Virus record (IMG/VR): IMGVR_UViG_3300017917_001342
Coordinates: 372,001 to 436,000 of that record
DNA length: 64,000 bases
Strand: one strand, 5' to 3'
Part shown: piece after piece, positions 1 to 64,000 of the stretch
Layout: each line of letters opens with the position of its first letter
How positions within the stretch are numbered: the stretch's first letter is position 1
Position numbers and translations under genes: made by a program
The notes under the pieces: generated by a model
Databases searched by the model: none
The model's input: only the letters and a program-made list of their open reading frames with translations
What the model was told of the DNA's origin: nothing

Positions 1-345
1 ATTGCTGTAATAGTAATCAACTTCTTCATCATTTACTTTAAATCGTATCAAATGAGGAGTAGTATCAATTGGTACAATTAGTGTGCAACCTCTAGTAAAA
101 TCAGTGTGCCAGCCAGTTTCATGACCAGGTGGTACGTAGCTAAAACTATAGGTGGTAGAATCTAACAGACGATTTTTAATACGTATAGCTTCTATGCTAA
201 CTGGAAACACAATATCTCTATGTGTGCTGAAAAAGGTTTTACCTCTATCAGCAGTGTATTGCGGCCAATGTTTTATATCAGAAATGGTCTCGTATAAAAA
301 TTCTCTGTCATAATCAAGAGTTATCGGATAGATGTAGTCATCCAT
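1..345 (-). CDS. 2OG-Fe(II) oxygenase-like protein (truncated by window edge; absent from ORF track)
   Basis: Manual translation from ATG 345 is open to base 1: MDDYIYPITLDYDREFLYET...YVPPGHETGWHTDFTRGCTLIVPID, with an HxD motif. Overlaps the stop of the upstream gene. Confidence 0.55.
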   Translation of the reverse strand, partial: MDDYIYPITLDYDREFLYETISDIKHWPQYTADRGKTFFSTHRDIVFPVSIEAIRIKNRLLDSTTYSFSYVPPGHETGWHTDFTRGCTLIVPIDTTPHLIRFKVNDEEVDYYYSN

Positions 346-928
346 GTTTCATATTCTTTGTTAATGTTATATCTTCAACGCATTCCGGTGCATCGATTAT
401 CCATTTGATAACAGATGCAACATACTCTGTATTTAATTTAGGTTCATCTGGGTGCAATTTGTCAACGTATGGTGTATGCATATGTCCGAGGCTCATATAT
501 GTACACTTTATGTTAGGCGTTATAGTTGTTCTGTTATGATTGATAGTTTGACACAGTTGCTTTAATGCAATTTTTTCACTGCTGTAGCTTATGTATTTTA
601 ACCAAGGCTGTGCAGTATTAATGTGATCACTAATGCTGCCAATGCATATAACATGTCCAGACTTGTTGCTTTGTTCCCAATCAACATAGAGTTTGTGCAA
701 CAATCTAACTTGACTATAGTTGTTCATTTTTTCAGTATAGCAATTTAAAATCACCACGTCATAATGACATGCAATGTGACAGAATTTATCCATACCTTCG
801 TCAGTAGATAAATCATAGCCATTTGATCTACTAGCAAAACTGCTTTTTAGCAGTGTATTAATTCCAGCAGCAAGGCCGTACGATGGATTACCCGTTGTTA
901 GAATATGTGTTACTGGTTGTCCGGCCAT
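338..928 (-). CDS. Short-chain dehydrogenase/reductase-like protein
   Basis: N-terminal ILTTGNPSYGLAAG Rossmann-like motif, IGS, YSSEK (YxxxK). Paralog of 5398..5961. Confidence 0.7.
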   Translation of the reverse strand: MAGQPVTHILTTGNPSYGLAAGINTLLKSSFASRSNGYDLSTDEGMDKFCHIACHYDVVILNCYTEKMNNYSQVRLLHKLYVDWEQSNKSGHVICIGSISDHINTAQPWLKYISYSSEKIALKQLCQTINHNRTTITPNIKCTYMSLGHMHTPYVDKLHPDEPKLNTEYVASVIKWIIDAPECVEDITLTKNMKHG

Positions 929-1359
929 ATTGATAATCCTAACCTTTGACTAGAAATTTCACTTATATCATGTATTATGTCAACTTGTATACGATGCCAC
1001 GTATGCAGTGGTGCAGTTGCTTCGTAAACTATTTCGGTAGAGTCGTCATTGTACCAGCGAGTTCTCACATTGTCGCCACCAGTTAAAAACAAATAGTTGT
1101 AACAAAATGTTCTACCAACATCGCGATGAGGCGTTAGCTGCACACCGATTAATTGATAGTTTGCTTTGATTTTGAAGCTAAAATGCTGTTGCAAAAAATC
1201 ATGCAACTCGTCGCTTATAGCATGTGTAAAGTACCAATGATCGCCCGACGGATCATCGGAAAACATGTTTTTACCTTTGCGTATAATAGCAGGATCTGTT
1301 ATTGCAAGACCTTCTGGTATTTTTGGTAAATTTGGTTCTATTTGATAATATGGTAACAT
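910..1359 (-). CDS. 2OG-Fe(II)/cupin oxygenase-like protein
   Basis: LTPHRD (HxD) and distal WHRIQVDIIHDI histidine. Confidence 0.5.
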   Translation of the reverse strand: MLPYYQIEPNLPKIPEGLAITDPAIIRKGKNMFSDDPSGDHWYFTHAISDELHDFLQQHFSFKIKANYQLIGVQLTPHRDVGRTFCYNYLFLTGGDNVRTRWYNDDSTEIVYEATAPLHTWHRIQVDIIHDISEISSQRLGLSIWPDNQ

Positions 1360-1362
1360 TTA

Positions 1363-1842
1363 TTATCCTTGTAGTAAACGTTTTCTAGCATACCAACTAA
1401 GAGGCAAATTCAATGTTTTATAATCTTCGCCGGTTACTTTGCCTCTGCACTTGGGTGATCCGCACTTGCAAACTTCTATCGGATTCTTTTTGGTTAAGAA
1501 AAAAGTTCCGTAGTCTACTGTGATGAATTCGCCTTGTTGTATATCGCGCAATGCTCTAAATACAATTTGCCCATCTATATAGCAATTTGGATCACAACTG
1601 TGATTAACATATGCTTCGTATTCACTGCCAGCAGGCAAATCTAATACAAAGTCTTTATCAATCAGCAATCCTTTATACCAAGTGGTTTCTTGGTTGTTTA
1701 TTGCTATGCCGCCTGCAACAAATATCACATCGTCTTTATTAATTACAGAAGTTGCACATCTACACAAACCATGTACTGCACTTTCTTTTACTTCGGTATT
1801 TTTATTAATCCAAAAATAATGCATTAAATTTAGGATCCTCAA
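1363..1842 (-). CDS. SET-domain protein-lysine methyltransferase with post-SET Zn motif (start may be ATG 1824)
   Basis: SAVHGLC, YVNHSCDPNC, ITVDYG and CKCGSPKCRG are canonical SET and post-SET signatures. Confidence 0.85.
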   Translation of the reverse strand: MRILNLMHYFWINKNTEVKESAVHGLCRCATSVINKDDVIFVAGGIAINNQETTWYKGLLIDKDFVLDLPAGSEYEAYVNHSCDPNCYIDGQIVFRALRDIQQGEFITVDYGTFFLTKKNPIEVCKCGSPKCRGKVTGEDYKTLNLPLSWYARKRLLQG

Positions 1843-2575
1843 AGTTTGCTAATACTAGTATGTGGTAACGTGCATCGCCTGCTGTATTATTTACAGCATG
1901 GTTATGTTGTGTGTTTATTATCCATGCTTCATTAAAACCATAATGTTGAACATGCAATGTTTTATCCATGTATACTAACATAGATGCATGTTCAGATGTA
2001 ACCAATGGTATATGTAAGTATGCATGTGTGTATTTAGGTTCGTAATAATTGTGGCTGTGCCAATTGATTCGCTGATTGTTATCAACTCTAGATATCAATA
2101 CCCTATCGCACATTTCCCATGTAACAAACTGTTTTACAATGCTTACAATGTATGGAACTTTGTGATACAGGTCAGTTTTAACAAGATGTTCCGGTGGCAC
2201 TCGCCCGTCTACAATTAAATCTTGTTTACCAATGATTTCCATATAGTCTAGCGTTTCGCCAAAACCAAAATTACTGTCTTCTACAAAATTTCTTAAAAAT
2301 TTTGCACACCAATAGGTACTAATACCAGCGCCTCTACGTCCTTTTACATCGTTGTTGTATCCATGCCACGGTGTTGATTCAACAATGCTTAATTCTTGTT
2401 TAATGAGATCTTGATTAAAATCTAAGTTGTCTGCAACTTTATAGTGCGGCACGTAGAGTAATTTTTTAGCAACAGGTGATTCTGCACGGTCTGATGCACA
2501 GCGTGGACTACATGTGGGATCAAATGCAGGTGCATTTTCAATGTCTAACAAGTTTTTGTGCAAATTCAAGGACAC
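1805..2575 (-). CDS. Aspartyl/asparaginyl beta-hydroxylase-like oxygenase
   Basis: INWHSH...YLHIPL...AWIINTQHNHAVNN...RYHIL double-stranded beta-helix pattern. Start uncertain (GTG). Confidence 0.65.
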   Translation of the reverse strand: MSLNLHKNLLDIENAPAFDPTCSPRCASDRAESPVAKKLLYVPHYKVADNLDFNQDLIKQELSIVESTPWHGYNNDVKGRRGAGISTYWCAKFLRNFVEDSNFGFGETLDYMEIIGKQDLIVDGRVPPEHLVKTDLYHKVPYIVSIVKQFVTWEMCDRVLISRVDNNQRINWHSHNYYEPKYTHAYLHIPLVTSEHASMLVYMDKTLHVQHYGFNEAWIINTQHNHAVNNTAGDARYHILVLANFEDPKFNALFLD

Positions 2576-3107
2576 CGAGTTTCTCCAAATAAGGGTTTTC
2601 TAAATTAGGTAATTCATTCGCCGAATTAAAAATCATGTGTATTCTTGGGCTATGATCACCATTGACAAAATTGTGCAGTTCATGTGTATTTGTCCAATAC
2701 ACTTTACCCAATGGCATTCTAGCAATGTATGCTAAATCTGGAAATACCATGTATGCCATAAGAGAATTTGTTACAACTGGTATATGATATCTAGTATACA
2801 GATCAACATGTGTGCTGTAACATGCACGTTTGTCTAACCACATAAATCTGGCACTAGCTACAGGAAAATCCAAACTGGTTAGTATTTCTTTTATGTAAGT
2901 GCCTTCTAATTCTGGATGGAAGTTAACACATTGTTCTTCTCGTCTGGCTTTACCGTAGTGATCTACGTCACTGTGCCAAGATACATCAGTCGAATACTGC
3001 AAACATATTTGTGTGTTTTCCCATCCAACACGTTCTATGATATCCAATGATTCTGCTACAAATCTATCCGAATCAATGTCGGCAATTTCTTTGAATATGT
3101 TATTCAT
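2538..3107 (-). CDS. AspH-like 2OG-Fe(II) oxygenase (tandem paralog 1)
   Basis: CYSTHVD, RYHIPV, WTNTHELHNFVNG, RIHMIF. Confidence 0.65.
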   Translation of the reverse strand: MNNIFKEIADIDSDRFVAESLDIIERVGWENTQICLQYSTDVSWHSDVDHYGKARREEQCVNFHPELEGTYIKEILTSLDFPVASARFMWLDKRACYSTHVDLYTRYHIPVVTNSLMAYMVFPDLAYIARMPLGKVYWTNTHELHNFVNGDHSPRIHMIFNSANELPNLENPYLEKLGVLEFAQKLVRH

Positions 3108-3652
3108 TTGTACAGATACTCGTTGTCTAAATTCTTAGGTTCGTTTGCGTTGTTGAAAACAATGTGTATTCGATCTTCGAATGTACCATTGACAAAGTTA
3201 TGAAGTTCATGTGTATTTGTCCAATACAGCTTACCCGGATACATTCGTGCAGTTATGTCTTTATCAGGAAAAATCATAAATGTTTGTAATGGTTTAGTAA
3301 TTACAGGTATGTGATATCTAGTGTAGTAGTCCACATGCGTTGTGTAGCAGGTTTTTGCTGGCAGCTTCATTATTCTTGTATGTGCCACTGGAAAATCCAA
3401 GCTTTCCAAATATGTTTTAATGTATGTACCATCTAATGCAGAATGCCATTTAGTGTAGGTATATTCTTCGGAACTTATATGATGTTCCATGTTTGGTATA
3501 CCGTCGTGCCAACTGTTTTCTGTACTGTACTGCAATGCAATTTGATTGCTGTGATATGAAGTGAGTTTTAATATTTCACGCAGTTCACCTAAAATTAAAT
3601 CAACATCAACATCTGATCGCAACTCTTTAAACACATTTTCATTGCTATTCAT
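3104..3652 (-). CDS. AspH-like 2OG-Fe(II) oxygenase (tandem paralog 2)
   Basis: CYTTHVD, RYHIPV, WTNTHELHNFVNG (identical block to neighbour), RIHIVF. Confidence 0.65.
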   Translation of the reverse strand: MNSNENVFKELRSDVDVDLILGELREILKLTSYHSNQIALQYSTENSWHDGIPNMEHHISSEEYTYTKWHSALDGTYIKTYLESLDFPVAHTRIMKLPAKTCYTTHVDYYTRYHIPVITKPLQTFMIFPDKDITARMYPGKLYWTNTHELHNFVNGTFEDRIHIVFNNANEPKNLDNEYLYK

Positions 3653-4284
3653 AATCTACCAAATCCCCAAAATCTTTCTTCACACCACCAACATTTTCCA
3701 CAATGCCCCATTCCCGGGTCATCCCATTCATGGTTGATCCATTCACAACTTCTTGTAACAGTAAACAGGTCATCCATTAGGTTGTACTGTTTATATATAG
3801 CACATAAATCTTGTTTATCTAAATTTGTCCACGGCATATACCAATTGCCTTGTTTAGGTTGCCGTATTACTGTTGGATCGCGTTCGTGGTTTTCTAATGT
3901 TTCTAATGTGAATTTTTCAATTACATCAAATGGAGGATTTTTTGTTACACCGGTGTAAACCGTTGATACAATGTTGTTATCAAGAAATTCCATTGGTACT
4001 AGAAATAAATTCTGTTTTGTTTGCGCAGTGACATATGAAATGTGATGCGTTAAATTGTAATTCTTAGTTAACTCAGTGCATCTACTAATAACATTAACAG
4101 CAGCATGTGTATTTCTAATCAGTTTTTCTTGACTGGCTACAGAAAAAACATGCAGTGGTTGATCCGAATATTTTAACAGAAAATACAGCATCAGTGCGCT
4201 GTCTGCACCTCCACTCACACACACTCCCAGGTTACCAGGATATACGTTAAATTCCACATTGTTTGTTATAGAATATGTTTTCAT
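3649..4284 (-). CDS. QueC-like PP-loop ATPase
   Basis: VSGGADS PP-loop and C-terminal TRSCE...HCGKCWWCEER Zn motif. Confidence 0.75.
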   Translation of the reverse strand: MKTYSITNNVEFNVYPGNLGVCVSGGADSALMLYFLLKYSDQPLHVFSVASQEKLIRNTHAAVNVISRCTELTKNYNLTHHISYVTAQTKQNLFLVPMEFLDNNIVSTVYTGVTKNPPFDVIEKFTLETLENHERDPTVIRQPKQGNWYMPWTNLDKQDLCAIYKQYNLMDDLFTVTRSCEWINHEWDDPGMGHCGKCWWCEERFWGFGRL

Positions 4285-5420
4285 TTCGGTTTATATTTTG
4301 GTATTTTACTGTCAGCACTGCTAACACATGCATTAGTGATGCAAGGCATCGGAGTATCAAATAGTTTAAATCCAGTTTCTATGTACCCTAGAGGTTTATC
4401 GCAACAACTGTAGCTGCGTTTAATTGCACCATCTGGTTCTCTTATTATAATGCTTCTGTAACCACTTTCACAATTCCAGCCGTTAAACTGATTGAAATTA
4501 AAGGCATTAAATCGTTCAGCCTGATCCATATACCATTTTTTACCTGTGTTGTCTTCAAATTCAACTTGCATTAATTGTGGTACTGATGCATCGTCACCGT
4601 TTGATACACTCATAGTCTGCATACTGATTTTTGGCTTAGGCCTATTGACTTTGCTTTTGACCGCAGTGAAATCTCGTTGCGGCATACCATTGTGTAATAC
4701 TGCTAACTGCTCTGTAGTATACCCTTCCACTATCCGGCTTGCTGTAGGGTCGCTTTGAGCCTTCAGCGTGACGTTTATTCCTCGACTCAAGAAGTATTCT
4801 GTTTCTTTATACAGTACATCAAACCATTCTGGTACCATAACAGTGTTGATGGTTACCTGAACATCGTTTTCTTGTAGATAAACCAGTTTGTCTGCAAACT
4901 TCTCAGTATGCCCAACTAAGTCACCTTGTTTTATACCTTGTTCGCGATGCCAACTGGCAGTGACACTTACTCTGTGCAAATTGCGTGTTACATCTACATA
5001 TTTTTCGAACCAATTGAGACTTTGGCTTATGTTACTGGTCATATGCACACTTTGATAATTGCAATTATCAGTATCGGTTGCGTAGTGATTGAGAAGTTTC
5101 AAGTAGTCAGGATATACTGTAGGTTCGCCGCCGCTAAAACTAAAATGAAAACTGTTAAAACCACGTTCTCTACTTTGTCGTTTTATTTCATCAATTGTCA
5201 TACGATTTAATTCATATGGACGATAATCTTTTACATCACTTCGTGCATATGGCCAACAGTAACTACAGCGATAGTTGCAATAACGCCCTAACAGCCAGCT
5301 TACACAAAATATATCTCTATAGAGAAGGGTTCGTTGACCGAATTTAACTATGTCATTAAACGGTATTTTAGTGAAATCGTATTGACTCCATTCTACCTTA
5401 TTCTTTATACCATCTGTCAT
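4281..5420 (-). CDS. Radical SAM protein with C-terminal Cys-rich (twitch-like) region
   Basis: CNYRCSYC (CxxxCxxC), SGGEPT, and C-terminal CESG...SCC...C...C. Confidence 0.9.
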   Translation of the reverse strand: MTDGIKNKVEWSQYDFTKIPFNDIVKFGQRTLLYRDIFCVSWLLGRYCNYRCSYCWPYARSDVKDYRPYELNRMTIDEIKRQSRERGFNSFHFSFSGGEPTVYPDYLKLLNHYATDTDNCNYQSVHMTSNISQSLNWFEKYVDVTRNLHRVSVTASWHREQGIKQGDLVGHTEKFADKLVYLQENDVQVTINTVMVPEWFDVLYKETEYFLSRGINVTLKAQSDPTASRIVEGYTTEQLAVLHNGMPQRDFTAVKSKVNRPKPKISMQTMSVSNGDDASVPQLMQVEFEDNTGKKWYMDQAERFNAFNFNQFNGWNCESGYRSIIIREPDGAIKRSYSCCDKPLGYIETGFKLFDTPMPCITNACVSSADSKIPKYKPK

Positions 5421-5961
5421 CTTGCATCGGATCTATACTAATTTCATTAATGTTAATATGCTTCGGTTGATCTATTAACCATTTAATATAATGTGCAGCA
5501 GTGATAATGTCTAGACATTTACGATCCGGATGCTTAGATTGATTGTTTGTCAGTGTACCAAAACTGACATAACTGATTTTAGGATAAGTTGACCAAACAC
5601 TGCCTATTGATAGTGTATTACAATAATCCCTAAGTGCTTTCTTTTCTGCATTGTATAACCAAGGCTTGCTGTTGTTAACTTTATCAGTTGTGCTACCAAT
5701 ACAGATAATGTGCATCGTTGGATTTTTTTCAACTGCAACTTTAAATACTGCATCGAGTAATACTGTTTGATTGAATTTCCATAGTGCTGCACAATTTACA
5801 AACACATCATGCCCTGCTGCAATCAATGCAGCACGTTCTTGGTCGTCCTTTTTAGCTAGATCAAATCCAGATGACCTACTTAAAAATGTTGCATTGGGAA
5901 ATATACTTGCTATTTCTTTTGCCAAGCCGTAGTTGGGATTACCTGTAATACATACTCTCAT
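5398..5961 (-). CDS. Short-chain dehydrogenase/reductase-like protein
   Basis: RVCITGNPNYGLAKE, FVNCA, IGS, YNAEK (YxxxK). Confidence 0.7.
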   Translation of the reverse strand: MRVCITGNPNYGLAKEIASIFPNATFLSRSSGFDLAKKDDQERAALIAAGHDVFVNCAALWKFNQTVLLDAVFKVAVEKNPTMHIICIGSTTDKVNNSKPWLYNAEKKALRDYCNTLSIGSVWSTYPKISYVSFGTLTNNQSKHPDRKCLDIITAAHYIKWLIDQPKHININEISIDPMQDDRWYKE

Positions 5962-6680
5962 AATTTACCAAATGCATATAAACGTTCTAAGCAAAAGTAA
6001 CAGACACCGCAATGTGTCGGTGTGTCGGTATACATTTGCATATGATTTTCGCAAGACCAAGTAATGGGATAAAGGTCCTCAAGTAAGTTGTAATAGTTGT
6101 ACAGTTTAAAAACTGTTCGTTTATCAGAACGTGCAAAAGGCATGTAATAGGTTACATTGCCTAATTTTCCCACAGTTGAATACAACGGATAAGTTCTATT
6201 AACATCTCTTTCTGACAGCCATTTTTTGCATTCAACTTTATCATATTTGAAGTTGTCAGATTCAACCATTGCTTGAAGTTCATCTATCGGACAATTAATT
6301 GACAACCCGGTATAATTAGAATCAATTGAATGATTTTCTATAACCTCATGTTCCAAGTTATCTTGACCTATTGTGTATTCTTGTGAATTTGATTCAACTG
6401 AATTGTCGATGCGATGATTTAAATTACACGATTCGTAATGTTTAGCCGGATATTTTCCAGTTAATTTTCCAACTAACTCAATAACACCTTTGGCTTTGTT
6501 TACAGAATGTGGTCGTAATGCAGTATTCAATGTATAAGGGTATATGTTAACATCTGTGTAGTCTTTAAAAAAATTGCACAATGCATAATAAATGATACTG
6601 CTGTCTGGTCCCCCAGATAATCTTACTGCGATGTTTTTATCCAAAGGATCTACAGATATAACGTCGTCAATCATCGTCAT
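5958..6680 (-). CDS. QueC-like PP-loop ATPase
   Basis: LSGGPDS and TWSCE...HCGVCYFCLER. Confidence 0.75.
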   Translation of the reverse strand: MTMIDDVISVDPLDKNIAVRLSGGPDSSIIYYALCNFFKDYTDVNIYPYTLNTALRPHSVNKAKGVIELVGKLTGKYPAKHYESCNLNHRIDNSVESNSQEYTIGQDNLEHEVIENHSIDSNYTGLSINCPIDELQAMVESDNFKYDKVECKKWLSERDVNRTYPLYSTVGKLGNVTYYMPFARSDKRTVFKLYNYYNLLEDLYPITWSCENHMQMYTDTPTHCGVCYFCLERLYAFGKL

Positions 6681-8160
6681 TCTTTACACCTAATACGTTA
6701 TCATACCTGCGTAATTCTTTATCTATTATCCAACCAGAATAATCTGTGTTATTAAGTTTCATAATGAATTCGTTTATTTCTTTAAATCGTCTTGCTCTGA
6801 CTTGTAGAGTATTACCTTTATAATCCCAGTCAAAAATGTCAGTATATGAAGTAAGTTCATCTTTAACCAATTCCCAAATAGGATGATCTTCTGACAACAT
6901 CAACGTATTACCGAAACTCAAATACAATAATTTATTGCCCCATTCGTTGGTGTTATGAGCATATCCAGTATCATACAAGTGCTGTATGGTGTTTAATGTA
7001 TGTTGATGGTCTTCTTCAGTTTCAGTTGGATAACCTACTATCATCAACAGTGTGTGTTGTATTTTGTATTTTTGTAACATTTCAAAACACCACCACATGT
7101 CTTCATCAGTGAATTTTTTACCCATGTGATAACGAACATGTTGACTAAATGATTCTATACCTATATCTAATTCAACACACCCGCTGTCTACCATTAATTG
7201 ATAATCAGCTTCCGGTGACTGTGCTTTTGATCTAACTATCCATTGACTAGACCATTTAAAATCCGGATCTGTTTTTCTATATTCTTTTAATTCGTGCAGT
7301 AATTCTCTAAATGCTTTCATACTGCCGTTGATTAAACTGTCTGTAAATTTAAAGAAGTGTCTATTATACTTTTTACGTATTGCTATAATTTCTTCTGCTA
7401 TATGCTTGCCAGATCTAAATCTATACTCTGGCCATATTTGATAAACATTGCAGAATGTGCAGCGTTTTACACAACCACGACTACCAGTGATATACACAGG
7501 TCGATCATAGTCCATAATATGGTATTCATCCCAATTGATATCATCGTAATTTGGTATTTTAACAGAATTTAAATCCAATACTTGAACAGGTGTAAGAGTA
7601 TCAATACCTTTGTATGTAGTATTACCCTTTAGCAATTCAATAATTGCCTGTTCACCGTCACCACAGATATAATGGTCCATAAGACCAATTTCTTTAAACT
7701 TTTGAATGCCCCATTCTATTTGTGCACCGCCCCACACAATTTTAGTGTGCGGCAAATATTGTCTAATCAGCTGACTAAGTTTTACTGCAACTGATTGGCT
7801 GTATATTGATAGAATACTCAATCCTATCCATTTTGGATTCTTACGTTTAAAGAACCCTATCCATTCTAGAAAAACAGATTCGTTTTCTTTGTAAAATTCT
7901 TGAAATTCTCTGTTTAGTTCGAGAGAATCATTTTCTATTTCGTTGTGATGAGTTCTAAACAATGCATCATTATTGAAAAAATAATGTTCGTGTTTATTGA
8001 TCTTTTTTAGTGCATTAAAAAGCTTTATATTTAAATCTACAACCTCACATGTAAAACCTTCATCCATTAAATGAGATTTTAACAATGCAGGCCCAACAGT
8101 CGGTGCATCTGGATTTATTTTAGGTATTATACAGATAATAATATCTAGTTGATTATCCAT
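6667..8160 (-). CDS. Cobalamin-binding (class B-like) radical SAM protein
   Basis: N-terminal B12-binding-like domain (IGLS..., IVWGGA, ICGDGE), followed by SRGCVKRCTFC, FTDSLIN, GIESFS, MIVGYPTET. Confidence 0.85.
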   Translation of the reverse strand: MDNQLDIIICIIPKINPDAPTVGPALLKSHLMDEGFTCEVVDLNIKLFNALKKINKHEHYFFNNDALFRTHHNEIENDSLELNREFQEFYKENESVFLEWIGFFKRKNPKWIGLSILSIYSQSVAVKLSQLIRQYLPHTKIVWGGAQIEWGIQKFKEIGLMDHYICGDGEQAIIELLKGNTTYKGIDTLTPVQVLDLNSVKIPNYDDINWDEYHIMDYDRPVYITGSRGCVKRCTFCNVYQIWPEYRFRSGKHIAEEIIAIRKKYNRHFFKFTDSLINGSMKAFRELLHELKEYRKTDPDFKWSSQWIVRSKAQSPEADYQLMVDSGCVELDIGIESFSQHVRYHMGKKFTDEDMWWCFEMLQKYKIQHTLLMIVGYPTETEEDHQHTLNTIQHLYDTGYAHNTNEWGNKLLYLSFGNTLMLSEDHPIWELVKDELTSYTDIFDWDYKGNTLQVRARRFKEINEFIMKLNNTDYSGWIIDKELRRYDNVLGVKNDDD

Positions 8161-8884
8161 TAATTAAATTCCTGTCTACTAATAGATCTTCAACTGTACC
8201 TTCAAAGTTTATATGCAAACCAATTTTCCATTTTCCAACTAGCTTACCAGTTGAATGCAGATTATTACTGTTGAACAATATGAGATTTCCGGGTTTAAAC
8301 TCGTATGCTACACCAGTTAAACCCTTAAAATATGAGTGTTTATGATTATAATACTCTAAATAATTTGTGTAAAAATCCAAATCTATATCATCCGTTGTTT
8401 TATCATATACTCGCGGATCATTGAATGGTATTAGATTTGTTTTCTTGTTAAAATCAAAATCATAGTTTGCAATATTATCTGCTCTGTCCCCGTACCATGT
8501 TTGTCCAAACCCATTGTCTACCCACTGATCAAACACTACAAAATGCTGTGTAGCCTGCGGCTCATGCAGATATATAGGTATCAAGCAGTTGATTAGTTGA
8601 TATGGTTCTGCAGAATCAACATGTGTCGTATAGAGATTGGAATGTTTATAGATGTTACCACCTTGTCCTTTGTTACACACAAAGTATTTTGAAAGATATG
8701 GTTCTAGTACATCTCTTAGATGCGTCCAAGGCGCATTGATTTTTACCACATCTGGATTATTCGGTTTTTTAACATGTAATTCTGGATGTGTATCAAAAAA
8801 GTCTTTTATATAACTGCATACTTCAAGTGGTATGACATTTTCATACGCTAAATGACGCACTGTCATTTCATTCTCCATTAACAT
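8153..8884 (-). CDS. 2OG-Fe(II) oxygenase-like protein
   Basis: THVDS (HxD), CLIPI, GNLILFNSNNLHST. Confidence 0.6.
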   Translation of the reverse strand: MLMENEMTVRHLAYENVIPLEVCSYIKDFFDTHPELHVKKPNNPDVVKINAPWTHLRDVLEPYLSKYFVCNKGQGGNIYKHSNLYTTHVDSAEPYQLINCLIPIYLHEPQATQHFVVFDQWVDNGFGQTWYGDRADNIANYDFDFNKKTNLIPFNDPRVYDKTTDDIDLDFYTNYLEYYNHKHSYFKGLTGVAYEFKPGNLILFNSNNLHSTGKLVGKWKIGLHINFEGTVEDLLVDRNLING

Positions 8885-8889
8885 ATATT

Positions 8890-10035
8890 TTAATTATTCC
8901 AAGCTTTTAAAAAATTGCACAGTTCTAAATTGTAATCTTCTAATCTAGTATTATAATACCCATCCAGTTTTTTAGTGTAATATAAAAAATCTGACCAATG
9001 TTTTTCATTGTAGCTGTTTACATTCAAAAATGTAGATATAAGTCTATGTGCAGTTTCATTGTGTTTGTTTTTATCTAAGACCCATTGCACATAATCTTCT
9101 GGTGCATACAACAGTGATAGATGATAAGGATACCTAACAAAATCAACAGACATATGATATCCATGTTGTTCCATTAATACGTTTACTGTATTAGCAAGTG
9201 TGTTTGCATTTAACAGTGATACCACAGTGTGGAATGATGTCTGTACATTTTGAAAAATAGTTTCGTACATTTTAGTGTTGTTAAAAGTGTCTATATAAGA
9301 ACTACCGTAGCGTTGATAATCATTAGATAGATCAAATGCATCTAGACTCACGTGTATGTCTAGCATTTTAAATTTATTGAGTTTTTCTATGACTGCATAT
9401 GATGGTATAACTGTGCCATTGGTTGCAATTTCTATAGTTATCTGTGTTGGATCGGAGCGTTCTATTAGATAGTCAATGAACTTTACAAAGTTGGGAGTCA
9501 TAAAAGGTTCGCCGCCTAAAATTTTAACAAGTTCTAAATTGGATAGATCAGTGTTGTTAAATTTGCGAAAATTAGGTTCCAACTTTTTAAAAACTTCTTC
9601 ACCTAGAAACTCGTCTCTGTTCATCAATCGAGTGCTAAATTTACTGTCGCACATTTTACATTGTAAATTACAGATATTGTCTATAGACATTTCAATGTAT
9701 CGCAGTTTTTCAAACTGTGTAGTGCAATTGTTTTTATCTACGTGAGAAAATCTACCATTGATATATGTTCTAAGAGACGTTGCTGTACCGTCACCTTCTT
9801 GATCATAACATTTAGTACATCCAGGTGATTTTATACCCATTAACATATTCTGCCTTAAGGCAACCATGTTGGGAGTTTCCATTACAGCTAACCCCTGTTG
9901 TTCTAACTGGTCGAGTGTAATGTCTATGCGTGTTTCATCCTTTGGGTTTTGAAATCTACAACAGGGTTTTAAGCTGTTATCTGGTCGTACACATTGATGT
10001 ATCCACGGCAATACGCACCATGTATCATTGTTCAT
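8890..10035 (-). CDS. Radical SAM protein with N-terminal Cys-rich domain
   Basis: WCVLPW...PCC, CTKC, CNLQCKMC, ILGGEP, TNGT. Paralog of 14177..15523. Confidence 0.9.
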   Translation of the reverse strand: MNNDTWCVLPWIHQCVRPDNSLKPCCRFQNPKDETRIDITLDQLEQQGLAVMETPNMVALRQNMLMGIKSPGCTKCYDQEGDGTATSLRTYINGRFSHVDKNNCTTQFEKLRYIEMSIDNICNLQCKMCDSKFSTRLMNRDEFLGEEVFKKLEPNFRKFNNTDLSNLELVKILGGEPFMTPNFVKFIDYLIERSDPTQITIEIATNGTVIPSYAVIEKLNKFKMLDIHVSLDAFDLSNDYQRYGSSYIDTFNNTKMYETIFQNVQTSFHTVVSLLNANTLANTVNVLMEQHGYHMSVDFVRYPYHLSLLYAPEDYVQWVLDKNKHNETAHRLISTFLNVNSYNEKHWSDFLYYTKKLDGYYNTRLEDYNLELCNFLKAWNN

Positions 10036-11165
10036 TTTGGTATCTCATCTCTATCAATATCAATAGAACCGAATCCAATAATAGACTTTTTGAATTCTCT
10101 AGACACATCTGGTAGTTTGTTGTCTGTTAAAAACCAAGACGAACTGTGCCACCTGGCAGTGTCAAACACCATCATTGTGCCTAGCTGCCATTCGTATACG
10201 CTGTGTGTTTTTAAACAAGCATATTCTTTGTAATACTGTGTGTTTGGTGGATTGTATTGCATTACATCAGAATCATACCACCAATCACGTTCATCGTCTG
10301 GTCTATATTTGAAAACTTCGTCGTTGTCCATGTATCGCATTTCACCTTTGCGATAAATCAACTTACGTGGCACAGTGCTGACACGGTCATAGTTTACAGT
10401 ATATGGCTGATGACACGACCACATTAACGGTATAATAACACCCATAACAATATGGCAATCATGTGTTATCAAATTATTATCTACTACTCGCCATGTGTTT
10501 GGTAATGAAACATAATCGGTGTGCAACCCCGCAGGCTCACCAGATTTAAAATATTCAAAATTCCAATCTAACTTAACGTTAAGGTAATTGTTTATATACG
10601 TAGAGAGATAGGTTTTAGTATCAGCCGGTGTAGACACAAATCTATTGTGTCCCTTAGATCCACTTATTTTAACAGTTTGTGATTCTAACAAACTGTTAGA
10701 TTCTAAATTATATTTGTAAATGTCCAAATCAATTTTATTACTGCCATAGCGTATTACGTTGTTTTTTAGTGCCACGCACTGTTTAACTTCATCTAATTTT
10801 ATAAAATTGAGATTTTTTACAGCTTGTTTGATTACAGATGCATAAATGGTATGACGTATATTCCTAGCAATTAACACACCAGAATCCGACAGATACTGTC
10901 TAATGTGTTTATACAATGCATGCCAGTTGACATGTTCTTCTGTGACACCAATTGTTATAATATCATATTTGAATTCGCTGTTAAATGACAATGCCGTTGG
11001 TGCATAAATCTCACTGTAGGCCCATTCTGGAAATTGTGTTTTTGTAAAATCTATTAGCTGTCCATCTGCTTCACCTATTTCCAAAATACGTCCATGTTGG
11101 CCAAATGTAGACATTTGTTGTGCCACTAATTGCATTTCTTCAGGATATATTAGACTTTTGCCCAT
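10032..11165 (-). CDS. Methyltransferase-like / 2OG-Fe(II) oxygenase fusion
   Basis: N-terminal ILEIGEADG aligns with 12088..12642. C-terminal LHTD...MMVFDTARWHSS aligns with 8153..8884. Confidence 0.6.
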   Translation of the reverse strand: MGKSLIYPEEMQLVAQQMSTFGQHGRILEIGEADGQLIDFTKTQFPEWAYSEIYAPTALSFNSEFKYDIITIGVTEEHVNWHALYKHIRQYLSDSGVLIARNIRHTIYASVIKQAVKNLNFIKLDEVKQCVALKNNVIRYGSNKIDLDIYKYNLESNSLLESQTVKISGSKGHNRFVSTPADTKTYLSTYINNYLNVKLDWNFEYFKSGEPAGLHTDYVSLPNTWRVVDNNLITHDCHIVMGVIIPLMWSCHQPYTVNYDRVSTVPRKLIYRKGEMRYMDNDEVFKYRPDDERDWWYDSDVMQYNPPNTQYYKEYACLKTHSVYEWQLGTMMVFDTARWHSSSWFLTDNKLPDVSREFKKSIIGFGSIDIDRDEIPK

Positions 11166-12091
11166 TATTTTCGTTCTTCTTTTTCTATAGAATTAAGACC
11201 AGCGTCGGTACCTCTTGCATCAAACACGCCTTCAATGAGATATCGTAAAGGAGTGCGTATGCCGTATTGCACAGTATTATGACCTTGAGTCTTAAAGCCG
11301 ACATGTATACTGTTGCCTTCTGTTAATCCAAAATCATTGCAGACTTTGCTGTACAACTCACTATAGTTAGACCACCAATAATCTACACCAAAATGATTCA
11401 TCATTTCTACACCTATCCACATGTCACTGACATTGCAATAGTCAAAATCATTCATAATAGCTATTGGACCGTTTACTCGTTCCCTGGTATATCTGATACC
11501 AATACGCTGACTACCCATTCCCAGTGCTTTGCTGAGACTAACACTAACACTTGCGATAGCAGGATGAGACACATCAAATTCAAAATTTCTGCATTGTCCA
11601 AACCATGCACCATCAATATGAACTGGAATATTTCTATGCTCACAGTGATCTAAAAGTAGATCGAAATCATCCAAATGTCCTGTTGTAATGCAGCTTGGAT
11701 AGCTTGCAACAAATACATCACCTGGTACTAATTCAGTGAAATGTTCTATCTGCTTAACGGTAAAATCTGTTAAGCGTCTATGATACTTGTATTCGCCTTG
11801 CATAGTGGCTATACGACCGTTATGCAGCATGTGTAGTTCATCTAGTTGATGCGTAGTACCTAATATTGCGTCACGGCGTGTAAACGTGTCTAATCCGCTA
11901 TAATGAACCAGTTTGTGTGCATTGATCCACTTGTCAATACTAGCAATGAAATGTCTGGTGTATTCGTGTGGATCTTTTGGATATGTAGACATATCAAGAC
12001 CGGCCCGAAATTTAGTAAACTTGCTAAGATACATCGGGCGCTGTCTCTTAGTACCTAGCATTTCAAATGTAATGTCGTCATAAGTCATCAT
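11165..12091 (-). CDS. PLP-dependent (aminotransferase class I/II fold) enzyme
   Basis: HIDGAW (DxA) and SVSLSKALGMGSQRIG (SxSK...G.RIG PLP-lysine motif). Confidence 0.7.
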   Translation of the reverse strand: MMTYDDITFEMLGTKRQRPMYLSKFTKFRAGLDMSTYPKDPHEYTRHFIASIDKWINAHKLVHYSGLDTFTRRDAILGTTHQLDELHMLHNGRIATMQGEYKYHRRLTDFTVKQIEHFTELVPGDVFVASYPSCITTGHLDDFDLLLDHCEHRNIPVHIDGAWFGQCRNFEFDVSHPAIASVSVSLSKALGMGSQRIGIRYTRERVNGPIAIMNDFDYCNVSDMWIGVEMMNHFGVDYWWSNYSELYSKVCNDFGLTEGNSIHVGFKTQGHNTVQYGIRTPLRYLIEGVFDARGTDAGLNSIEKEERK

Positions 12092-12642
12092 TTGTTTCCA
12101 TATGCATAGGACCCATTAACAGATTCTATACTTTTAAAATTTAATGCATTCACAGCTTGATTTATATATTCACCGTAGATTTTGTGTTTTAAATTTCTAG
12201 CGATAATAACACCGTCATTTTTTAACATAGTTGCTGCATGTTGATATACTGTAACCCAATTGATTTTTTTACTAACAAGTCCCATACTGATAACATCAAA
12301 TTTTTGATCAGTGTTCCAATTTTCAAAATATGCTTCTTGTGCAATTGCAAATGGACAATTTTTTGTAAACATATCCTTAGTAATCACATCGCTTAGGTTA
12401 TTAGGAGCAAAATAATCTGCGGCCCAATCTATTTGTAATCTGACTTTTTCCTGTTCCCAGGGATCAACTGCAACGTATGTCCATAGTGGGAATCGTTTAT
12501 GTAAAAAATCAAACAGTCTGCCAGCAGCCGCACCAACTTCTAATATAGATCCTACTTTGCCTTTCGACTCCATTTGTCTAGCAACTAATTCCATTTCAGC
12601 TACGGAGATCCAACCATCTACCATGTTATATCCACTTTTCAA
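12088..12642 (-). CDS. Class I SAM-dependent methyltransferase
   Basis: ILEVGAAAG motif I, YVAVDPW, KFDVI, LKNDGVII. Confidence 0.75.
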   Translation of the reverse strand: MKSGYNMVDGWISVAEMELVARQMESKGKVGSILEVGAAAGRLFDFLHKRFPLWTYVAVDPWEQEKVRLQIDWAADYFAPNNLSDVITKDMFTKNCPFAIAQEAYFENWNTDQKFDVISMGLVSKKINWVTVYQHAATMLKNDGVIIARNLKHKIYGEYINQAVNALNFKSIESVNGSYAYGNK

Positions 12643-13522
12643 CTATTGCATCTAACTTACACGGGCATGCAGAATAATCACACACAATTGGATCAGTTGG
12701 TAATGTATATTGACCTGTTAAAATATTACCTAAACTGCCACCGACATTTTTAGTACAACGCTTTATATTGCCGTTTGGTTCAACCATTAAACGCTTAATA
12801 CCAGCAGTACAAGTATATCCCTTAAATTGATGAAGTCCTTGATCAAGTACATTCATGAACTTTATCTTTTTACCATCGAAATGCAAATTCCTAGGTATTT
12901 CCCAATCTATACCAAACGGTTTCATTTTATTATGATGATTAGTTTGTATCCATTGTCGTTGTTCATCTGTATATTCAAAATAAGAAGTGCCGTTAATACT
13001 GGTTCGAGTAAATTTAGGGGTACACTCTATATCAAGAGTTGTTAGTCTATCATAGAGTTTTTTAGCACGTTCAAAATTGTCAGGTACTACCATAAGTGGT
13101 ACACTTAAACTGGCTTTGTGTTGCATTATATCAGCTACTGCATAAAAATGATCGTCGTCTGCAAATTCATGATGCCAGCTTAAAAACACAAATGCTCGCT
13201 GTGTCTTAAATTGAGTCCAATAGTTTATTGTGCGAGATGCGTTGGTAGCGTATTCTACAAAAACATTATCGTCACTAATTGTATCCACAAATTCTTGGAA
13301 CCTAGGCCATACTGTAGGTTCGCCGCCCAAAACTTCTATATACAAATAACGATTTCGTTGTTTAAGTTCAGTTATTAATTTAATATAAGGAGTCCAATCG
13401 TCTGGCCATCTGTAAGATCCCGATCTATGATAATCGTTGCAATATGAACAACTGTAATTACATACGTTATGTATGAACAGTGTTAAAACACAGCAATTTA
13501 AATTTTCATTTGTGATATGCAT
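12626..13522 (-). CDS. Radical SAM protein (SPASM/twitch-like C-terminus)
   Basis: CNYSCSYC, LGGEPT, TNAS, CTAG...VEPNGNIKRC...CDYSACPC. Confidence 0.9.
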   Translation of the reverse strand: MHITNENLNCCVLTLFIHNVCNYSCSYCNDYHRSGSYRWPDDWTPYIKLITELKQRNRYLYIEVLGGEPTVWPRFQEFVDTISDDNVFVEYATNASRTINYWTQFKTQRAFVFLSWHHEFADDDHFYAVADIMQHKASLSVPLMVVPDNFERAKKLYDRLTTLDIECTPKFTRTSINGTSYFEYTDEQRQWIQTNHHNKMKPFGIDWEIPRNLHFDGKKIKFMNVLDQGLHQFKGYTCTAGIKRLMVEPNGNIKRCTKNVGGSLGNILTGQYTLPTDPIVCDYSACPCKLDAIVEKWI

Positions 13523-13524
13523 GT

Positions 13525-14199
13525 TTATTTTATATGAACAAGATCGTTGTCAACCCACATAGATTTATGTCTATACATTGCCGTGTTGATTTTAACATCG
13601 TAGTTGTGGGGTATGGTTTCAATAGGGTATCCGATTCCTAGAGCAGTTACAACTCTATCATCAATTAATTCTTTGTCGTATTCTTCTTTTAATAATCTGT
13701 ACAATATAGATCTAAAATTGTCATCAAAACATGTACAAAACCCAGTACGATACCCAAGTTGATTAGCTGCTAATGCCAGCATGCCCATGTGTATCCCAAC
13801 TGACGTATGCATATCTTCTGATATAAATCTGTACGAAGTTTTTTCTCTGTTTTCGTTATTAAAATTTGTAGCAACTGTTTCTTCATAATGCTGGGATTTG
13901 TATTCACTGTACGGTAATGCAATTACCAATAACGGTGCAGACATTTGTGCATTATGCGGAGAATGATACCCGTGATCTCTCGACGACATGTACATATCAT
14001 GTATCAGTTCTCTATTTTCAATAAACAGTGTTTTATGCCAAACCACACCTTGCTTCCTAGGTGCAAATTCTATCAGTGTTTTAAATAACTCAACATCATC
14101 AGGTTTAACCGACTTATCGTCAAAATTACGTTGACATAATCTTGCATAATTAATAGAAGATACTAATAGATTTTTATCAATTATCATTAAACAATTCAC
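13525..14199 (-). CDS. Nitroreductase-fold flavoprotein
   Basis: RLCQRNFDDKSV, FAPRK, GMLALAANQLGYRTGFC, ALGIGYP. Confidence 0.7.
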   Translation of the reverse strand: MNCLMIIDKNLLVSSINYARLCQRNFDDKSVKPDDVELFKTLIEFAPRKQGVVWHKTLFIENRELIHDMYMSSRDHGYHSPHNAQMSAPLLVIALPYSEYKSQHYEETVATNFNNENREKTSYRFISEDMHTSVGIHMGMLALAANQLGYRTGFCTCFDDNFRSILYRLLKEEYDKELIDDRVVTALGIGYPIETIPHNYDVKINTAMYRHKSMWVDNDLVHIK

Positions 14200-15523
14200 G
14201 ATATTGCGGTATTATATCTAATACATTTTGGTTTCTAATTTTGTCTAGATCTTTAGTAATTTTAACAAATTGCGGTAACCATTCAGCAGAATAATCTTCG
14301 CTTAACATAAACTTTTCTACACTATCTAAGTGTTTGACAAAGTGCTTTTTAACATGTGTCGAAAAGTTAGTTGCAACTATCCAGGCTTTATATTGCTTGT
14401 AATGTTCTACTACCTGCTGCTTGATGTCAGCTGGTAATACTTTAATGTTATAGTATTTTGGGCTATGACACATATGATAAGAAACAATAGGTCTATATGA
14501 TTCAACTGGATTGAATTTTAACAGATTGCTTTCTGTTAATTTCCATTTCATGAATTCAGGAAAATGGAAAACATTAAACGGTGTTATAGTAAATGCAAAC
14601 CAGCACTTGAGATTAATATCGGTTCTTGCATCTATCTTTTTTAGATTTTCATAGACATGAGTCCATTTTGCCGGAGCCCGCTGATAATCAAATATTTCGT
14701 TGCAGGCATCTATACTTGCACCTATGCGTATTTCTTTAAAATGCTTCCACAGGTCTAATATTTTATCTGTAACGTTAGTGAGATTTGTGTTGTATTCAAT
14801 TTGAATCTCACTTGCTCTACCGTTGGCTACCAGTCGTTCTAACGATTCTATATGCTCATCAATTATAAGAGGCTCACCACCTACAATGTAAAGCTTCTTG
14901 GCATTTTTAGTATGCTGCTCAAAATTACTCCAATACATGTTGGAATTCTTAAACCAATCATATTGATCAGTTGTCCATCGACCTTTTTCATTTTTTACTA
15001 GTTGTACTCGTTCATGAGTGTCTTTGTACGATGTAGATCCCCATAGCTTTACAAAGTCATCATACCATTGATGACTATCTGTAGGACCACACATTCTACA
15101 TTTCAAATTGCAGAAGTTACCGTAGCGTATATCAAAATATTCAATATCTTGTTTAGCAGTATCTATAGTACCGTCAGCTTCAGTAATAGATGCAGCATAC
15201 TCTTTTGTTATCTCCCAATCGTTAAGTTCCATCTGTCGTCGAGATAATACGCCATTTTTTTCTTCTTGTCTGCAACGTTCGCATTCAGAATGCCACTCGT
15301 TGTTAAGCATAGTTGATCTGACGTCTTTTAGTAATGCAGCATTTCTAGCATCGTTGAAATCATCTTTGCTTGCATTGTAAGCAGTGCCATCTGATTTACG
15401 AATTATACCTTTATTAGGACTGTATGAGTTTGCATTACAACAAACTCTAAGATCGCCATTGTTACGTATGTTTATGCTGTTCCATGGTAATGGACAAAAT
15501 GTGCTTTTAGATTCTTCAGACAC
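14177..15523 (-). CDS. Radical SAM protein with N-terminal Cys-rich domain
   Basis: FCPLPW...RVCC, CERC, CNLKCRMC, IVGGEP, YNTN. Confidence 0.9.
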   Translation of the reverse strand: MSEESKSTFCPLPWNSINIRNNGDLRVCCNANSYSPNKGIIRKSDGTAYNASKDDFNDARNAALLKDVRSTMLNNEWHSECERCRQEEKNGVLSRRQMELNDWEITKEYAASITEADGTIDTAKQDIEYFDIRYGNFCNLKCRMCGPTDSHQWYDDFVKLWGSTSYKDTHERVQLVKNEKGRWTTDQYDWFKNSNMYWSNFEQHTKNAKKLYIVGGEPLIIDEHIESLERLVANGRASEIQIEYNTNLTNVTDKILDLWKHFKEIRIGASIDACNEIFDYQRAPAKWTHVYENLKKIDARTDINLKCWFAFTITPFNVFHFPEFMKWKLTESNLLKFNPVESYRPIVSYHMCHSPKYYNIKVLPADIKQQVVEHYKQYKAWIVATNFSTHVKKHFVKHLDSVEKFMLSEDYSAEWLPQFVKITKDLDKIRNQNVLDIIPQYRELFNDN

Positions 15524-15597
15524 TGCAAAGACCTTAAACTAATGTATCACAATAGTTTAAAGCCTTTGTAGAGTATTTTGTATAAACAACTGTCAAT

Positions 15598-15624
15598 AAA
15601 AAACCGGGACAAGCCCGGTTTTTT
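15598..15624 (-). terminator. Intrinsic (bidirectional) terminator after tail sheath gene
   Basis: AAAAAACCGGG-ACAAG-CCCGGTTTTTT perfect stem with T-tracts on both strands. Confidence 0.85.
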
Positions 15625-15628
15625 AATC

Positions 15629-18600
15629 TTATATAGTTCTGTTACCACCAGGCATTGGATCGCCTGTGTTAAGGATACGTATCGGTATGTAGATAAATTC
15701 GATTGCTTTTTCTGGTTTAATTGCAATGTCAATCCACAATTCGTTAGCATCTATACGTGCAGGTGTGTTGTTGCTTTCGTCACAAACTACAGCAAAGTCA
15801 TACAGCGCACGAAGTCCTACTAGGTTACCCATGAAGCTGTTGAATGTGTTAGTCACACTCTGACGTGTCTGCTGATCGTTCGGTTCAAACAAGAACGGCT
15901 TAGCCAAGTTGTCGAGTTGATACTTCATGTAGTTAATCAAACGTGCCACGTTGATTCTATCCATTGCAGATGCAACAGGACTCAATGTCTTCTGTCCGTA
16001 TATAACCAAACCGCGTCCAGGTATGAATGCAATTGGGTTAATACGATTTACGTAAAGTACATCACGTTGACCTTGGTTTAAGCTAACAGGTTGGAATGTA
16101 CCATCTGTTTTGAGATAGCCTACGCTGGTTACGCCTGTAACAAGACCACGATTGAAGCCAGCTGGTGCAAACCACGGATATGCTACTTGGTCATTGTATG
16201 CAATAGTACGCAGCGCCATTTCACTTGGTGGTACAAGTACCTGAGCACCGTCGAGGTTAGTTGCAAGTGCCCATGGATAGTATAGACCAGCGTATGGACT
16301 ACTACTAATCAAACCGTTTATACCATTTTGGTTAGCATTGTTGATATTAGTTGCCCATGCTTGCAAGCTAGTACCATCTGCGGCTAGTTCGGCTGGCGGA
16401 TCAGCAACAATGAACGCAGTTTCCTTACGGTCTGTATTGAGTGTGATCATTTCGTCGATACATTCAATATAGCCAGGTGTTGCAATCAAGTTGTAGTTAA
16501 CAGCTTCAGCACGAATTTCTTCGTTACTTGTTAATGCAGCTTGCAATGCAGTTACAATGATCTGTCGCTGTGCAGCAGAACCCATATATGGAGTACCATC
16601 TGGTGCATTACCACTTGCGGTTACCCATGCATTTGAATCATATGGTGCTTGCAAGTTAGGGAAGTAATCTACTACATAGCGTTTTACGTTGTATGTGCTG
16701 TAACGAGTGTTAAACAGCAACATACCGCTTGGATATAGTTCTGCATTAGGTGCATCGCTGTCTACATAGTTGCTAGTTACCATATCGCTTGGCAATTGAC
16801 TGCCGTTGATTAGACCGTCGTCGTTCCATCTTGCATCAGTGAATATAATTCCGCCCGGACTGCTGTGATCTGTGTTATCAACTAGTACCCAAGCACCACT
16901 TACTGCATCATATCTGTAAATTACAGGATATGGTGTTGATGCACTGTCAATCCAAATGTCGTTGTCTACAAGATCAGTACCATCGCTTTGTGTGGTTGGT
17001 TCAACACCGCTAATAATAGGACCATTAGGATCTGTTGCAGGATAACGGTTCTTATAACCCTGCCATATTTGTCCATTGCCTACCATTATATCAACACGAA
17101 GATCGGTACTGTACCAAAGGGTGCCATTTGCTGGCGGACCTGCTGGAGCCGAAGTTGATGCTGTGTAATCTAACAGTGTCCATGCTGTACCATCCCAGCG
17201 ATAAATCATGTGATTTGCTACTGGTGGGTTGCTGTTGTCATAGCGAATGTAAAGTGTGTTAGTTGACTTGTTGCTACCAAATGCAGCATTTGCAACAGCA
17301 TCACTACTATACATAGGTACATAACCTTGGTTTGGCACAGTGTTCTGTCTTACCCAATTTGTACCGTTGTACTTTTTAACTACGAAGTTTGCACCACGAT
17401 CTTGGTATGTAGTGTTTATCCAAACGTTATTTGGTGCAAGTTGTGTTAATGCACTAGGCACTGTTAATGTTGGGTAGTAGCCGTAATAAGTCAATCTACG
17501 ACCGTATACATAACCAACATCAATACCTGCACTGTTAAGCGGAGTACCACTTACATCGTTAACTGTGAACTGTGTACCATTAGTGTTTGTTATAGTTAGA
17601 TAACTGGTGTTTGTTATAGATGCTACAATTGGTCCCTGTGGGAATGCAGCATTGATTGCGTTTACAACACCTTGAAGTGTGTTGTTTGGTGCTACAGGTA
17701 CGTTAATTGTAGTAGCAATACCAGTACCAGGATCTATTGTAAATGTGTTACTGGTTAAGAAGCCCATTGCTACGTTAAATGTAGCATTACTACCAGAACC
17801 GCCGCTTACAGCAATAGGGTTAGTTGGGTTACCAGTATAATTACCTGGAGTAGTAACACTGGTAGTAGCAACACCCCATACAAATGTGAAGTTTGCATTA
17901 CTACCACTACCACTTGTACTAGTTGGTGCAACAGGGTTACTAGGTGTAACACCTGTGTACTGGCCACCTGATACCAACGCAACAGAAGTAATAACTGTAC
18001 CACTCACACCGTTTACACGCAATATAATCGGACTAGTGTAGTTTGGACCTGTGAATGTCAATGTGTCGTTAAGCTGATAGTTTGAACCACCGGCACTTAC
18101 TGTTGGTGTACCAACAACTTGGATTGCAGTGACAGTTAATTGTCCTGCAACTGAATATGTACCGCTGCCAAACAGTGTTAACAAATCACCAACTGCATAT
18201 CCTGTACCAGGTGCTACTACAGTTGCAGAGTTAACTTTGGTAGTTGCTGCAACAAATGTTGGGTTAGAAACTGTGCCAGTTATAGAACCATAATATGTTG
18301 TAGATGTTGAAATACCTGCATCTAACCAAGGTGTTTGTGTACCAGCTTGAGTACTGATGTCATTAAACTGTGTGTTTGTACCATCATAGTTTGTAATTCT
18401 CAAGTAACTAGAACTACCAACTGTGTATTTGCTTGCGAATGCATTAAAGCTGTTTGCATCTAACACATCATTGATATCAGAAATAAAACTATCAAGTGAT
18501 GTACCAGACAATGTGATAATAACAGGTGAACTATTACCAATTGCAATAGTGCATTGTTCAGCTGCTGTGAATGTTGGATTTGCTACAGTACCTGTTATAA

Positions 18601-19663
18601 CACGTGGTTCTGCTTCTCTCCATCCCCATCCTGGGAATGAACTGTCAGTACCGCCAACTTTGAACCAATCATCTGCACTGGTGTATGTTGTAGTCTGTGT
18701 GATTTTTTGCCATATGCTGTTCTGGTTTACACCTGAGGCATCTGCATATGATACAACTACATAATCACCCGGATTGCCATATGATGCTGCTGGTACTACA
18801 AAGTTAGTAGGATTTGCAACAAGAGCAAGATCTGTTAGAACGCTAGTAGTTGAACCGCTAAGACTAATTGCAGTATCTGGATTTGTGCAGACTATACGCA
18901 GATAGTACATATCGTATATTGCACTAACAGTTACATCTGGTTTGCCTTCTCGTACATAGACTGATGCACTTATACCTAACAATGCCACTGTTTGAGTGTT
19001 GTTGATTGCGCTTGCTACATCTGTAACGCTCATGTTAGCTGCGATTGCAACCGATGCACCGTTGATAACAAGTGTACCGGCAGTTGTAATGATGTCTGAA
19101 CTACCGCTAATGCTGATATCACCACTTTGTACCATTCTTCTAAGATTGGTAGCAGTGTCTAATACAGTAGGTGTCTTGTTAGCCCATGCTAATGCACTGT
19201 TTACATTACCGTTGCTTTGGAAAATACCAAAAGTAGATGCAGCAGTGTCTAACCAGTATTGGTTAGTACTTGGTTCACCGGTTGGTACAGTTGAACTAGG
19301 TACCATCTGACCTAAATCAACATCTGCTCTTAGAATATATGCAGTGTTTGCAATGCCAAGATATTGATATGCTGTAAACAAACCTAGTTCGTTTAGTTGG
19401 TTGTCGTATTGCGGAGTACCAGCAGCAGAATAAAATACAGGAGTACCAAATGTCTGTAACAGATCTCTTTGACTTGTTACTAGGTACAATTGGTTAGCAT
19501 TAGCTGCCAGTGTACCTTGTGCATAGGTAGTAGCACTACCAGGTACAAATTTATTAGCAGCAGTTGCTATTGCTATAAGAGGTATTGTGCCAGTTCCTGC
19601 GCTGGCATACTGGCTTTCGTCTGTAACGGTAACGCTTACGCCAGGTGAAACTAAAATTGCCAT
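15629..19663 (-). CDS. gp18: Contractile tail sheath protein with very large internal insertion
   Basis: N-terminal LVSPGVSVTVTDES and C-terminal YPW...PWFAPAG.NRG...INPI...IYGQKTL...RINVARL...FEPND...IKPEKAIEFIYI sheath motifs. Confidence 0.93.
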   Translation of the reverse strand: MAILVSPGVSVTVTDESQYASAGTGTIPLIAIATAANKFVPGSATTYAQGTLAANANQLYLVTSQRDLLQTFGTPVFYSAAGTPQYDNQLNELGLFTAYQYLGIANTAYILRADVDLGQMVPSSTVPTGEPSTNQYWLDTAASTFGIFQSNGNVNSALAWANKTPTVLDTATNLRRMVQSGDISISGSSDIITTAGTLVINGASVAIAANMSVTDVASAINNTQTVALLGISASVYVREGKPDVTVSAIYDMYYLRIVCTNPDTAISLSGSTTSVLTDLALVANPTNFVVPAASYGNPGDYVVVSYADASGVNQNSIWQKITQTTTYTSADDWFKVGGTDSSFPGWGWREAEPRVITGTVANPTFTAAEQCTIAIGNSSPVIITLSGTSLDSFISDINDVLDANSFNAFASKYTVGSSSYLRITNYDGTNTQFNDISTQAGTQTPWLDAGISTSTTYYGSITGTVSNPTFVAATTKVNSATVVAPGTGYAVGDLLTLFGSGTYSVAGQLTVTAIQVVGTPTVSAGGSNYQLNDTLTFTGPNYTSPIILRVNGVSGTVITSVALVSGGQYTGVTPSNPVAPTSTSGSGSNANFTFVWGVATTSVTTPGNYTGNPTNPIAVSGGSGSNATFNVAMGFLTSNTFTIDPGTGIATTINVPVAPNNTLQGVVNAINAAFPQGPIVASITNTSYLTITNTNGTQFTVNDVSGTPLNSAGIDVGYVYGRRLTYYGYYPTLTVPSALTQLAPNNVWINTTYQDRGANFVVKKYNGTNWVRQNTVPNQGYVPMYSSDAVANAAFGSNKSTNTLYIRYDNSNPPVANHMIYRWDGTAWTLLDYTASTSAPAGPPANGTLWYSTDLRVDIMVGNGQIWQGYKNRYPATDPNGPIISGVEPTTQSDGTDLVDNDIWIDSASTPYPVIYRYDAVSGAWVLVDNTDHSSPGGIIFTDARWNDDGLINGSQLPSDMVTSNYVDSDAPNAELYPSGMLLFNTRYSTYNVKRYVVDYFPNLQAPYDSNAWVTASGNAPDGTPYMGSAAQRQIIVTALQAALTSNEEIRAEAVNYNLIATPGYIECIDEMITLNTDRKETAFIVADPPAELAADGTSLQAWATNINNANQNGINGLISSSPYAGLYYPWALATNLDGAQVLVPPSEMALRTIAYNDQVAYPWFAPAGFNRGLVTGVTSVGYLKTDGTFQPVSLNQGQRDVLYVNRINPIAFIPGRGLVIYGQKTLSPVASAMDRINVARLINYMKYQLDNLAKPFLFEPNDQQTRQSVTNTFNSFMGNLVGLRALYDFAVVCDESNNTPARIDANELWIDIAIKPEKAIEFIYIPIRILNTGDPMPGGNRTI

Positions 19664-19696
19664 ATGTCAAATCCTTTGATTTGTTGTGTGCTGGTT

Positions 19697-19703
19697 TATT
19701 TAG
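19697..19703 (-). promoter_or_regulatory. T4-like late promoter CTAAATA (sheath)
   Basis: 34 nt upstream of sheath ATG. The same motif recurs before most structural genes. Confidence 0.65.
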
Positions 19704-19758
19704 CGGTTGCCAGCAAAAAACCACGTCTTGAAACGTTTGTAATAGCGTTATTAACAGT

Positions 19759-19767
19759 TGATATAAT
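19759..19767 (+). promoter_or_regulatory. Extended -10 promoter TGaTATAAT
   Basis: About 40 nt upstream of the dNMP kinase start. Confidence 0.45.
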
Positions 19768-19805
19768 GACATTAATACCTTATCATTAGACAAAGTGGAG
19801 TGAGC

Positions 19806-20396
19806 ATGATAATCGGTATATGTGGCCTCATCGGCAGTGGAAAAGGCACAGTTGCAGACATTCTAATTGACGAGCAAGGCTTTAAAAAAGTAAGTTTCGC
19901 AGACAGTTTGAAGGATGCAGTGTCATTAGTTTTCAATTGGCCTAGACATCTCTTAGAAGGCGATACCCCCGAAAGCAGAGAATGGCGAGAAAAAATTGAT
20001 AAATGGTGGGCAAATAGGTTAAACATCCCACATCTTTCTCCAAGGTGGGTTCTGCAATATTGGGGGACAGATGTTTGTCGTAATGGATTTCATCAGGACA
20101 TTTGGATCGCTAGTCTTGAACGCAAAATATTAAGCGAACCGGGTAACTATGTTATACCGGATACTAGATTTCCAAACGAAATAGAAATTATACAGAGATT
20201 GGGCGGCAAAGTGTGGAAAATTAAACGCGGCGAAGATCCAGACTGGTTGATCAATTATCAACTAACACATGTAGAACCAATCAACATTCACCCAAGTGAA
20301 TACATGTGGACGCTCAGTAATTTTGACACTGTATTATCAAATAACGGATCTATCGAAGATCTACGACACATAGTGAAACAAAATATAAAACAATGA
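19806..20396 (+). CDS. Deoxynucleoside monophosphate kinase (T4 gp1-like)
   Basis: IIGICGLIGSGKGT P-loop, SFADSLKD, LQYWGT, DTRFPNE. GGAG at 19797-19800 favours ATG 19806. Confidence 0.88.
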   Translation: MIIGICGLIGSGKGTVADILIDEQGFKKVSFADSLKDAVSLVFNWPRHLLEGDTPESREWREKIDKWWANRLNIPHLSPRWVLQYWGTDVCRNGFHQDIWIASLERKILSEPGNYVIPDTRFPNEIEIIQRLGGKVWKIKRGEDPDWLINYQLTHVEPINIHPSEYMWTLSNFDTVLSNNGSIEDLRHIVKQNIKQ

Positions 20397-20983
20397 CACA
20401 AAATAATCATATTATATTAGGAGACGGTACAACTGGTACTGTTAACGCACTAGCTATTGAAAATGCAAAAATTGCAGGGCACGAAGTTGGCTTACTAACG
20501 TATCCAGGTATTGGACTAAGTGATTCTATTCCAAATGTGTACGAATTAGATTTAGATAACCTCAAAGATTCAAACAAATATCTTATGAGAGCAAACAAAA
20601 GCATGCATAGGTCATTACCTAGACAACAAATGGCACAGGACAATGCACTACGTAGAGATCACTGGATTGTCAAATGGGTACACACTGTTTATATAACAGG
20701 GGTTTTTACGCAAGATGCAAGTCTATTGAAAATCAATACAGATGTTGCATGGGCAGCACAGATGTATGTAGATAGGTTTATCTACGATCAAGAACCACTA
20801 GAGCTATGCCAACTCTACATGTTTGACAGCAAAAGTGAAGCATGGTGGCGTTGGGAAAAACAATGGTCGAGAGTTTCTAGTGTTCCTCATGCCGCAGGTG
20901 TGTATACTGTACTTGGTTATGATAAACCAACTACTGCTACTAAAATTGCAATAAAAGACCTTTGGCCCGATATTAACCGATAA
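20393..20983 (+). CDS. Hypothetical protein, possibly degenerate SLOG/DprA-like fold
   Basis: LRRDHWIVKWVHTVY...VAWAAQM...LYMFD resembles phage/giant-virus SLOG-like proteins. Recalled resemblance only. Confidence 0.3.
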   Translation: MTQNNHIILGDGTTGTVNALAIENAKIAGHEVGLLTYPGIGLSDSIPNVYELDLDNLKDSNKYLMRANKSMHRSLPRQQMAQDNALRRDHWIVKWVHTVYITGVFTQDASLLKINTDVAWAAQMYVDRFIYDQEPLELCQLYMFDSKSEAWWRWEKQWSRVSSVPHAAGVYTVLGYDKPTTATKIAIKDLWPDINR

Positions 20984-21725
20984 TAATTCCAAGCGGCATA
21001 GAATTGTCGATGTAGAGATCTAGATCGCGTTCTAGCTTTTCCATTGCAGCAGCAGCTTCGGTTTTCAGTGCATCACCCTTGAGAGTAGTACCGCCCTGTG
21101 GACCTACAATGCTTTGATATTTGCTGTATGCTTCACCTAACATGCGTTTACACCATGCCAGTGTGTAATCGCGTATCCAAGGTCTTGCAAATGGATCTGA
21201 AATGATAACGTCATCTGGTCTATAGTTGTAGCACCAAATCAATATCATTTCATTGCCGCTAGGTCTACGAACTATGCTTAGACGTTTTGTAACAACGTCA
21301 TAGGTAAAGTTAATATCACGACCAAACATACGGCCTGCTTGATCTAGATATTCGTAAAACAATTCATAAGTTAATAGACCCGCTGTGTATCCACCGCCAG
21401 CACCAGCTTGCAACAAATAAAGGTTAGTATATGCTAAACTGAATGGGTCAATCTGTGTACCACCTGTTATACCGCCTAGACCGCGTCTAAACAATTGACG
21501 CACAGAAGTAACGTTGTCTGGCAAATAATAGTCAGTGATGTTTTCTTCTAAGCGAAGAAACATATAAGATTCTTCTTGTGCATTACCAGAGCGTTGTCTG
21601 TATCTGTCAAATGCAAGATTAAGTGCAGTTGTGTAGTGATCAGGATCAAGTTCTATATCAACCATGCCACCACCCAGCATGAGTTGAACTTCTTTAATAA
21701 TTTGCTGTCTTAACGGAGTTGTCAT
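20973..21725 (-). CDS. gp13: Neck/head-tail adaptor (T4 gp13-like)
   Basis: LMLGGGMVDIELDPDHY, LGEAYSKYQSIVGPQGGTTLKG. SD GAGG and a promoter overlapping 21743 favour start 21725. Confidence 0.8.
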   Translation of the reverse strand: MTTPLRQQIIKEVQLMLGGGMVDIELDPDHYTTALNLAFDRYRQRSGNAQEESYMFLRLEENITDYYLPDNVTSVRQLFRRGLGGITGGTQIDPFSLAYTNLYLLQAGAGGGYTAGLLTYELFYEYLDQAGRMFGRDINFTYDVVTKRLSIVRRPSGNEMILIWCYNYRPDDVIISDPFARPWIRDYTLAWCKRMLGEAYSKYQSIVGPQGGTTLKGDALKTEAAAAMEKLERDLDLYIDNSMPLGIIIG

Positions 21726-21742
21726 AGTTGTTACCTCACTCA

Positions 21743-21749
21743 TATTTAT
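21743..21749 (-). promoter_or_regulatory. Late promoter ATAAATA (gp13)
   Basis: 18 nt upstream of ATG 21725. Confidence 0.6.
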
Positions 21750-21768
21750 TGAGTAAGGTAACAGAAAT

Positions 21769-22830
21769 TTATTTAAACACTTTGAGCAACAGCATGTCTT
21801 TGCTCATTCTACCATTTACTTCGTGATTTTTACCTTTGATGTCCTCAAAGATTACATCTATACGTCTGGTAGTTACTGCACTACGCAGCGAAGGCAGTAT
21901 ATCGTTTGGTTTACGAAGTGTTTTAGCAAAACTGCGCTGTTCGTCATAGTCTACAATTTTTGTGTTTTTGATACCAAGCACACTGTTAGGTTTGGCATAG
22001 TAGACCATAACCTTTCTGTCTTTTGCATTATAGATAATTGCAATAGTAGAACTTGGAATCATAGCAGGGCTAAGACTTGCAACACCAGTGTCCATATCAA
22101 CTGTCTTAAGTTTCACCTTTGACGCTTGCCTGACACTTTTGTTAGATGCACCCCTGCTATCTCTGATAGCCTTAGCGTTGCCTGTGCTGGTAGCAAGTAT
22201 GTTTACCACAGTGATAAGCGGTTCTAGTTTCTCTGCCGAGAAAGGATTAAGCCTGTCTTTTGACGCATCATCAAAGTTACCTTTGAAATGATCATAAAGA
22301 CGCTTTAGCATCTGCTGATTAGGTGTTGACTGCTTAAGCAGTTTGGTTACTCGTGTTTCAATTTCTTCTTGATTGTCCTTGAACTTCCACCAGATTGCTT
22401 CGATGTTACTGTAAAGCTGCATATATTCAATGTTGCGCTTTTGTGTAATACCAAGTTTACGTTCTAGTTCTTCGTCGTCGTCACCTGCATCTACTTCAAG
22501 TAGCTCTAGAAGTTTGTTGTTGAACCATGTAGATACAGAATCGGGCATCACTGCACCATGTTCAACTGCCCATGCAATTTTGCCAATTGTAGCATATTGC
22601 CATGTGTCGAGCAGTTGCCAGTGACCAAGTTCTTCTTGTGGCCTGTTTACAGATGCCCAATTAACAAAACTTTCTTTAAGTGTTGTATAATCAACATCAA
22701 GTCTTGCATCATCCATGCACAGTTGCCATGCACGCATGTAATGCGGATTGTCTGGTGTTACATGACTGTAATCGGGGCCTTTGGGCTTGGCCCGAACAGC
22801 ATTGCGAGGTGTTTCAATTATATCATCCAT
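21769..22830 (-). CDS. Conserved T4-like phage hypothetical protein
   Basis: 353-aa ORF. C-terminal SFAKTLRKP...NGRMSKDMLLLKVF resembles a conserved T4-like family. Confidence 0.55.
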   Translation of the reverse strand: MDDIIETPRNAVRAKPKGPDYSHVTPDNPHYMRAWQLCMDDARLDVDYTTLKESFVNWASVNRPQEELGHWQLLDTWQYATIGKIAWAVEHGAVMPDSVSTWFNNKLLELLEVDAGDDDEELERKLGITQKRNIEYMQLYSNIEAIWWKFKDNQEEIETRVTKLLKQSTPNQQMLKRLYDHFKGNFDDASKDRLNPFSAEKLEPLITVVNILATSTGNAKAIRDSRGASNKSVRQASKVKLKTVDMDTGVASLSPAMIPSSTIAIIYNAKDRKVMVYYAKPNSVLGIKNTKIVDYDEQRSFAKTLRKPNDILPSLRSAVTTRRIDVIFEDIKGKNHEVNGRMSKDMLLLKVFK

Positions 22831-22836
22831 AGTTAC

Positions 22837-22864
22837 ATACTAACATCAACACAGCGATTGTCAA
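22837..22864 (-). promoter_or_regulatory. sigma70-like promoter TTGACA-N16-TAGTAT giving a probably leaderless mRNA
   Basis: The -10 hexamer ends 6 nt before ATG 22830 and there is no SD. Confidence 0.55.
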
Positions 22865-22933
22865 CGCATTTAATGGGGTTTTGTAAAATTTTCTACTTTA
22901 AATTCAATGGATAAGATCTATACCGATGCACCA

Positions 22934-22940
22934 CTAAATA
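22934..22940 (+). promoter_or_regulatory. Late promoter CTAAATA (gp14)
   Basis: Upstream of GGAGG SD and GTG 22968. Confidence 0.65.
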
Positions 22941-22967
22941 ATTGGTATACTTCGGAGGAATAATAAC

Positions 22968-24140
22968 GTGCCACCATTGATGTTATGGAAAGGTCCGGCT
23001 GTACGAACAAACGACTATAAGCTGTTTGATAGACTTATAGGAGAACGATATCGTATAGGTGGTACAGAATTCTACATTCACAAATATCTAGGACCGATAC
23101 CTCAAGGTAACACGGGTGACTTATCACAACCAAACACTGCACTAAATGCTGCAAATAACAATGAAAGCAACGTTCTTGAAATTCAAGATGTGCTTAATAT
23201 GGAAATACGTAACAGAAAATACAGTGACGACGTATTCAGTCTAATGGGACACTATCAAATCAGTGACACTGAATTTGATTTACGACAGTTTGGTTTGTTC
23301 TTATCTAACAGCACAGTGTTTATAACCTTTCATTTAAATGACATGGTTAACAGCATAGGTCGCACACTTATGAGTGGTGATGTTATAGAAATACCTCACC
23401 GAAGAGATGACCTAGCATTAGGTGATTTCAGTTTATCTAAGTATTACATTGTGCAAGAAGGTTCAAGACCTGCAGAAGGTTATAGTCCAACATGGTGGCC
23501 TCACATTTGGCGTGTTAAATGTGATCCTATGCCAGACAGTGAGGAGTTTAGAGACATATTGCAAAAACCTGCTACAGATCTCAATGGTGATCCGTTGGTA
23601 AATCCCAATGGTACTGGTACTCTTACACTTGCAGACATTCTCAGTACATACAACAGAGAAATACAAATCAACGATCAAATTCTTGCACAAGCAGAAAAAG
23701 AAGTACCGTTTAAAAACCTACAGGGTCAACAGTTCTATGTGCTTGCAGGAGATTTAAACGACCCTGTTACAATCTGGGCAGGCGACGGTATACCACCTAA
23801 CCAAAGCAAACCTGTTGCAACTGGAGTTACATTCCCACCAGGTGCACCTGCTGGTTCGTGGCTATTGAGAATAGACTATAATCCGCCACAGTTATATGAG
23901 AGAATTAGATTGCCAAACGACAGTTCACCGACTGATAATACACCAAGACCAAATGACAGATACGTTTGGAAATTGCATGAAATAGATTATAGAACCAGTT
24001 GGCATCCAGCTAATACTGTTCTAACCGGATTTATAAATAACGCAACAACTGAAACTACCCTGCAAGACGGATCAGTTGTACCACAGCGTCAAAACATAAG
24101 AACTGTAGTTAAAGCAAAACTAGATCCTGACATCATTTAA
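22968..24140 (+). CDS. gp14: Neck/head completion protein (T4 gp14-like)
   Basis: FDLRQFGLFL...FITFH, LMSGDVIE.PH, WWPHIWRVKC. Position in the neck module. Confidence 0.7.
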   Translation: MPPLMLWKGPAVRTNDYKLFDRLIGERYRIGGTEFYIHKYLGPIPQGNTGDLSQPNTALNAANNNESNVLEIQDVLNMEIRNRKYSDDVFSLMGHYQISDTEFDLRQFGLFLSNSTVFITFHLNDMVNSIGRTLMSGDVIEIPHRRDDLALGDFSLSKYYIVQEGSRPAEGYSPTWWPHIWRVKCDPMPDSEEFRDILQKPATDLNGDPLVNPNGTGTLTLADILSTYNREIQINDQILAQAEKEVPFKNLQGQQFYVLAGDLNDPVTIWAGDGIPPNQSKPVATGVTFPPGAPAGSWLLRIDYNPPQLYERIRLPNDSSPTDNTPRPNDRYVWKLHEIDYRTSWHPANTVLTGFINNATTETTLQDGSVVPQRQNIRTVVKAKLDPDII

Positions 24141-24154
24141 TCGGAGTTCGCACA

Positions 24155-24769
24155 ATGGTAACAAAAGAACAACTTCTTAAGATGTTTCCTAAAATCACCA
24201 AAGCAACTCTTGATGAAATATGGCAACCTCTAAATGATGCAATGGCTGAATTTGGTATAGACACTCCTGCAAGAAAAGCAATGTTTCTTGCACAGTGCGC
24301 ACATGAAAGTGCTATGTTTAGTAGGGTGACAGAAAACTTAAATTACAGAGCAGAAACACTACTCAAAGTATTCCCAAAATATTACAAAACTCTAAACGAA
24401 GCTGTTGCAGATGCTAGAAAACCTGAACGAATTGCCAACCGAGTTTACAGCAGTAGAATGGGCAACGGCGATGCTAATTCTGGTGACGGTTATCGTTATA
24501 GAGGTCGTGGCCTTATACAGCTTACTGGTAAAAACAACTACACCGAGTGTAGCAAAGGTCTTAATATAGATCTAATCAAAACACCAGAATACTTAGAAAC
24601 TGCTGTGGGTGCTAGTCGATCAGCAGCATGGTTTTGGTCGCATAACGGACTTAATAAATTTGCAGACGCAGGTGATATTCTAGGTGCTACTAAACGTATA
24701 AATGGTGGAACCATTGGGTTAGAAGAAAGAATCGAACTGTATAAAATTGCAAAATCAGTCTTGATTTGA
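24155..24769 (+). CDS. GH19 chitinase-like endolysin
   Basis: FLAQCAHES, ENLNY, YRGRGLIQLTGKNNY, TKRINGG. Confidence 0.9.
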   Translation: MVTKEQLLKMFPKITKATLDEIWQPLNDAMAEFGIDTPARKAMFLAQCAHESAMFSRVTENLNYRAETLLKVFPKYYKTLNEAVADARKPERIANRVYSSRMGNGDANSGDGYRYRGRGLIQLTGKNNYTECSKGLNIDLIKTPEYLETAVGASRSAAWFWSHNGLNKFADAGDILGATKRINGGTIGLEERIELYKIAKSVLI

Positions 24770-24934
24770 TTTGTTTTTTACAATCTCAGCAATGTCTAAT
24801 ACACGTTCTTGTTCTATAATTTCTATTATTTTGTTAGTAACTGTTATTTCATGCTGTACTGTTTTTAACTTAGACATTAGCTTTTCTAATTCTGCATGAT
24901 AAAACGCCAACTCTTCTTCCTTGCGTCGGCGCAT
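24755..24934 (-). CDS. Small coiled-coil hypothetical protein
   Basis: MRRRKEEELAFYHAELEKL... ORF downstream of a late promoter at 24999-25005. Start uncertain. Confidence 0.45.
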   Translation of the reverse strand: MRRRKEEELAFYHAELEKLMSKLKTVQHEITVTNKIIEIIEQERVLDIAEIVKNKSNQD

Positions 24935-24998
24935 GTTATAGATATCGTTTAATAATATCAATTTAGCAGTCAGTGTAGTACTCCATTGTATTACTGAG

Positions 24999-25016
24999 TA
25001 TTTATTACCATAAATA
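24999..25016. promoter_or_regulatory. Back-to-back divergent late promoters TATTTAT-TACC-ATAAATA
   Basis: Perfect inverted 7-mer pair between two divergent genes. Confidence 0.6.
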
Positions 25017-25034
25017 TCAGACAGAGGATGTCGC

Positions 25035-26684
25035 ATGGAATATTGGTATACAGAACAATTACGAAATTATAGATTGCAATTCATACGTGCATTTAGCAAT
25101 TTCTATTATAAAACTGGAAAAAATGCAGATGGTACCGAAGCATTGGTACGAGTTCCGTGTCGATACGGCGACCCGACACGTATTGCCGAAATGGTAGTCA
25201 GAGGCAATAGTGAAAACAAAGTTCTCACTGTGCCATTTCTGACTTGTTACATCGGCGGAATGAGCATGAGTGCTAATCGTAGACAAGCACCTCAACTAAC
25301 TGAACTTATTCAAGTAGATGAACGTGAATATGACGAAAACAATCAGCAGTATCTAAACACGCCGGGTAACCGTTATACAATAGAACGTTACATGCCAGTA
25401 CCGTATGTAATGACAATGCTTGTAGATCTATGGTCTAATAACGAAAGTGTTAAAGAACAAATTATCGAACAGATAATGGTACTTTATAACCCTGCTATTG
25501 AAATACAGACCAGTAACAACCCATTAGACTGGACTGTGTTAAGTTATATCGAAATGCAAGACAACATCACATGGACCAGTCGCAGTATACCAATCGGAAC
25601 TGAAAATCCAATTGATGTGTTGACTATGACTTTCAATTTCCCAATATGGATTAACCCACCTGCAAAAGTCAAAAGACAACAGATCATTGAAAATATTATT
25701 GCAACTATCATTGATGCAAATCCAAAAGATCCTGCAATCGTAGAATGGAGCGAATACGAATTTCTAAATAGAAAAACCTGGTCGCCCGGCGACTACAGTA
25801 TCGAGTTATCATGGCAAGGTAATAATACCTATGCATTGAGCTTAACCAGTCGCGCAGGGGATCCAAAAGATTACAGCAATCAGGCCACTGTTACATTTTC
25901 ATCAGTTAACCCAATATTGACACCAGGAACCAGTTTTAAATTTAATGACATTGTAATTAACGTAACAACCAGCAATGTATCAACGTTCGTAGATCAAACC
26001 GCAGCACAAATGGCGGGTACTAGCTACAACATACAATTGCAAAATTACAATCAGATCATGTTTATCAACAACACCGGTGGTGACAATAAGTTTGAAAATG
26101 TAAACGGTACACCTTTATCTCAAATGGGTCTATTGTCTGGTACATATCCAGGTGGTGATCTAGCTTGGTGGAGGTTGTTACTAACCTATGGTACACTACA
26201 GCCGTATTCGCAGTACGGTATCAACGCAAGTCAGCTAGCAGTTAAACTGACACTTGATAACACTACCGACCAAGCTATAGGTTGGTTAGACTATCATCCA
26301 ACTAATCAAAATCTCTTATTGTGGCATGTAGATCCAGAAAGTTTACCTAAAACTACGTTAACACCAATCAATGCTATAGTAAATCCGTTGACAAAAGGAC
26401 CGAACGCAGGCCTACCAGAAACAAACGTCGGCCAGCGATATCTGTTAACAGAAAAGCCAGCAGAATCCAGTGTTGCTTGGGATATTGTAAATGCTGAAGC
26501 GGATGATATTATAGAGTTCGACGGTACTGTGTGGTCAGTATCGTTTAATTCAGCAAATGCTAAAGACAAAGTTTATTTTGTTACAAATCTATTCACAGGA
26601 AAACTGTTAATATGGGATGGCACACAATGGAGCGAGTATATACTGCCAGCGTACCGTCCTGCATACTGGCGACTTGTTCTATAA
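25035..26684 (+). CDS. gp15: Tail sheath stabilizer/terminator (T4 gp15-like) with C-terminal extension
   Basis: LVRVPCRYGD, PVPY...DLWSNN...EQIMVLYNP, FNFPIWINPPAKVK. Confidence 0.8.
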   Translation: MEYWYTEQLRNYRLQFIRAFSNFYYKTGKNADGTEALVRVPCRYGDPTRIAEMVVRGNSENKVLTVPFLTCYIGGMSMSANRRQAPQLTELIQVDEREYDENNQQYLNTPGNRYTIERYMPVPYVMTMLVDLWSNNESVKEQIIEQIMVLYNPAIEIQTSNNPLDWTVLSYIEMQDNITWTSRSIPIGTENPIDVLTMTFNFPIWINPPAKVKRQQIIENIIATIIDANPKDPAIVEWSEYEFLNRKTWSPGDYSIELSWQGNNTYALSLTSRAGDPKDYSNQATVTFSSVNPILTPGTSFKFNDIVINVTTSNVSTFVDQTAAQMAGTSYNIQLQNYNQIMFINNTGGDNKFENVNGTPLSQMGLLSGTYPGGDLAWWRLLLTYGTLQPYSQYGINASQLAVKLTLDNTTDQAIGWLDYHPTNQNLLLWHVDPESLPKTTLTPINAIVNPLTKGPNAGLPETNVGQRYLLTEKPAESSVAWDIVNAEADDIIEFDGTVWSVSFNSANAKDKVYFVTNLFTGKLLIWDGTQWSEYILPAYRPAYWRLVL

Positions 26685-26687
26685 ATA
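26680..26687 (+). promoter_or_regulatory. Late promoter TATAAATA (full T4 consensus)
   Basis: Immediately upstream of in-frame ATG 26695. Confidence 0.6.
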
Positions 26688-26694
26688 TGTCATC

Positions 26695-27447
26695 ATGATA
26701 ACCGAGAAACTCGAAAAATTAAACATAGACAAACAACAGTTTGAACAGGTGTTTACACCTGAAGTACGCAAAGTCGCAGACACACTTGAAAAATATGGAT
26801 TTGAAATACGAGTAGTCGGCGGAGCAGTTAGAGATTTTATCATGGGTAAACAGCCTAGAGATATAGATTTCGCAACTGATGCAGATCCCAGTGAAATCAT
26901 CTATATTTTTAATTTAGAAGGTATCGAGCACGACGACTGGGGAATCGGTCATGGCACAGTAAAAGCAGTGTTTGGCGACGACAAAGTAGATGTAACCAGT
27001 ATTGCATACAAACTAGAAGTTAAAGACGGCAAGGTTAGGATCATACGCGGTCAGGATTGGGAACAAGATGCACTGCATCGCGACCTAACTATGAACAGTA
27101 TGAGTATAGATCGCAACGGTACTCTATATGATTATACAGATGGTCTTCGCGACATTCGCAACAACACAGTGCAGATGAATGAAATAACTAGAAGCCGTTT
27201 ATCAGAAGATCCGCATTTGATCATGCGCTGGTTTAAAGCACTAGGACAGTTTCCAAAAGCCAAATGGCCTAAAGAAGATTTCAATGCTATCAAAGCAAAC
27301 ATTCCAGCATTGGAAAAAATCAAAGACGAAGAAAAAACCGACAGAGAACTAAGTGGTATTATGACTACTAAACACGGCTTGCGCATTTTAGAATTGATGT
27401 GTAAAATGGGTGTAGGCAAATATCTCGGAATAGATTGCAATCTGTGA
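26695..27447 (+). CDS. Class II nucleotidyltransferase (CCA-adding/poly(A) polymerase family), short, non-canonical
   Basis: VVGGAVRD, RDIDFATD, RDLTMNS, LYDYTDGLRD, EDPHLIMR. Confidence 0.85.
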   Translation: MITEKLEKLNIDKQQFEQVFTPEVRKVADTLEKYGFEIRVVGGAVRDFIMGKQPRDIDFATDADPSEIIYIFNLEGIEHDDWGIGHGTVKAVFGDDKVDVTSIAYKLEVKDGKVRIIRGQDWEQDALHRDLTMNSMSIDRNGTLYDYTDGLRDIRNNTVQMNEITRSRLSEDPHLIMRWFKALGQFPKAKWPKEDFNAIKANIPALEKIKDEEKTDRELSGIMTTKHGLRILELMCKMGVGKYLGIDCNL

Positions 27448-27463
27448 TAAGACACAGCACAAT

Positions 27464-28321
27464 TTGTGCATGTCAAAAGACCTCATAATCGGTTGTTTTA
27501 CCAACTACAACTGGAATAAAATAAAATTCTGGGTTAACAGCATAGACGCTAGTGGATTCACTGGCGACAAAGCTATGATTGTTTATAATTGCGATATACA
27601 AACTGCGCAAACACTAGCAAATCGCAATTTTAAAATCATGGCTTTTAATCAAGATAAAAATACAGGTAACTTATTCTATGATCAGCAATTGATAATTGTT
27701 GTAGAGAGATTTCTGCACCTGTGGCAATTCATAAGCAGATTAACGGAAGAAACTGCTTACAGGTATGTAATACACACAGACGTTAAGGACGTTGTATTCC
27801 AAACTAATCCAAGCGATTGGTTATCTGCAAACATGGGCGATGCTAAAATACTTGCAAGCTGCGAAAGCCTGCAATATCAACATGAGCCTTGGGGCAATGA
27901 AAACATGTATTACAGTTTCCCATGGCTCTATGACAAAATGAAATCACAGCCAATCTGGAATTGCGGAGTACAAGCTGGTGTACCTGAAACAATGAAAGAT
28001 CTTTGGATAAACATCTATTCGTTGTGTAAAGGTAATCGTGTACCAAATCCAGACCAGGCTGCATATAATGTGTTGTTAAATTTGGAACCATACAAAAGCA
28101 TTACTAAGTTTTCAATGAGCGAAAATGGTTGGGCTTGCCAAGCTGGTACAACAGTTGACCCGTCTAAAATAAATCAGTTCAAGCCGCATCTACTCGAAGC
28201 ACAACCTCTATGGAACGGCGATTGTGCAACAACTAGCACTGGTAAAATTCACGCAGTGTTACATCAGTACGATAGAATACCCACATGGAAATCAATAGTA
28301 GAAGCAAAATATGCAAATTAA
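27464..28321 (+). CDS. GT-A fold glycosyltransferase-like protein
   Basis: HTDVKDVVFQTNP, NCGVQAG, DQAAYN, LHQYDR. Start probably ATG 27470. Confidence 0.65.
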   Translation: MCMSKDLIIGCFTNYNWNKIKFWVNSIDASGFTGDKAMIVYNCDIQTAQTLANRNFKIMAFNQDKNTGNLFYDQQLIIVVERFLHLWQFISRLTEETAYRYVIHTDVKDVVFQTNPSDWLSANMGDAKILASCESLQYQHEPWGNENMYYSFPWLYDKMKSQPIWNCGVQAGVPETMKDLWINIYSLCKGNRVPNPDQAAYNVLLNLEPYKSITKFSMSENGWACQAGTTVDPSKINQFKPHLLEAQPLWNGDCATTSTGKIHAVLHQYDRIPTWKSIVEAKYAN

Positions 28322-29276
28322 TTTAGATGACTTATATCGTGCAACAGCACAAATGCTTGCATCTATACAACCACCAAATTTTAAGCCAGGACGTAGTATT
28401 GTAACCAGCGTATACGGCAAAGAAATTGCAAGCGGTTATGTTCTTATGCGAGAACTGGTACGACTTGGAGTTGAAATACCAATTGAAATATTTCATAGGC
28501 CTGGTGAGATTACTAGCGAACAAGCTGAGATTTTAAAACGCCCATCACCAAGCACTATCACTGTTAGAGAAATACAAGGCAACGCTAAAGATTTTACAAC
28601 ACCATATGGCACTAAAGCTGGATGGAGTACAAAAATTTATGCACTGTGGGAAAGCGAATATGCAGAAAATCTATGGTTAGATGCAGACAGTTTTCCAATA
28701 CAAAAACCTGAATTTTTATTTGATGACGTTGAATACCGTCAAAAAGGCAGTGTGTTTTGGCGCGATGTGTTTAGTACAGATCGTGCAAATCGCTATCATG
28801 ATGCTGCACCAATGTGGCGAGTTTTCGACGTTAGTCCAAACGACGGCGAACCGTTTGAAACAGGTCAGTTGTTGATAGATAAAATTCGCTGCTGGTCGCA
28901 GCTTAATCTAGTAAAACACTACGCAGACAACTGTGAAGTCTATTACAACTTTGGAGGTGATGCCGAGACATTTCGTATGGCATGGCAGCACATGCATTTG
29001 CGAGCAGGTAACACGTTGCAGTACATTAACTATCATACAGACCCAAATGTACCCTATGGCTTTATGCCATTTGGTCCGTTTCACAAAGGACATGCTAATC
29101 AGTATCGCAAATGGGGTGGTGGTACTGTAATGGTACAGCGTGACCGCAATGGCGCAGAATTGTTCAATCATCGTAATATGGAAAAATTCACTCTAGGTGA
29201 TAATCCATTTTATCGTGATATACAAAATGAAGAACTATACCACAAGCACATAGAAGATTTAAGGAAACTGGTATGA
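28311..29276 (+). CDS. GT71/MNN-like alpha-mannosyltransferase-family glycosyltransferase
   Basis: IPIEIF, LWLDADSFP, VFWRD, FETGQLLIDK, GDAETF. Confidence 0.7.
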   Translation: MQINLDDLYRATAQMLASIQPPNFKPGRSIVTSVYGKEIASGYVLMRELVRLGVEIPIEIFHRPGEITSEQAEILKRPSPSTITVREIQGNAKDFTTPYGTKAGWSTKIYALWESEYAENLWLDADSFPIQKPEFLFDDVEYRQKGSVFWRDVFSTDRANRYHDAAPMWRVFDVSPNDGEPFETGQLLIDKIRCWSQLNLVKHYADNCEVYYNFGGDAETFRMAWQHMHLRAGNTLQYINYHTDPNVPYGFMPFGPFHKGHANQYRKWGGGTVMVQRDRNGAELFNHRNMEKFTLGDNPFYRDIQNEELYHKHIEDLRKLV

Positions 29277-30412
29277 TAGACAATGTAAGCACAGTTACGT
29301 TTCCAGCCGAATGGAATATGAAACGAGAGCCTGCAAGACCGGAAAATCTAAGATTAGATTACTGCGGTGGTATGAAATTCAACGACAATTTTGATTGGCA
29401 TAATATTTGGTATGACTGTATTCAATTAAACGAAACACAGACTATACTAATAGGACCGCCACTGTATGACGCTAAAGACTGGTTTATCAAAAACGCAGGA
29501 TTTGCTGATAGAGATGGTAATTTTCTAAACTATCAGTTCTACGATCTTGACCGTGTCAGCTATACACTTGTAATGACTAACCGAATTGACACAGACATTG
29601 TGTTATTAAGCAAAGACACTGCACCTGTGCCTATCGAAGTACGTCACAATGACGGTTATTTCAACGGACACAAAGTAATGGTAACATTACAACGTGACAA
29701 TCCAATTGAATGGATAGAACAATGGATGGAATATCACTACAAAGTACATGGTATAGATGCATTCCTCATTTACGATAACAGTAGCAAAACCTACACACCT
29801 GGTGAATTGGATCATCAACTTAGCAGACCCTATTTTAAATTAAAAATAGTACCATGGCCATATCCATATGGACCACAAGGCAGTGATTATGCACCTTGGG
29901 ATAGTGATTACGGACAATACTGCATGTTAGAACATGCAAAGTATCGTTATCTCAGCAATGCTGCATTAGTATTGAACAATGATATTGACGAATTGATAGT
30001 AACACAGGGTCCAACACTAGATCAGATACAACAACAATTAGACACAGGTCCGCATCATTGCTTGTATTATCTAGGCAAGTGGATCGAACCCTACGACATA
30101 CCAAATAGAACCAGTGCGCATTTAGTTGAACAGCACAAACGCAAATTCAAAGACTATTGCTGCACAGACTCAAACAACAAAACAGGCATAGGTAACAAAT
30201 GGATGTTGGTACCTAAACACAATATGCAATACCAATGGAGAGTGCATCACATTGCAGGACCTGCTGGTCAGAGTACAGACCTCTATTATGGACATTACCT
30301 TGCTATGAACACCAACTGGAGTTGGAAACGAGATGAGTATAAAGGCAATGTCGACAACCTAAGGCCAGAACCTTGGTTGTTTACAGCATTAAACAAAATG
30401 GCACAACAATGA
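29273..30412 (+). CDS. GT92/GT2-like glycosyltransferase
   Basis: IEQWMEYH...GIDAFLIYDNSS, VPWPYP, NDIDELI. Confidence 0.65.
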   Translation: MIDNVSTVTFPAEWNMKREPARPENLRLDYCGGMKFNDNFDWHNIWYDCIQLNETQTILIGPPLYDAKDWFIKNAGFADRDGNFLNYQFYDLDRVSYTLVMTNRIDTDIVLLSKDTAPVPIEVRHNDGYFNGHKVMVTLQRDNPIEWIEQWMEYHYKVHGIDAFLIYDNSSKTYTPGELDHQLSRPYFKLKIVPWPYPYGPQGSDYAPWDSDYGQYCMLEHAKYRYLSNAALVLNNDIDELIVTQGPTLDQIQQQLDTGPHHCLYYLGKWIEPYDIPNRTSAHLVEQHKRKFKDYCCTDSNNKTGIGNKWMLVPKHNMQYQWRVHHIAGPAGQSTDLYYGHYLAMNTNWSWKRDEYKGNVDNLRPEPWLFTALNKMAQQ

Positions 30413-31383
30413 AATTATTATTCGTAGTTCACAGATATTATCCGTTCCCTGGCGGTAGTGAGTATTATGTTCAGGCAATGGCAGAAGAAGCACTGGCTAG
30501 AGGTCATCAGGTTGCTGTGTTAGCAGGTGAGCACCAAGGTGATCAAAACGGAGTTACAGTAACTAATCAGGCTCAGGTGTTAATGGAGCCATGGGATCTT
30601 ATAGTTGTACACGGAGGCGATGTTGCTGTTCAAAACTTTGTGTTAAGCAATGCAACAAACATACCTAGTCCAATACTATACATGCTGATTTTACCAAGTC
30701 ACAGTCAGGTATGTGTACAAGCTATGAAAGATTGTGCATATCTTGGATGGAGTACACCGGAAGATCTTGCGCATATAAAACAATACGGATATGAACACAA
30801 GGCTGTTAGAATACGGCATGGCATTAAACTTGAAGACAGCATTGGTTCACTAGGGTTCAAAGCCAAATACGGGATACCAGAAGACAAAGCTATGGTATTG
30901 AGCTGCGGTGGGTATTGGCCCAATAAAAAGATGAGAGAGCTCGCAGATGTGTTTCTCAATGCCAATATAGAAGACACAGTGTTAGTAACAACAGGTTACG
31001 ACAACCGAATGAATCTCATGCCAGATCCTGTACCTGGCCGAATCATACCGTTGTTGATAGAAGATAAAGCCGATGTACTCAGTGCAATCAGAGAAGCCGA
31101 CATCTACTATATGCACAGTAGTCAAGAAGGCTTTGGTCTTGTTATTTTGGAAGCAATGTTAAACCGCACACCCTGGGTAGCCAGAGAAATAGCAGGTGCT
31201 GCTATGCTTAGACGTTTTGGCAAAACCTATCGCACAGACGACGAACTGCGATATATTATGAGTAACAACATGCCAACCATAGAAGAGCTTGACAACGCAC
31301 AGGAATATGTGTTAAAAAATCATTTGATCAAACACACAGTTGACGACATCCTGTCAATTCTAAGCTGGCGAAAAATTCCATGA
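30409..31383 (+). CDS. GT4 (GT-B) glycosyltransferase
   Basis: MKLLFVVHRYYPFPGGSE, IRHGI, SSQEGFGLVILEAM. ATGA overlap with the previous gene. Confidence 0.85.
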   Translation: MKLLFVVHRYYPFPGGSEYYVQAMAEEALARGHQVAVLAGEHQGDQNGVTVTNQAQVLMEPWDLIVVHGGDVAVQNFVLSNATNIPSPILYMLILPSHSQVCVQAMKDCAYLGWSTPEDLAHIKQYGYEHKAVRIRHGIKLEDSIGSLGFKAKYGIPEDKAMVLSCGGYWPNKKMRELADVFLNANIEDTVLVTTGYDNRMNLMPDPVPGRIIPLLIEDKADVLSAIREADIYYMHSSQEGFGLVILEAMLNRTPWVAREIAGAAMLRRFGKTYRTDDELRYIMSNNMPTIEELDNAQEYVLKNHLIKHTVDDILSILSWRKIP

Positions 31384-32126
31384 CATATAAAGTGTACTCA
31401 TCTGCTAACAAAGTAGGCAATGTCTTTAAAAGTGCAGATGGTACACCTCAGGTCAAGCGCATTGTGTTACAAGACATTACTCCCACTGTGGAATGGTTAG
31501 AATCAATCACAGGGTTGAAACTACTAAACAATTTGCTCGGATCTGCTGGTAAAAAAGCATCAAGCGGCGATATAGATATCGCAGTTGATCAAAACACCAT
31601 TACCAAAGATGAGTTGATTGCAAAACTTGTTGCAGTTTCAGATAACGCTTCTGTGAAGAAAAGTGGTATATCTGTACATTTTAAATCTCCGATTAAAGGC
31701 GATGCTGTTAACGGATATGTTCAGGTAGACTTTATGTTTGTAGACGACATAGAGTTTGCAAAATTTGGATTGTTTTCAGCCGGCGATGCTAGTAAGTTTA
31801 CAGGTGCAATACGAAATTTTCTATTGCACCACCTTGCTAAATCAGTTTCTGCTAACATGAAATTTAGCTGGCAACGTGGATTAGTGAACACAGATACCAA
31901 TACAATCATTACTAAAGACCCCGATAAGATTGCAGAAATCGTATTAGGTAAGGGTTGTACCAGATCAGATGCAAACAGCGTAGAAACAATAATTTCTTCT
32001 ATTAAAAACAATATGATACATATTGCATATCTAACAATGCTACGTGACACTTCACAAAACGAAAATGATGTAGATGCAGCTAAATCTATACTAGAATTAA
32101 TTATGCAGCCTGTGCATATTGCTTAA
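31380..32126 (+). CDS. DNA pol-beta superfamily nucleotidyltransferase-like protein
   Basis: LLGSAGKK..SGDIDIAVD (hGS-x-DxD) and third Asp in VQVDFM. Confidence 0.65.
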   Translation: MTYKVYSSANKVGNVFKSADGTPQVKRIVLQDITPTVEWLESITGLKLLNNLLGSAGKKASSGDIDIAVDQNTITKDELIAKLVAVSDNASVKKSGISVHFKSPIKGDAVNGYVQVDFMFVDDIEFAKFGLFSAGDASKFTGAIRNFLLHHLAKSVSANMKFSWQRGLVNTDTNTIITKDPDKIAEIVLGKGCTRSDANSVETIISSIKNNMIHIAYLTMLRDTSQNENDVDAAKSILELIMQPVHIA

Positions 32127-32652
32127 GCGTATCTAGTTTATCGTCGTAACGCACAGCCCATTTATCAACAAAGTTGTTGAACTTATCTGTGTATCGCACA
32201 AAAGCATTTGCGCTTTCTTTGAGGTCTTTTTTTGCTATTTTGAGACTAGGTTCTTTTTGAGTAACAGTTTTGAACTGTGCTTTTAGATTTTCTAACAATA
32301 CTATCAATTCAGGTGTTAGATGCTTTTCTAATTCTGCTATTACTTTAGCATACTGTACAGTTTCAGTTGGCTTAGGATCTTTACTCAATGTGATAATAAA
32401 ACTGATAGTATCTACAACACGAGTTCTAACAGTGTCTTCTGCTTCAAACAGCGAATGCACATGTTCTTTTGCTTCACTCTTAACTTGCAATTTCAGCGCC
32501 TTGATTTCTTCTTCAAGAGCTTCTATGCGTTCAACTTTTTGAGCAAGTTTAGTATAAGACTGACTGTTATAGCTTTTTAATGTGGCTACAACTTTGTCTG
32601 CGCCGCGTTCAAACTCAATGTCTGCTTCTACGATAGATATAAAATTTCGCAT
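32101..32652 (-). CDS. Hypothetical (possible internal head protein)
   Basis: 183-aa helical ORF with N-terminal MRNFISIVEA. Confidence 0.5.
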   Translation of the reverse strand: MRNFISIVEADIEFERGADKVVATLKSYNSQSYTKLAQKVERIEALEEEIKALKLQVKSEAKEHVHSLFEAEDTVRTRVVDTISFIITLSKDPKPTETVQYAKVIAELEKHLTPELIVLLENLKAQFKTVTQKEPSLKIAKKDLKESANAFVRYTDKFNNFVDKWAVRYDDKLDTLKQYAQAA

Positions 32653-32663
32653 ATTATGTCACT

Positions 32664-32969
32664 TTAGAAATTGAAAGTTTTTGTGCTAGACATTGTTGAT
32701 GTTTCGTATTGCTTATAAAGGTTAGATTCAATCTCGCTTTTATTGATTTTGCTAAAAACCCAGCTATTAACAGTGTCAGATGATATATTTGCAAAATCTA
32801 CAAAGTTATTTGGATCTGCAGGCGGTACGTCTACCATTCCACTAGCTTTAAAAACTGCACCAGTTGTTGCAGTTGCAATGCAATACCATTCTACACCTGT
32901 TATTACATTTTTCAAAAGTTCTGTACTATGAATAATGTGCGCAGGGCCTAGCTTCCATTCATAAATCAT
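32664..32969 (-). CDS. Conserved small virion-associated phage protein
   Basis: SD GGAG and late promoter upstream. W..., VITGVEW..., FVDFANISSDTVNSWV pattern. Confidence 0.55.
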   Translation of the reverse strand: MIYEWKLGPAHIIHSTELLKNVITGVEWYCIATATTGAVFKASGMVDVPPADPNNFVDFANISSDTVNSWVFSKINKSEIESNLYKQYETSTMSSTKTFNF

Positions 32970-32987
32970 TGCATTTCTCCTGTGTGA

Positions 32988-32995
32988 TATTTATA
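32988..32995 (-). promoter_or_regulatory. Late promoter TATAAATA
   Basis: Just downstream of the gp23 terminator and 19 nt upstream of ATG 32969. Confidence 0.65.
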
Positions 32996-33001
32996 GTAAA
33001 G

Positions 33002-33031
33002 AAAAGCCTCGGGATTTCTCCCGAGGCTTTT
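33002..33031 (-). terminator. Intrinsic terminator after major capsid gene
   Basis: AAAAGCCTCGGGA-TTTC-TCCCGAGGCTTTT, a 13-bp perfect stem. Confidence 0.9.
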
Positions 33032-33051
33032 TGTAAGCAACTCTAATATTA

Positions 33052-34251
33052 TTAGAGGAACTTGAGGTGTGCAGTGTTGATACTAATACCAGCGAGGTAG
33101 TCTGCTGCGTTACCCAAGCTGCTTGCAGTGTTGCTGAGCTCTAGGTAGCCGTAACGTGACATGAAGCTGACTACTGGTTCGAAGGTATTTGGATCAATGA
33201 TAACACCGGATGATGTTAGCGGAACGTATGGGCAGTAGTAAGCTGCTGCGTCGATTTCGCCTGGACCCTTATAGCCTACGAGTACGTTAGTGTCGTCTGC
33301 TGCGTACTGGTTTACATAAACACGCATACTGTTGTTCAAAGTACCTACGAACTTAGTGTTTGTTGGTGCTTCGAATGTACCTTCAGTTGTACGTGCGAAT
33401 GCTGATGTTGTTGCTGACTGTAGGATTGTGAGTGCTGTTGGGGAAACAACAACCCAGTTACCTGCGCCGCGACGTGTACGAGCAGCAATCAAGTTTGCAC
33501 CACGGTTGATGAGGATCGCTAATGCAGCGTGTTCGTCACCAACGAATGTTGCAGTACCACTTACAGCAGCTTGGTCGTATGTTAGGGTTGTACCTGCCAA
33601 TGCGCCAAGTGAAGTAAGGATTTCTTGGTCGATTTCTGCTGTAATTTCTTGTGCTAGTGCAGCCATAATTTCAGCTTCGATATCGATGCCTTGCTGTGCT
33701 TGAGCATCCTGTGCTGCTTCAAAGGTCCAGCGAGCACTTAGCTTGCGTGTCTTTGCTTCAACAACTTCTTTTAGAATTTGGATGTTCAAACGCTTACCAG
33801 CAACACCTTCAAGTACGCTAACAGGAGCGCCTGCAGGAGCAGCACTGTTACCGTTACCTGAATAGAACGAAGCTATTTGGAATGGGCTTAGTGCTTCTGT
33901 GTTTGCTGCAACAGCTTGTGGGCTACCAAATGTGTCAGCGTAACGAACACGTAGAGTGTGAATCTGGCCTACTGGACCAGTCATTGGCTGTACACCGATG
34001 ATTTCGTTAGCAATAACAGTTGGCATAACTCGACGGATAACCGGTAGGATTACCTTGTTGAGAGTTGCAATGTTACCAGCACTTGTACTGCCTGGTGTTG
34101 CACTTTCAAACAGTATACCTGACTTGCTTTGCAAGTCTCTCTTAGTATTCTCAAGGACAACGTCCATGACCTTCTTGCGATTGCCAGTAAGACCTTCGCA
34201 GAGAGCGGTCTTGGTTGCCGTCCAATGAGTTTCAAACAAATTTTTGCTCAT
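33052..34251 (-). CDS. gp23: Major capsid protein
   Basis: VILPVIRRVMP...IIGVQPMTGP, TRKLSARWT, LAQEITAEIDQEI, YCPYVPL, FMSRYG. SD AAGGAA favours ATG 34251. Confidence 0.95.
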   Translation of the reverse strand: MSKNLFETHWTATKTALCEGLTGNRKKVMDVVLENTKRDLQSKSGILFESATPGSTSAGNIATLNKVILPVIRRVMPTVIANEIIGVQPMTGPVGQIHTLRVRYADTFGSPQAVAANTEALSPFQIASFYSGNGNSAAPAGAPVSVLEGVAGKRLNIQILKEVVEAKTRKLSARWTFEAAQDAQAQQGIDIEAEIMAALAQEITAEIDQEILTSLGALAGTTLTYDQAAVSGTATFVGDEHAALAILINRGANLIAARTRRGAGNWVVVSPTALTILQSATTSAFARTTEGTFEAPTNTKFVGTLNNSMRVYVNQYAADDTNVLVGYKGPGEIDAAAYYCPYVPLTSSGVIIDPNTFEPVVSFMSRYGYLELSNTASSLGNAADYLAGISINTAHLKFL

Positions 34252-34270
34252 TTTAAAGACTTCCTTTTCC

Positions 34271-35476
34271 TTATTGTTTAATGCCTGCGAGATAGAGAAT
34301 AGTACCAATGTCCTGGTTATTTTCTTCTCTTACCGCTTCTGACAGCTTGTTTGGCCTGTCACCCGTGAATGCCACGGACTTGTTTTGAGTGCCTTCTGCA
34401 AGTTGCTGCTTCGCAACACTCTTAGTTTCACCGTTCATCACGGTTGGTAGATATCTGTTGAAAGCTTCTTTAAGATTTGACGTCTTAATGTCTCTCAACA
34501 TTTCTTCCATTACTGCTTTTTTGTCACGGCTTAGAGGTGCAAGCATCTCACCGAGAAGCTCTAATCTTTCTGCACGTTCTTTAGCAGTTTTGACTTCGGC
34601 GTTCACACTTTCTACTAGCTTATCTTTAGCTGCTAGCTTCTTTGCTGCCTCATCAATTCTCTTTTGGCTTTCAGCCAATTGCTTTTGCAACTTTTTAACT
34701 TCGGTACCTTCGGAAAGGTAACTAGCCATGTATTCCGCTGCTACAGCTTCGAAAATTCTACGACCAAAATTGTTCTCACGAGCAACTTTGATATCATCAC
34801 GCCACTGTACTAGTTCGTTACGAATTACTTCGTTAAGAGTTTTGTCTAGTGTAGCTGTTGCTTTACTAATGAAAGCACTACGTGATTCGTTAATTTTCTT
34901 TTTGCCCTCGGCAGCTAGTTTTGCACGCTGCTCGACAAGAGCTTTCTTATCAATTTCGAATTCTGCAATCTCTTCTGAAAGTTTTGAAACAACAAAACCT
35001 TCGAGTTTGTTAATGCGATCTTGTGTCTGCTTTTTAGCAGATTCACGGATGGCTTCGACTTCTCGTGCCATCTTCTTGCGCTGAGCTTCAAGGGTCTTAC
35101 GATCCTCTACAAACTCGCGTATTTCTTCCTTCATCTGCTTAGCAATGAATGCGTTAAGCAGTTTCAGGTGTCCCGAAACCTTGTTTTCTGCAAGACGTTT
35201 AGCAGCAAGTGTTTCTTTGCTGAGTTTTGCTTTCTGTGATATAAGAGCAGCGCGGTCTTCTGCGAACTCCTCCAATTCACTCTTGATTGCATCATTCAGC
35301 ATCGAATCCATAGCTTCGACAAGTTGAGTCTTGTCTGCGGCATATCTAGCTGCATATTCTTCGTGCAGTTGGGCTTCGGTCTGTTTTACTTTAGCTTCGA
35401 ACGCTTCCTGAAGAGCTGCCTTGACATCAGGGCCAAGTACTTCGTTCTCCAGGAGTTCTTCTATTTTGTTTGTCAT
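34271..35476 (-). CDS. gp22: Prohead core scaffold protein
   Basis: Long E/K-rich coiled coil between gp21 and gp23. SD AAGGAG. Confidence 0.8.
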   Translation of the reverse strand: MTNKIEELLENEVLGPDVKAALQEAFEAKVKQTEAQLHEEYAARYAADKTQLVEAMDSMLNDAIKSELEEFAEDRAALISQKAKLSKETLAAKRLAENKVSGHLKLLNAFIAKQMKEEIREFVEDRKTLEAQRKKMAREVEAIRESAKKQTQDRINKLEGFVVSKLSEEIAEFEIDKKALVEQRAKLAAEGKKKINESRSAFISKATATLDKTLNEVIRNELVQWRDDIKVARENNFGRRIFEAVAAEYMASYLSEGTEVKKLQKQLAESQKRIDEAAKKLAAKDKLVESVNAEVKTAKERAERLELLGEMLAPLSRDKKAVMEEMLRDIKTSNLKEAFNRYLPTVMNGETKSVAKQQLAEGTQNKSVAFTGDRPNKLSEAVREENNQDIGTILYLAGIKQ

Positions 35477-35488
35477 CAAACCGACTCC

Positions 35489-36133
35489 TTATCGTAGTTT
35501 CAACTCGTCGACCCAATTTAGCAGTATCTTCGTTAGATGCTTCTGTGCAGATGCATCGTAACGAACTGCTTCGGCCAATTCGATGGTTTTGTAACCATGT
35601 CTGCGACCTAATATTGACTCGTACATTGGTACAGGGTAAGCATTAGGTGCGCTTGGCTTAGCAACGATATCAACAGTCAACATGTCGAAGTCGCTGACCT
35701 CACCGTTGTCATTAACATTGCCTGAACCGCGGCTACTAACACCTAGCTTTACGCCGTTTGTTAATAGTGTAGTAACAATGTTTCCACATGGTGTTGGTAA
35801 CACTTGAAGCTTACCATAGCCATTACCGCCGTCCATCCACATTTCAGTTATCTTGTGACTTACTCTATCAAGATGGATCTGTAGTTCTTGTGGGTGATCA
35901 CACTCACCAAGTACTCCAGAATCTTGTCTAATAGATTCGTTCAACTGTTCAACTGCTTTGCGGATTTCACTGACAGGATAAACACGACCGTTATGGTTGC
36001 GTAATCCACCCTGTATAAAAATGCCTTTCATATAGACATTCTTAGGTTGACCTTCACCTGTGGCTTCGGTGATGACTTCAGCTTTAGCAGTGTCGTATGT
36101 AAGATGTTCGACTAGTAAAGAATTTTTCATCAC
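35489..36133 (-). CDS. gp21: Prohead protease
   Basis: MKGIFIQG...NHNGRVYP, GECDHP, RVSHKI, GVSSRGSG, DIVAKPSAPNA. Confidence 0.93.
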   Translation of the reverse strand: MMKNSLLVEHLTYDTAKAEVITEATGEGQPKNVYMKGIFIQGGLRNHNGRVYPVSEIRKAVEQLNESIRQDSGVLGECDHPQELQIHLDRVSHKITEMWMDGGNGYGKLQVLPTPCGNIVTTLLTNGVKLGVSSRGSGNVNDNGEVSDFDMLTVDIVAKPSAPNAYPVPMYESILGRRHGYKTIELAEAVRYDASAQKHLTKILLNWVDELKLR

Positions 36134-36155
36134 ACTACCTGTTGTTTGGGTGAAA

Positions 36156-36162
36156 TATTTAG
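36156..36162 (-). promoter_or_regulatory. Late promoter CTAAATA (gp21)
   Basis: 23 nt upstream of the start. Confidence 0.6.
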
Positions 36163-36204
36163 TGAATATTTTGTATTATGGTTTAAAATGGTGGTTTTTT
36201 CTTT

Positions 36205-36239
36205 AAAAATACCGCAGACCTTAATCTGCGGTATTTTTT
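36205..36239 (-). terminator. Intrinsic terminator
   Basis: AAAAATACCGCAGA-CCTTAA-TCTGCGGTATTTTT(T), a 14-bp stem. Confidence 0.85.
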
Positions 36240-36260
36240 ATTCTATATAAACTAGTTCAA

Positions 36261-37298
36261 TTACTTGCGCGGTGCACGAGTTAATGGGCTAGTTTGGTTT
36301 CCTTTTCCGAATGTGCGTTCAGTTGAATCCAATGCACTTCTTGAATCTTCCTTGGCACCATAGCTGCCGGACTGTTCATTTTCCATGTCTTGGGTATCAG
36401 TCTTACGACGGTTGTCCTTTGGAAGGATTTTTGTCTTTTGACTTGCCGGTGGTGTTTCGCGGTTGTAGCCACTTGCTGTTGGACCTTTGCCAGTCTTAAT
36501 TGGCTCGGCACCAAAACGCTGTGTTTGACTTGGTGGTAGTGGACTACGGCTACGTTCGTTAGCATCACGTGGTGAGTACTTACCAACGCCTACTTCGCCA
36601 CTAGTTGGAATTGATACTTTTTCAAGTTCAATTGCTTCTGCGAGATCGTCGAAGTCTTCTTCAGTGAACATTTCGTCCATTTCTTCTTCGCCTTCGTCGC
36701 CTTCTTCGCCTTGCTCGAAGTCCATTTCTTCTTCGCCGCCTTGGCCAAAGTTTTCGTCGCCGCTCATGTCATCTTCTGATCCAAGATCTTCGTCACTGAA
36801 CTCGTCGCCACCTTCTAGCTTTTCAAATTCTGCTTTGAGTTGTTCAAGTGCAGATTCCAAATCGCCCATTGTGTCATCAATGTTGCCAAGAATGTCACTG
36901 TCGTCGCCCATGTCCATGTCAGCATTGTCCATGTCCATGTCAGCATCGTCGAGATCCATATCGGCATCATCCATGTCCATTTCAGCGTCATCCATGTCCA
37001 TTTCAGCATCGCCAAGATCATCCATTTCATCATCTTCAGCTTCGCCCATGATTTCTTCAGCGTCAATTTCGTCGCTAAGGTCATCAATATGATCATCGTG
37101 GCGCATTAGTTCATGACGTAGCTGTTCGCCTTCGTCACCACCAAGAACATCTTCGTCGAATTCTTCGTCGTCACTGATCAGTTCTTCGTGAATTGCACGA
37201 GCCTTTTCAATGAATACTTGGTGTAGTAATTCTTTAGCGCGGTCTTCGTTACCATTGACAAGGTACTCGAGGACTTGCTCAAGTTTATTTTTAGACAT
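36261..37298 (-). CDS. Highly acidic prohead core protein (gp67-like by synteny)
   Basis: D/E/M-rich N-half and basic C-half. Lies between portal and protease. SD AAGGAG. Confidence 0.6.
   Translation of the reverse strand: MSKNKLEQVLEYLVNGNEDRAKELLHQVFIEKARAIHEELISDDEEFDEDVLGGDEGEQLRHELMRHDDHIDDLSDEIDAEEIMGEAEDDEMDDLGDAEMDMDDAEMDMDDADMDLDDADMDMDNADMDMGDDSDILGNIDDTMGDLESALEQLKAEFEKLEGGDEFSDEDLGSEDDMSGDENFGQGGEEEMDFEQGEEGDEGEEEMDEMFTEEDFDDLAEAIELEKVSIPTSGEVGVGKYSPRDANERSRSPLPPSQTQRFGAEPIKTGKGPTASGYNRETPPASQKTKILPKDNRRKTDTQDMENEQSGSYGAKEDSRSALDSTERTFGKGNQTSPLTRAPRK
36909..37013. repeat. 5 x 21-bp degenerate tandem repeat encoding (D/G)(D/N)A(E/D)MD(M/L)
   Basis: Units catgtccatgtcagcattgtc / catgtccatgtcagcatcgtc / gagatccatatcggcatcatc / catgtccatttcagcgtcatc / catgtccatttcagcatcgcc. 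Confidence 0.85.
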
Positions 37299-37340
37299 TT
37301 TGTAGTTCTCCTTAGGTAAAAGTTGTAGCAGACTCTGGGT

Positions 37341-37347
37341 TATTTAA
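37341..37347 (-). promoter_or_regulatory. Late promoter TTAAATA
   Basis: 43 nt upstream of ATG 37298. Confidence 0.5.
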
Positions 37348-37360
37348 CAGCAAATATCAG

Positions 37361-37403
37361 AATGCGTGAAATATGGCATAAAAAACGGCATATTTCACGC
37401 ATT
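37361..37403. repeat. 15-bp perfect inverted repeat with 13-nt loop
   Basis: AATGCGTGAAATATG...CATATTTCACGCATT. Confidence 0.85.
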
Positions 37404-37409
37404 TTTCTA

Positions 37410-38450
37410 TTAATAGACTTTTTGTATCCAATAACAGCCTGGTAAATTATTAGCTGTTAAATCTAATGTTACTACAGTACCACCGCCATTTGGTAATGTA
37501 ACGCTTTGTCCATTTGCTACATACCATCCAGTTGGAATTACTGACGATGTTGGCAATGCAATTATGCCGTTTGTAGGCATAGGATTATCTAAGAACGTTG
37601 TTGTAATAACAATGTTAGCATTACCGTAGAAAATATTACTACCGCCAACAACACCGTCTAAGATAATATTAGAACCAAATATTAATGAATTTGCTGCACC
37701 ATTGTATATAGCGGGTGTATAACCCAATGCATTAACAACGTCTGTGCTGTTAATTACGTTACCAGAAGTAACAATACCGTTGCTTCCAACTGTTACCTTT
37801 GAATAGGTACCAGATGCAACAATAGGTGTTAGACTTAGATTCAATGTAACGTCGCTACTACCATCAAAACTAACTGTACCCGTTGCACTGTTGCTAACAC
37901 TCAACGTCATATTGCTTGCAAATGCATTTGCAGTTGTAGCAGTACCGACAAACTGTAAGCCTGTAGTGCTGGTTGCCATTGTTACACCAGCAGATATACC
38001 CTGTGGGAATCTAGACGCTAATGCATAGTCTGTGTCATTTATAGAAACACTCGAAGGAAGATTAGCTGCCGGTATGTAGACTTCGCTAGTAGCAAACACA
38101 ATCTGGTTACCAGCAAGAGTTAATGCAACTGCTAAACCAGGCGGAATGCTTATAGTTGCAGTACCAGCCATTCCAGTGAAAGGCGGAGTCAGTACTTTCC
38201 ATACTGTACCGTTGAAATACTTTAATGTAGCATTAACAGTATCATACCATAGCTGACCAATTAACGGATTAGTAGGTGCAGAATTGTTAGCAAAATTCTG
38301 CATTAGGTATATGAAATTTTCATTAACAAAATAACCAAAGTTAACAGCATTTTGCCCAATAAGAGCAAGGCTAGTAGCAGTAGTGTTAATGGTGCTAGTT
38401 GGTAGTATTATAAGATTACTACCGTCTGCCTTAGTAAGGTTATAACTCAT
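37410..38450 (-). CDS. Tail-fibre/baseplate-appendage-like structural protein
   Basis: SLALIGQNAVNFG...NENF..LMQNFA...GQLWYDT N-terminus, followed by a T/S/G-rich beta region. Confidence 0.55.
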   Translation of the reverse strand: MSYNLTKADGSNLIILPTSTINTTATSLALIGQNAVNFGYFVNENFIYLMQNFANNSAPTNPLIGQLWYDTVNATLKYFNGTVWKVLTPPFTGMAGTATISIPPGLAVALTLAGNQIVFATSEVYIPAANLPSSVSINDTDYALASRFPQGISAGVTMATSTTGLQFVGTATTANAFASNMTLSVSNSATGTVSFDGSSDVTLNLSLTPIVASGTYSKVTVGSNGIVTSGNVINSTDVVNALGYTPAIYNGAANSLIFGSNIILDGVVGGSNIFYGNANIVITTTFLDNPMPTNGIIALPTSSVIPTGWYVANGQSVTLPNGGGTVVTLDLTANNLPGCYWIQKVY

Positions 38451-38662
38451 ATAGTAGGTGCTCCTTCTGCAGGAGGTGCATATTGTATTTCTAAATGGTC
38501 AGCATGCACAAGATCTTCTAAATCCTTTGCTGCTCTCATTTTTTTAAGTTTGTTAAGCTGAATCAATGTAAGCCGTGTTCTACGAGTATCATGCAGATTT
38601 GCCTGATTAAACTTATCATCTTCAGGTGTATAGTAAGCGCCTTCGAATTCTTCTGCTCGCAT
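38447..38662 (-). CDS. Small conserved head-module protein
   Basis: SD GGAG before MRAEEF and RRTRLTLIQLNKLKKMR motif. Confidence 0.55.
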   Translation of the reverse strand: MRAEEFEGAYYTPEDDKFNQANLHDTRRTRLTLIQLNKLKKMRAAKDLEDLVHADHLEIQYAPPAEGAPTI

Positions 38663-38680
38663 GATTAACTCCAACTGAGA

Positions 38681-38687
38681 TATTTAT
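38681..38687 (-). promoter_or_regulatory. Late promoter ATAAATA
   Basis: Between the portal stop and the next gene. Confidence 0.6.
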
Positions 38688-38692
38688 GAGTA

Positions 38693-40486
38693 TTACCCAC
38701 CAACTGTAGGTCCTCCTGCTGCCGGTGTACCGGGTGCAGCAAATCCAGCACCCGTGCCTGCTGCTGGCGGTAATTCGCCAGCACCTGGTGGCAATTCACC
38801 TTCTGGCGGTACTTCTTCTTCTGGGCCGCCTTCCAATCCTGGCATAGATGCATCTGGACGTATACCAATAGATGATATACCTGGCGGTTCTGCAACAGAT
38901 TTTGATCCAGTCTTACTACGAACTTTTTCTGCGTTTTCTTCTCGCCACATACGTTCGTTATCTGCAATTTCTTCTTGTGACCAACCAAGATAACGTTCAA
39001 GTGCAAAACGTTTACTAATATAACGATTTGCTTCAGTTGACATAAGTCCACTAAACAACTGTATCTGTTCAGCATCCATTTTCATTTGACGATATTGGCT
39101 AAAGCTCTGTGGCGGACAGAATTGCAATTCAAACAGATTACTTTGTATTTCTATACCGCGATACTTAAGGAACATTTTAAATTCCTTATCAAGTACCGGA
39201 GCCATTAGATTTTGTAAACGTTGGCAATATTTGCTAAAACGATATTCTTGTACAAACGCAATACCAACTTGACCATCATTATAAACAGCAGTACCATCTT
39301 CTGGACCAGTTGGCAAATAGCTACTTGGAATACCTAAACCTCTGATCATTTTGTTGTTGAAGTATTTCAAGTCGTCAATTTGACCTAGATTTTCGCCGCC
39401 ACCTAGCTGTTCAACTTTAGAACCTTTGCCTTCTGCGTTAGTTGCAAGGAAAAAGTCTTCGTTAATGCTAATAGGATTGTAACTAGCATCAATTACGTTT
39501 GCACCACCGCCAGTACGGTTAGGAATACGTCGTTGATAGATTTCGTTTTTAATACGTTCAACATATTGCATAGCACGAGGGCCGCTTAATGAACCAACGT
39601 CAATATAAAACACACGACGATCTGGCGCTCTAACAATGCGGTAAATCAGTATACAATCTTCTAACAGGTCTTTTTGCTTGTAAACCTTGTAGATGCTTTC
39701 AAGAATACTAGTACCAAATGGCCATTGGTTATCCATACCTTCACTAAGGCTAAGATGAACAACGTGAGTTGCATCAACTGCTGTGTCCTGTGGCAAGTTA
39801 TCAAAACGACTTTGTCTAGAACCCGGACTATTGCTAAGACCGTAGTTGATAGTGCCTGCACCTGCTGCGGGGTTCCCACTGCGAGGATAGCCTCCCGGGA
39901 AACTATACTGGTCATGTACCAGCATGTTAGAACCAACCAGACTATTCAAATTGAAATCCATGTCACGGATTACGTATTGTTCGATGCTTTTACCTTTGTC
40001 TTCGTTGACAATGATTTTTTCAACTTTGGTCGGATCTATCCAAATCAATCTAAATGTTTCGGGATCTCTAACGTAGATCTGATCACCGTACTTGATCACA
40101 TTTCGGAACATACGCCATATGCGCTGTTGCCATTTATTAAGGCTACACCACTGGCTTAGTGTGTCAGTTAACAGTTTTATTTCTGTTTCAGTTAGCTTGC
40201 CTTTATAGGAAATTTTAAATGGCTCTTCGTCTGATTCAAAACTCTGAGTGCTAAAATCACTGATAGTGTCTAGTGCGCGACTTATTTCACTATCAAGATC
40301 CATTTGTTCGTATTGTACATAGCGTTCAATACGGTTTGGTGCACCACTGTAAACTTCTGGTAAGTAACTGGCATATTTGCTAGTACTACTAGGCTTGCCG
40401 TCATCGCCACTGTTCCACTGATCAAGTTTGGCTTGTAACCTTGCTTGAGTAGGAACTGCTGAGAAATATTTCTTCCAGGATGCCAT
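38693..40486 (-). CDS. gp20: Portal protein
   Basis: YEQMDLDSEISRALD, LEDCILIYRIVRAPDRRVFYIDVG, EDFFL, DDLKYF, GIPSSYL. Confidence 0.93.
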   Translation of the reverse strand: MASWKKYFSAVPTQARLQAKLDQWNSGDDGKPSSTSKYASYLPEVYSGAPNRIERYVQYEQMDLDSEISRALDTISDFSTQSFESDEEPFKISYKGKLTETEIKLLTDTLSQWCSLNKWQQRIWRMFRNVIKYGDQIYVRDPETFRLIWIDPTKVEKIIVNEDKGKSIEQYVIRDMDFNLNSLVGSNMLVHDQYSFPGGYPRSGNPAAGAGTINYGLSNSPGSRQSRFDNLPQDTAVDATHVVHLSLSEGMDNQWPFGTSILESIYKVYKQKDLLEDCILIYRIVRAPDRRVFYIDVGSLSGPRAMQYVERIKNEIYQRRIPNRTGGGANVIDASYNPISINEDFFLATNAEGKGSKVEQLGGGENLGQIDDLKYFNNKMIRGLGIPSSYLPTGPEDGTAVYNDGQVGIAFVQEYRFSKYCQRLQNLMAPVLDKEFKMFLKYRGIEIQSNLFELQFCPPQSFSQYRQMKMDAEQIQLFSGLMSTEANRYISKRFALERYLGWSQEEIADNERMWREENAEKVRSKTGSKSVAEPPGISSIGIRPDASMPGLEGGPEEEVPPEGELPPGAGELPPAAGTGAGFAAPGTPAAGGPTVGG

Positions 40487-40509
40487 ATTATTGCCTTGTG
40501 TTAGTAGGA

Positions 40510-40516
40510 TATTTAT
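40510..40516 (-). promoter_or_regulatory. Late promoter ATAAATA (portal)
   Basis: 24 nt upstream of ATG. Confidence 0.6.
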
Positions 40517-40548
40517 TGTATGCTTAAATTATCTAACAAATCAAATTA

Positions 40549-42384
40549 TTATATAAGAACACCGCTATTATCATTGATAGCGTGTTTTAATGTTGAAGTT
40601 TGATTATCGATATTGGTATTGAGATTTTTTAATTCTGCAATCATTTTGCCTATATTAAGCAACATTTCTGACATTTGCTGATACGACATATCATGTGTAT
40701 CTCTAAGTGTTGCTACTAATGTTTCTGTATTATCAGTCTGTGTTTTATTAATGTCTCCTGCGGGCGGTATAGTTACTATAGATGATTCTATTGTAGGTGC
40801 AGCAGGTGCAACTGTTCTTGGTAATTCATAATTGATAGGCAAAATATAATCATTGAGATTAATAGGCACTGGTTCAACGGCAGGTATGATGTAATCTCTT
40901 AGATCTATTTCTACTGGTACAACTGTTGGTATTACTTCAAATCCTTGATTAGTTGGAACAGCAGGTTCGTATTCAATTGGCTGTGGAGTAGTTTCAACTG
41001 GTGCAGGAGGTGCTGTTGTAGGTGTTACATCTTGTCTATCACGTGATGTAGCAGGCGGAGTTGGTGTTAAATTTGGCAATACATCAGTACCAAATGTGTC
41101 TTGTAATGATTTGTAAGCAGTGTTAAAGGCCGTGGTCAATATACCAGCCGAATTAGACATTTCTAATAGACCATTACTCAGTGGTATGAGTACATTGGTT
41201 TTTATTTCAGCCGCACCATCAGCTATTATTGCGATGTTGTCTTTGAAATTGTTAAATGCAGCAAGTGCACCAATATCAATACTATTAGTAAGAGTATTAA
41301 CACTGTTGTCAATTTTATTCATATTTTCGATAAAGTCTTTGGTTGCTTGATCGATTGGTGCCAATGGTTTGGTTATATCATCGGCCATCTGATTAGTAGC
41401 CTGAGTGATTGTACCTGCCATTTTTGCCCATGTTTCGTCCTGATATATTTGTAGTTCAGGACTAGCTGATAATGTATCAGCAAGGGTTGTACTAAATTCG
41501 TCAAATTTTCTTACTTTTTCAGCAGGGTCAGTTTCAGATACAGCCGCTGCAAATTCGTCAAGTGTACCCGTGAGTGTTAACATTGTAGAAAAATCGTCAC
41601 TTAGACCAGATATACCTAACGCAGCAAAACCTCTGGCTTCGTTAGTTAACAAATTAAATGCTTCACCTGTTCCGACATTAAATCTAGACAGTGCTCTAAA
41701 GGTTTCATTTAGATTTTCCTGTTGCGCTCTGCTCATTGTGGCATATAAAAATGCACTCTGTGCTTCTTCAGTTTTTGCTTTAATGCTAGCTGCTATTTGT
41801 TCAGTGCTTTTACCTGTTACTTGTGCTGCTTCATTGAGAGATTTTGTAAAACGTACAGAACTGTCGGCTAGCTCTTGTGTAGTGTAACGTTGTGTTGCAC
41901 CTGTTAATGTTAAAATATCTAAATATTGCAGACCGCCATCTTGTAACTCTTCAAGGGTCAGACCAAATGTAGCACCCTGTGAAGATAAGCGTTTAAGGCT
42001 CGCTGCAAATTCGGTTACTGTTGGTATTCCAAGTTTTGCAACAGTTGTCGAATGTTTAGTTAAAAGTTCTGTTAACTTTGGAAATGTAACACCAAATTCA
42101 TCAGCAGTTTGTAGAATTTGATTAGAACTAATAACAATACCAGTTTTGTATAAGTCAGCTATGCTGTCAGTTGCTTGCTGAGCTCTATCACGAGCTTTTA
42201 CAATTAAATCAACTGTAGCAGTCATTGCTATACCAAGGTTTTTAAAGCCAGAATCAAGACCCGAGAAAGTTGACAACATCGATGACGTAGTAGCACTGCC
42301 AACTTTACTTTCTGCTTTAAGACGCTTTGCGACTTCATCCTCGATAAATTTTTTCATCTCGGGGGTCATGATAGGATCTGCCAT
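40549..42384 (-). CDS. Tape-measure-like / gp29-like baseplate hub protein
   Basis: 611-aa A/T/L-rich helical N-part and P/T-rich C-part. Divergent from the gp26-like gene. Confidence 0.5.
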   Translation of the reverse strand: MADPIMTPEMKKFIEDEVAKRLKAESKVGSATTSSMLSTFSGLDSGFKNLGIAMTATVDLIVKARDRAQQATDSIADLYKTGIVISSNQILQTADEFGVTFPKLTELLTKHSTTVAKLGIPTVTEFAASLKRLSSQGATFGLTLEELQDGGLQYLDILTLTGATQRYTTQELADSSVRFTKSLNEAAQVTGKSTEQIAASIKAKTEEAQSAFLYATMSRAQQENLNETFRALSRFNVGTGEAFNLLTNEARGFAALGISGLSDDFSTMLTLTGTLDEFAAAVSETDPAEKVRKFDEFSTTLADTLSASPELQIYQDETWAKMAGTITQATNQMADDITKPLAPIDQATKDFIENMNKIDNSVNTLTNSIDIGALAAFNNFKDNIAIIADGAAEIKTNVLIPLSNGLLEMSNSAGILTTAFNTAYKSLQDTFGTDVLPNLTPTPPATSRDRQDVTPTTAPPAPVETTPQPIEYEPAVPTNQGFEVIPTVVPVEIDLRDYIIPAVEPVPINLNDYILPINYELPRTVAPAAPTIESSIVTIPPAGDINKTQTDNTETLVATLRDTHDMSYQQMSEMLLNIGKMIAELKNLNTNIDNQTSTLKHAINDNSGVLI

Positions 42385-42412
42385 AATTTCTTTAAACCCA
42401 ATTAAAACTGCA

Positions 42413-42431
42413 TTAAATACTAGATATTTAT
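42413..42431. promoter_or_regulatory. Overlapping face-to-face late promoters TTAAATA(+, 42413-42419) and ATAAATA(-, 42425-42431)
   Basis: Located in the 60-bp gap between divergent genes. Confidence 0.55.
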
Positions 42432-42444
42432 TGGAGATTAAATC

Positions 42445-43299
42445 ATGTCAGCTAATCCACTTCAACGGTATTTTCGCAGACCTGCATTATGGGTAAAATT
42501 ACCAACACTAGGCAAATGGTACCAAAACAATGAAGTGCGTTACAATGAAAATTTCGAAGTACAGGTCTATGGCATAACTGCAATAGACGAAATCTTAATC
42601 AATACACCCGACGCACTGTTTAATGGGCATGCATTAGAAAGCGTTATTAGAAGTTGTATACCAGAAGTATATGACATTAAGAGTCTATTACAGCCAGACT
42701 TAGAAGCACTGTTTTTAGGAATCAAATCTGCATCAAGTAACGGAAAATATGAAATCACTAGGACTTGCAAAAAATGTACACATGAAAATACATTTGATTT
42801 AAATTGCAATCATCTTTTAGATAGCATGAGATATCTAGAAGATTCAGATGCTGTAGTCAATGTAGGTAATGATATTAAGGTGCATGTAAAACCTTACGAT
42901 TTCGACATGCGCAGTTTATTCATTAAACGACAACTAGAAGAAAGAAAAACTCTTTCATTAATAGAAAATGACACAGAGATAGACGATAATTTATTGAAAG
43001 CTAGCAAATATGCAAAAAGCTTAGAAGAAATGACTAAATTGACATTTAGGTTGATGTCCGAGTCTATTGTTGCAGTAGAAATTCTAGGCAGAGATGCACA
43101 ATACGTCACTGACAAAGACCATATATCAGAATGGATGTTAAATGTTAATAAGCAAACTGCTAGTTCAATCATAGAGGCAGTTAATGCATTGAACGCATTA
43201 GGTCCCCAAAGGTCCACTACTGCTGTGTGTCAAAATTGCAGTCACACCTGGGAAGAAAGCCTTAATTTTGATCCAACTGTTTTTTTTACGCAACGATAA
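42445..43299 (+). CDS. gp26: Baseplate hub assembly / tail chaperone protein (T4 gp26-like)
   Basis: NPLQRYFRRP...KLPT.G.WY, DLEALF..IKSAS.G, CxxC pairs, ends FDPTVFF. Confidence 0.7.
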   Translation: MSANPLQRYFRRPALWVKLPTLGKWYQNNEVRYNENFEVQVYGITAIDEILINTPDALFNGHALESVIRSCIPEVYDIKSLLQPDLEALFLGIKSASSNGKYEITRTCKKCTHENTFDLNCNHLLDSMRYLEDSDAVVNVGNDIKVHVKPYDFDMRSLFIKRQLEERKTLSLIENDTEIDDNLLKASKYAKSLEEMTKLTFRLMSESIVAVEILGRDAQYVTDKDHISEWMLNVNKQTASSIIEAVNALNALGPQRSTTAVCQNCSHTWEESLNFDPTVFFTQR

Positions 43300-43517
43300 C
43301 AGACTCTGATGTAGAAAAAATAGATAACATGTTAAGACTGTTATCTAGCAATAGAGATGTTATCGAAAATGACATTAACACATTGGTTTATTACATGAAT
43401 GGCGGATTGGATTATAATGATGCCTGGTTACTGACATCTGATCAACGCAAGAACATGTATAATGTCATTCAGAAACACTTCAATGCGATTAATCCTAAAA
43501 ACAAGTCTATGTTATAA
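43287..43517 (+). CDS. -1 frame extension of the gp26-like gene (contains track ORF 43329..43517)
   Basis: Open from the T-run at 43281-43287 through to ATG 43329. No SD before that ATG. YYMNGGLDYNDAWLLT motif. Confidence 0.6.
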   Translation, partial: YATITDSDVEKIDNMLRLLSSNRDVIENDINTLVYYMNGGLDYNDAWLLTSDQRKNMYNVIQKHFNAINPKNKSML

Positions 43518-43529
43518 TTCTATGTTTTG

Positions 43530-43575
43530 TGATGAGCTAAAGCTCATCAGTTATTTGATCTAAAGATCAAATAAC
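43530..43575. repeat. Two abutting perfect palindromes with identical CT-AA-AG centres
   Basis: TGATGAGCT-AA-AGCTCATCA (43530-43549) and GTTATTTGATCT-AA-AGATCAAATAAC (43550-43575). Confidence 0.9.
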
Positions 43576-43612
43576 ATTTTTAATAATTAAAAACTATCAA
43601 TTTATTAAGTAT

Positions 43613-43970
43613 TTCTGGTCGAGTTTGGGATCATATCACTCCCTTACCCAGGGAGTAATAAGATTGTCTTTCTGGTTCGAATGACGACCTGCCCTTTCAT
43701 CCTTGTTCTGCGTGAACAGCTGGCGGAGTACCTAATTCCAGCTTACAGATGTGATCCTCTGAGGAGTCTATACCTCAATACTCGGTTATGGGAGTTTACC
43801 CAAGCTACAGTAAGGTCAAACGGCCAGACCATTACTGCACTACAGAAAGCCAGTCAGACGGCTACTGTAGTCCTTTTTCTGATTTACTTGGCCAGGGCTT
43901 TGCAGTAGAATCCCTGTCAGTGAGTGTGATAACCTTGCCGTTATCCTTTCACTGGATGGAAAACACCATC
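43613..43970 (-). ncRNA. Putative large structured non-coding RNA (family unassigned)
   Basis: At least 9 consecutive stem-loops in a visibly GC-richer intergenic stretch. Several plus-strand A.C mismatches read as G.U on the minus strand. Confidence 0.55.
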
Positions 43971-44038
43971 ATTATGAAGCCAATATACGCGAAAGTTTTA
44001 GTTAATGGGAAATAAAGCAGTGAATACTAAGTGAGATA

Positions 44039-44386
44039 TTAAATTGAGCCTAGTGTTTTTTGAATCTCTTGATCTATAACTTCTGAGAGTTTTGTGCGTT
44101 CTAAAGTAATCATTGCTATGCCTACAACTGACCACAACGCTTGACGTTGTTCGTCAGTTAATTTCTTATACTTATTATCGAGTATCTTATGAAATTCTTC
44201 TTTCATATTATAGCATGGCCCAGCTATAGTACCGTAGTTTACCATTACTGGTTTGCGTTGCCATGGACTTTTTTTAGCTGCTGGTGCTGCTGCGGGTTTA
44301 GCATCAGCGGGGAACCAGTGTTTATCAGCTGATTCAGTAACTGCGTCTTTAGTTGCCTTTGTAGTCTTTTTAATTGCCATTCTCAT
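44039..44386 (-). CDS. Hypothetical protein
   Basis: K/A-rich N-terminus. Last gene of the recombination operon. Start may be ATG 44380. Confidence 0.5.
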   Translation of the reverse strand: MRMAIKKTTKATKDAVTESADKHWFPADAKPAAAPAAKKSPWQRKPVMVNYGTIAGPCYNMKEEFHKILDNKYKKLTDEQRQALWSVVGIAMITLERTKLSEVIDQEIQKTLGSI

Positions 44387-44933
44387 TCTCTGTTACTGTT
44401 ATAGCATTGCTTGCTGTGGTGGTATCTGTCAAATTAGATTTGTTAAAAAAGTGATTTTCTGGTTGAGCCAAGTAATCGTCAAAACTGTGAATGTAGTATT
44501 CTTTGTATCTATTATGAAATTTACCTGTTATAGGCGACTTTAAAAATGTCATAATATCAACGTTGTTGTATTTTACAACAAGCACCATTGCTTTGCCGCT
44601 TGCTGCTGCATCTTGTTCTGCCTGTGAAAGCCAAGTGTCCCATTGTTGAACGCTGTGATTAAGCCAACTCTGTACACTTGGTGCTTTTTTGTAATGTTTA
44701 CACTCGATACTGTAAGTAAAGTCTCTTGGACAAATTAAATCTCCAAAAATTGCATAGTCTAAACTGTAGTTTTCAGTTCTAGTTTTATTGCTGCCTCCGA
44801 AGAAGCTACCACTATCTGGATTGCGTCTAAAACCATTTTTAACACCTAGATGCGATTCAAATCTTGCACTTAATATGTTTGCAATTTTTCTTTCAAATGA
44901 ATTGCCTTTTGCTTTACCATTTACAGCCATCAC
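44370..44933 (-). CDS. Holliday junction resolvase-like PD-(D/E)xK nuclease
   Basis: NGKAKGNSFER, GDLICP, SIECKHY. Confidence 0.75.
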   Translation of the reverse strand: MMAVNGKAKGNSFERKIANILSARFESHLGVKNGFRRNPDSGSFFGGSNKTRTENYSLDYAIFGDLICPRDFTYSIECKHYKKAPSVQSWLNHSVQQWDTWLSQAEQDAAASGKAMVLVVKYNNVDIMTFLKSPITGKFHNRYKEYYIHSFDDYLAQPENHFFNKSNLTDTTTASNAITVTENENGN

Positions 44934-44953
44934 CGTTCCTTTGCTATATTAAA

Positions 44954-46735
44954 TTATATAGCAATCTCGTGGTCATAGCTGAATGAGGTAAATGAATTTT
45001 CTTTTATAACACTTAGAACATTACTAACTCGTGTTATTAATTCTTCTCTATGTGAAATTACAAATACATTTTTGTTTCGTTCTCGCTCCATCTTTTTAAG
45101 TACTGCAACTGAACCTTCTAAACCAGCAGGGTCTAACCCGCTGTCGAGTAATTCGTCAACAAACAATAGATTGACTGCTTGGTTAGTATTTTCAAATATG
45201 TCTCTAAAACTCCAGCTTAGTCCAAGTATTAGTCTTGTGCGTTCACCTCGACTTAGATTGTCGAAATCTAGATCTTGACCTAACAGTGTTATTTCAGTGC
45301 TTAGATCGTTTAGGAATTTAACGTTGTGTGGCAATCCCAATTTGTCTAGGTAGTCATTTAGTCTGCTATTAAGATATGACAGGTTTTGATCAATAATACG
45401 TTTACGTATAAAACTGTCTTTGTTCGTTAGCAGTTTTAGCAAGAACTCCTGATGTTCTCGAGACTTATTAAGACTGTTCAGATGTTCGTAGCTAACAGGT
45501 TGAACAGTGTTTTGCAAACTGTCTACCTGATCTAAATAGGGATTCACTGAATTTTGTTCCCGCTGTAGATCTTTATACAGCGTGTCTACAGTGTTTTTAT
45601 GATTCAATGCTTCTTTCAGTGTTGGGTAAAAAGTTTGAGGTTTAGTCATACTTTCAAACACTGGCAACATTTGATTCAGTTGATCAGTTAGCGTATCTAT
45701 CTCTTTTCGTTCAACTGCAATTTGAGCATCTAAATCACCTATACGCTTTTCCAAGTCACTGACAATATCTTCATGTGTGTGACCTTTGATACCGCTACCA
45801 CACATAGGGCATTGTTTACCTTGTGCAGTAGTGTATTGATTCAATAGCCCATTAAGCTGTGTTTCAAGTTGAGATGCGTGTCTAGTTTTGGTATTGATGT
45901 CCTTGTTAAACTGTGTAATACCTGCATTGAGTTCTTTATACACATCAATGTCATTGTGTGCAGCAAGTTCAGCTTCGATATCCAACGTCTCTAACTGGCC
46001 GATAGCCAGTTTCAACTCTTCTATATCTCGTTGGTTTTTGTTATCCCAGTTTTCAATACGCTGTTGCAATTCTAAAACAGTTTTTTCTATTTTTTCATTT
46101 GCAGTTTTAACAGTTTTGATACGGAACTCTTCTTGATCAATCTGTGTTTTTGTAGTTTTAATTAACTCTTTCAGGTTTTCAGCTTTTTGACTAAGCATGG
46201 TAATGCCTAGCAATTCTTCAATAATTTCTCGCTGTTTACCTGCACCCATTGATAGAAATGGTTCAGTATAGGTATTGAGTGCAACAATGTGTTTAAACAG
46301 TGCATGACTCATACCAATGATTCTGTTGATTTCTTTTTGAGTATCTTTTATTTCGCCTTGTGCTTCATCGGTAGCATTTTCATCTGCTTTGTTTACGTCA
46401 TCAACTATCCAACGAAAGAATTGCGGCTTGCGACCGCGTTCTATTCTATGCAATTTACCGTCAATTTCAAACTCAATACTAACAGCCATGTTCTTGCTGT
46501 TAATCTTGTTTACAAGGTTGTCTTTCTTAATATTGGTAAGTGCATCTCCATAAAGCCCAAAACTAATAGCCTGCAATATAGTGCTTTTACCGACACCGTT
46601 TCTAGATCCATTGCCGCCTAGGTCGAGGTTATCACCTAGTACCAACGTAAGACCATTGCGATCTAATTCAACTGCCTGTGTAACTGCACCAACAGACAGA
46701 AAGTTTTTCATTGAAACATTTTTGATTTTTAACAT
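44954..46735 (-). CDS. gp46: Recombination ATPase (Rad50/SbcC-like)
   Basis: GSRNGVGKST Walker A, CPMC Zn-hook, LSRGE signature, LFVDE Walker B, VISH. Confidence 0.93.
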   Translation of the reverse strand: MLKIKNVSMKNFLSVGAVTQAVELDRNGLTLVLGDNLDLGGNGSRNGVGKSTILQAISFGLYGDALTNIKKDNLVNKINSKNMAVSIEFEIDGKLHRIERGRKPQFFRWIVDDVNKADENATDEAQGEIKDTQKEINRIIGMSHALFKHIVALNTYTEPFLSMGAGKQREIIEELLGITMLSQKAENLKELIKTTKTQIDQEEFRIKTVKTANEKIEKTVLELQQRIENWDNKNQRDIEELKLAIGQLETLDIEAELAAHNDIDVYKELNAGITQFNKDINTKTRHASQLETQLNGLLNQYTTAQGKQCPMCGSGIKGHTHEDIVSDLEKRIGDLDAQIAVERKEIDTLTDQLNQMLPVFESMTKPQTFYPTLKEALNHKNTVDTLYKDLQREQNSVNPYLDQVDSLQNTVQPVSYEHLNSLNKSREHQEFLLKLLTNKDSFIRKRIIDQNLSYLNSRLNDYLDKLGLPHNVKFLNDLSTEITLLGQDLDFDNLSRGERTRLILGLSWSFRDIFENTNQAVNLLFVDELLDSGLDPAGLEGSVAVLKKMERERNKNVFVISHREELITRVSNVLSVIKENSFTSFSYDHEIAI

Positions 46736-46737
46736 GA

Positions 46738-47757
46738 TTAAATGCTCTGATAGATTTCAATTAGCTGTTGCTTATTGATAGTATTGCTTTCGATACTTTT
46801 AAGGTGGCTGATCACAATAGTATCAACACTTTCAAAGTTAATATCATCTGCCGATATTTCACCTATTGCATCAGTTTTAGATACCTGTAGGTTTATTTCT
46901 CTAGCATTGAATTCCTGCTCAAACAGTTCTTTTAAGAAATTTGCTTCTTCGTAAGTAACGTCTACATCTACTGCAATACGTGCAAAGGTTTTGTCGTCTA
47001 AAAACTGTTCGGGATCTTCTAACAAGTGACTCATGTTTATTGTTCTATATTTAGGTGCGTCAGGCCATGACATAAACTTGGGGTCGTCACCGGGCGACCA
47101 AATCATTATACCGCGTTCGTCATCCCAGGCATCTGCATAATTGTGCGGGAAACAGTTACCAGTGTACCATATTTTTCCGCGGTTTTGTCTTTTATGGAAA
47201 TGCCCGCTAAACACTTGTTTTTGATTTACAAAGTGGTTTTCGTTAAGCTGACCGTGGTCTGGCATTTCAACCATTGCGTTCATTTTGAAATGCGGTAATT
47301 CGAAATGTCCAAACATGTAAGGTGCTTTGACTTTTTGTACATGTTTCCAGTCATCGCCTACCATCCAGGGCACAAAACTAACACCGTCTACTTCGGTTAT
47401 AGATTCAATGAGATGAATGTTTGAAAATTCTTTTATGTAGGGAATACTGTGTATTTCGTTTTTATCACGATAAAATTGATCGTGGTTACCTAATATGAAC
47501 CAAGTGTGATCAAAATAACTATTCAGTAATTTGAGACCACTAACAGAATAGTTCAACGTGCTAACGTTGATCGCACTGCGAACATGATGCCAATCCCCGC
47601 CAAAGATGCAATTTTTAATATTGCGTTCTTCTGCTTGTTCAATCATCCATTTGATAAAACGTTCGCAACTGTCGTTGTGATCTCGACTGTTGTTGCGCAT
47701 GCCGTAGTGAATGTCAGTAAAGACTATTGTATTTGAGAAATCTATATCTTTTGTCAT
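46738..47757 (-). CDS. gp47: Recombination nuclease (Mre11/SbcD-like)
   Basis: FTDIH, GGDWHH, GNHD, GHFE, SGHFH. Start likely MTKD at 47757. Confidence 0.92.
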   Translation of the reverse strand: MTKDIDFSNTIVFTDIHYGMRNNSRDHNDSCERFIKWMIEQAEERNIKNCIFGGDWHHVRSAINVSTLNYSVSGLKLLNSYFDHTWFILGNHDQFYRDKNEIHSIPYIKEFSNIHLIESITEVDGVSFVPWMVGDDWKHVQKVKAPYMFGHFELPHFKMNAMVEMPDHGQLNENHFVNQKQVFSGHFHKRQNRGKIWYTGNCFPHNYADAWDDERGIMIWSPGDDPKFMSWPDAPKYRTINMSHLLEDPEQFLDDKTFARIAVDVDVTYEEANFLKELFEQEFNAREINLQVSKTDAIGEISADDINFESVDTIVISHLKSIESNTINKQQLIEIYQSI

Positions 47758-47799
47758 ACAACAGCATACGGTACAGCATGCTTGCAATCAACCATGTAG

Positions 47800-48666
47800 T
47801 TAGTCTTTGTCTACACTATCTTCTTTAGCCTGTTCTTTGGCAAGTGATTCTGCATGCTGTGCAGCCATACGAATCATGTCATGTTCGGTTTGTCTTGTGT
47901 AGCTAGGAGTTGCACCGTTCATAATCAGTATGTCGTCTCTGATGTTTTGATTGCGCTTTTCTATGTTAAGCACTCTTGTAAAGCTGTTGGTTATTGCGGC
48001 GGTGTAATACGCAAATGGATTTGGAGTATCAGAACGGCTTTCATCAAATTGTAACCCAATTTGGCTTAGTTGAAGCAGTGCCTGGCTTTTCATTTCGTCT
48101 ATGTATGTGTAACCTCGCCAGTTGCCTCTGTGACCATAGCGTTCTACTAATTTCATAAACATCATAGCCAGTCTATTAGTCATTTTTCCGTGCGAGTTAG
48201 AAAAATGTCCGTTATGTAATCCACCTGTCCAATGGCTTTTACCTACACATATAAATTCGCTGTCACCGTAGATAAAATGCTGAAAAGGTGGAAAATTACA
48301 CTTTACATGCCTATCTGCTTCAGTTTTGGCTTTGGCTAATTTTTCTTCATTTATAGGTATATGATCAAATGTCATTACTCGAATTACAATGTCTGATCGT
48401 TGTACATCGTCTAATGTATAATTGATAACAGGATTTCTTATACCAGCCGCAATTTGCGCTTTTTTCTCTGCTGCAATGTATAAATCTACTTTGCGTTGTC
48501 TTGCTTCATCAATACGTTCAACAGTAACGTCATTTATATCAGATACTATGAAATCGTAATTGGAATACTTAGATTCTAAATATTCACAGTACGTGGTTTT
48601 ACTGCGATGAATTTCTTCTAGCAACTCTTTATTAGTTAGGTATTTTATTTTTGGTATTGCTGCCAT
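47800..48666 (-). CDS. gp55: Late-transcription sigma factor
   Basis: NWRGYTYIDEMKSQALLQL, NPFAYYTAAITNSF.RVLNIEK. Confidence 0.85.
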   Translation of the reverse strand: MAAIPKIKYLTNKELLEEIHRSKTTYCEYLESKYSNYDFIVSDINDVTVERIDEARQRKVDLYIAAEKKAQIAAGIRNPVINYTLDDVQRSDIVIRVMTFDHIPINEEKLAKAKTEADRHVKCNFPPFQHFIYGDSEFICVGKSHWTGGLHNGHFSNSHGKMTNRLAMMFMKLVERYGHRGNWRGYTYIDEMKSQALLQLSQIGLQFDESRSDTPNPFAYYTAAITNSFTRVLNIEKRNQNIRDDILIMNGATPSYTRQTEHDMIRMAAQHAESLAKEQAKEDSVDKD

Positions 48667-48750
48667 ATTAGATTATCCAATTGTTTACTGTAAACATATA
48701 ACTTTGCATAATTTTTACCAATGAAGTCAAATAACAACACAAATTAGGCA

Positions 48751-48802
48751 TATTTATTTTACATTTCTTTCTATTTTTGAAGAAAAAATGCCACCATAAA
48801 TA
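48751..48802. promoter_or_regulatory. Divergent late promoters ATAAATA (-, 48751-48757) and ATAAATA (+, 48796-48802)
   Basis: Intergenic between gp55 and the baseplate module. Confidence 0.55.
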
Positions 48803-48822
48803 GTAAGTACGGAGTTTTATCA

Positions 48823-49662
48823 ATGGCAGACATGTATTCACAAATGGGCGGAGGGTTAGTACCTTTCACAGGTATGCAATCACCTGACACAAGCAACAAC
48901 AGTGATGCACAGGGTCGTCGAGTAAGGTTGCGACCCAAACCTGCTGCTGCGATGCAAATATACGGATCAAATGGTTTATTACAGCCTTTGAGACAAACCA
49001 ATGGAATGGTATGGCCGTATCAACCTACTATAACATGGAACCAGCCTGTTACATATAGTGGGATGGAATTGGTTCATACCAACCAGGATATCATGGCATA
49101 TGTTGCGACACCGACACCTAAATTCAATGTCGCTGGAGATTTTAGTGTACAGAATCAACAAGAAGGTGTATATGCATTAGCAGCTATACATTTTTTACGT
49201 ACTGTTACTAAGATGCATTTTGGTTCGTCTGACCCAAATGCTGGTACACCACCACCTGTGTTACTGTTTGATGCATACGGACAGTACATGTTCAATCAAT
49301 TGCCTGTGATTGTTACTAACTTTTCAATTGGATTACCACAAGATGTTGATTATGTACCAGTTGATTTAAAATACGTACAATCATATACGTCTGCGCAGAC
49401 TGCAACTAACATACCAGGGTTTAGTCAATTACAAACAACTCCGTCTATAGATAGTTTTTTAAATTCTGCTAACTCTACATTAATTTCGACTAGAATGTAC
49501 AGGTCAGATTTGTCAACTGAAAATAATCGCTATATATGGTTACCAGCAGTGTTTACAGTAAACGTGGATATTGCAGTACAAAACACTGCGACTCGACTGC
49601 GTGCATTTAATCTAAACAGTTTTAGATCTGGAGAACTTATGAAACAAGGACGATGGATATGA
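48823..49662 (+). CDS. Baseplate tail-tube cap/initiator-like protein (gp48/gp54-like)
   Basis: GMVWPYQPTI, IHFLRTVTKMHFG, PPPV..FDAYGQYMFNQLPVIVTNF...P.DVDY. Confidence 0.65.
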   Translation: MADMYSQMGGGLVPFTGMQSPDTSNNSDAQGRRVRLRPKPAAAMQIYGSNGLLQPLRQTNGMVWPYQPTITWNQPVTYSGMELVHTNQDIMAYVATPTPKFNVAGDFSVQNQQEGVYALAAIHFLRTVTKMHFGSSDPNAGTPPPVLLFDAYGQYMFNQLPVIVTNFSIGLPQDVDYVPVDLKYVQSYTSAQTATNIPGFSQLQTTPSIDSFLNSANSTLISTRMYRSDLSTENNRYIWLPAVFTVNVDIAVQNTATRLRAFNLNSFRSGELMKQGRWI

Positions 49663-49967
49663 GTGCTGTCATTTATCAAAAGACTAGTCCGTATTTTAAT
49701 ACACCACAAGTCAATCAATATGTCAATTATTTAGATTTTTGGAATGGTACGTACATTTTTCCAAAAGACACAGATTTGTTTATGCAACTTGATGCGCAAT
49801 ATCAATATAGGCCAGATCTATTATCTTATGCACAATACGGCACACCACAATTGTGGTGGATATTCATGCTACGAAATCCAAACGTGATTAAAGATCCGGT
49901 TTGGGATTTTGTTGCAAACATTTCTATATATGTGCCACAAAAGAGTTCGTTAATTGGATTGGTATAA
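49653..49967 (+). CDS. gp53: Baseplate wedge LysM-like protein
   Basis: YQYRPDLLSY..YGTPQLWWIF.LRNP..IKDP. Confidence 0.75.
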   Translation: MDMSAVIYQKTSPYFNTPQVNQYVNYLDFWNGTYIFPKDTDLFMQLDAQYQYRPDLLSYAQYGTPQLWWIFMLRNPNVIKDPVWDFVANISIYVPQKSSLIGLV

Positions 49968-49972
49968 AATAA

Positions 49973-52519
49973 ATGTCTAACAATCTATTAAATCTTATTA
50001 ACACTATCAAACCAATTTTACCAATTAAATTGGATACCAACATTACGGTTAATAATATTTTAACGCCTGTAATTGATGAATTTACACAATCAGCACAAGC
50101 GGCAATAGATCCATTTAAAAAATTATTAACACCGTTGCAGCTTCAAGCTGATAATTTTCCATTCATTAACAAAAATAAAACCTACACATCATTGGGTGAT
50201 TTGTTTAATGCAAAACCGAATCCACTAAATGATTATGCAAATTACACATATCATATTAGATTTAGTATGTCAAATGAAGTACAAGCATACAACAACATTA
50301 ACAAATTATCACCTAATACTGATAATTTAACAAAAGTAATAATTGCAGAATCTGGTGTCACTGCTGGTTTTAACATTCAATCTCTTAATATAACTACCAA
50401 AGCTACAAGCGATGGCCGTAGTAGAGGCATGTGGACCAATGCTACATATACAATGGAAATTCTAGAACCGTTAGGCATAACATTAATTGATAAACTCTAT
50501 AATTCAGCAAGAGAATTAGGCGCTATCAACTATGTCACATGTCCTTACTTTTTAGAAGTGTGGTATAATGGCTATGACGAAAACGGTAATATCATAGCTA
50601 ATAATTTGTTTTATAATTTGTACAGAGTGATCATAAGAGATATCAATGCAAATTCTGACAATGTTGGCACACGATATGTAGTGACAATGATAAATGACAA
50701 TGGTTATGCAGAATTAAACACAATGGCTACACCACCGTCTAACATTATCATTCCTGCTGCAACACTAGGTGAATTTTTTGATCAGTTGCAAGTTGCTTGG
50801 AATACAATGTCAAGTAATATAAACGCTGATGGTATACAACGTAACAACTACAAAATTGAATATCCGGCCGAATGGCGATCATGGACACTGAAAAACCCAG
50901 ACGCACTGAAACAAAACTCCCGCGGTACTCCGATGTACGCCGAACTGAACAGTAACAAAACCACTGTTACTATTTCTCGAGGTCAAAGTATAGAAGTTGT
51001 AATTGAATTTATACTGTATCTATGTCAAGAAGCCCAACTATGGATGACTGGTAGTGATTCACCGTCGCCTGGTGCACCAAGTTTAAAAAGTCACGGGTTG
51101 ATTAGATACATTACCATTTATCCTCAAAGTGAAATAGTTGCAGCGACACCTCATGACCCTGTGACATTGGATTACATTAGAAATATCACATATTCTCTTA
51201 TACCAACTGAAACAGTTAAAGCATATGTAGATATGGAAACTGTTAAACGTGCAAGTACACCAACTGTAGCTGAAAACAAATTGAGATACATGATATCCAA
51301 TAACAGATTAGCTAAAAAATACGAGTACATTTACACAGGCAAAAATACAGAAGTAATTAAATTTGATTTTACCATTAACAATTTATGGAAGATTACACAG
51401 CCAAATTGGTTACAAAGTAACAGCTATGACCAATATACTGTCGGGCCTGTTGCAGCAACAGAAAGTATTGGCTGGCAACAAATAAAACAGGTTCTTAACA
51501 GAACTAAACTAAATCCATCCAGCCTAATTCAAGCTGTAGACAACCTGTCATCAATATTAACTATTGGTACTAATCTAAACATCAATTCGTTAATAAATGG
51601 TGCTCAGCAGATTATACCTACCATAAACAATGTTGCGAATTTAATCAATAATATACCATCTACAACTGCTGATATATCTAAATTATTAAGCAATAACACA
51701 CTGTTTTTGAATTTCAACACCGGCGATATTACTAAATCAACTGTTGCAAATTTAGTAAACAATACTTTACCTAATACTGTGTCAACTCAATTGCAGTTGT
51801 CGAATGTCAAGTATGCCGAAGATTTAATCAGACCTTCTGGTACTCTTGTTACACCATTGGTGCCTGTTGTTGGTCAATTCGACACAGCGCCAACTCAACA
51901 GCAGGCCAGACAAAACACAGATCAAAACAAAGTTGTATCAAATCCGGATCCTAACAAATACGAACCCGGTACTGGTATAATGGGCAGTATTTTAAACAAC
52001 GTGTTTGAGCCAAACAAAGCATTTGCAAATATCGAATTAATAATCAGAGGTGACCCATGGTGGGTTTCAAAAAGCAATTTAATACAAAACAACATTGTAA
52101 AAAACATTGTTGGGGGTTCAGCTGTTGCTAACACAGATACACAAAGCGCAAACTTTTTAGGCGGTGATAACGAAATTCTGTTAGAGTTCAGAACTGGCGT
52201 AACTATTAATGAAGATACTGGATTAGGCGAATTCAGTAATACTGGATCTGATTTCTTTTCTGGATTGTATTATGTGTCTAATGTTGTAAGCAACTTCAAC
52301 CGAGGTAAATTTACTCAAACTCTATATTGCAAAAAGGATGTGTTGTTTAACACAGAGGTATTAGCTACATCTGGTAGTCCTACTACGTCTAGAGACCGTC
52401 AAGATTTTACACCAATGTCGGTTTCTACATCTCGCGATAGACAGGATACAGCACTAGTACCAACTGCGTCAATTGGTAACAACACCGTGGCGCCTACAGT
52501 ATCTAGAGACAGGCAGTGA
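49973..52519 (+). CDS. Baseplate hub (gp27-like) protein
   Basis: Lies between gp53 and gp5. EILEPLG, IELIIRGDPWW, SGLYYV..V.SNFNRGKFTQTL. Confidence 0.6.
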   Translation: MSNNLLNLINTIKPILPIKLDTNITVNNILTPVIDEFTQSAQAAIDPFKKLLTPLQLQADNFPFINKNKTYTSLGDLFNAKPNPLNDYANYTYHIRFSMSNEVQAYNNINKLSPNTDNLTKVIIAESGVTAGFNIQSLNITTKATSDGRSRGMWTNATYTMEILEPLGITLIDKLYNSARELGAINYVTCPYFLEVWYNGYDENGNIIANNLFYNLYRVIIRDINANSDNVGTRYVVTMINDNGYAELNTMATPPSNIIIPAATLGEFFDQLQVAWNTMSSNINADGIQRNNYKIEYPAEWRSWTLKNPDALKQNSRGTPMYAELNSNKTTVTISRGQSIEVVIEFILYLCQEAQLWMTGSDSPSPGAPSLKSHGLIRYITIYPQSEIVAATPHDPVTLDYIRNITYSLIPTETVKAYVDMETVKRASTPTVAENKLRYMISNNRLAKKYEYIYTGKNTEVIKFDFTINNLWKITQPNWLQSNSYDQYTVGPVAATESIGWQQIKQVLNRTKLNPSSLIQAVDNLSSILTIGTNLNINSLINGAQQIIPTINNVANLINNIPSTTADISKLLSNNTLFLNFNTGDITKSTVANLVNNTLPNTVSTQLQLSNVKYAEDLIRPSGTLVTPLVPVVGQFDTAPTQQQARQNTDQNKVVSNPDPNKYEPGTGIMGSILNNVFEPNKAFANIELIIRGDPWWVSKSNLIQNNIVKNIVGGSAVANTDTQSANFLGGDNEILLEFRTGVTINEDTGLGEFSNTGSDFFSGLYYVSNVVSNFNRGKFTQTLYCKKDVLFNTEVLATSGSPTTSRDRQDFTPMSVSTSRDRQDTALVPTASIGNNTVAPTVSRDRQ

Positions 52520-52588
52520 TTTTTAATTTAAAAATACATTCGTAATAGTTAATAATTAAATTATTAATAGTGAAAGTGGGTTTTATTC

Positions 52589-55500
52589 GTGAATAATTCT
52601 ATTAGATCGGTTCATAGTCCAAATTCGTATAACCTCGAACCGGCAGGTCGTGCTACTCAACTTGACAAAATTTACGTAGGTTTTGTTAAAGACACTGACG
52701 ACCAACAGAGAATGGGCAGACTCAGAGTATGGATACCAGAACTAGGTGGTGATCCAAATGATACAAGTCAATGGTTCACAATGAACTATGCTAGTCCATT
52801 TGCAGGCGCAACAAACCCATATACACTTACACCTGGTAAAACCTGGACAGATACACAGAGAAGCTATGGTTTTTGGTTTGTACCACCTAATTTAGAAAAT
52901 GAAGTACTTTGCTGTTTTATCAATGGCGACCCTGGTCGAGGTATATGGTTTGGATGTTTATTCCAGCAATATATGAACCACATGATTCCTGGTATAGCAG
53001 GTACACCAGAAAGTAAACAGTTACCTGTTGCAGAATACAATAAACTTGATCCAACCTATAATAGTAGAAATCCAACTAGACCTTTGTACACCCCATTGTC
53101 AGAGGCACTGATAACACAGGGTTTGTCTGAGGATCCTATTAGAGGTACTACCACTGCAACTGTGCGGTCGAATGAAGCTGTAAACTCCTATTCGGGTATT
53201 TTAACACCTGGTGGTACTCAGTTTGTATTCAGCGACGAAGCAGGTGATAGATATGTTCGTTTACGAACGCAATCGGGTACACAGGTTCTTCTTAACGATT
53301 CTCAAGGTATGATCTATCTCAACACCAGAGATGGTGCAAACTGGATGGAACTCAGTGCAGACGGTCGTGTAACAGTGTTCTCTGCTGCTAGTATAAGCAT
53401 GCGCTGTAATGGTACTATGAATCTACGTGCAGATGGCGATATTAGAATGGAAGCTGGTCGCAGCATCTATATGAAGGCTCGTGGCGAAGTTGGTACACGA
53501 CCTATTCAAGGTACAGCGGCTAGCCAGTCTGGTCAAATACAAACAGCTAGAACAACAAACACTGCACAGGTACCAGCAATTGGTGTCAATGATGCGTCTA
53601 CAACCATAAAAGTACCAAGTACCGCTATAACTGGTACATTTGTGCAAGGTATGATCATAAGCGGTATACCGTGGGCTAATCCCATTACAAATACCGCACC
53701 TCCTGTGCAATCGGGCCCGAGTCCCGGATATCCTAGCGATATGACTCAACCTGAAATTGAAAACATTATTCGAGAAGAAGCTACCCTTAGAGGTATTGAT
53801 CCAGAAGTTGCCGTTGCTGTTTATAGAAGTGAAGGTGCAGGATCTTATCAATCATTGGTGCCTCGTACTGGTGCAGGATCGTACAATGGCAGAGAAGCAT
53901 CATATGGTCCGTATCAGCTTTACACAGGCGGCGGCCTTGGTAATACCTACGAAACAACTACTGGACGTAATTTGCTTACTGATAACACAAAAGACGGTAT
54001 CACAAATCAAATTAGATTTGCATTGAATCAAGCTGCAACGTCTGGCTGGGGTCAGTGGTATGGTGCTGCAAATGCAGGCATATCTGATTTTCAAGGTTTA
54101 AACGGTGCAAGACCTGTAAACAACGTAAACACTACTCCGAATCCTTACAATTCTCAACCAGTAGATGTTGCAACACCTCCTAATCAGTTAGCAGGCAGCG
54201 GTCAGCCTGCTGTTGTAGTAGGTGACACTATTGCATTAGGTACAGGCCCAGAACTGGCAAAACTCAGAGAAGGTGTTGTAACCAGTGCATCAGTTGGTGC
54301 AACTGCATCTGCTATACTTTCTGCTATTAAAAACAACAGTTCTGTATCAAACGCACAATGGGCAGTGGTTAGTGCAGGTAGTTACGACACTGTTACTACA
54401 AATGAAGGCAGAGGACAACTTACTTCTAACTTAACAAACATACGTTCGATTTTGAATGCCCAGAATTACACATGGATACTTCCAAAAGATTCTGTTAAAC
54501 GAGATGTAGTGTACGGCTTTGCTAGAGGTAAAGGCGATAACGTTGTAGACATTGGTGCAAGTACAGACGGTGTAACTCCAAAGAATTATACAGAAACTGC
54601 GTCTAACGTTAATGAAACTATATCTACTCAACTTAAGCCTCCTAGCAACACACCTAATACAAATAGCACAGCAGCATTAAACAACCCTACGACAGGTGTA
54701 ACACTATCAAGTGTTACAGTTGACGGCGACTTTACATATCTCAATGTATCTTTCCCACCTGGGAACCAATCAAATGCTAGTAATTCCAGTGTAATCACAG
54801 GTACATTACAAAATCCAACAGACAATTCTGAACAGCCTACTACCAATTACAACAGTACAGATGGTGGTATGATTATGATAAACTCTGCTAGAGACATGCA
54901 TCTCTATGCCAACGGAGATATGTATCAAACCAGCGATGGTAGAACTGCTAGAAGTGCAAAAGGCAATATGTTCGACTATAGTTATGGTAGCTATGACCAA
55001 GGTGCAGGTGGTTACATGACTATGCAAAGCAACGGTGTAATGAGTCTTGGCACAACTGCCAATATGATATTACAAGGTGCAAAAGTCGATATAAACGGAC
55101 CGAGTGCTGCTGGTGCTTTAGCTGCGCCACTTGCAAAACAACCAATTGATGGGTTCTTGCAAGATAATGATGTGTTGGGTCCTGGACAGTTTAGATTTGT
55201 AATGCGTAACACTATTCTCAGTGCATTACCATATCACGAACCCTATGCCGGTCACGGTGGTAGCACTAGAGGTACAAACGGCTACGTTGAAATTGGTCCA
55301 GTGGTTGATCAAAGTGGTAGGTCGATACCATCTGGTGCAGCAACTTCTGGTGCAGAAAGACCACTTGACTTGCTGGGTACACCTAATACTACCAGTGCGC
55401 CTGGTTTTTATGCAGGTACAGGGTATGATTCAAAAGGTATTCCACAATACGAATACAGAGGACCGCCAGATGGTACACAGGTTGCAGCAAGTACATTGTC

Positions 55501-55987
55501 ATTGAGTCCAGCGGGCGTATACTTCATAGTAGGTGAAGAAGGCAAGGAACGCGAAGTGTATCTTGATGTAGGCGGTAAACCTACAATAGGCTACGGTCAC
55601 TTGCTGTTACCAGATGAAGTTGCTGGTAACTATGTGCGAATTCAAGGACAAAACAGACCTCTCAACCAAGGACCGTTAACAGATGCTGAAATTGATGCAC
55701 TGTTCAGAACAGATGCAGTAGAACGTGAGAACTATATCAGAAAAGTCAAAGTGCCTATTAGCCAAACACAATTCGACATGTTGTTCTCTCTTGTATATAA
55801 CTGCGGCTGGTCTAGAGACGTGTTTAGTAAATTGAACGCAGGTGACTACAATGTCAGTAGAGAATGGCTAAGTCACAACACCGTTAAGGGACAATTTAAC
55901 CAAGCATTGTTCAATAGACGCCAGCGAGAATACGCAAATTTCAGCAATGGTGGTACTATAGATCCAGCAACTGGAAGATATTCATAA
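52589..55987 (+). CDS. gp5: Baseplate central spike with SLT-like, SGNH-like and GH24 lysozyme domains
   Basis: OB-fold MGRLRVWIPELG, GFWFVPP, beta-helix repeats, and C-terminal E-X8-D-X5-T lysozyme triad (EGKEREVYLDVGGKPT). Confidence 0.85.
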   Translation: MNNSIRSVHSPNSYNLEPAGRATQLDKIYVGFVKDTDDQQRMGRLRVWIPELGGDPNDTSQWFTMNYASPFAGATNPYTLTPGKTWTDTQRSYGFWFVPPNLENEVLCCFINGDPGRGIWFGCLFQQYMNHMIPGIAGTPESKQLPVAEYNKLDPTYNSRNPTRPLYTPLSEALITQGLSEDPIRGTTTATVRSNEAVNSYSGILTPGGTQFVFSDEAGDRYVRLRTQSGTQVLLNDSQGMIYLNTRDGANWMELSADGRVTVFSAASISMRCNGTMNLRADGDIRMEAGRSIYMKARGEVGTRPIQGTAASQSGQIQTARTTNTAQVPAIGVNDASTTIKVPSTAITGTFVQGMIISGIPWANPITNTAPPVQSGPSPGYPSDMTQPEIENIIREEATLRGIDPEVAVAVYRSEGAGSYQSLVPRTGAGSYNGREASYGPYQLYTGGGLGNTYETTTGRNLLTDNTKDGITNQIRFALNQAATSGWGQWYGAANAGISDFQGLNGARPVNNVNTTPNPYNSQPVDVATPPNQLAGSGQPAVVVGDTIALGTGPELAKLREGVVTSASVGATASAILSAIKNNSSVSNAQWAVVSAGSYDTVTTNEGRGQLTSNLTNIRSILNAQNYTWILPKDSVKRDVVYGFARGKGDNVVDIGASTDGVTPKNYTETASNVNETISTQLKPPSNTPNTNSTAALNNPTTGVTLSSVTVDGDFTYLNVSFPPGNQSNASNSSVITGTLQNPTDNSEQPTTNYNSTDGGMIMINSARDMHLYANGDMYQTSDGRTARSAKGNMFDYSYGSYDQGAGGYMTMQSNGVMSLGTTANMILQGAKVDINGPSAAGALAAPLAKQPIDGFLQDNDVLGPGQFRFVMRNTILSALPYHEPYAGHGGSTRGTNGYVEIGPVVDQSGRSIPSGAATSGAERPLDLLGTPNTTSAPGFYAGTGYDSKGIPQYEYRGPPDGTQVAASTLSLSPAGVYFIVGEEGKEREVYLDVGGKPTIGYGHLLLPDEVAGNYVRIQGQNRPLNQGPLTDAEIDALFRTDAVERENYIRKVKVPISQTQFDMLFSLVYNCGWSRDVFSKLNAGDYNVSREWLSHNTVKGQFNQALFNRRQREYANFSNGGTIDPATGRYS

Positions 55988-56037
55988 TAATATGTGCAGA
56001 TGTTAAAAGGTTTAAAAACCAGCCAGATTTTTATCAA

Positions 56038-56044
56038 CTAAATA
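56038..56044 (+). promoter_or_regulatory. Late promoter CTAAATA (gp25)
   Basis: 30 nt upstream of ATG 56074. Confidence 0.6.
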
Positions 56045-56073
56045 TAGCTTAGATAGATCTGGTACATCCGCAC

Positions 56074-56463
56074 ATGGCAATTTTACAACAGTCAAAAATC
56101 TTCGTTGGTTACAGCACATTAGATACTAACAGCAAACAACAACAGTTTGCAGATATCCCATTGATTAAAAGAGATTTATATAATCATTTTAATACTATAC
56201 CGGGACAACGTGTCATGATGCCAACCTATGGCTGTGCAGTGTGGAATTTGCTATTTGAACCATTTGACGAAGCTGTAAAGGATGCAGTTGTAGCAGAATG
56301 TACTAAAGTAGTGATGTCTGATAGCCGTTTGATTTTACAAAGCATAACTGTAAACGAATTCAATCAGGGTTTGGTGGTACAAATGGAACTATTATACCAA
56401 CCATACAATGTGATGGATACATTTAGCATTGAATTTGACCGCAGAGCGGTTTCGATGGCGTGA
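56074..56463 (+). CDS. gp25: Baseplate wedge subunit
   Basis: IKRDLYNHFNT.PGQRVMMPTYGC..WNLLFEP. Confidence 0.88.
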   Translation: MAILQQSKIFVGYSTLDTNSKQQQFADIPLIKRDLYNHFNTIPGQRVMMPTYGCAVWNLLFEPFDEAVKDAVVAECTKVVMSDSRLILQSITVNEFNQGLVVQMELLYQPYNVMDTFSIEFDRRAVSMA

Positions 56464-56475
56464 TAGGGGAATAAA

Positions 56476-59400
56476 ATGGCAGTAAGTCAACAGCAACGAC
56501 AAAAACAATTATTTGCAGCAGAAGATTGGCAAGTAATCTATACCGCATTCACGCAAGTAAACTTTAATGCATACGACTTTAATACCATTCGCAATGCAAT
56601 GGTAGAATACATTCGTTTGAATTATCCAGAAGATTTCAATGACTGGATCGAATCAAGTGAATTTGTATCAATTATAGATCTATTGGCATATCTTGGACAG
56701 AGTTTAGCGTTGAGAATGGACCTCAACACTAGAGAAAACTTTTTAGATACTGCACAGCGTAGAGAAAGTATTTTTAGATTATCTCGTATGTTGAGTTATC
56801 AACCTCAGCGTTGTATACCGGCTACAGGCTTGCTCAAGATAACACAGATTATAAGTAACCAGCCAGTGTATGATGCCAATGGTGTTAACTTACAAAACAC
56901 ACCTATAAATTGGAATGACCAAAACAATCCAGACTGGCAAGAACAATTCATACTGGTTTTAAACGCAGCATTGAATAACACAAACTACTTTGGCAACCCT
57001 TCTAAAAGTGGCACTGTTAATGGTATACCAACTGAACTGTATGCACTGAACAACGTAGCAATACCAACTAGTGTGTTGCCGTTCCAAGCTGTAGTTGGTG
57101 GCAATTCAATGAATTTTGAATTAGCTAACCCAGATTTTTACAATGCAAACGAAATAACAAACACCACACTAGGTAGTACAGGTTACTTTTACGAACGAGC
57201 ACCAAATCCAATTAACAGTTGGTATGTTATCTATAGAAACGATGGCAATGGCAGCGGTAGTGCAAACACTGGATTCTTCTTGTTCTTTAAACAAGGTACA
57301 ATGAACTACAGTGATTACCTTTTAGAATTGCCTATATCAAATAGAATCATTGACATAAACGTTGATAATATCAACCAAACTGATGTATGGGTACAAAATA
57401 TCAATACAGCAGGATTGGTCACTACCGACTGGACACAGGTTCCCAGTGTTAACGGATTTAACGTTATCTACAACAGTTTGGATAAAAGTATAAGAAACAT
57501 CTACTCTGTTATAACCAGAGACAACGGTGGTGCAGATCAAATCAGTTTGCGATTCGCTGACGGTAATTTCGGCAACGTGCCAACTGGCCTGCTACGCACT
57601 TGGTATCGTGTTAGTAACAACTTGCAATATCAGATCAGACCGACTGATATGTCTAATATCAAGTTCAACTTTGCATACACTGACAACCTCAATAACACAT
57701 ACAGTGTTGCGTTCAATACTTCATTGCAGTACACAGTTGCAAACAGTCAATCTGCGCAAACCAATGCACAAATTGCGTTAAATGCTGAGCAGGTTTATTA
57801 TACACAAGACCGTATGGTAAACGGCGAAGATTACAATTTGTTCCCGCTGCAAAGCAGTCAGGCACTAAAAGTCAAAGCTGTTAACAGAACCTATAGCGGA
57901 CAAAGTCGTTATATAGATATCAATGATCCAACTGGTACATACCAAAATCTCAATGTGTTTGCCAACGATGGTATTCTCTATGAAGAATATGATTTAAATC
58001 GCCAAGAAGTTGCAATTGTCATAGGACAGCCAAATCAAGACATTGTTATTAACAAGATACAACCAATGGTCAACGGTGGTAGCAGCAGTTACGATGCAAT
58101 GGCAGCCGAATTGCAAAATTTTTACTATGAGCGTTTTCCAAGATACACTACTACTGCACCTATTCAATGGAATAGGCAGACAGTTATAACAGGAAGCAGT
58201 ACTGGTTGGTTCAGTTTAGTAAGTGACCAAAACAAATACGCTGTTAGACTCGGCGATTATGCAGTAGCAGGTACAGGTGAATCTTATATTACAGAAGGCT
58301 GCTTGATTTATTTCACCGATAACACTACATCGCAGTGGAACAGTATACTTAAAGTAGTCGGTGATGGCACTGGTATAAACAACACAGGTGTGTTAATAAC
58401 GCAACTTGGCGCAGTAACTACATCTGCTGCACCGGCATCGGGTTCTGTAGTAAGTAGTATATGTGCAGCATTTGAAACAACCTTTACTTCTACAGAAATC
58501 AGTGAAATTGCTGCGGCAATGAATAGTAAACAGACCTTTGGTATAGGCTATGATCAGTTAGCTAAACGTTGGTATGTTATCACAAACAGTAATTTAAGCA
58601 CTGATTCTACTTTTAGCTTGGCATTTGCACAAGATACTAGCAACACAAATCTAGATGCGAGTTGGTTGATTAAAGTAATATACAACACAACAAGTTGGGT
58701 AATTCAACAACGTGCAGAACGTTATGTATTTGAAAGTGTAAGTGAAACTCGTTTTTACGTATCAAATACTACCAACGTTATTGATCAAGTTTCCGGTAAA
58801 CCTAAATTCGACTACATCAACGTACTTGGCGTAAACAGTGCTCCGTTACCACCTGCACCAGCACCCGCATTAGGTAAAGATTACCTATGGCAAATTTATG
58901 GTCAAGAAACTTATCCGGATGGGTATTCAAATCCAGCTAGTGTGCGAGTAACATTCTGGAGAGATAGAAACTACCCGTTACCAGACGATCCTGACGAATT
59001 TGTAACAATTGTTAACCCAGACGTAACACCGCCGTCTAAGTATGTGTTCTGGGTACGATATACTAGTTCTGAAGGTTATCAATATTACCAACCAATTAAT
59101 ATACCAGAAAGCAGAATATACGCAACACAGATCTCTGTACCACAACCTCCAGCAGGAGATTGGGTAGAAGGGGAAGTTGCATACGTTATCAGTGGTAGCT
59201 TGTTCTATCAATATCGCAACGGTAGTTTAGTCAATGTCACATCCGAATACAAAGTTAGAATAGGTAGATCTGACATAGACTACATGTGGAAACACTATGC
59301 GTCTTATAATCAGCGCATAAATCCTGCACTGATGAACATAATAGACATCTATGTTCTCACTGCAACATACAATGCAGATCTTAGAAACTGGATCAGTGTG

Positions 59401-59895
59401 GGTGGTAGCGAATCTGTTAAACCATTGCCTCCGACTACAGAAGAATTAAAAGGTCTGTTTAGCTATTTTGAACAATACAAAATGATGACTGATCAAATCA
59501 TATGGCATCCTGTGACATATAAAATACTGTTTGGTTCACAGGCAGATCCAGAGTATCAAGTCACATTCAAAGTAGTTAAAGTACCAGGAACCACATATAG
59601 TGATAACGAAGTAAAAAGTCTAGTTAAGTCACAAATTGATTCGTACTTTGCTATAGGAAACTGGGATTTTGGTCAAAGCTTCTTCTTTACTGAAATGGCA
59701 ACATACATTCAAGTAAATCTTGCTACAATCGTAGCAAGTATTGTACCTGTACCTGTTAACGGTAGAGCAAGATTTGGTGATTTATTTGAAATTACTGCGC
59801 AGCCTAATGAAATTTTTATTAGCAGCGCAACAGTTAATAACATAGTTATAGTACAAAGCCTTACTGAAGCACAATTAGGATTGTCAAATGGTTGA
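56476..59895 (+). CDS. gp6: Baseplate wedge subunit
   Basis: YDFNTIR..MVEY..LNYPEDFND, DLLAY, FLDTAQRRES, RMVNGEDY. Confidence 0.88.
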   Translation: MAVSQQQRQKQLFAAEDWQVIYTAFTQVNFNAYDFNTIRNAMVEYIRLNYPEDFNDWIESSEFVSIIDLLAYLGQSLALRMDLNTRENFLDTAQRRESIFRLSRMLSYQPQRCIPATGLLKITQIISNQPVYDANGVNLQNTPINWNDQNNPDWQEQFILVLNAALNNTNYFGNPSKSGTVNGIPTELYALNNVAIPTSVLPFQAVVGGNSMNFELANPDFYNANEITNTTLGSTGYFYERAPNPINSWYVIYRNDGNGSGSANTGFFLFFKQGTMNYSDYLLELPISNRIIDINVDNINQTDVWVQNINTAGLVTTDWTQVPSVNGFNVIYNSLDKSIRNIYSVITRDNGGADQISLRFADGNFGNVPTGLLRTWYRVSNNLQYQIRPTDMSNIKFNFAYTDNLNNTYSVAFNTSLQYTVANSQSAQTNAQIALNAEQVYYTQDRMVNGEDYNLFPLQSSQALKVKAVNRTYSGQSRYIDINDPTGTYQNLNVFANDGILYEEYDLNRQEVAIVIGQPNQDIVINKIQPMVNGGSSSYDAMAAELQNFYYERFPRYTTTAPIQWNRQTVITGSSTGWFSLVSDQNKYAVRLGDYAVAGTGESYITEGCLIYFTDNTTSQWNSILKVVGDGTGINNTGVLITQLGAVTTSAAPASGSVVSSICAAFETTFTSTEISEIAAAMNSKQTFGIGYDQLAKRWYVITNSNLSTDSTFSLAFAQDTSNTNLDASWLIKVIYNTTSWVIQQRAERYVFESVSETRFYVSNTTNVIDQVSGKPKFDYINVLGVNSAPLPPAPAPALGKDYLWQIYGQETYPDGYSNPASVRVTFWRDRNYPLPDDPDEFVTIVNPDVTPPSKYVFWVRYTSSEGYQYYQPINIPESRIYATQISVPQPPAGDWVEGEVAYVISGSLFYQYRNGSLVNVTSEYKVRIGRSDIDYMWKHYASYNQRINPALMNIIDIYVLTATYNADLRNWISVGGSESVKPLPPTTEELKGLFSYFEQYKMMTDQIIWHPVTYKILFGSQADPEYQVTFKVVKVPGTTYSDNEVKSLVKSQIDSYFAIGNWDFGQSFFFTEMATYIQVNLATIVASIVPVPVNGRARFGDLFEITAQPNEIFISSATVNNIVIVQSLTEAQLGLSNG

Positions 59896-62800
59896 ACGTC
59901 GTCGCCCTATTAAATTATTACCACCGGTTAACCAAACCGAGACGCTGACAAAGTTTTTTGCAGCAACCGTTGATCATCTTTTCCAACCAGAAAGTGTAGA
60001 ATTTGTCAGTGCTTATATAGGAAGTAAACCTTCTTATTACGATCCTGCTACTGATTTTTATGTAGGCGAACCTACTAAAAGTAGAATAGATTATCAATTA
60101 CCTGCTACCGCAGTTAGTAAAAATCCAAGCAGTGGATCTTTAACTAACGTAATGTTTTATGATGATTTTGTAAACGTTTTAAAGTTTCACGGTGCAAATA
60201 CACAGAACCACAGTAGATTGTTTGATCAAGAATATTACAGTTGGTCTCCGCCGATTGATCTCGACAAGATACTAAACTATACCAAATATTACTGGGCACC
60301 AAGTGGTCCGGCTCCTATAAAGTTACTATCTCAAACAGATGTAGCTGCTAACGTTTTAGGTAAAACTTCATACACATACACGGGTGTTTACCAACTTACC
60401 AGCACTGGTGAAATTGTAGAAGGTACACTTAAATTTACAACAGGTCTCATTGTTGAATTTGTTGATGATGTATCTGTAAATTACAATAACAAACCATTGT
60501 ACATCAACAATGTCGGACGATCAATACAACTGATAACACCTCCGCCTGTTAACAGCGAATTAGCAGAAATAAAAGACTACACAACAATTGCAGTAGCTGA
60601 ACATCCGACTAATACATGGAGTTCAAACAATTGTTGGTATCACGAAGATGTGTTTGTGATTTCGAAAACAGTTATAAGCAACAGTTTTCAATTCCGTGCA
60701 GCTAGACCAATTATAGAATTTGATGCAACATTACAACTGTATAACAGTGGGTGGAATGGTCGGCCGGCTGTGACAGTGGTTTCTACTGCATCAAACGTGT
60801 ATGAAGTTGTTGGCAACAATCTTGTACAACTTGACGGTACTGATATAAACAACATAGTTGGTAAAACTTCTGTTAAAATAGACAATGTCCTATTGCAAGA
60901 TGGAGATACTATTCTAGTAACAGACAATCCTAGCATCACTACTAACGGTTTTGTATTTGAAGTAACTGGCATTGATACCTACGGTGTAATATCGCTAACT
61001 CAAATTGGTTCAATACCGTTAAATGGCGACACTGTGCTTTGCACATCTGGTGTTACATTTGGCAACAAACAACTTTGGTATAATGGCACTGCTTGGATAC
61101 TGGCTCAACAGCGTATACCATATGTACCACCATTGTTTGTGCTGTATGACAGTGATGGTAATAGACTAGATGATCCTAGTATATACCCAGGTAGTACGTT
61201 TGCAGGCAACACAATATTCACCTATGCAACAGACCAGTATGCCTCTGTTGACAGTGAATTGGGGTTCAGACCAAAAACCAATCAATACGGAAACTATGTA
61301 TTCAACAATGCAATGGTTTCTCAAATATACACTTATCAAAATAACACTGTGATAACAGAGATCAATGGATACTACTATTATTTGACTAGAGATAATGGTG
61401 TAGAATCCTATGATAACTCGTGGTACAAGGCACCTACTCTAAGTAGACAGTACATTGTCAACGACTTTTCTGTAGTTACACCAACTTCATCATTTACTAT
61501 AGATCAAAAGCCAGATCCTAATCCTGGTATATTGCCAAGCATTTATGTAACTCTTATTAGAAATGAAACAGCAACTTTATTAAAAAATGGAGTTGAATAC
61601 ACTGTAAATGGAAGAGTAGTTACACTAGCACAAGATGCTGTCTCTGGCGATAGAATAGTAATTCGTAGTTGGAGTAAAGGTGTTCCAGAAGGTAGTCTTG
61701 GCTATTATGAATTGCCTTTGAATCTCACTGCTAACCCAGATAACCTACAGATAAGCAGTATTGCACAGAGTCAATACATATCACAATTTGAAGAAATTAT
61801 TGCCAACCAGCCTGGGTTCGAAGGATCGGCTATTGGTAACAACAACTGGCGAGACACTGCCAGAATTAGAAGCCTTGGTTTTAGTATATTGCAACACAGA
61901 GCGCCGATGCTAAAACCAATGATACTGAGTAGCGGAAACGTAACAGTTGGTATTAACACAGTACAGAGCGATACCGACCCTATGCTTGCAATGCAATTTA
62001 CTCAGCGAGAGTATTTGCGTTTTTACAACAGATTTATATCTGCACTGTTCAATTTGTATTCTAACGGTTATACTCTTAATCAATCGCCTAGCGACTGGGT
62101 AAGTGTTGCGCTTAAACAAATTAACCTTGGCAAAACTCCTGCTAGTGCATTTGCTAATAGTGGACCAAGTACAACACAGGGTGCGTACTGCGATGTTAAG
62201 AGTACTGATCCTACATATGTACCTCCAACAGCTACTCGTCTGGGTTGTGCTCCTGCATATCTTCCAACTGTTTATTACGACCGTGACAATCTAGTAATAC
62301 AATGCCATGATGGTGCAAGAATTGTAATGGCAAAAGATGGCTTACCATTGGGCGGTATTGCAAATGGCTTGGCTAGTACAATTAGTCCTGCACTGTTGAC
62401 CAATCCTGTTGCAGCAGCATGGTTGCAGTTTGAAATAGATCTGTATTTTAACTTACCATCAAGATATAGAAATCCGCAGGCAACACTTGCATTGGATATC
62501 AGAGAATACACACCTGGAAAATGGCGTCAAGGTGATTACACAGTAGACGAATTTAAACAAATCCTGTCTCCTATGTTTGATAAGTGGGTAATTACCAATC
62601 AAGTTGATTATCGAGCAAACACTACCTACGACGCAAATGATCCATTCACCTGGAACTACCATAACAGTGCAGATAAAGATGGACTGCCTGTGCCTGGATA
62701 TTATCAGGGAATTTATCGCTGGTTCTACGACACAGACAGACCACATACACATCCTTGGGAAATGTTAGGTTTCACACAAGAACCAGATTGGTGGACAGTT

Positions 62801-64000
62801 GAATACGGTGCAGCACCTTACACCGCAGGCAACGCAGTTATGTGGGAAGACCTAAGAGATGGCTATATAAGACAAGGACCAAGAGCAGGTTACCATCCTA
62901 CTTGGGCAAGACCTGGTCTTATGTCATGTATACCAGTTGACAACCAAGGAAATCTATTGCCGCCGCTTGCAGCAGGCACAGTAACAAGTTTGCCTAGCAG
63001 TCAACAAGCACAAGCTGAGTGGGTATTTGGGGATGGGTCTCCGGTAGAATCTGTATGGATATACAGCAACGACTATAATTTCTCTATAGCAGAATACAGT
63101 TACTTGATGAAACCTGCACAGTTCATCGAATACAACTGGGACACAATACGCAGTAAATTAGTGTTTGGTGATCAACCTACTGGACAGTGGGTTTACATTG
63201 ATACCAACAACCGTCGACCAAACGGAGAATTTTATGTACACAGAGAAAATCCGTTAGCAATAGGCGGTAACATACATATACCAAACGAAAGTACGTTAAG
63301 CTACTTTGGTAGTTGTGGTGTTCAACACTGGATAAGCGAGTACCTTGTTAATAGAAATCTCAGTGTAACTCAATATTTCGGTAATATTATAAGAGGTACT
63401 AATGTACAACTTGCTCACCAAATGGGCAGTTTTGTCAGTAGTAATCTTTACTTAACTGCTGATAGTTTTGGTCAAATTGGTTATAAGAGTCAGATAGTAC
63501 CAGCAGAAAACGTAAAAACATATCTGTATAAAAGTTCCAGCATTAAAACAGCGTTCTACACTGGTGTAATCATTACACAGTTAAAAAATGGTTATCGTGT
63601 TGTAGGATACGACGGTGTTAAGCAGTATTTTGAAATCATACCAAGCAATGCGTTTGGGCCAAAGAGCTATGTTGTTGTAGGCAACGAACGTGTAGTATGG
63701 TTTAAACAGGGTGTTGACACTGTTCAACAGATACCATATGGTTATGTGTTTGGTACTAAACAAGAAGTTTTTGACTTCTTAATTGGTTTACAGCGTTTCC
63801 AAGAGCTAGAAGGTTGGGTATTTGACACATATAATAACGACGGAAACTATGTATATGATTGGCAACAAAGTGCTAAAGAATTCCTGTTCTGGAGTCAAGG
63901 TAACTGGGCAAATGGCAATTTTATTGCACTCAGTCCGCTTGCTAATCGTGTAAAATTCCTACAACGTTTTGGCAATATACAGTTTGTCAACGGTATTGTT
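59888..64000 (+). CDS. Giant baseplate wedge/structural protein (gp7-like), truncated at window end; absent from ORF track
   Basis: ATG 59888 MVERRRPIKLLP...WSPPIDLDKILNY..YYW. The same frame is open at the window end (...NWANGNFIALSPLANRVKFLQRFGNIQFVNGIV). Not every internal codon was checked. Confidence 0.75.
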   Translation, partial: MVERRRPIKLLPPVNQTETLTKFFAATVDHLFQPESVEFVSAYIGSKPSYYDPATDFYVGEPTKSRIDYQLPATAVSKNPSSGSLTNVMFYDDFVNVLKFHGANTQNHSRLFDQEYYSWSPPIDLDKILNYTKYYWAPSGPAPIKLLSQTDVAANVLGKTSYTYTGVYQLTSTGEIVEGTLKFTTGLIVEFVDDVSVNYNNKPLYINNVGRSIQLITPPPVNSELAEIKDYTTIAVAEHPTNTWSSNNCWYHEDVFVISKTVISNSFQFRAARPIIEFDATLQLYNSGWNGRPAVTVVSTASNVYEVVGNNLVQLDGTDINNIVGKTSVKIDNVLLQDGDTILVTDNPSITTNGFVFEVTGIDTYGVISLTQIGSIPLNGDTVLCTSGVTFGNKQLWYNGTAWILAQQRIPYVPPLFVLYDSDGNRLDDPSIYPGSTFAGNTIFTYATDQYASVDSELGFRPKTNQYGNYVFNNAMVSQIYTYQNNTVITEINGYYYYLTRDNGVESYDNSWYKAPTLSRQYIVNDFSVVTPTSSFTIDQKPDPNPGILPSIYVTLIRNETATLLKNGVEYTVNGRVVTLAQDAVSGDRIVIRSWSKGVPEGSLGYYELPLNLTANPDNLQISSIAQSQYISQFEEIIANQPGFEGSAIGNNNWRDTARIRSLGFSILQHRAPMLKPMILSSGNVTVGINTVQSDTDPMLAMQFTQREYLRFYNRFISALFNLYSNGYTLNQSPSDWVSVALKQINLGKTPASAFANSGPSTTQGAYCDVKSTDPTYVPPTATRLGCAPAYLPTVYYDRDNLVIQCHDGARIVMAKDGLPLGGIANGLASTISPALLTNPVAAAWLQFEIDLYFNLPSRYRNPQATLALDIREYTPGKWRQGDYTVDEFKQILSPMFDKWVITNQVDYRANTTYDANDPFTWNYHNSADKDGLPVPGYYQGIYRWFYDTDRPHTHPWEMLGFTQEPDWWTVEYGAAPYTAGNAVMWEDLRDGYIRQGPRAGYHPTWARPGLMSCIPVDNQGNLLPPLAAGTVTSLPSSQQAQAEWVFGDGSPVESVWIYSNDYNFSIAEYSYLMKPAQFIEYNWDTIRSKLVFGDQPTGQWVYIDTNNRRPNGEFYVHRENPLAIGGNIHIPNESTLSYFGSCGVQHWISEYLVNRNLSVTQYFGNIIRGTNVQLAHQMGSFVSSNLYLTADSFGQIGYKSQIVPAENVKTYLYKSSSIKTAFYTGVIITQLKNGYRVVGYDGVKQYFEIIPSNAFGPKSYVVVGNERVVWFKQGVDTVQQIPYGYVFGTKQEVFDFLIGLQRFQELEGWVFDTYNNDGNYVYDWQQSAKEFLFWSQGNWANGNFIALSPLANRVKFLQRFGNIQFVNGIV

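What the first reader, a model, noticed from the sequence alone, without database searches (positions are those of the whole stretch)
1..15523. At least 20-gene phage biosynthetic super-operon (radical SAM / 2OG oxygenase / QueC-like / SET / PLP / nitroreductase) of unknown product
Seen: 20 contiguous, mostly overlapping minus-strand genes, all with recognisable tailoring-enzyme motifs and no structural or replication gene. The operon continues past the window edge. Known: phage hypermodification pathways need hallmark genes (QueD/QueE/FolE/DpdA for deazaguanine; 5-hmU kinase plus amino-acid:DNA transferase; TET/JBP). None is recognisable in this window. Inference: an uncharacterised pathway with the size of a natural-product cluster. 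It could heavily modify phage DNA or nucleotides, protein targets (SET and AspH-like enzymes point to proteins), or make a small molecule or cofactor.
Basis: partly seen in the sequence, partly recalled or inferred. Interest (0 to 1): 0.88.

Follow-up and report, generated by a model that had tools for sequence, protein, structure and literature searches.

The report
Phage radical-SAM sugar-tailoring gene island
A giant T4-like phage carries a tightly packed 34-gene enzyme island, rich in radical-SAM and oxygenase genes, whose core is shared with predatory Bdellovibrio-type bacteria and most likely builds or decorates an unusual sugar or glycan by a pathway nobody has described.

Summary
Window 1-15523 carries 19 complete and 1 edge-cut minus-strand genes, mostly overlapping. 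They encode 5 radical SAM enzymes, 4 AspH-like and 2 further HxD..H cupins, 2 QueC-like PP-loop ATPases, 2 short SDRs, a SET domain, a PLP enzyme and a nitroreductase-fold flavoprotein. The window lies in a 518,643-bp viral contig. The run continues for 6 more genes, 26 in all. It then meets a convergent 8-gene operon of nucleotide-sugar type. The island lies between the terminase region and the tail sheath.

The radical-SAM half recurs in at least 139 viral loci. Unexpectedly, it also recurs in Bdellovibrionota chromosomes, in arrays of up to 12 radical SAM genes. Four orthogroups are shared at 45% identity or more. In Bdellovibrio these genes overlap nucleotide-sugar dehydrogenase, epimerase and DegT genes and sit among GT2 glycosyltransferases. 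The phage operon ends with a predicted GT-B glycosyltransferase.

Best reading (about 0.45): a new radical-SAM-heavy sugar or glycan tailoring pathway, acceptor unknown. Rivals are protein or RiPP modification, a sugar-derived small molecule, and non-glycan DNA modification. No deazaguanine hallmark genes were found.

The parts
1..345 (-). First 115 codons of a 255-aa AspH-like cupin. The gene starts at 345 and continues beyond the left window edge.
   Evidence: Translation. Full gene is L048:10584-11351, PF05118 at 23.2 bits against a 22.6 cut-off.
338..928 (-). Short SDR-like oxidoreductase (196 aa, YxxxK present). One of three paralogues in the operon.
   Evidence: Weak adh_short hit. phmmer 2e-28 to 5398-5961. 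About 40% identical homologues in Bdellovibrionota loci.
910..1359 (-). 149-aa protein of unknown family.
   Evidence: No Pfam, PHROG or NCBIfam hit. Shared only with L049-L051.
1363..1842 (-). SET-domain methyltransferase (159 aa) with NHSC and post-SET Cys motifs.
   Evidence: PF00856 at 47 bits against a 22.4 cut-off. Motifs read. Found in only 4 phage loci and no genome locus.
1805..2575 (-). AspH-like (PF05118) cupin oxygenase.
   Evidence: 27.7 bits against a 22.6 cut-off. Two His invariant across paralogues.
2538..3107 (-). AspH-like cupin, tandem paralogue.
   Evidence: PF05118 at 18.6 bits, below cut-off. Local family HMM 3.7e-48.
3104..3652 (-). AspH-like cupin, tandem paralogue of 2538-3107.
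   Evidence: phmmer 1e-59 to 2538-3107.
3649..4284 (-). PP-loop ATPase with SGGADS and a QueC-type C-terminal Cys motif.
   Evidence: PP-loop, Asn_synthase and QueC hits are weak. phrog_1550 at 5e-7. Below the QueC cut-off.
4281..5420 (-). Radical SAM enzyme, orthogroup B. 55-68% identical to Bdellovibrionota proteins.
   Evidence: PF04055 at 48 bits. tblastn. Tree. No homologue in GenBank phages.
5398..5961 (-). Short SDR-like oxidoreductase (187 aa).
   Evidence: About 40% identical homologues in 11 genome loci.
5958..6680 (-). Second PP-loop ATPase (SGGPDS) with QueC-type C-terminus.
   Evidence: PF06508 at 24.1 bits against a 22 cut-off, C-terminal part only. phmmer 1e-19 to 3649-4284.
6667..8160 (-). 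Cobalamin-binding (class B) radical SAM enzyme, a probable C- or P-methyltransferase type.
   Evidence: PF02310 at 37 bits and PF04055 at 65 bits. Best subfamilies are PhpK and the RiPP C-methyltransferase, far below their cut-offs.
8153..8884 (-). Cupin-like protein with invariant HxD..H..K, a probable Fe/2OG oxygenase.
   Evidence: No library hit. Invariant H88, D90, H210 and K220 in 21 homologues. Marginal DfmD hit.
8890..10035 (-). N-terminal-twitch radical SAM enzyme (NF033640).
   Evidence: 246 bits against a 170 cut-off.
10032..11165 (-). Fusion: N-terminal methyltransferase-like domain (paralogue of 12088-12642) and C-terminal HxD cupin (related to 8153-8884).
   Evidence: The C-terminal part is conserved as a roughly 250-aa protein in 14 loci.
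11165..12091 (-). Fold-type-I PLP enzyme of the class I/II aminotransferase kind (HisC/CobD-like).
   Evidence: Model pLDDT 91.8. Foldseek hits HisC and CobD at 1e-9, TM about 0.5. Invariant D160, K188 and R196. Homologues in 20 phage and 14 genome loci.
12088..12642 (-). Class I SAM-methyltransferase-like protein (184 aa).
   Evidence: Methyltransf_23 at 28.8 bits against a 27 cut-off.
12626..13522 (-). Radical SAM enzyme, STM4011-like.
   Evidence: PF04055 at 34.5 bits. NF038073 at 52 bits, below cut-off. phrog_13987 at 1e-18.
13525..14199 (-). Nitroreductase-fold flavoprotein. Possibly the reductant for the Fe-S enzymes (inference).
   Evidence: Weak alone. Family profile hits YdfN at 4.6e-8 and BluB-like at 4e-5.
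14177..15523 (-). N-terminal-twitch radical SAM enzyme, orthogroup C. First gene of the operon.
   Evidence: NF033640 at 367 bits against a 170 cut-off. 60-88% identical in 32 of 47 viral loci. 29-45% (one locus 63%) in 73 genome loci, mostly Bdellovibrionota.
15524..15628 (-). Intergenic region. A 12-bp-stem bidirectional terminator hairpin (15597-15625) follows the sheath stop, then a TTGACA box and an AAGG ribosome site before the GTG start.
28311..31383 (+). Three glycosyltransferase genes (Mannosyl_trans3, Glyco_transf_92, GT1/GT4) inside the structural module. Possibly linked to the island as transferases; the link is not shown.
   Evidence: Precomputed Pfam hits. The one tested, the Glyco_transf_92 gene, has no homologue in GenBank phages.

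Best explanation
The region is the larger part of a 34-gene, roughly 25.5-kb biosynthetic island (contig 361,990-387,523). It lies between the packaging genes and the tail sheath of an uncultured T4-like jumbo phage.

I read it as a carbohydrate-tailoring pathway. Inferred scheme:
- The convergent operon (NDP-sugar dehydrogenase, epimerase/dehydratase, cupin isomerase, PLP enzyme, GNAT) makes an activated amino or uronic sugar.
- The 26-gene operon then remodels it. The radical SAM enzymes would carry out C-H chemistry: two N-terminal-twitch, one cobalamin-dependent, two others.
- Fe/2OG-type cupins would hydroxylate.
- The QueC-like PP-loop ATPases would activate or amidate carboxylates.
- A HisC/CobD-like PLP enzyme, short SDRs and methyltransferases complete the tailoring.
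- The nitroreductase-fold flavoprotein and a redoxin would supply electrons.
- The GT-B transferase at the 3' end, and perhaps the three transferases at 28-31 kb, would put the product on an acceptor.

The acceptor is unknown. My order of preference is a virion protein, then the host envelope, then glycosylated DNA.

Shown: gene content, operon structure, and homology and synteny with Bdellovibrionota sugar loci. Inferred: substrate, reaction order and acceptor.
For: (1) Anatomy. 26 co-directional, mostly overlapping genes meet 8 convergent genes.

(2) Sugar genes in the island.
- A nucleotide-sugar dehydrogenase: TIGR03026 at 129 bits, with both UDPG_MGDP_dh domains.
- An NAD epimerase/dehydratase at 110 bits.
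- A cupin with Polysacc_synt_C and dTDP_sugar_isom hits.
- A GNAT.
- x13977 models at pLDDT 86.5. All but one of its top 43 Foldseek PDB hits are GT-B glycosyltransferases or the same-fold UDP-GlcNAc 2-epimerases. They include exostosin, BshA, T4 BGT and AGT, and the alpha1,3-fucosyltransferase.

(3) Bdellovibrio sp. HCB2-146. An N-twitch radical SAM gene overlaps UDPG-dehydrogenase, then epimerase, then DegT. A homologue of the PLP enzyme shares an operon with an epimerase and a UDPG-dehydrogenase. Other arrays are interleaved with GT2, PMT_2 and GNAT genes.

(4) Census.
- 30 of 74 genome loci and 49 of 139 phage loci carry a recognisable sugar-type gene.
- There are 57 radical-SAM/sugar-gene pairs on one strand with a gap of 60 nt or less.
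- A NodU/CmcH-type carbamoyltransferase occurs in 36 phage loci.

(5) Natural fusions of the N-twitch enzyme to an FkbM methyltransferase, and weakly to an Stf0 sulfotransferase.

(6) Three glycosyltransferases elsewhere in the window.
Against: - No glycosyltransferase was recognised by sequence in any of the 55 phage loci first surveyed. GT2 was found in 0 of 55.
- The x13977 fold matches are weak (best E 4.5e-4, TM 0.27-0.43).
- The PLP enzymes are HisC/CobD-like, not the DegT type usual for sugars.
- SET and five or six AspH-like genes are classically protein-directed.
- The nearest solved relatives of the N-twitch enzymes by sequence are RiPP maturases: 8VPO, a radical SAM cyclopropyl synthase, and SkfB.
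- No nucleotidyltransferase, flippase, polymerase or exporter was found.
- Only about 40% of the Bdellovibrionota loci show sugar genes, and glycan genes and variable islands may simply co-locate.
Confidence: 0.45

Rival explanations
1. Protein or peptide modification. The radical SAM, AspH-like, SET and cobalamin-methylase enzymes post-translationally modify a ribosomal product. That product would be either a RiPP-like precursor encoded elsewhere or a large structural protein such as the 1344-aa sheath or tail fibres, for example to harden it against proteases.
For: - The closest solved relatives by profile are RiPP maturases (8VPO at 2e-15, SkfB at 2e-11).
- SET and AspH families are typically protein-directed.
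- The cobalamin radical SAM gene hits the RiPP C-methyltransferase and MCR glutamine C-methyltransferase subfamilies.
- The arrays lie directly downstream of the sheath (window, L002, L003, L028, L128) or of tail-fibre genes (L022).
- A Bdellovibrio array adjoins a 1959-aa Peptidase_S74 fibre protein.
- A very conserved 74-aa protein accompanies the arrays in 69 phage loci.
Against: - There is no short ORF or intergenic space for a precursor in the operon.
- The 74-aa protein is absent from the window and from Bdellovibrionota loci.
- No PqqD/RRE, leader peptidase or exporter family appeared in any scan.
- Identity of 45-68% between phage and bacterial orthologues suggests an invariant substrate.
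- PLP, SDR, NDP-sugar and transferase genes are not explained.
Confidence: 0.2
2. A diffusible, sugar- or amino-acid-derived small molecule made during infection. It could be an aminoglycoside- or nucleoside-like antibiotic, or a cofactor, as proposed for cyanophage clusters.
For: - The enzyme palette matches aminoglycoside and nucleoside antibiotic tailoring: twitch radical SAM enzymes like BtrN and BlsE, a cobalamin radical SAM methylase, a carbamoyltransferase, SDR, PLP and GNAT.
- Iyer et al. 2021 (PMC7824862) proposed either capsule decoration or a secondary metabolite for a cyanophage cluster with carbamoyltransferases and cupin or 2OG oxygenases.
Against: - There is no scaffold-forming enzyme (cyclitol synthase, NRPS or PKS), no resistance gene and no exporter.
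- Phylum-wide, mostly vertical inheritance in Bdellovibrionota, next to GT2 and PMT_2 genes, looks more like a cell-surface trait.
Confidence: 0.15
3. Non-glycan hypermodification of phage DNA or nucleotides, for example a deazapurine or an amino-acid-derived base modification.
For: - QueC-like PP-loop enzymes with the QueC C-terminal motif.
- Weak QueE-like hits for radical SAM genes.
- Radical SAM and PLP enzymes occur in known thymidine hypermodification pathways (my knowledge).
- A dNMP kinase lies next to the sheath gene.
Against: - QueC scores reach 19 bits against a 150 cut-off.
- No FolE, QueD, true QueE or DpdA appears in the 34 island genes, the window, or the 9 kb beyond the island.
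- The same genes are chromosomal and vertically inherited in Bdellovibrionota, among envelope-type genes.
Confidence: 0.08
4. No single product. The island is a hypervariable 'moron' region holding unrelated enzyme cassettes that merely share a transcription direction.
For: The two halves have different distributions. The radical SAM half is in dozens of loci. The AspH/SET half is in only 3 other contigs. Gene order and content vary widely among loci.
Against: - Start and stop codons overlap across nearly all 26 genes.
- The same families recur together in phages and in bacteria: radical SAM, PP-loop, PLP, SDR and AspH-like.
- In contigs L050/L198 and L051/L199 the AspH/SET half is again contiguous with a radical SAM array.
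Confidence: 0.07

Closest known systems
Uncharacterised radical-SAM arrays in Bdellovibrionota chromosomes (for example Bdellovibrio sp. HCB2-146, JBLEQP010000001, around 1.85-1.90 Mb)
   Same: True homologues. Four radical SAM orthogroups are shared at 45% identity or more (w4281 at 55-68%). The PLP enzyme, PP-loop ATPases, short SDR, cobalamin radical SAM and AspH-like genes are shared too. Arrays reach 12 radical SAM genes.
   Different: The bacterial arrays are interleaved with GT2, PMT_2, DegT and full-length UDPG-dehydrogenase genes. They lack SET and the 74-aa protein. I found no publication describing them.
Cyanophage 'second gene cluster' of sugar- and amino-acid-modifying enzymes (Iyer et al. 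2021, PMC7824862)
   Same: A phage-borne cluster with carbamoyltransferases, 2OG and cupin hydroxylases and methyltransferases. It was proposed to decorate a polysaccharide or to make a metabolite.
   Different: That cluster has 8-12 genes, and radical SAM is not mentioned anywhere in the paper. Here there are 34 genes built around 5 radical SAM enzymes, up to 12 in relatives.
Sugar-tailoring radical SAM enzymes of aminoglycoside and nucleoside antibiotic pathways (BtrN, BlsE, GenK-type)
   Same: A twitch auxiliary-cluster domain: the N-terminal residues 5-77 of the family profile align to the BtrN twitch, and BlsE is among the profile hits. The cobalamin radical SAM methylase architecture also matches.
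   Different: Here the twitch domain is N-terminal to the core rather than C-terminal. Scores are far below any equivalog cut-off. No enzyme for the aminoglycoside or nucleoside scaffold is present.
RiPP radical SAM-SPASM maturases (8VPO cyclopropyl synthase, SkfB)
   Same: Best sequence-profile matches among solved structures.
   Different: No precursor peptide, RRE, peptidase or exporter in the island. The auxiliary-cluster domain is N-terminal.
Phage glycosylation systems (T4 hmC glucosyltransferases; mycobacteriophage virion glycosylation, as cited in PMC12619734)
   Same: Phage-encoded transferases. The x13977 model matches T4 BGT (probability 0.99, TM 0.42) and AGT, among other GT-B enzymes. 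Three more transferases lie inside the structural module.
   Different: Known systems use host nucleotide sugars and one to a few transferases. None has a multi-radical-SAM tailoring operon.

Membership tests
Radical SAM superfamily | CX3CX2C cluster motif and a PF04055 score above gathering | tested here: met
   Five genes score 34.5-65 bits against a 29.5 cut-off. The motif is present in all five (read).
NF033640 N-terminal-twitch radical SAM | Score above the curated cut-off, and four conserved Cys N-terminal to the core | tested here: met
   367 and 246 bits against a 170 cut-off. C10, C28, C81 and C84 are invariant in 23 paralogues. Pfam SPASM is called N-terminal to the core in fused relatives.
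Cobalamin-dependent (class B) radical SAM methyltransferase | B12-binding domain followed by a radical SAM core | tested here: met
   PF02310 at 37.3 bits (cut-off 32.1) and PF04055 at 65 bits.
Cobalamin-dependent (class B) radical SAM methyltransferase | Assignment to a named subfamily (PhpK, RiPP C-methyltransferase and others) | tested here: not met
   Best is 95 bits against a 600 cut-off.
7-deazaguanine (queuosine / Dpd) pathway | True QueC | tested here: not met
   TIGR00364 at 19 bits against 150. Only the C-terminal Zn motif and the PP-loop match.
7-deazaguanine (queuosine / Dpd) pathway | FolE, QueD, QueE and DpdA nearby | tested here: not met
   None among the 34 island genes, the rest of the window, or the 9 kb beyond the island. 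The rest of the 518-kb genome was not seen.
Thymidine hypermodification (5-hmU kinase plus amino-acid:DNA transferase) | The kinase and transferase genes | tested here: inconclusive
   No hit was named as such in Pfam, PHROGs or NCBIfam, but these families may lack models in the libraries used.
RiPP biosynthetic cluster | Precursor peptide gene in or next to the cluster | tested here: not met
   No free short ORF or intergenic space. The 74-aa protein of other loci is absent from the window.
RiPP biosynthetic cluster | RRE/PqqD domain, leader peptidase, exporter | tested here: not met
   No such family appears in any scan of the island.
Nucleotide-sugar / glycan gene cluster | NDP-sugar dehydrogenase and epimerase/dehydratase | tested here: met
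   Both are in the convergent operon just outside the window: TIGR03026 at 129 bits, PF01370 at 110 bits. The dehydrogenase lacks the C-terminal domain (265 aa).
Nucleotide-sugar / glycan gene cluster | Glycosyltransferase | tested here: inconclusive
   x13977 has no sequence hit. Its model (pLDDT 86.5) matches GT-B enzymes only weakly: E 4.5e-4 to 1e-2, TM up to 0.43. Three clear transferases lie 13 kb away.
Nucleotide-sugar / glycan gene cluster | Sugar nucleotidyltransferase, flippase, polymerase or exporter | tested here: not met
   None was detected in the island or the window.
AspH / PF05118 hydroxylases | Score above gathering and the two metal-binding His | tested here: met
   Met for 1805-2575 (27.7 bits), x10584 (23.2) and y17135 (33.6). 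2538-3107 is below cut-off (18.6). H173 and H226 are invariant.
AspH / PF05118 hydroxylases | Protein (Asp/Asn) substrate | not testable with these tools
   Family members also act on lipid A (LpxO; my knowledge), so the substrate class cannot be read from the fold.
SET-domain lysine methyltransferase | SET domain above gathering, with NHSC and post-SET motifs | tested here: met
   47 bits against a 22.4 cut-off. Motifs are visible. The substrate was not tested.
Fold-type-I PLP enzyme, class I/II aminotransferase | Fold, Schiff-base Lys and pyridine-N Asp | tested here: met
   The sequence profile gives only weak aminotransferase hits (E 0.06).
Nitroreductase-fold flavoprotein | Profile similarity to solved members | tested here: met
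   YdfN (3bem) at 4.6e-8, plus more than 30 further nitroreductase-fold chains. The single sequence is below Pfam gathering.

The most novel reading that the evidence does not exclude
The arrays encode an ancient, undescribed multi-radical-SAM pathway. It has at least 4 conserved radical SAM orthogroups and up to 12 radical SAM genes per locus. Two kinds of bacterial predators share it: Bdellovibrionota and large aquatic phages. It would make a radically remodelled surface glycan or glycoconjugate, on fibres, the sheath or the envelope, that matters for contact with prey. The N-terminal-twitch family would then be a large new class of carbohydrate-modifying radical SAM enzymes, with about 4,200 clusters at 50% identity.
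Probability: 0.3. Interest if true: 0.85.

Novelty: new variant of a known kind. Interest (0 to 1): 0.72.

Why it matters
- Radical SAM enzymes that act on sugars are few and prized for their chemistry. An array of 5-12 of them in one pathway has, to my knowledge, no precedent.
- The family is large: 4,218 representative clusters at E <= 1e-30. It is abundant in aquatic viromes, yet it has only two distant (23% identity) matches among 50,697 GenBank phage records and no literature that I could find. That makes it a sizeable blind spot.
- The link to Bdellovibrionota gives a culturable, genetically tractable organism in which to find the product.
- If the product decorates virions or predator fibres, it bears on how phages and predatory bacteria recognise prey or evade its defences.
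- If it is a small molecule, it is a new natural-product class.

Tried and rejected
- Megablast of the region against GenBank phages found nothing.
- tblastn against GenBank phages: N-twitch found two distant hits; w4281 and the GT92 gene found none.
- Single-sequence PDB searches were uninformative.
It was redone with a narrower alignment.
- The exact T4 late-promoter motif TATAAATA is not enriched: 3 found against 7.4 expected.
- The sigma-70 scan is at background: 78 found against 88 expected.
- I searched for a precursor peptide. The only conserved small ORF (74 aa) is absent from the window and is conserved along its whole length, unlike a leader-core peptide.
- Families u239 and u241, which flank the arrays in other loci, gave no Pfam or PDB hit. 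hhalign of u239 against GT2 gave only P = 9e-4.
- Literature searches for Bdellovibrio or jumbo-phage radical SAM arrays found nothing relevant.
- I considered whether the phage infects Bdellovibrionota. The orthogroup-B tree shows a few deep phage clades rather than recent exchange, so this is left open.

Full report
**Observation.** The window is part of IMGVR_UViG_3300017917_001342, a 518,643-bp viral contig. Contig coordinate equals window coordinate plus 372,000.
- From 15523 down to 338 there are 19 complete minus-strand ORFs. A twentieth starts at 345 and leaves the window.
- Fourteen of the 19 junctions overlap, one abuts, and the other four gaps are at most 6 nt.
- GC content is 33-37%, against 38-43% in the neighbouring structural genes.

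**Family assignments**:
- Five radical SAM genes, all with CX3CX2C. One has a cobalamin-binding domain. Two are full-length members of NCBIfam NF033640, the twitch-domain radical SAM family, at 367 and 246 bits against a 170 cut-off. One is STM4011-like.
- One SET domain.
- Three AspH-like cupins, plus the edge-cut gene.
- Two PP-loop ATPases with a QueC-type C-terminus.
- Two short SDR-like proteins.
- Two methyltransferase-like domains.
- A nitroreductase-fold protein, confirmed by a family profile against PDB at 4.6e-8.
- 11165-12091 had no library hit. It is a fold-type-I PLP enzyme: pLDDT 91.8, nearest folds HisC and CobD, with the Lys and Asp invariant.
- 8153-8884 and the C-terminal half of 10032-11165 share an invariant HxD..H..K pattern typical of Fe/2OG oxygenases.
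- 910-1359 remains unassigned.

**Beyond the window.** Two loci from the same contig (L048, L216) show the rest.
- The run continues for six genes: the AspH-like gene, an unknown, a weak AspH-like relative, two proteins with an N-terminal GDS-type motif (my reading), a 365-aa protein and a third short SDR.
- The 365-aa protein (x13977) models well (pLDDT 86.5). Its PDB neighbours are almost all GT-B glycosyltransferases, though weakly.
- The run then meets a convergent eight-gene operon. It encodes a fatty-acid-desaturase-like protein, an NAD epimerase/dehydratase and a nucleotide-sugar dehydrogenase. It also encodes a paralogue of the PLP enzyme, an AspH-like cupin, a redoxin, a cupin sugar isomerase and a GNAT.
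- Further left lie unrelated genes on the other strand, ending with the large terminase.
- The island is therefore 34 genes and about 25.5 kb. It is bounded by packaging genes on one side and the tail sheath on the other.

**Surroundings.** The rest of the window is a T4-like structural module. It holds gp13, gp15, a 1344-aa sheath, the gp23 capsid protein, the prohead protease, the portal and baseplate genes.
- Three glycosyltransferase genes lie at 28311-31383.
- The nearest cultured phages by sheath are Atu_ph07, Phosso and PA5oct, at 44-51% identity.
- A strong bidirectional terminator hairpin (15597-15625) separates the sheath gene from the operon. A TTGACA box follows it.
- Structural genes carry an nTAAATA motif upstream. 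The operon does not (my reading). It is therefore probably its own, non-late transcription unit. This is an inference.

**Relatives in viruses.**
- The first gene has 60-88% identical orthologues in 32 of 47 viral loci recovered, and more than 1,600 database relatives, all unnamed.
- In those loci it sits in arrays of up to 10-12 radical SAM genes, together with PP-loop, PLP, cupin and methyltransferase-like genes.
- Over all 216 loci held, including the window, 1,013 of 3,683 ORFs are radical SAM genes.
- The AspH/SET half is shared with only three other contigs. There it is again contiguous with a radical SAM array.
- GenBank phages lack the system.

**Relatives in cells.**
- One scan of 185,579 species genomes returned 73 loci, overwhelmingly Bdellovibrionota. 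They include complete chromosomes and the isolate Bdellovibrio sp. HCB2-146.
- The same partner families co-occur there.
- Four radical SAM orthogroups are shared between phages and these bacteria at 45% identity or more. The window has two of them.
- The tree of orthogroup B largely follows bacterial taxonomy, with a few deep phage clades: 4 label changes against 18 expected by shuffling.
- A few 'MAG' contigs from other phyla look like mis-binned phage.

**What the bacterial context says.**
- In HCB2-146, an N-twitch radical SAM gene overlaps a UDPG-type dehydrogenase, an epimerase and a DegT aminotransferase in turn. The PLP homologue shares an operon with an epimerase and a dehydrogenase.
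- Other arrays are interleaved with GT2, PMT_2, GNAT and FAD-oxidoreductase genes. One adjoins a 1959-aa Peptidase_S74 fibre protein.
- A recognisable sugar-type gene occurs in 30 of 74 genome loci and 49 of 139 phage loci. There are 57 tightly linked radical-SAM/sugar-gene pairs.
- A NodU/CmcH-like carbamoyltransferase occurs in 36 phage loci.
- Natural fusions join the N-twitch enzyme to further radical SAM copies, TPR repeats, an FkbM methyltransferase and, weakly, an Stf0 sulfotransferase.

**Interpretation.** The best-supported reading is carbohydrate tailoring. A nucleotide-sugar module feeds a set of radical SAM, Fe/2OG, PP-loop, PLP, SDR and methyltransferase enzymes. A transferase delivers the product.
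- The evidence is contextual, not biochemical. I put it at about 0.45.
- The acceptor is open. Placement next to sheath or fibre genes, and the transferases inside the structural module, favour virion proteins. The host envelope or glycosylated DNA remain possible.
- Points against: the PLP enzymes are amino-acid-type; SET and AspH are classically protein-directed; the nearest solved radical SAM relatives are RiPP maturases; and no sequence-recognisable transferase sits inside the phage arrays.
- The protein or RiPP rival therefore keeps 0.2, a sugar-derived small molecule 0.15, non-glycan DNA modification 0.08, and 'no common product' 0.07.

**Comparison and novelty.**
- The closest described system is the cyanophage sugar and amino-acid-modification cluster of Iyer et al. 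2021. It has no radical SAM genes.
- The true homologues, the Bdellovibrionota arrays, appear undescribed.
- I file this as a new variant of a known kind, namely phage-borne glycan or metabolite clusters.
- There is roughly a 0.3 chance that it represents a new multi-radical-SAM pathway common to bacterial predators.

Noticed in passing
window 15597-15625: A perfect 12-bp GC-rich hairpin flanked by A and T runs on both strands. It is a bidirectional terminator between the sheath gene and the operon, followed on the minus strand by TTGACA.
   Followed up: partly
window 15629-19663: The tail sheath is 1344 aa, about twice the usual length. Only the N- and C-terminal parts match PA5oct-type sheaths (49% coverage), so it carries a large central insertion.
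   Followed up: no
window 28311-31383: Three consecutive glycosyltransferase genes (Mannosyl_trans3, Glyco_transf_92, GT1/GT4) lie inside the T4-like structural module. The one tested, the Glyco_transf_92 gene, has no homologue in GenBank phages.
   Followed up: partly
window, upstream of structural genes (e.g. 19664-19720, 32970-33000, 40487-40548, 48780-48822): An nTAAATA motif lies 20-45 nt before many structural-gene starts, like a degenerate T4 late promoter. It is absent before the radical SAM operon (my reading, not tested statistically).
   Followed up: partly
window 59888-64000 and beyond: An ORF that runs off the right edge encodes a 3,673-aa protein downstream of the baseplate genes.
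   Followed up: no
window 26617-27447: A PolyA_pol-family nucleotidyltransferase (CCA-adding type) lies among the tail genes.
   Followed up: no
L126:6146-6370 and 68 other phage loci: A 74-aa protein is conserved along its whole length and always sits between family u241 and radical SAM orthogroup D. It is absent from Bdellovibrionota loci and from the window.
   Followed up: partly
L126:4532-5248 (u239) and L126:5245-6159 (u241): Two very common array-flanking families have no Pfam or PDB match. u241 has a methyltransferase-like glycine motif (my reading). u239 also forms the N-terminus of 530-920-aa proteins, and in one Bdellovibrionota locus a GT2 gene takes its place.
   Followed up: partly
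L052, L065, L075, L115: Contigs binned into Verrucomicrobiales, Rickettsiales, Neisseriaceae and Crocinitomicaceae MAGs carry phage-type arrays. L052 has a 63% identical orthologue, and the other three carry the 74-aa gene. They are probably mis-binned phage DNA.
   Followed up: no
P0139, P0140, P0142, P0186, P0251: Natural fusions of the N-twitch radical SAM enzyme to one or two further radical SAM domains, to TPR repeats, or to an FkbM methyltransferase.
   Followed up: partly
L216:9237-10004 (contig about 361,990-362,757): A fatty-acid-desaturase-like gene heads the convergent sugar operon. A FA_hydroxylase gene sits next to the homologous Bdellovibrio operon. A lipid link was not explored.
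   Followed up: no

What the first reader, a model, noticed from the sequence alone, without database searches (positions are those of the whole stretch)
26695..27447. CCA/poly(A)-polymerase-family enzyme with a mutated amino-acid template (EDxxR to EDPHL)
Seen: catalytic DxD intact (DIDF). RRD reads HRD, and the nucleotide-selecting EDxxR motif reads EDPHL (27205-27219). The protein is only 250 aa and has no HD domain. A perfect late promoter precedes it. Known: the Arg and Asp of EDxxR specify CTP/ATP in class II CCA enzymes, and altering them changes specificity. Inference: a late-expressed, possibly virion-packaged RNA nucleotidyltransferase with new specificity, for tRNA repair, RNA tagging or anti-defence.
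Basis: partly seen in the sequence, partly recalled or inferred. Interest (0 to 1): 0.62.

Follow-up and report, generated by a model that had tools for sequence, protein, structure and literature searches.

The report
Stripped-down CCA-enzyme paralog in a megaphage
A 518-kb phage carries, besides a normal tRNA CCA-adding enzyme, a half-length copy that keeps the catalytic centre but has lost every residue and domain that makes such enzymes write "CCA" on tRNA, so it is probably an RNA-tailing enzyme with a new, still untested, specificity.

Summary
Window 26695-27447 (+) encodes a 250-aa class II nucleotidyltransferase (Pfam PolyA_pol, E 1.4e-26). DxD is intact, RRD reads HRD, and EDxxR reads EDPHL at 27205-27219.

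- **Family:** 156 distinct ~250-aa homologues, all from uncultivated phages. They keep the metal ligands (D56, D58, D99), GGAVRD and the primer-stacking His86.
- **What is lost:** all three base-reading arginines of human TRNT1 (T-site R197=L175, P-site R150=H128, S-site R126=A104), plus the loop lever Arg, motif E and the tRNA-binding body and tail domains.
- **No register shift:** R178 is the ordinary second Arg of the motif, present in both canonical and short forms.
- **Paralog:** the same 518-kb genome also encodes a canonical 389-aa CCA-type enzyme. 54 of its 55 tRNA genes already encode CCA.
- **Context:** the short gene follows the gp15-like tail gene in 39 of 40 distinct loci. A TATAAATA overlapping the gp15 stop codon is conserved, and the phage has a gp55-like late sigma factor.

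Best reading: a late-expressed terminal ribonucleotidyl transferase that has lost base and tRNA specificity. It is not a CCA adder. The activity and any virion packaging are untested.

The parts
26695..27447 (+). Gene for the 250-aa short class II nucleotidyltransferase (head + neck only), stop codon included
26680..26687 (+). TATAAATA (T4-type late-promoter consensus). It overlaps the TAA stop of the gp15-like gene and ends 7 nt before the ATG.
   Evidence: Conserved in homologous loci. Start-associated genome-wide.
26818..26835 (+). Motif A, GGAVRD (residues 42-47), invariant in short and canonical forms
26860..26868 (+). Catalytic D56-x-D58 (= TRNT1 D77/D79), invariant in 156 of 156
26950..26964 (+). 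H86-G-T-V-K90. H86 is the primer-stacking wedge-loop His108 of TRNT1 and is kept. K90 is invariant in the short family, where canonical enzymes have Thr.
26989..26991 (+). Third metal carboxylate, D99 (= TRNT1 E121)
27004..27006 (+). A104, the position of the S-site Arg (TRNT1 R126). Arg occurs in 0 of 156 short members and 19 of 19 canonical.
27076..27084 (+). Motif B reads H128-R129-D130. The P-site Arg (TRNT1 R150) is replaced (Arg in 22 of 156). R129 and D130 are invariant.
27205..27219 (+). Motif D reads E171-D172-P-H-L175. The templating Arg (TRNT1 R197) is replaced by Leu. Asp is kept in 135 of 156.
27226..27231 (+). R178-W179. This is the ordinary second Arg of EDxxRxxR, invariant in both groups, and not a shifted template.
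27400..27438 (+). C-terminal helices holding C236 (27400-27402) and C248 (27436-27438). Both are near-invariant in the short family only. The protein ends where the body domain would begin.
25035..26684 (+). gp15-like tail sheath stabiliser/terminator, 549 aa. It is the upstream neighbour in 39 of 40 distinct loci.
47800..48666 (-). gp55-like late sigma factor, the machinery that would read TATAAATA

Best explanation
[quoted passage not shown] It is conserved in a clade of uncultivated T4-like jumbo and mega-phages.

**Shown**
- The protein folds as the head and neck of a CCA-adding enzyme.
- It keeps the two-metal catalytic centre, the NTP-holding GGAVRD turn, the R129-D130 part of motif B and the His that stacks on the primer end.
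- It has lost the arginine that reads the base in each of the three nucleotide sites (T, P and S), the loop Arg that switches C to A, motif E, and the body and tail domains that hold the tRNA.

**Inferred**
- It still transfers a ribonucleotide onto an RNA 3'-OH.
- It does so without counting C-C-A, with relaxed base choice (as E. coli poly(A) polymerase R215A does), and without tRNA preference.
- It is transcribed late from a conserved TATAAATA, with little or no mRNA leader, as part of the virion gene module.
- True CCA repair is left to the 389-aa canonical paralog in the same genome.

The RNA target and the benefit to the phage are unknown.
For: **Family and fold**
- Pfam PF01743, E 1.4e-26.
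- Best solved relative is human TRNT1, E 4e-35.
- The AlphaFold2 model has pLDDT 91.7. Foldseek gives TM-score 0.83 normalised by the query and 0.53 by the target against 4x4w, so only half of the solved enzyme is covered.

**Kept residues, 156 short against 19 canonical sequences**
- D56, D58, H86, R129, D130 and R178 are invariant.
- D99 is D or E in all.

**Lost residues**
- Position 175: Arg in 2 of 156.
- Position 128: Arg in 22 of 156.
- Position 104: Arg in 0 of 156.
- Loop positions 112/113, E171, E213 and W216 are variable.

**Roles of these residues**
- TRNT1 cryo-EM defines the T, P and S sites and His108 (bioRxiv 10.64898/2026.03.02.709036).
- The class II review describes how body and tail recognise the acceptor and TpsiC helices (PMC3925840).
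- PAP R215A is still active but adds A, C and U at random (PMC2532741).
- In human CCA enzyme libraries, no substitution of D165 or R168 survives selection for A or CCA repair (PMC11784652).

**New short-family invariants suggest a rebuilt, not dead, site:** R55, K90, S135, P173, K181 and D195.

**Genome context**
- A canonical paralog with RRD and EDYLR lies at genome 306402-307571.
- The other 100%-complete genome, 453 kb, also holds both forms.
- 54 of 55 tRNA genes encode CCA.
- The short family is one well-supported split away from the canonical enzymes (SH-aLRT 100).
Against: - No activity was measured.
- In T. maritima, mutating the P-site Arg (R128, = TRNT1 R150) abolishes both C and A addition. 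The short family could therefore be catalytically weak unless K90, R55 or another residue compensates. That compensation is only guessed.
- Without body and tail, RNA affinity may be poor, and no partner protein was found.
- I could not inspect model coordinates, so what fills the T site is unknown.
- The TATAAATA lies so close to the ATG that the mRNA would have almost no leader. That is unproven.
- Expression data could not be obtained.
Confidence: 0.45

Rival explanations
1. It is still a tRNA 3'-end repair enzyme (CCA, CC or A addition). It would use the RNA-primer-assisted 'backup' selection that lets CCA enzymes tolerate loss of the templating Arg.
For: - A backup mechanism for Arg-less CCA enzymes is reported (PMC2532741).
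- D172, R129-D130 and H86 are kept.
- The phage invests heavily in tRNAs: 55 genes plus a tmRNA.
Against: - The body and tail domains that bind the tRNA minihelix are absent, and no separate gene supplies them.
- The P-site, S-site and loop arginines needed for C and A addition are also gone.
- The loop is not shortened as in CC-adders.
- A canonical paralog already covers this job.
- The protein scores 119 bits against an NCBIfam equivalog cut-off of 290.
Confidence: 0.12
2. It is a nucleotidyltransferase whose acceptor is not RNA. The acceptor could be a protein (nucleotidylation of a virion or host protein) or a small molecule or sugar linked to the adjacent glycosylation genes.
For: - Several arginines that contact the RNA 3' end are lost.
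- In the closer lineages the gene is followed by a glycosyltransferase, epimerase and aminotransferase cluster.
- It sits inside the virion gene module.
Against: - The primer-stacking His86 is invariant.
- New conserved basic residues appear (K90, K97, K106, K210, K214), which fits a polyanionic substrate.
- The glycosyltransferase link is lost in lineages at 36-42% identity, where a methyltransferase, homing-endonuclease-like genes and the capsid gene follow instead.
- No precedent is known to me within the PolyA_pol family.
Confidence: 0.15
3. It is a catalytically inert relic that only binds NTP or RNA ends, or serves as a structural or virion-associated protein attached near gp15.
For: - The essential P-site Arg is lost.
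- Adjacency to the gp15-like gene is strict, in 39 of 40 loci.
- C236 and C248 are near-invariant at the C-terminus and could form a metal or partner site.
Against: - All three metal carboxylates, GGAVRD and R129-D130 are invariant across sequences down to 36% identity. That is not expected for a dead enzyme.
- No binding evidence exists. No complex prediction was run.
Confidence: 0.1

Closest known systems
Human mitochondrial/cytosolic CCA-adding enzyme TRNT1 (PDB 1ou5, 4x4w, 8cbm) and other class II CCA-adding enzymes
   Same: - Best sequence match (E 4e-35) and best fold match (query-normalised TM-score 0.83).
- Same head and neck architecture.
- GGAVRD, DxD, the third carboxylate, HGT, W-x-x-D, R-D-x-T-x-N and the second Arg of motif D are all kept.
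   Different: - Stops where the body domain begins (250 aa against about 400).
- R197, R150, R126, the loop Arg and motif E are all replaced.
- Has its own invariants: K90, R55, P173, K181, D195, C236 and C248.
The phage's own canonical paralog (389 aa; genome 306402-307571, outside the window)
   Same: 31% identity over residues 16-250, with an ungapped register through motifs B to D.
   Different: - The paralog has SRRD, EDYLR, TSLR, DGRH, motif E and a body/tail region (PF12627 at E 5e-9, PF13735 at E 1e-5).
- It groups with the other canonical phage enzymes, across a split with SH-aLRT 100.
E. coli poly(A) polymerase I, variant R215A (works-like comparison)
   Same: A class II enzyme without the templating Arg stays active but adds A, C and U at random (PMC2532741). 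This is the behaviour predicted here.
   Different: - PAP has a full C-terminal RNA-binding region and the other arginines.
- The phage protein scores 85 bits against the 305.65 cut-off of TIGR01942 (pcnB).
Bacterial and yeast CC-adding and A-adding enzymes (split CCA activities)
   Same: They are natural class II enzymes with partial or altered activities, living beside a second paralog.
   Different: - They keep EDxxR, body and tail.
- CC-adders have a shortened loop (PMC3925840).
- Here the loop length is unchanged and EDxxR is lost.
Short CCA-enzyme-like nucleotidyltransferases of small podophages (e.g. Klebsiella phage fHe-Kpn01 Gp22, 182 aa, toxic in E. coli; phiKMV-like 'nucleotidyltransferase')
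   Same: They are phage-encoded, truncated, and of unknown function (PMC7291057).
   Different: - Only distant structural similarity: query-normalised TM-score about 0.4 in BFVD, the library of predicted viral protein structures.
- These are proteins of ~40-kb podophages, not genes of a T4-like virion module.
- Not the same family.

Membership tests
Class II nucleotidyltransferase superfamily (Pfam PF01743 PolyA_pol head) | Pol-beta-like head with the G-G-x-V-R-D turn, DxD and a third carboxylate, scoring above the Pfam gathering threshold | tested here: met
   93.8 bits against a cut-off of 23. D56, D58 and D99 are conserved.
Class II CCA-adding enzyme (tRNA nucleotidyltransferase) | Motif D EDxxR, the Asp/Arg amino-acid template (T site) | tested here: not met
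   The motif reads EDPHL. Arg occurs in 2 of 156 family members against 19 of 19 canonical.
Class II CCA-adding enzyme (tRNA nucleotidyltransferase) | Motif B RRD with the P-site Arg (TRNT1 R150, T. maritima R128) | tested here: not met
   The motif reads HRD. The first Arg is present in 22 of 156.
Class II CCA-adding enzyme (tRNA nucleotidyltransferase) | S-site Arg (TRNT1 R126) and flexible-loop lever Arg (mature R105), both needed for A addition | tested here: not met
   The S-site position is A104, with Arg in 0 of 156. Loop positions 112/113 are variable.
Class II CCA-adding enzyme (tRNA nucleotidyltransferase) | Body and tail domains that bind the acceptor and TpsiC helices | tested here: not met
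   - The protein ends at the neck.
- PF12627 gives only E 0.03 here, and PF13735 gives nothing.
- No separate body/tail gene exists in the genome.
Class II CCA-adding enzyme (tRNA nucleotidyltransferase) | NCBIfam equivalog score | tested here: not met
   NF009814 scores 119 bits against a cut-off of 290.
Class II CCA-adding enzyme (tRNA nucleotidyltransferase) | Adds C-C-A to tRNA 3' ends | not testable with these tools
   Needs an enzyme assay.
Bacterial poly(A) polymerase (PcnB) | EDxxR (essential for A specificity), a C-terminal RNA-binding region, and a TIGR01942 score above cut-off | tested here: not met
   85 bits against 305.65. There is no templating Arg and no C-terminal half.
CC-adding enzyme | Shortened flexible loop with EDxxR retained | tested here: not met
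   No gap relative to the canonical paralog across the loop, and EDxxR is lost.
T4-type late gene | TATAAATA just upstream of the start, and a gp55-type sigma factor in the genome | tested here: met
   The motif is at 26680-26687 and is conserved in homologues. A gp55-like gene is at 47800-48666.
T4-type late gene | Transcribed late in infection | not testable with these tools
No cultured host is known.
Virion-packaged enzyme | Detected in purified particles, or carries a known packaging signal | not tested
   No cultured relative is above 40% identity. The N-terminal M-(L/I)-x-E resemblance to the T4 prohead-protease site comes from memory only.

The most novel reading that the evidence does not exclude
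A natural 'sequence-blind' descendant of the CCA-adding enzyme. It would be made late, and perhaps carried in the particle next to the neck/tail-terminator proteins, and would add untemplated mixed tails to host or phage RNA ends. The purpose could be marking host RNA for decay, blocking or mending damaged RNA ends, or countering an RNA-targeting defence. That would be a new biological use for the class II scaffold, with a nucleotide pocket rebuilt around K90, R55 and R178 instead of the Asp/Arg template.
Probability: 0.2. Interest if true: 0.8.

Novelty: new variant of a known kind. Interest (0 to 1): 0.55.

Why it matters
Class II CCA-adding enzymes are the textbook case of a protein acting as its own template. 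Mutagenesis and in vivo selection say the Asp/Arg dyad and the neighbouring arginines cannot be replaced if CCA is to be made. Here nature has removed all of them, together with the tRNA anchor. The catalytic centre has nonetheless stayed under strict conservation in at least 156 distinct phage proteins, alongside an intact canonical copy.

- This gives enzymologists a ready-made natural experiment on what the bare head-and-neck core does.
- It gives phage biologists a conserved late gene of unknown role in a large, uncultivated group of T4-like megaphages.
- If the protein is a promiscuous tailing enzyme, it could also be a compact tool for RNA 3' labelling.

Tried and rejected
1. **Register shift supplying the Arg: rejected.** The alignment is ungapped through residues 120-189, and R178 pairs with the canonical second Arg.
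2. **Broken or frameshifted CCA gene with body/tail in the next ORF: rejected.**
   - Length is conserved at 232-274 aa in 156 homologues.
   - The downstream 285-aa ORF has no Pfam, NCBIfam or PADLOC hit.
   - Genome searches with PF12627 and PF13735 hit only the canonical paralog.
3. **Functional link to the glycosyltransferase cluster: weakened.** The cluster is absent downstream in lineages at 36-42% identity.
4. **Close relative in cultured phages: none.** There was no megablast hit. The best tblastn identity was below 40%, and those hits are long canonical-type genes elsewhere in Phosso and Atu_ph07.
5. **Known defence or anti-defence family:** no PADLOC hit.
6. **ESM Atlas feature search:** returned only generic PolyA_pol clusters.
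7. **Overall charge as a clue to RNA binding:** no difference between short and canonical forms.
9. **First related-loci run failed** with a machine error and was repeated once.
10. **My regular expression for motif D was faulty.** Motif D was taken from alignments instead.
11. **Not run:**
    - Complex prediction, because only gene adjacency argues for gp15 binding and I make no binding claim.
    - The 1.84-billion-protein representative search, because it is costly and the word search and IMG/VR scan already defined the family.

Full report
**1. Checking the observation**

The ORF at window 26695-27447 (+) translates to 250 residues.
- D56-I-D58-F at 26860-26871
- H128-R129-D130 at 27076-27084
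- E171-D-P-H-L175 at 27205-27219

The longer 276-aa reading from 26617 overlaps the upstream gene. Homologues do not support it, because they begin at the position of the 26695 ATG.

The gene is real:
- Pfam PolyA_pol head domain, 93.8 bits against a cut-off of 23.
- PHROG 'tRNA nucleotidyltransferase'.
- At least 178 homologues in the 5.8-billion-protein collection. The 120 listed are almost all 232-274 aa and 46-91% identical.
- Thirty columns are invariant among 109 aligned sequences.

**2. Fold and architecture**

The best solved relative by sequence is the human CCA-adding enzyme TRNT1 (1ou5/4x4w, E 4e-35). The match covers query residues 4-249 against 39-286 of a 448-aa chain. An AlphaFold2 model built on the family alignment is confident: pLDDT 91.7, pTM 0.86. 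Foldseek returns only class II CCA-adding, A-adding and poly(A) polymerase structures. The top hit is 4x4w, with TM-score 0.83 normalised by the query but 0.53 by the target.

The protein is therefore the head and neck of a class II enzyme and ends where the body domain would start. 'No HD domain' is true but is the lesser point. The body and tail domains, which recognise the acceptor and TpsiC helices and anchor the tRNA elbow (PMC3925840), are missing.

The gene is not a broken one, and no split partner exists:
- Length is conserved across the family.
- Searches of the whole genome with the neck/body/tail Pfam models hit only the canonical paralog.

**3. What is kept and what is lost**

I aligned 156 distinct short proteins with 19 full-length phage CCA-type enzymes. 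I mapped positions to TRNT1 through the ungapped phmmer alignment. Residue roles come from the 2026 TRNT1 cryo-EM study.

| Role (TRNT1 numbering) | Position in this protein | Short family (n=156) | Canonical (n=19) |
|---|---|---|---|
| Metal ligands D77/D79 | D56, D58 | invariant | invariant |
| Metal ligand E121 | D99 | D or E in all | E in all |
| GGAVRD turn | residues 42-47 | G42, G43, V45, R46, D47 invariant; A44 in 155 | G42, G43, V45, R46, D47 invariant; A44 in 17 |
| Second half of motif B | R129-D130-x-T-x-N | R129, D130, N134 invariant | R129, D130, N134 invariant |
| Wedge-loop His108, stacks on the primer | H86 | invariant | invariant |
| Second Arg of motif D | R178 | invariant | invariant |
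| T-site templating Arg, R197 | L175 | Arg in 2 (L/I/V in 125) | Arg in 19 |
| P-site Arg, R150 (first R of RRD) | H128 | Arg in 22 | Arg in 19 |
| S-site Arg, R126 | A104 | Arg in 0 | Arg in 19 |
| Loop lever Arg (mature R105) | 112/113 | variable | R112 in 19 |
| Glu of EDxxR | E171 | variable (E in 28) | E in 19 |
| Motif E residues | E213, W216 | variable | invariant |

What the literature says about the lost residues:
- Mutating the T. maritima equivalent of R150 abolishes both C and A addition. R126 reads C74 and is needed for A addition.
- In randomised libraries of the human enzyme, no replacement of D165 or R168 (mature numbering) survives selection for A or CCA repair. The loop Arg is essential for A addition (PMC11784652).

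The short family also has its own invariants where canonical enzymes have something else: R55 (canonical K), K90 (T), S135 (A), P173 (Y), K181 (R), D195, C236 and C248. This is the pattern of a rebuilt active site under strong selection, not of decay.

**4.

The 'IMR' arginine is R178. It aligns, without any gap between residues 120 and 189, with the second Arg of EDxxRxxR, which canonical enzymes also possess. At the sequence level there is no register shift. I could not inspect model coordinates. Whether R178 or K90 reaches into the base pocket therefore remains open.

**5. The genome**

The window is bases 372001-436000 of a 518,643-bp virus record with direct terminal repeats.
- The genome carries 55 tRNA genes, 54 with an encoded CCA, and a tmRNA.
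- It holds a second PolyA_pol gene at 306402-307571 (-). This one is 389 aa and has SRRD, EDYLR, TSLR, DGRH and a body/tail region. It matches the CCA equivalog model over its full length, though below the cut-off.
- The two paralogs are 31% identical.
- The other 100%-complete genome with a short copy (453 kb) also has both forms, as does a 156-kb fragment. Two incomplete contigs show only the short one.
- In a tree, the short family is separated from all canonical phage enzymes, including this lineage's own, by one branch with SH-aLRT 100 (quick search, unrooted). It is therefore not a recent duplicate.

**6. Neighbourhood and expression signals**

The window holds a T4-like virion gene module:

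| Window coordinates | Strand | Gene |
|---|---|---|
| 15629-19663 | - | tail sheath |
| 20973-21743 | - | gp13-like adaptor |
| 22968-24140 | + | structural protein |
| 24155-24769 | + | GH19-like lysin |
| 25035-26684 | + | gp15-like tail-sheath stabiliser |
| 26695-27447 | + | the short transferase |
| 27464-32126 | + | glycosyltransferase cluster |
| 33052-34308 | - | major head protein |
| 38693-40486 | - | portal |
| 47800-48666 | - | gp55-like late sigma factor |

Among 80 IMG/VR loci, the short gene lies directly downstream of the gp15-like gene in 39 of 40 distinct loci that have enough upstream sequence. This holds down to 36% identity. The glycosyltransferase genes follow only in the closer lineages. 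In a distant lineage a methyltransferase, homing-endonuclease-like genes and the capsid gene follow instead.

The TATAAATA at 26680-26687 overlaps the gp15 stop codon.
- It is conserved at that spot in 22 loci, and xTAAATA variants sit there in more distant ones.
- It is not frequent: 3 in the window against 7.4 expected.
- Genome-wide the TAAATA hexamer is depleted: 204 copies against 396-537 for hexamers of the same composition.
- Twenty-two copies lie exactly 4-7 nt before the ATG of an ORF of 60 aa or more.

Given the gp55 homologue, late transcription with a near-leaderless mRNA is the likely reading. It is an inference.

**7. Mechanism**

Shown: the catalytic core and the primer-stacking His are conserved, while every element that reads C74, C75 or the incoming base, and every element that holds tRNA, is gone.

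Inferred: the protein still transfers a ribonucleotide to an RNA 3'-OH. It would do so without the C-C-A count, with relaxed base choice, and without tRNA preference. The nearest experimental analogue is E. coli poly(A) polymerase R215A, which remains active and adds A, C and U at random (PMC2532741). I put about 0.45 on this reading.

Rivals:
- **Residual tRNA repair through the primer-assisted backup, 0.12.** Against it stand the missing anchor, the missing P and S arginines and the presence of a canonical paralog.
- **A non-RNA acceptor, 0.15.** It fits the lost arginines. It does not fit the invariant stacking His or the newly conserved lysines.
- **An inert binder or structural protein, 0.10.** This is hard to square with invariant metal ligands.

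The remaining probability covers things I have not thought of. Virion packaging is compatible with the position in the virion gene module but has no direct support.

**8. Comparison with known systems and novelty**

- The protein is a member of the class II nucleotidyltransferase superfamily.
- It fails the defining features of a CCA-adding enzyme, a poly(A) polymerase, a CC-adder and an A-adder (see the membership table).
- The small podophage nucleotidyltransferases, such as fHe-Kpn01 Gp22 (toxic, function unknown; PMC7291057), are only distant structural relatives.
- No solved structure, no cultured phage and no paper I could find covers this 250-aa family.
- I rate it a new variant of a known kind.

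**9. Limits**

- There are no expression data.
- There is no access to model coordinates.
- No complex prediction was run.
- The canonical comparison set is 19 phage sequences plus the printed PDB alignments, not a broad cellular sample.
- No alternative genetic code was used. All ORFs here read through under table 11.

Noticed in passing
whole genome (G000), outside the window: 50823-164763, 300236-300312 and 311343-311751: The 518-kb phage encodes 55 tRNA genes (54 with an encoded CCA) and a permuted tmRNA with the tag ANDNVAPSYALAA. It also has a tRNA with anticodon CTA (a TAG reader) at 129519-129593. ORFs in the window read normally under table 11, so no recoding is evident there.
   Followed up: partly
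window 26682-26687, plus 21 other gene starts across the genome: The hexamer TAAATA is about two-fold depleted in the genome. Twenty-two copies sit exactly 4-7 nt before the ATG of an ORF of 60 aa or more. This suggests a set of late genes with leaderless or near-leaderless mRNAs.
   Followed up: partly
window 27464-32126 (+): A run of glycosylation genes follows the transferase: an unassigned 285-aa protein, Mannosyl_trans3, GT92/GT2-like, and further ORFs. Related contigs add an epimerase, CAP59-like, GT34-like, a DegT aminotransferase and a TPP enzyme. Several are families better known from eukaryotes and giant viruses, which hints at virion glycosylation.
   Followed up: partly
window 25035-26684 (+): The gp15-like tail-sheath stabiliser is 549 aa. 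Only residues 3-227 match the 245-position Pfam T4-gp15 profile, so roughly 320 C-terminal residues are of unknown role.
   Followed up: no
window 15629-19663 (-): The tail sheath protein is unusually long at 1344 aa.
   Followed up: no
window 24155-24769 (+): A GH19/chitinase-like endolysin-type gene sits inside the neck/tail gene block, between a structural protein and gp15. It is present in most related loci.
   Followed up: no
window 26695-26706 (residues 1-4) and 27400-27438 (C236, C248): The family N-terminus is M-(L/I)-x-E, which resembles the T4 prohead-protease cleavage motif as I recall it. Two C-terminal cysteines are near-invariant only in the short family. Either feature could relate to packaging, metal binding or dimerisation.
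   Followed up: no
L035 (IMG/VR contig 3300047325_000097), 10001-10726: This is the single short-family locus without a gp15-like gene upstream, and an extra gene lies between the transferase and the 285-aa homologue.
   Followed up: no

What the first reader, a model, noticed from the sequence alone, without database searches (positions are those of the whole stretch)
27464..31383. Four-family glycosyltransferase operon including a fungal-type GT71/MNN-like enzyme
Seen: four coupled glycosyltransferases (GT-A, GT71-like, GT92-like, GT4) directly behind late structural genes. Known: GT71 and GT92 are mainly eukaryotic glycan-elongating families, unlike T4 DNA alpha/beta-glucosyltransferases. 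Inference: a stepwise oligosaccharide assembly line for virion glycosylation (T/S-rich sheath, fibres, gp5 are candidates) or host-surface remodelling.
Basis: partly seen in the sequence, partly recalled or inferred. Interest (0 to 1): 0.62.

Follow-up and report, generated by a model that had tools for sequence, protein, structure and literature searches.

The report
Jumbo-phage sugar-chain assembly gene island
A 519-kb freshwater phage carries four tightly coupled, soluble sugar-adding enzymes that its uncultured relatives share, next to a swappable set of sugar-making genes; they most likely build a variable glycan on the phage's own particle proteins, but the target is inferred, not shown.

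Summary
Window 27470-31383 (+) encodes four translationally coupled glycosyltransferases. The first has no sequence family but a GT-A fold. The others are a compact GT71 (best structural match yeast Mnt2p, Z 23.2), a GT92-like enzyme and a GT4. All four keep their catalytic motifs. The genome is a complete 518,643-bp freshwater jumbo myovirus, with Sinorhizobium phage Phosso and Agrobacterium phage Atu_ph07 as its nearest cultured relatives. Across about 60 metagenomic loci the order gp15 > CCA-like NTase > ORF1 > GT71 > GT92 > [variable cassette] > GT4 is conserved. The cassette holds extra GTs (GT34-like, CAP59-like) and nucleotide-sugar pathways: DegT, dehydratases, an FkbM methyltransferase, ThDP enzymes and heptose genes. 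That fits a stepwise, diversifying glycan assembly line. The enzymes are soluble and acidic. The genome has one canonical ThyA, no C5-methyltransferase and no TET, so the known DNA glycosylation routes look unlikely. No lipid-carrier export genes lie in the island. Glycosylation of virion proteins is the best-supported target (about 0.45) but is not shown. "Fungal-type" is partly a naming artefact, because Alphaproteobacteria carry homologues about 50% identical. Verdict: a new variant of a known kind, of moderate interest.

The parts
25035..26684 (+). gp15-like tail sheath stabiliser/completion protein. It is the conserved upstream anchor of the island.
   Evidence: PF16724, 63.9 bits, and phrog_11196, 279.9 bits. 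Present upstream of the island in 42 of 60 loci.
26695..27447 (+). Short CCA-adding/poly(A)-polymerase-like nucleotidyltransferase (head domain only, 250 aa). It usually lies between gp15 and ORF1. Its role in the glycan pathway is unknown, and it is probably a tRNA-repair gene.
   Evidence: PF01743, 93.5 bits. NCBIfam CCA tRNA nucleotidyltransferase, 118.7 bits, below the cut-off. Present in 42 of 60 loci and absent in several (L002, L033, L053, L057). The ATG at 26695 follows the gp15 stop.
27470..28321 (+). ORF1: a glycosyltransferase with a GT-A fold and no sequence family (retaining GT6/GT8/GT24-like). It is the first gene of the conserved core.
   Evidence: AF2 pLDDT 95.6. Foldseek best matches are bovine alpha-1,3-GalT and the ABO transferases, then WbbM, UGGT and a GT8 protein, at E about 1e-9 and TM about 0.57. 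Invariant D104/D107 (TDVKDV), N164-x-G166, D195-Q-A-A-x-N200 and H265-Q-x-D-R269. The family has 2,103 protein clusters, none with a Pfam domain. Present in 56 of 60 loci.
28311..29276 (+). Compact soluble GT71-family glycosyltransferase (321 aa) with an Mnt2p/Mnn1-like GT-A fold.
   Evidence: PF11051, 74.5 bits. Profile hit to yeast Mnt2p 7xjv at E 1.7e-5, which aligns D124-A-D126 with the Mnt2p DXD (D277/D279) and K108 with K261 (residues from PMC13756512). AF2 pLDDT 91.6. VIA-align Z 23.2, rmsd 3.0 A, 277 residues, model 1-317 against chain 26-518.
29273..30412 (+). GT92-like (DUF23/GT2_4-related) glycosyltransferase with a GT-A fold, 379 aa.
   Evidence: PF01697, 37.5 bits, and PF13704, 23.6 bits. 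Invariant D239 and E240 with near-invariant D237 (NNDIDE) across 17 orthologues. The nearest Atlas clusters carry PF01697 and are bacterial. Present in 50 of 60 loci.
30409..31383 (+). GT4-family (GT-B type) glycosyltransferase, 324 aa. It closes the conserved frame of the island.
   Evidence: PF00534, 34.2 bits; PF13692, 34 bits; phrog_2170. Invariant E240-x7-E248 (EGFGLVILE) across 14 orthologues. Present in 42 of 60 loci, always downstream of the variable cassette.
31380..32126 (+). ORF5: a phage-only protein resembling a pol-beta nucleotidyltransferase (DUF6267-like). It is translationally coupled here, but it is not a constant member of the island.
   Evidence: No Pfam, PHROG or NCBIfam hit. 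It carries a GDIDIAVD motif. Atlas structural neighbours are DUF6267 and viral hypothetical proteins (TM about 0.8), with a weak NTP_transf_2 signal. Paralogues of 245-800 aa occur in either orientation between the GT4 and the capsid gene in relatives.

Best explanation
The four genes form the conserved frame of a cytoplasmic glycan-assembly island. This island is carried by a clade of uncultured freshwater jumbo myoviruses.

Proposed mechanism:
- Four soluble, metal- or nucleotide-sugar-dependent transferases add sugars one after another to an acceptor inside the infected cell. They are ORF1 (retaining-type GT-A), GT71 (retaining; a mannosyl-type donor is inferred), GT92-like (inverting GT-A) and GT4 (retaining GT-B).
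- In relatives, a cassette inserted between GT92 and GT4 supplies further transferases and the pathways for unusual nucleotide sugars. The result is a glycan with a constant core and a lineage-specific outer part.
- In the window's phage the cassette is empty. Nucleotide-sugar enzymes are encoded elsewhere in the genome.
- The most likely acceptor is one or more of the phage's own virion proteins (sheath, fibres or capsid decoration), giving the particle a variable sugar coat.

Shown: the enzyme families, the intact catalytic motifs, the coupling, the synteny, the variable cassette, the solubility, and the lack of known DNA-acceptor pathways.

Inferred: the order of action, the donors, and the protein acceptor.
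For: - Families, folds and motifs.
- Translational coupling, and no plus-strand terminator inside 25035-32126.
- Conserved order SHEATH< ... gp15> CCA> ORF1> GT71> GT92> [cassette] GT4> ... MCP< in about 60 loci from IMG/VR and ENA, on contigs up to 493 kb.
- The cassette encodes GT34-like and CAP59-like GTs, DegT aminotransferase, 4,6-dehydratases/epimerases, an FkbM methyltransferase, split transketolase/ThDP enzymes, an NTP-transferase-HAD fusion, GHMP kinase plus SIS (heptose route), an HpcH aldolase and a mannose-6-P isomerase-type cupin. Sugar chemistry this rich and this variable is typical of exposed glycans.
- The window's own genome encodes GalE-like and other epimerase/dehydratases, an NDP-sugar dehydrogenase, a sugar-1-P nucleotidyltransferase and at least 3 further GT2 genes.
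- No transmembrane segment in any of the four GTs, and all are net acidic.
- One ThyA-family gene that passes the thymidylate-synthase equivalog cut-offs, no C5-methyltransferase and no Tet/JBP hit.
- The island sits inside the virion module (virion protein, gp13-like adaptor, sheath, gp15, capsid, portal, gp5/gp6-like baseplate).
- Candidate acceptors exist: giant S/T-rich proteins (26-30% S+T) and at least 6 proteins with collagen-like G-x-T repeats.
- Precedent: phage-encoded GTs next to structural genes glycosylate capsid and tail-tube proteins of mycobacteriophages (Freeman et al. 2023, as cited in PMC12619734).
- Variation among close strains in other freshwater metagenomes falls mostly on third codon positions.
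Against: - No direct evidence identifies any acceptor.
- The slot after gp15 is a cargo hot spot. Phosso and Atu_ph07 carry NAD-salvage genes there, so position alone does not imply a structural role.
- Collagen-like and S/T-rich proteins also occur in relatives without the island, so they do not co-vary with it.
- In a few relatives the island lies elsewhere (L002, L058, L063).
- No late-promoter evidence could be obtained. TATAAATA is rare and not enriched.
- The bacterial GT71 homologues are lone genes among housekeeping genes and give no clue to the acceptor.
- A distant ORF1 homologue in Virus Rctr41k lies near a C5-cytosine methyltransferase.
Confidence: 0.45

Rival explanations
1. DNA hypermodification. 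The transferases build a mono- or oligosaccharide on a modified base of the phage DNA to block host nucleases, as in T-even phages, RB69/DLP3 (arabinosyl-5-hydroxycytosine) and the 5mYOX-associated phage GTs.
For: - Phage GT-A and GT-B enzymes are known to glycosylate DNA, with diverse glycans and multi-GT clusters (bioRxiv 10.1101/2023.12.21.572611; PMC13326640).
- A distant (25% identity) ORF1 homologue in Virus Rctr41k lies about 5 kb from a C5-cytosine methyltransferase and a second methyltransferase.
- A T4 gp1-like dNMP kinase gene lies nearby, though Phosso, which lacks the island, has one too.
Against: - Known pathways need a divergent ThyA homologue or a C5-MT plus TET-like oxygenase, usually clustered with the GTs.
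- The complete genome has a single ThyA, which passes the bona fide thymidylate-synthase cut-offs (355 bits against 327). It has no C5-MT and no Tet_JBP hit. The Tet search lacked a positive control.
- All four GTs are net acidic.
- Amino, methylated, branched and heptose sugar pathways in the cassette are unlike the known DNA glycans.
- The island lies in the virion module, not with replication or nucleotide genes.
Confidence: 0.12
2. Host envelope remodelling. The soluble GTs act at the inner face of the membrane on host lipid-linked intermediates (LPS core, O-antigen, capsule or glycolipid). This would change the infected cell's surface, for superinfection exclusion or to prevent progeny from re-adsorbing to debris.
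For: - Cytoplasmic GTs of O-antigen and capsule pathways are likewise soluble or peripheral GT-A/GT4 enzymes.
- The island's architecture, a variable cassette between conserved flanks, resembles O-antigen and capsule loci.
- GT4 hits include LTA-anchor, teichuronic-acid and EPS transferases, all far below their cut-offs.
- Phage GTs that change host serotype are known (reviewed in PMC12619734).
Against: - The island holds no initiating phosphoglycosyl transferase, flippase, polymerase, ligase or any membrane protein. That holds for the window and for the loci examined.
- The known serotype-converting systems belong to temperate phages, and no integrase or lysogeny module was seen near this locus.
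- A lytic jumbo phage has little time to gain from surface change.
- The GT71 homologues in Alphaproteobacteria are not in envelope-glycan clusters.
Confidence: 0.13
3. Another soluble target. The enzymes might glycosylate a host or phage non-structural protein, an RNA (the conserved neighbour is a CCA-like nucleotidyltransferase, and RtcB follows in one relative), or a small molecule. Alternatively they might make a free cytoplasmic oligosaccharide.
For: - The CCA-like NTase is adjacent in 42 of 60 loci, and RtcB lies downstream in L002.
- The structural neighbours of the GT71-like and ORF1 proteins include enzymes that act on soluble proteins: glycogenin, UGGT and the Skp1 alpha-galactosyltransferase.
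- In bacteria the GT71 homologue is a lone gene among housekeeping genes.
Against: - The CCA-like gene is missing in several island-bearing loci, and ORF5/RtcB are not constant.
- A large, fast-diversifying sugar-pathway cassette is hard to explain for an intracellular regulatory modification.
- No precedent is known to me for multi-GT RNA glycosylation in bacteria or phages.
Confidence: 0.15

Closest known systems
Mycobacteriophage virion-glycosylation operons (Che8, Corndog, Myrna; Freeman et al. 2023, cited in PMC12619734)
   Same: Both are phage-encoded clusters of 2-4 soluble glycosyltransferases, sometimes with methyltransferases. Both lie beside structural genes and build O-glycans in the cytoplasm on the phage's own capsid or tail proteins.
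   Different: The phage group (jumbo T4-core myoviruses of probable Alphaproteobacteria), the GT families (GT71, GT92, a family-less GT-A) and the large swappable nucleotide-sugar cassette all differ. Glycosylation of the virions is not demonstrated here.
Giant-virus autonomous glycosylation (chlorovirus PBCV-1 capsid GTs; Mimivirus fibril glycans). This comparison rests on my own knowledge; the PBCV-1 capsid GT is mentioned.
   Same: In both, the virus encodes cytoplasmic GTs plus its own rare-sugar nucleotide pathways, clade-specific in content, to decorate virion surface proteins. 'Eukaryote-named' GT-A families are involved in both.
   Different: The host domain and virus realm differ. Here the genes form one compact operon-like island. 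No homology to the giant-virus enzymes was tested.
Saccharomyces cerevisiae Mnt2p / GT71 (PDB 7xjv; PMC13756512)
   Same: It is the best structural match (Z 23.2, 277 residues). The DXD motif and the mannose-binding lysine align. The GT-A N-domain and at least part of the family-specific C-terminal region are covered.
   Different: The phage protein has 321 aa against 548. It has no membrane anchor or stem, about 15% identity, and an unknown donor and linkage. It works in the bacterial cytoplasm, not the Golgi lumen.
Phage DNA glycosylation systems (T4 alpha/beta-GT; RB69/DLP3 arabinosyl-5hoC; 5mYOX-associated GTs)
   Same: These are also phage-encoded GT-A/GT-B enzymes, sometimes several in a row, with diversifying glycans.
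   Different: Those systems depend on a ThyA-homologue or a C5-MT/TET step, which this genome lacks. Their GTs are clustered with nucleotide-metabolism genes.
'Moraphages', aquatic jumbo phages with four core putative GT orthogroups (PMC12619734)
   Same: They are aquatic, uncultured jumbo phages with T4-like structural genes and DnaJ. Four glycosyltransferase orthogroups belong to their near-core genome, and their function is left open between DNA, host and virion.
   Different: Their genomes reach only 307 kb, and predicted hosts are Bacteroidota. I could not establish whether their four orthogroups are these four families, because record names did not match.
Bacterial O-antigen and capsule loci; Bacillus anthracis BclA collagen-like glycoprotein (own knowledge)
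   Same: Both show a conserved frame with a hypervariable middle of GTs and NDP-sugar genes. For BclA, O-glycans sit on the Thr of G-x-T collagen-like repeats, a repeat type that is abundant in this phage's giant proteins.
   Different: This island has no Und-P machinery. The collagen-like proteins do not co-vary with the island.

Membership tests
CAZy GT71 / Pfam PF11051 (Mannosyl_trans3) | Significant match to the family profile | tested here: met
   PF11051 scores 74.5 bits against a gathering score of 22, but only over profile positions 2-144 of 273. The family profile A1 hits Mnt2p at E 1.7e-5. CAZy's dbCAN HMM was not available.
CAZy GT71 / Pfam PF11051 (Mannosyl_trans3) | GT-A N-domain with a Mn-binding DXD and the sugar-binding Lys (Mnt2p D277/D279, K261) | tested here: met
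   D124-A-D126 and K108 align to these residues and are invariant in 25 homologues (residues from PMC13756512).
CAZy GT71 / Pfam PF11051 (Mannosyl_trans3) | GT71-specific C-terminal domain that forms the acceptor site and supplies a third metal ligand (Mnt2p N459) | tested here: inconclusive
   The structural alignment spans model 1-317 against chain 26-518 (Z 23.2, 277 residues), 5 Z units above GT8/GT24. However, the phage protein is about 200 residues shorter, and no residue-level equivalence to N459 could be read from the tools.
CAZy GT71 / Pfam PF11051 (Mannosyl_trans3) | GDP-mannose donor with alpha-1,2/1,3-mannosyl transfer; type II Golgi membrane topology | tested here: not met
   The topology is not met: there is no hydrophobic segment (max KD19 1.02). 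Donor and linkage cannot be tested in silico.
CAZy GT92 / Pfam PF01697 | Profile match above threshold and a conserved acidic metal-binding motif | tested here: met
   PF01697 scores 37.5 bits against 23, over profile positions 20-171 of 249. D237/D239/E240 are invariant or nearly so. The nearest Atlas clusters carry PF01697. The orthologue on one contig carries no precomputed Pfam hit, so the match is marginal across the clade.
CAZy GT4 / Pfam PF00534 (Glycos_transf_1) | Profile match and the EX7E motif of retaining GT-B enzymes | tested here: met
   PF00534 scores 34.2 bits against 26.4, and PF13692 scores 34 against 27. E240-x7-E248 is invariant in 14 orthologues. The fold was not modelled.
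GT-A fold glycosyltransferase (ORF1) | Rossmann-like GT-A fold with an acidic metal/nucleotide-sugar motif after beta4 | tested here: met
   pLDDT 95.6. At least 500 PDB matches with E <= 0.001; the 50 listed are glycosyltransferases, led by GT6 alpha3GalT and the ABO transferases (E 1e-9, TM 0.57), then WbbM, UGGT and a GT8 protein. Invariant D104/D107, a DQAAxN motif and an HQxDR motif. It is not a member of any sequence family in Pfam, NCBIfam, PHROGs or PDB, and not detectably related to the GT71 neighbour.
Phage DNA-glycosylation pathway | An enzyme that creates a hydroxyl acceptor on a pyrimidine (divergent ThyA homologue, or C5-MT plus TET/5mYOX) | tested here: not met
   The only ThyA-family gene passes the thymidylate-synthase equivalog cut-offs. 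There is no PF00145 match and no PF12851 match (that control set had no positive).
Und-P-dependent surface glycan pathway (O-antigen/capsule type) | An initiating phosphoglycosyl transferase, flippase or ABC exporter, polymerase or ligase in the locus | tested here: not met
   None was found among the Pfam hits of the island genes in the window or in the relatives examined. The four GTs have no transmembrane segments. The rest of the genome was not scanned for these families.
Phage virion-glycosylation system (mycobacteriophage type) | A glycan covalently attached to virion structural proteins and dependent on the phage GTs | not testable with these tools
   This needs virions. Only context is available: the island lies within the structural module, and candidate S/T-rich and collagen-like acceptors exist.

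The most novel reading that the evidence does not exclude
A whole clade of freshwater jumbo phages carries a self-contained glycosylation factory that needs no lipid carrier. Its core uses a previously unrecognised GT-A family (ORF1, over 2,000 protein clusters, no Pfam) together with compact cytoplasmic versions of 'Golgi-type' families (GT71, GT92, and in relatives GT34, GT69/CAP59-like and GT62/Anp1-like). The factory coats virion fibres, sheath or capsid with a lineage-specific glycan. Its outer sugars (amino, methylated, branched, heptose) are swapped by cassette exchange. This would be a phage counterpart of giant-virus fibril glycosylation and of bacterial O-antigen diversity. It might also work together with the hydroxylase- and radical-SAM-rich protein-tailoring cluster behind the sheath gene.
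Probability: 0.35. Interest if true: 0.72.

Novelty: new variant of a known kind. Interest (0 to 1): 0.55.

Why it matters
If the glycan is on the virion, these abundant and so far uncultured freshwater jumbo phages would wear a strain-variable sugar coat. That would bear on adsorption, on stability, on grazing and adhesion in water, and on how such phages evade host receptors or enzymes.

The island also has practical value:
- It offers a compact set of soluble, probably E. coli-expressible versions of GT71 and GT92, and in relatives GT34 and GT69, families otherwise studied as Golgi membrane proteins.
- It defines a large GT-A family with no annotation at all.
- It gives a clear comparative marker, a conserved frame with a variable cassette, for studying glycan diversification in viruses.
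- It shows that the 'fungal' label of PF11051 hides bacterial and phage members, which matters for annotation and for ideas about where these families came from.

Tried and rejected
1. Near-identical DNA and tblastn searches of 50,697 deposited phage genomes found no match for the GT71-like or GT92-like proteins. The island is unknown among cultured phages in that collection, apart from records that may be hidden as 'own'.
2. T4-type late promoter TATAAATA: only 3 copies in the window (7.4 expected by chance) and 26 in the genome, not enriched upstream of genes. It is unusable as timing evidence. The sigma-70 scan came in below the shuffled expectation.
3. Collagen-like (PF01391) proteins as a marker that co-varies with the island: rejected, because Phosso and Atu_ph07 have them too.
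4. The S/T-rich sheath as a special acceptor: its 20% S+T is above the genome mean of 12.6%, but the richest proteins are giant fibre-like ORFs outside the window. This does not discriminate.
5. The bacterial neighbourhood of the alphaproteobacterial GT71 homologues holds housekeeping genes only, with no functional clue.
6. ORF1 and the GT71-like protein as paralogues: no profile-profile similarity.
7. PDB sequence searches with single sequences and with the ORF1 profile found nothing useful.
8. Matching the loci to the named moraphage genomes failed, because record names differ.
9. The PF20706 'GT4-conflict' hit (27.4 bits over 50 residues) is only the shared GT4 motif and was not taken as evidence for a defence-system role.
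10. The RNA-seq contigs (run X12) lie on the CCA, GT71, GT92 and GT4 genes. They are contigs from an RNA library and cannot prove transcription.
11. Complex prediction and the large representative-protein search were not used. No binding claim is made, and the family scans settled the identities.

Full report
**What is there**

The window is bases 372,001-436,000 of a single 518,643-bp viral contig with direct terminal repeats, rated complete. Its major capsid protein is a T4 gp23-type protein. It is 76% identical to that of Sinorhizobium phage Phosso and 65-68% identical to those of PA5oct and CBB. The genome is therefore a jumbo myovirus of the Phosso/Atu_ph07/PA5oct/CBB kind. Near-identical sequence occurs in a pond metagenome, the probable source, and close strains occur in several freshwater and aquatic metagenomes.

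On the plus strand seven genes are packed without room for a terminator:
- a gp15-like sheath stabiliser (25035-26684);
- a short CCA/poly(A)-polymerase-like nucleotidyltransferase (26695-27447);
- ORF1 (27470-28321);
- a PF11051/GT71 protein (28311-29276);
- a PF01697/GT92-like protein (29273-30412);
- a GT4 (30409-31383);
- ORF5 (31380-32126).

Three junctions are ATGA overlaps and one is an 11-nt overlap. The surrounding genes are structural: a virion protein, a GH19-type endolysin, a gp13-like adaptor, a 1,344-aa sheath, the capsid protein, the portal, and gp5- and gp6-like baseplate proteins.

**Checking the four family calls**

*GT71.* Pfam gives 74.5 bits against a cut-off of 22. A profile of 25 homologues hits the only solved GT71 structure, yeast Mnt2p (7xjv), at E 1.7e-5. 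That alignment places the invariant D124-A-D126 on the Mnt2p DXD (D277/D279) and the invariant K108 on the mannose-binding K261 (residues from PMC13756512). The AlphaFold model has pLDDT 91.6. It matches Mnt2p best by Foldseek (E 1e-11) and by VIA-align (Z 23.2, rmsd 3.0 A, 277 residues, model 1-317 against chain 26-518). That is 5 Z units above WbbM, glycogenin, LgtC and UGGT. It is a compact GT71 without a membrane anchor.

*GT92-like.* Pfam gives 37.5 bits against 23. The NNDIDE motif is conserved.

*GT4.* Pfam gives 34.2 bits against 26.4. The EX7E motif is invariant.

*ORF1.* It matches nothing by sequence in Pfam, NCBIfam, PHROGs or PDB. Its model (pLDDT 95.6) is a GT-A fold closest to the retaining GT6, GT8 and GT24 enzymes. 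Its invariant D104/D107, NxG, DQAAxN and HQxDR motifs recall GT8-type signatures; that resemblance is my reading, not a test. Its family comprises at least 2,103 protein clusters, none with a Pfam domain.

None of the four enzymes has a hydrophobic segment, and all are net acidic.

**Comparative genomics**

The GT71-like protein has at least 146 homologues at 48-95% identity, many on contigs of 100-493 kb. I collected about 60 loci from IMG/VR and ENA and clustered their ORFs.

The order SHEATH< ... gp15> CCA> ORF1> GT71> GT92> [cassette] GT4> (ORF5 paralogues) ... MCP< recurs throughout. ORF1 is present in 56 of 60 loci, GT92 in 50 and GT4 in 42; most absences coincide with contig ends.

In the window and its closest relatives GT92 abuts GT4, or is separated from it by one small gene or an HNH endonuclease. 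In more distant relatives 5-12 genes are inserted there:
- GT34-like and CAP59/Anp1-like transferases;
- DegT aminotransferases;
- several 4,6-dehydratase/epimerase genes;
- an FkbM methyltransferase;
- split transketolase or acetolactate-synthase-type ThDP enzymes;
- an NTP-transferase-HAD fusion;
- GHMP kinase plus SIS (the GDP-heptose route);
- an HpcH aldolase, an FMN dehydrogenase and a mannose-6-P-isomerase-type cupin.

This is the logic of an O-antigen or capsule locus: a constant frame with a diversifying middle.

The window's phage has the minimal frame. Elsewhere it encodes nucleotide-sugar enzymes, including a GalE-like epimerase, further epimerase/dehydratases, an NDP-sugar dehydrogenase and a sugar-1-P nucleotidyltransferase, plus at least 3 more GT2 genes.

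**What is the acceptor?**

*DNA.* Every known phage DNA glycosylation route starts from a hydroxylated pyrimidine. That base is made by a divergent ThyA homologue or by a C5-methyltransferase plus a TET-like oxygenase, usually clustered with the GTs. This complete genome has one ThyA-family gene, and it passes the thymidylate-synthase equivalog cut-offs (355 bits against 327). It has no C5-methyltransferase and no Tet_JBP hit. The Tet search had no positive control. The enzymes are acidic, and the cassette's sugar chemistry is unlike the known DNA glycans. The only hint for DNA is that a 25%-identical ORF1 homologue in Virus Rctr41k lies about 5 kb from a C5-cytosine methyltransferase.

*Host envelope.* The island contains no initiating transferase, flippase, polymerase or any membrane protein. 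The phage shows no lysogeny genes near the locus. Action on host lipid-linked intermediates cannot be excluded.

*Virion proteins.* The island lies in the structural module. Mycobacteriophages give a precedent (Freeman et al. 2023, cited in PMC12619734). The genome encodes many candidate acceptors: giant proteins with 26-30% Ser+Thr and at least 6 proteins with collagen-like G-x-T repeats.

Two checks weaken the positional and acceptor arguments. In Phosso and Atu_ph07 the slot after gp15 holds NAD-salvage genes, so it is a cargo hot spot. Collagen-like proteins also occur in those island-less phages.

I therefore rate virion or phage-protein glycosylation at about 0.45, DNA at about 0.12, host envelope at about 0.13 and other soluble targets at about 0.15. 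The remainder is unassigned.

**'Fungal-type'?**

PF11051 rang in none of 14 control prokaryote genomes. However, a scan of GTDB species genomes found homologues of 47-51% identity on large chromosomal contigs (up to 1.26 Mb, GC 67%) of uncultured Alphaproteobacteria, including a Bauldia MAG. They are lone genes among housekeeping genes: CobT, a histidine kinase, an AsnC regulator, a DNA-alkylation repair protein and Mrp.

The GT92-like protein's nearest named clusters are bacterial, mostly Pseudomonadota. So the eukaryotic flavour is partly a naming artefact.

It remains notable that several families named after Golgi enzymes co-occur in this phage clade's island: GT71, GT92, GT34, CAP59 and Anp1. 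The alphaproteobacterial homologues fit the hosts of the nearest cultured relatives, Sinorhizobium and Agrobacterium.

**Expression and selection**

Small contigs from one freshwater RNA-seq run lie on the CCA, GT71, GT92 and GT4 genes at 93-99% identity, and one of them spans the GT71/GT92 junction. Contigs from an RNA library do not prove transcription. Differences among close strains in DNA metagenomes fall mostly at third codon positions. Together with the invariant catalytic residues, this indicates functional genes under purifying selection.

**Literature and novelty**

A 2025 paper on aquatic 'moraphages' (up to 307 kb) notes four near-core putative GT orthogroups. It leaves their role open between DNA, host and virion (PMC12619734). 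I could not establish whether these are the same genes.

I found no description of any of the following:
- the GT71/GT92/GT4 plus family-less GT-A frame;
- its variable cassette;
- a phage GT71.

No match exists among 50,697 deposited phage genomes.

I class this as a new variant of a known kind, namely phage- or virus-encoded glycan assembly, of moderate interest. The main open question is the acceptor.

Read laying was given 5,601 letters. No alternative genetic code was needed. The large representative-protein search was not used. No step needed referral.

Noticed in passing
window 338-15523 (- strand), directly downstream of and co-directional with the sheath gene 15629-19663: About 19 tightly packed ORFs form what looks like a proteusin/RiPP-like or protein/nucleoside tailoring factory in a phage. 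They include five radical-SAM proteins (4281-5420; 6667-8160, with a B12-binding domain; 8890-10035; 12626-13522; 14177-15523). Also present are a SET-domain protein (1363-1842), an Asp/Arg beta-hydroxylase-like cupin (1805-2575), an Asn-synthase/PP-loop protein (3649-4284), a QueC-like PP-loop protein (5958-6680) and a SAM methyltransferase (12088-12642). The cluster might cooperate with the GT island.
   Followed up: partly
G000:C1:361990-367351 (+), 5-10 kb upstream of the window start: A nucleotide-sugar tailoring set: an FA-desaturase-like protein, an NAD epimerase/dehydratase, an NDP-sugar dehydrogenase, an aminotransferase-like protein, an Asp/Arg-hydroxylase-like cupin, a redoxin, a dTDP-sugar-isomerase-like cupin and a GNAT.
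   Followed up: partly
G000:C1:489900-495448 (+), outside the window: A sugar-1-P nucleotidyltransferase is followed by a 407-aa RuBisCO large-subunit-like protein (PF00016, 135.8 bits; nearest to type III / RLP, below the cut-offs). Then come a DUF7796 protein, a GT2-TPR fusion and a TPR protein. A DnaJ gene lies just upstream.
   Followed up: partly
window 31380-32126 (+), and loci L005, L007, L014, L038 etc.: ORF5 belongs to a phage-only family that resembles pol-beta nucleotidyltransferases (DUF6267-like). Paralogues of 245, about 530 and about 800 aa lie in either orientation between the GT4 and the capsid gene. Function unknown.
   Followed up: partly
window 26695-27447 (+): A minimal (250-aa) CCA-adding/poly(A)-polymerase head-domain protein is wedged between gp15 and the GT genes in most relatives. 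In locus L002 an RtcB RNA ligase follows the island.
   Followed up: partly
loci L009, L010, L012, L013, L022 (between GT92 and GT4): A 191-aa HNH endonuclease gene is inserted inside the GT operon in some close relatives. It looks like a homing-endonuclease insertion.
   Followed up: no
window 33002-33031 (-) and 32988-32995 (-): A strong 13-bp-stem terminator lies right after the major capsid gene. A TATAAATA box follows it, 19 nt upstream of the 101-aa ORF 32664-32969. The motif is otherwise rare in the genome.
   Followed up: partly
G000:C1:16840-20802, 246445-251400, 499000-511402, 114416-116845 (outside the window): At least 6 giant proteins carry collagen-like G-x-T repeats (43 PF01391 hits, for example GPTGYTGPTGVTGAT). 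There are also fibre-like proteins with 26-30% Ser+Thr. The island-less relatives Phosso and Atu_ph07 have fewer such hits, 9-11.
   Followed up: partly
window 24155-24769 (+): A GH19/chitinase-type endolysin domain protein (phrog_181, 290 bits) sits inside the tail-completion module immediately before gp15, as in Phosso and Atu_ph07.
   Followed up: no
loci L075-L078, L081 (Alphaproteobacteria MAG chromosomes): A lone GT71-like gene (47-51% identical to the phage protein) sits in conserved synteny between a DNA-alkylation-repair gene and a 3-hydroxyisobutyrate-dehydrogenase-like gene, with no other glycan genes nearby. Its cellular role is unknown.
   Followed up: partly
window 1-64000: No tRNA or tmRNA genes in this 64-kb stretch of a 519-kb phage.
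   Followed up: yes
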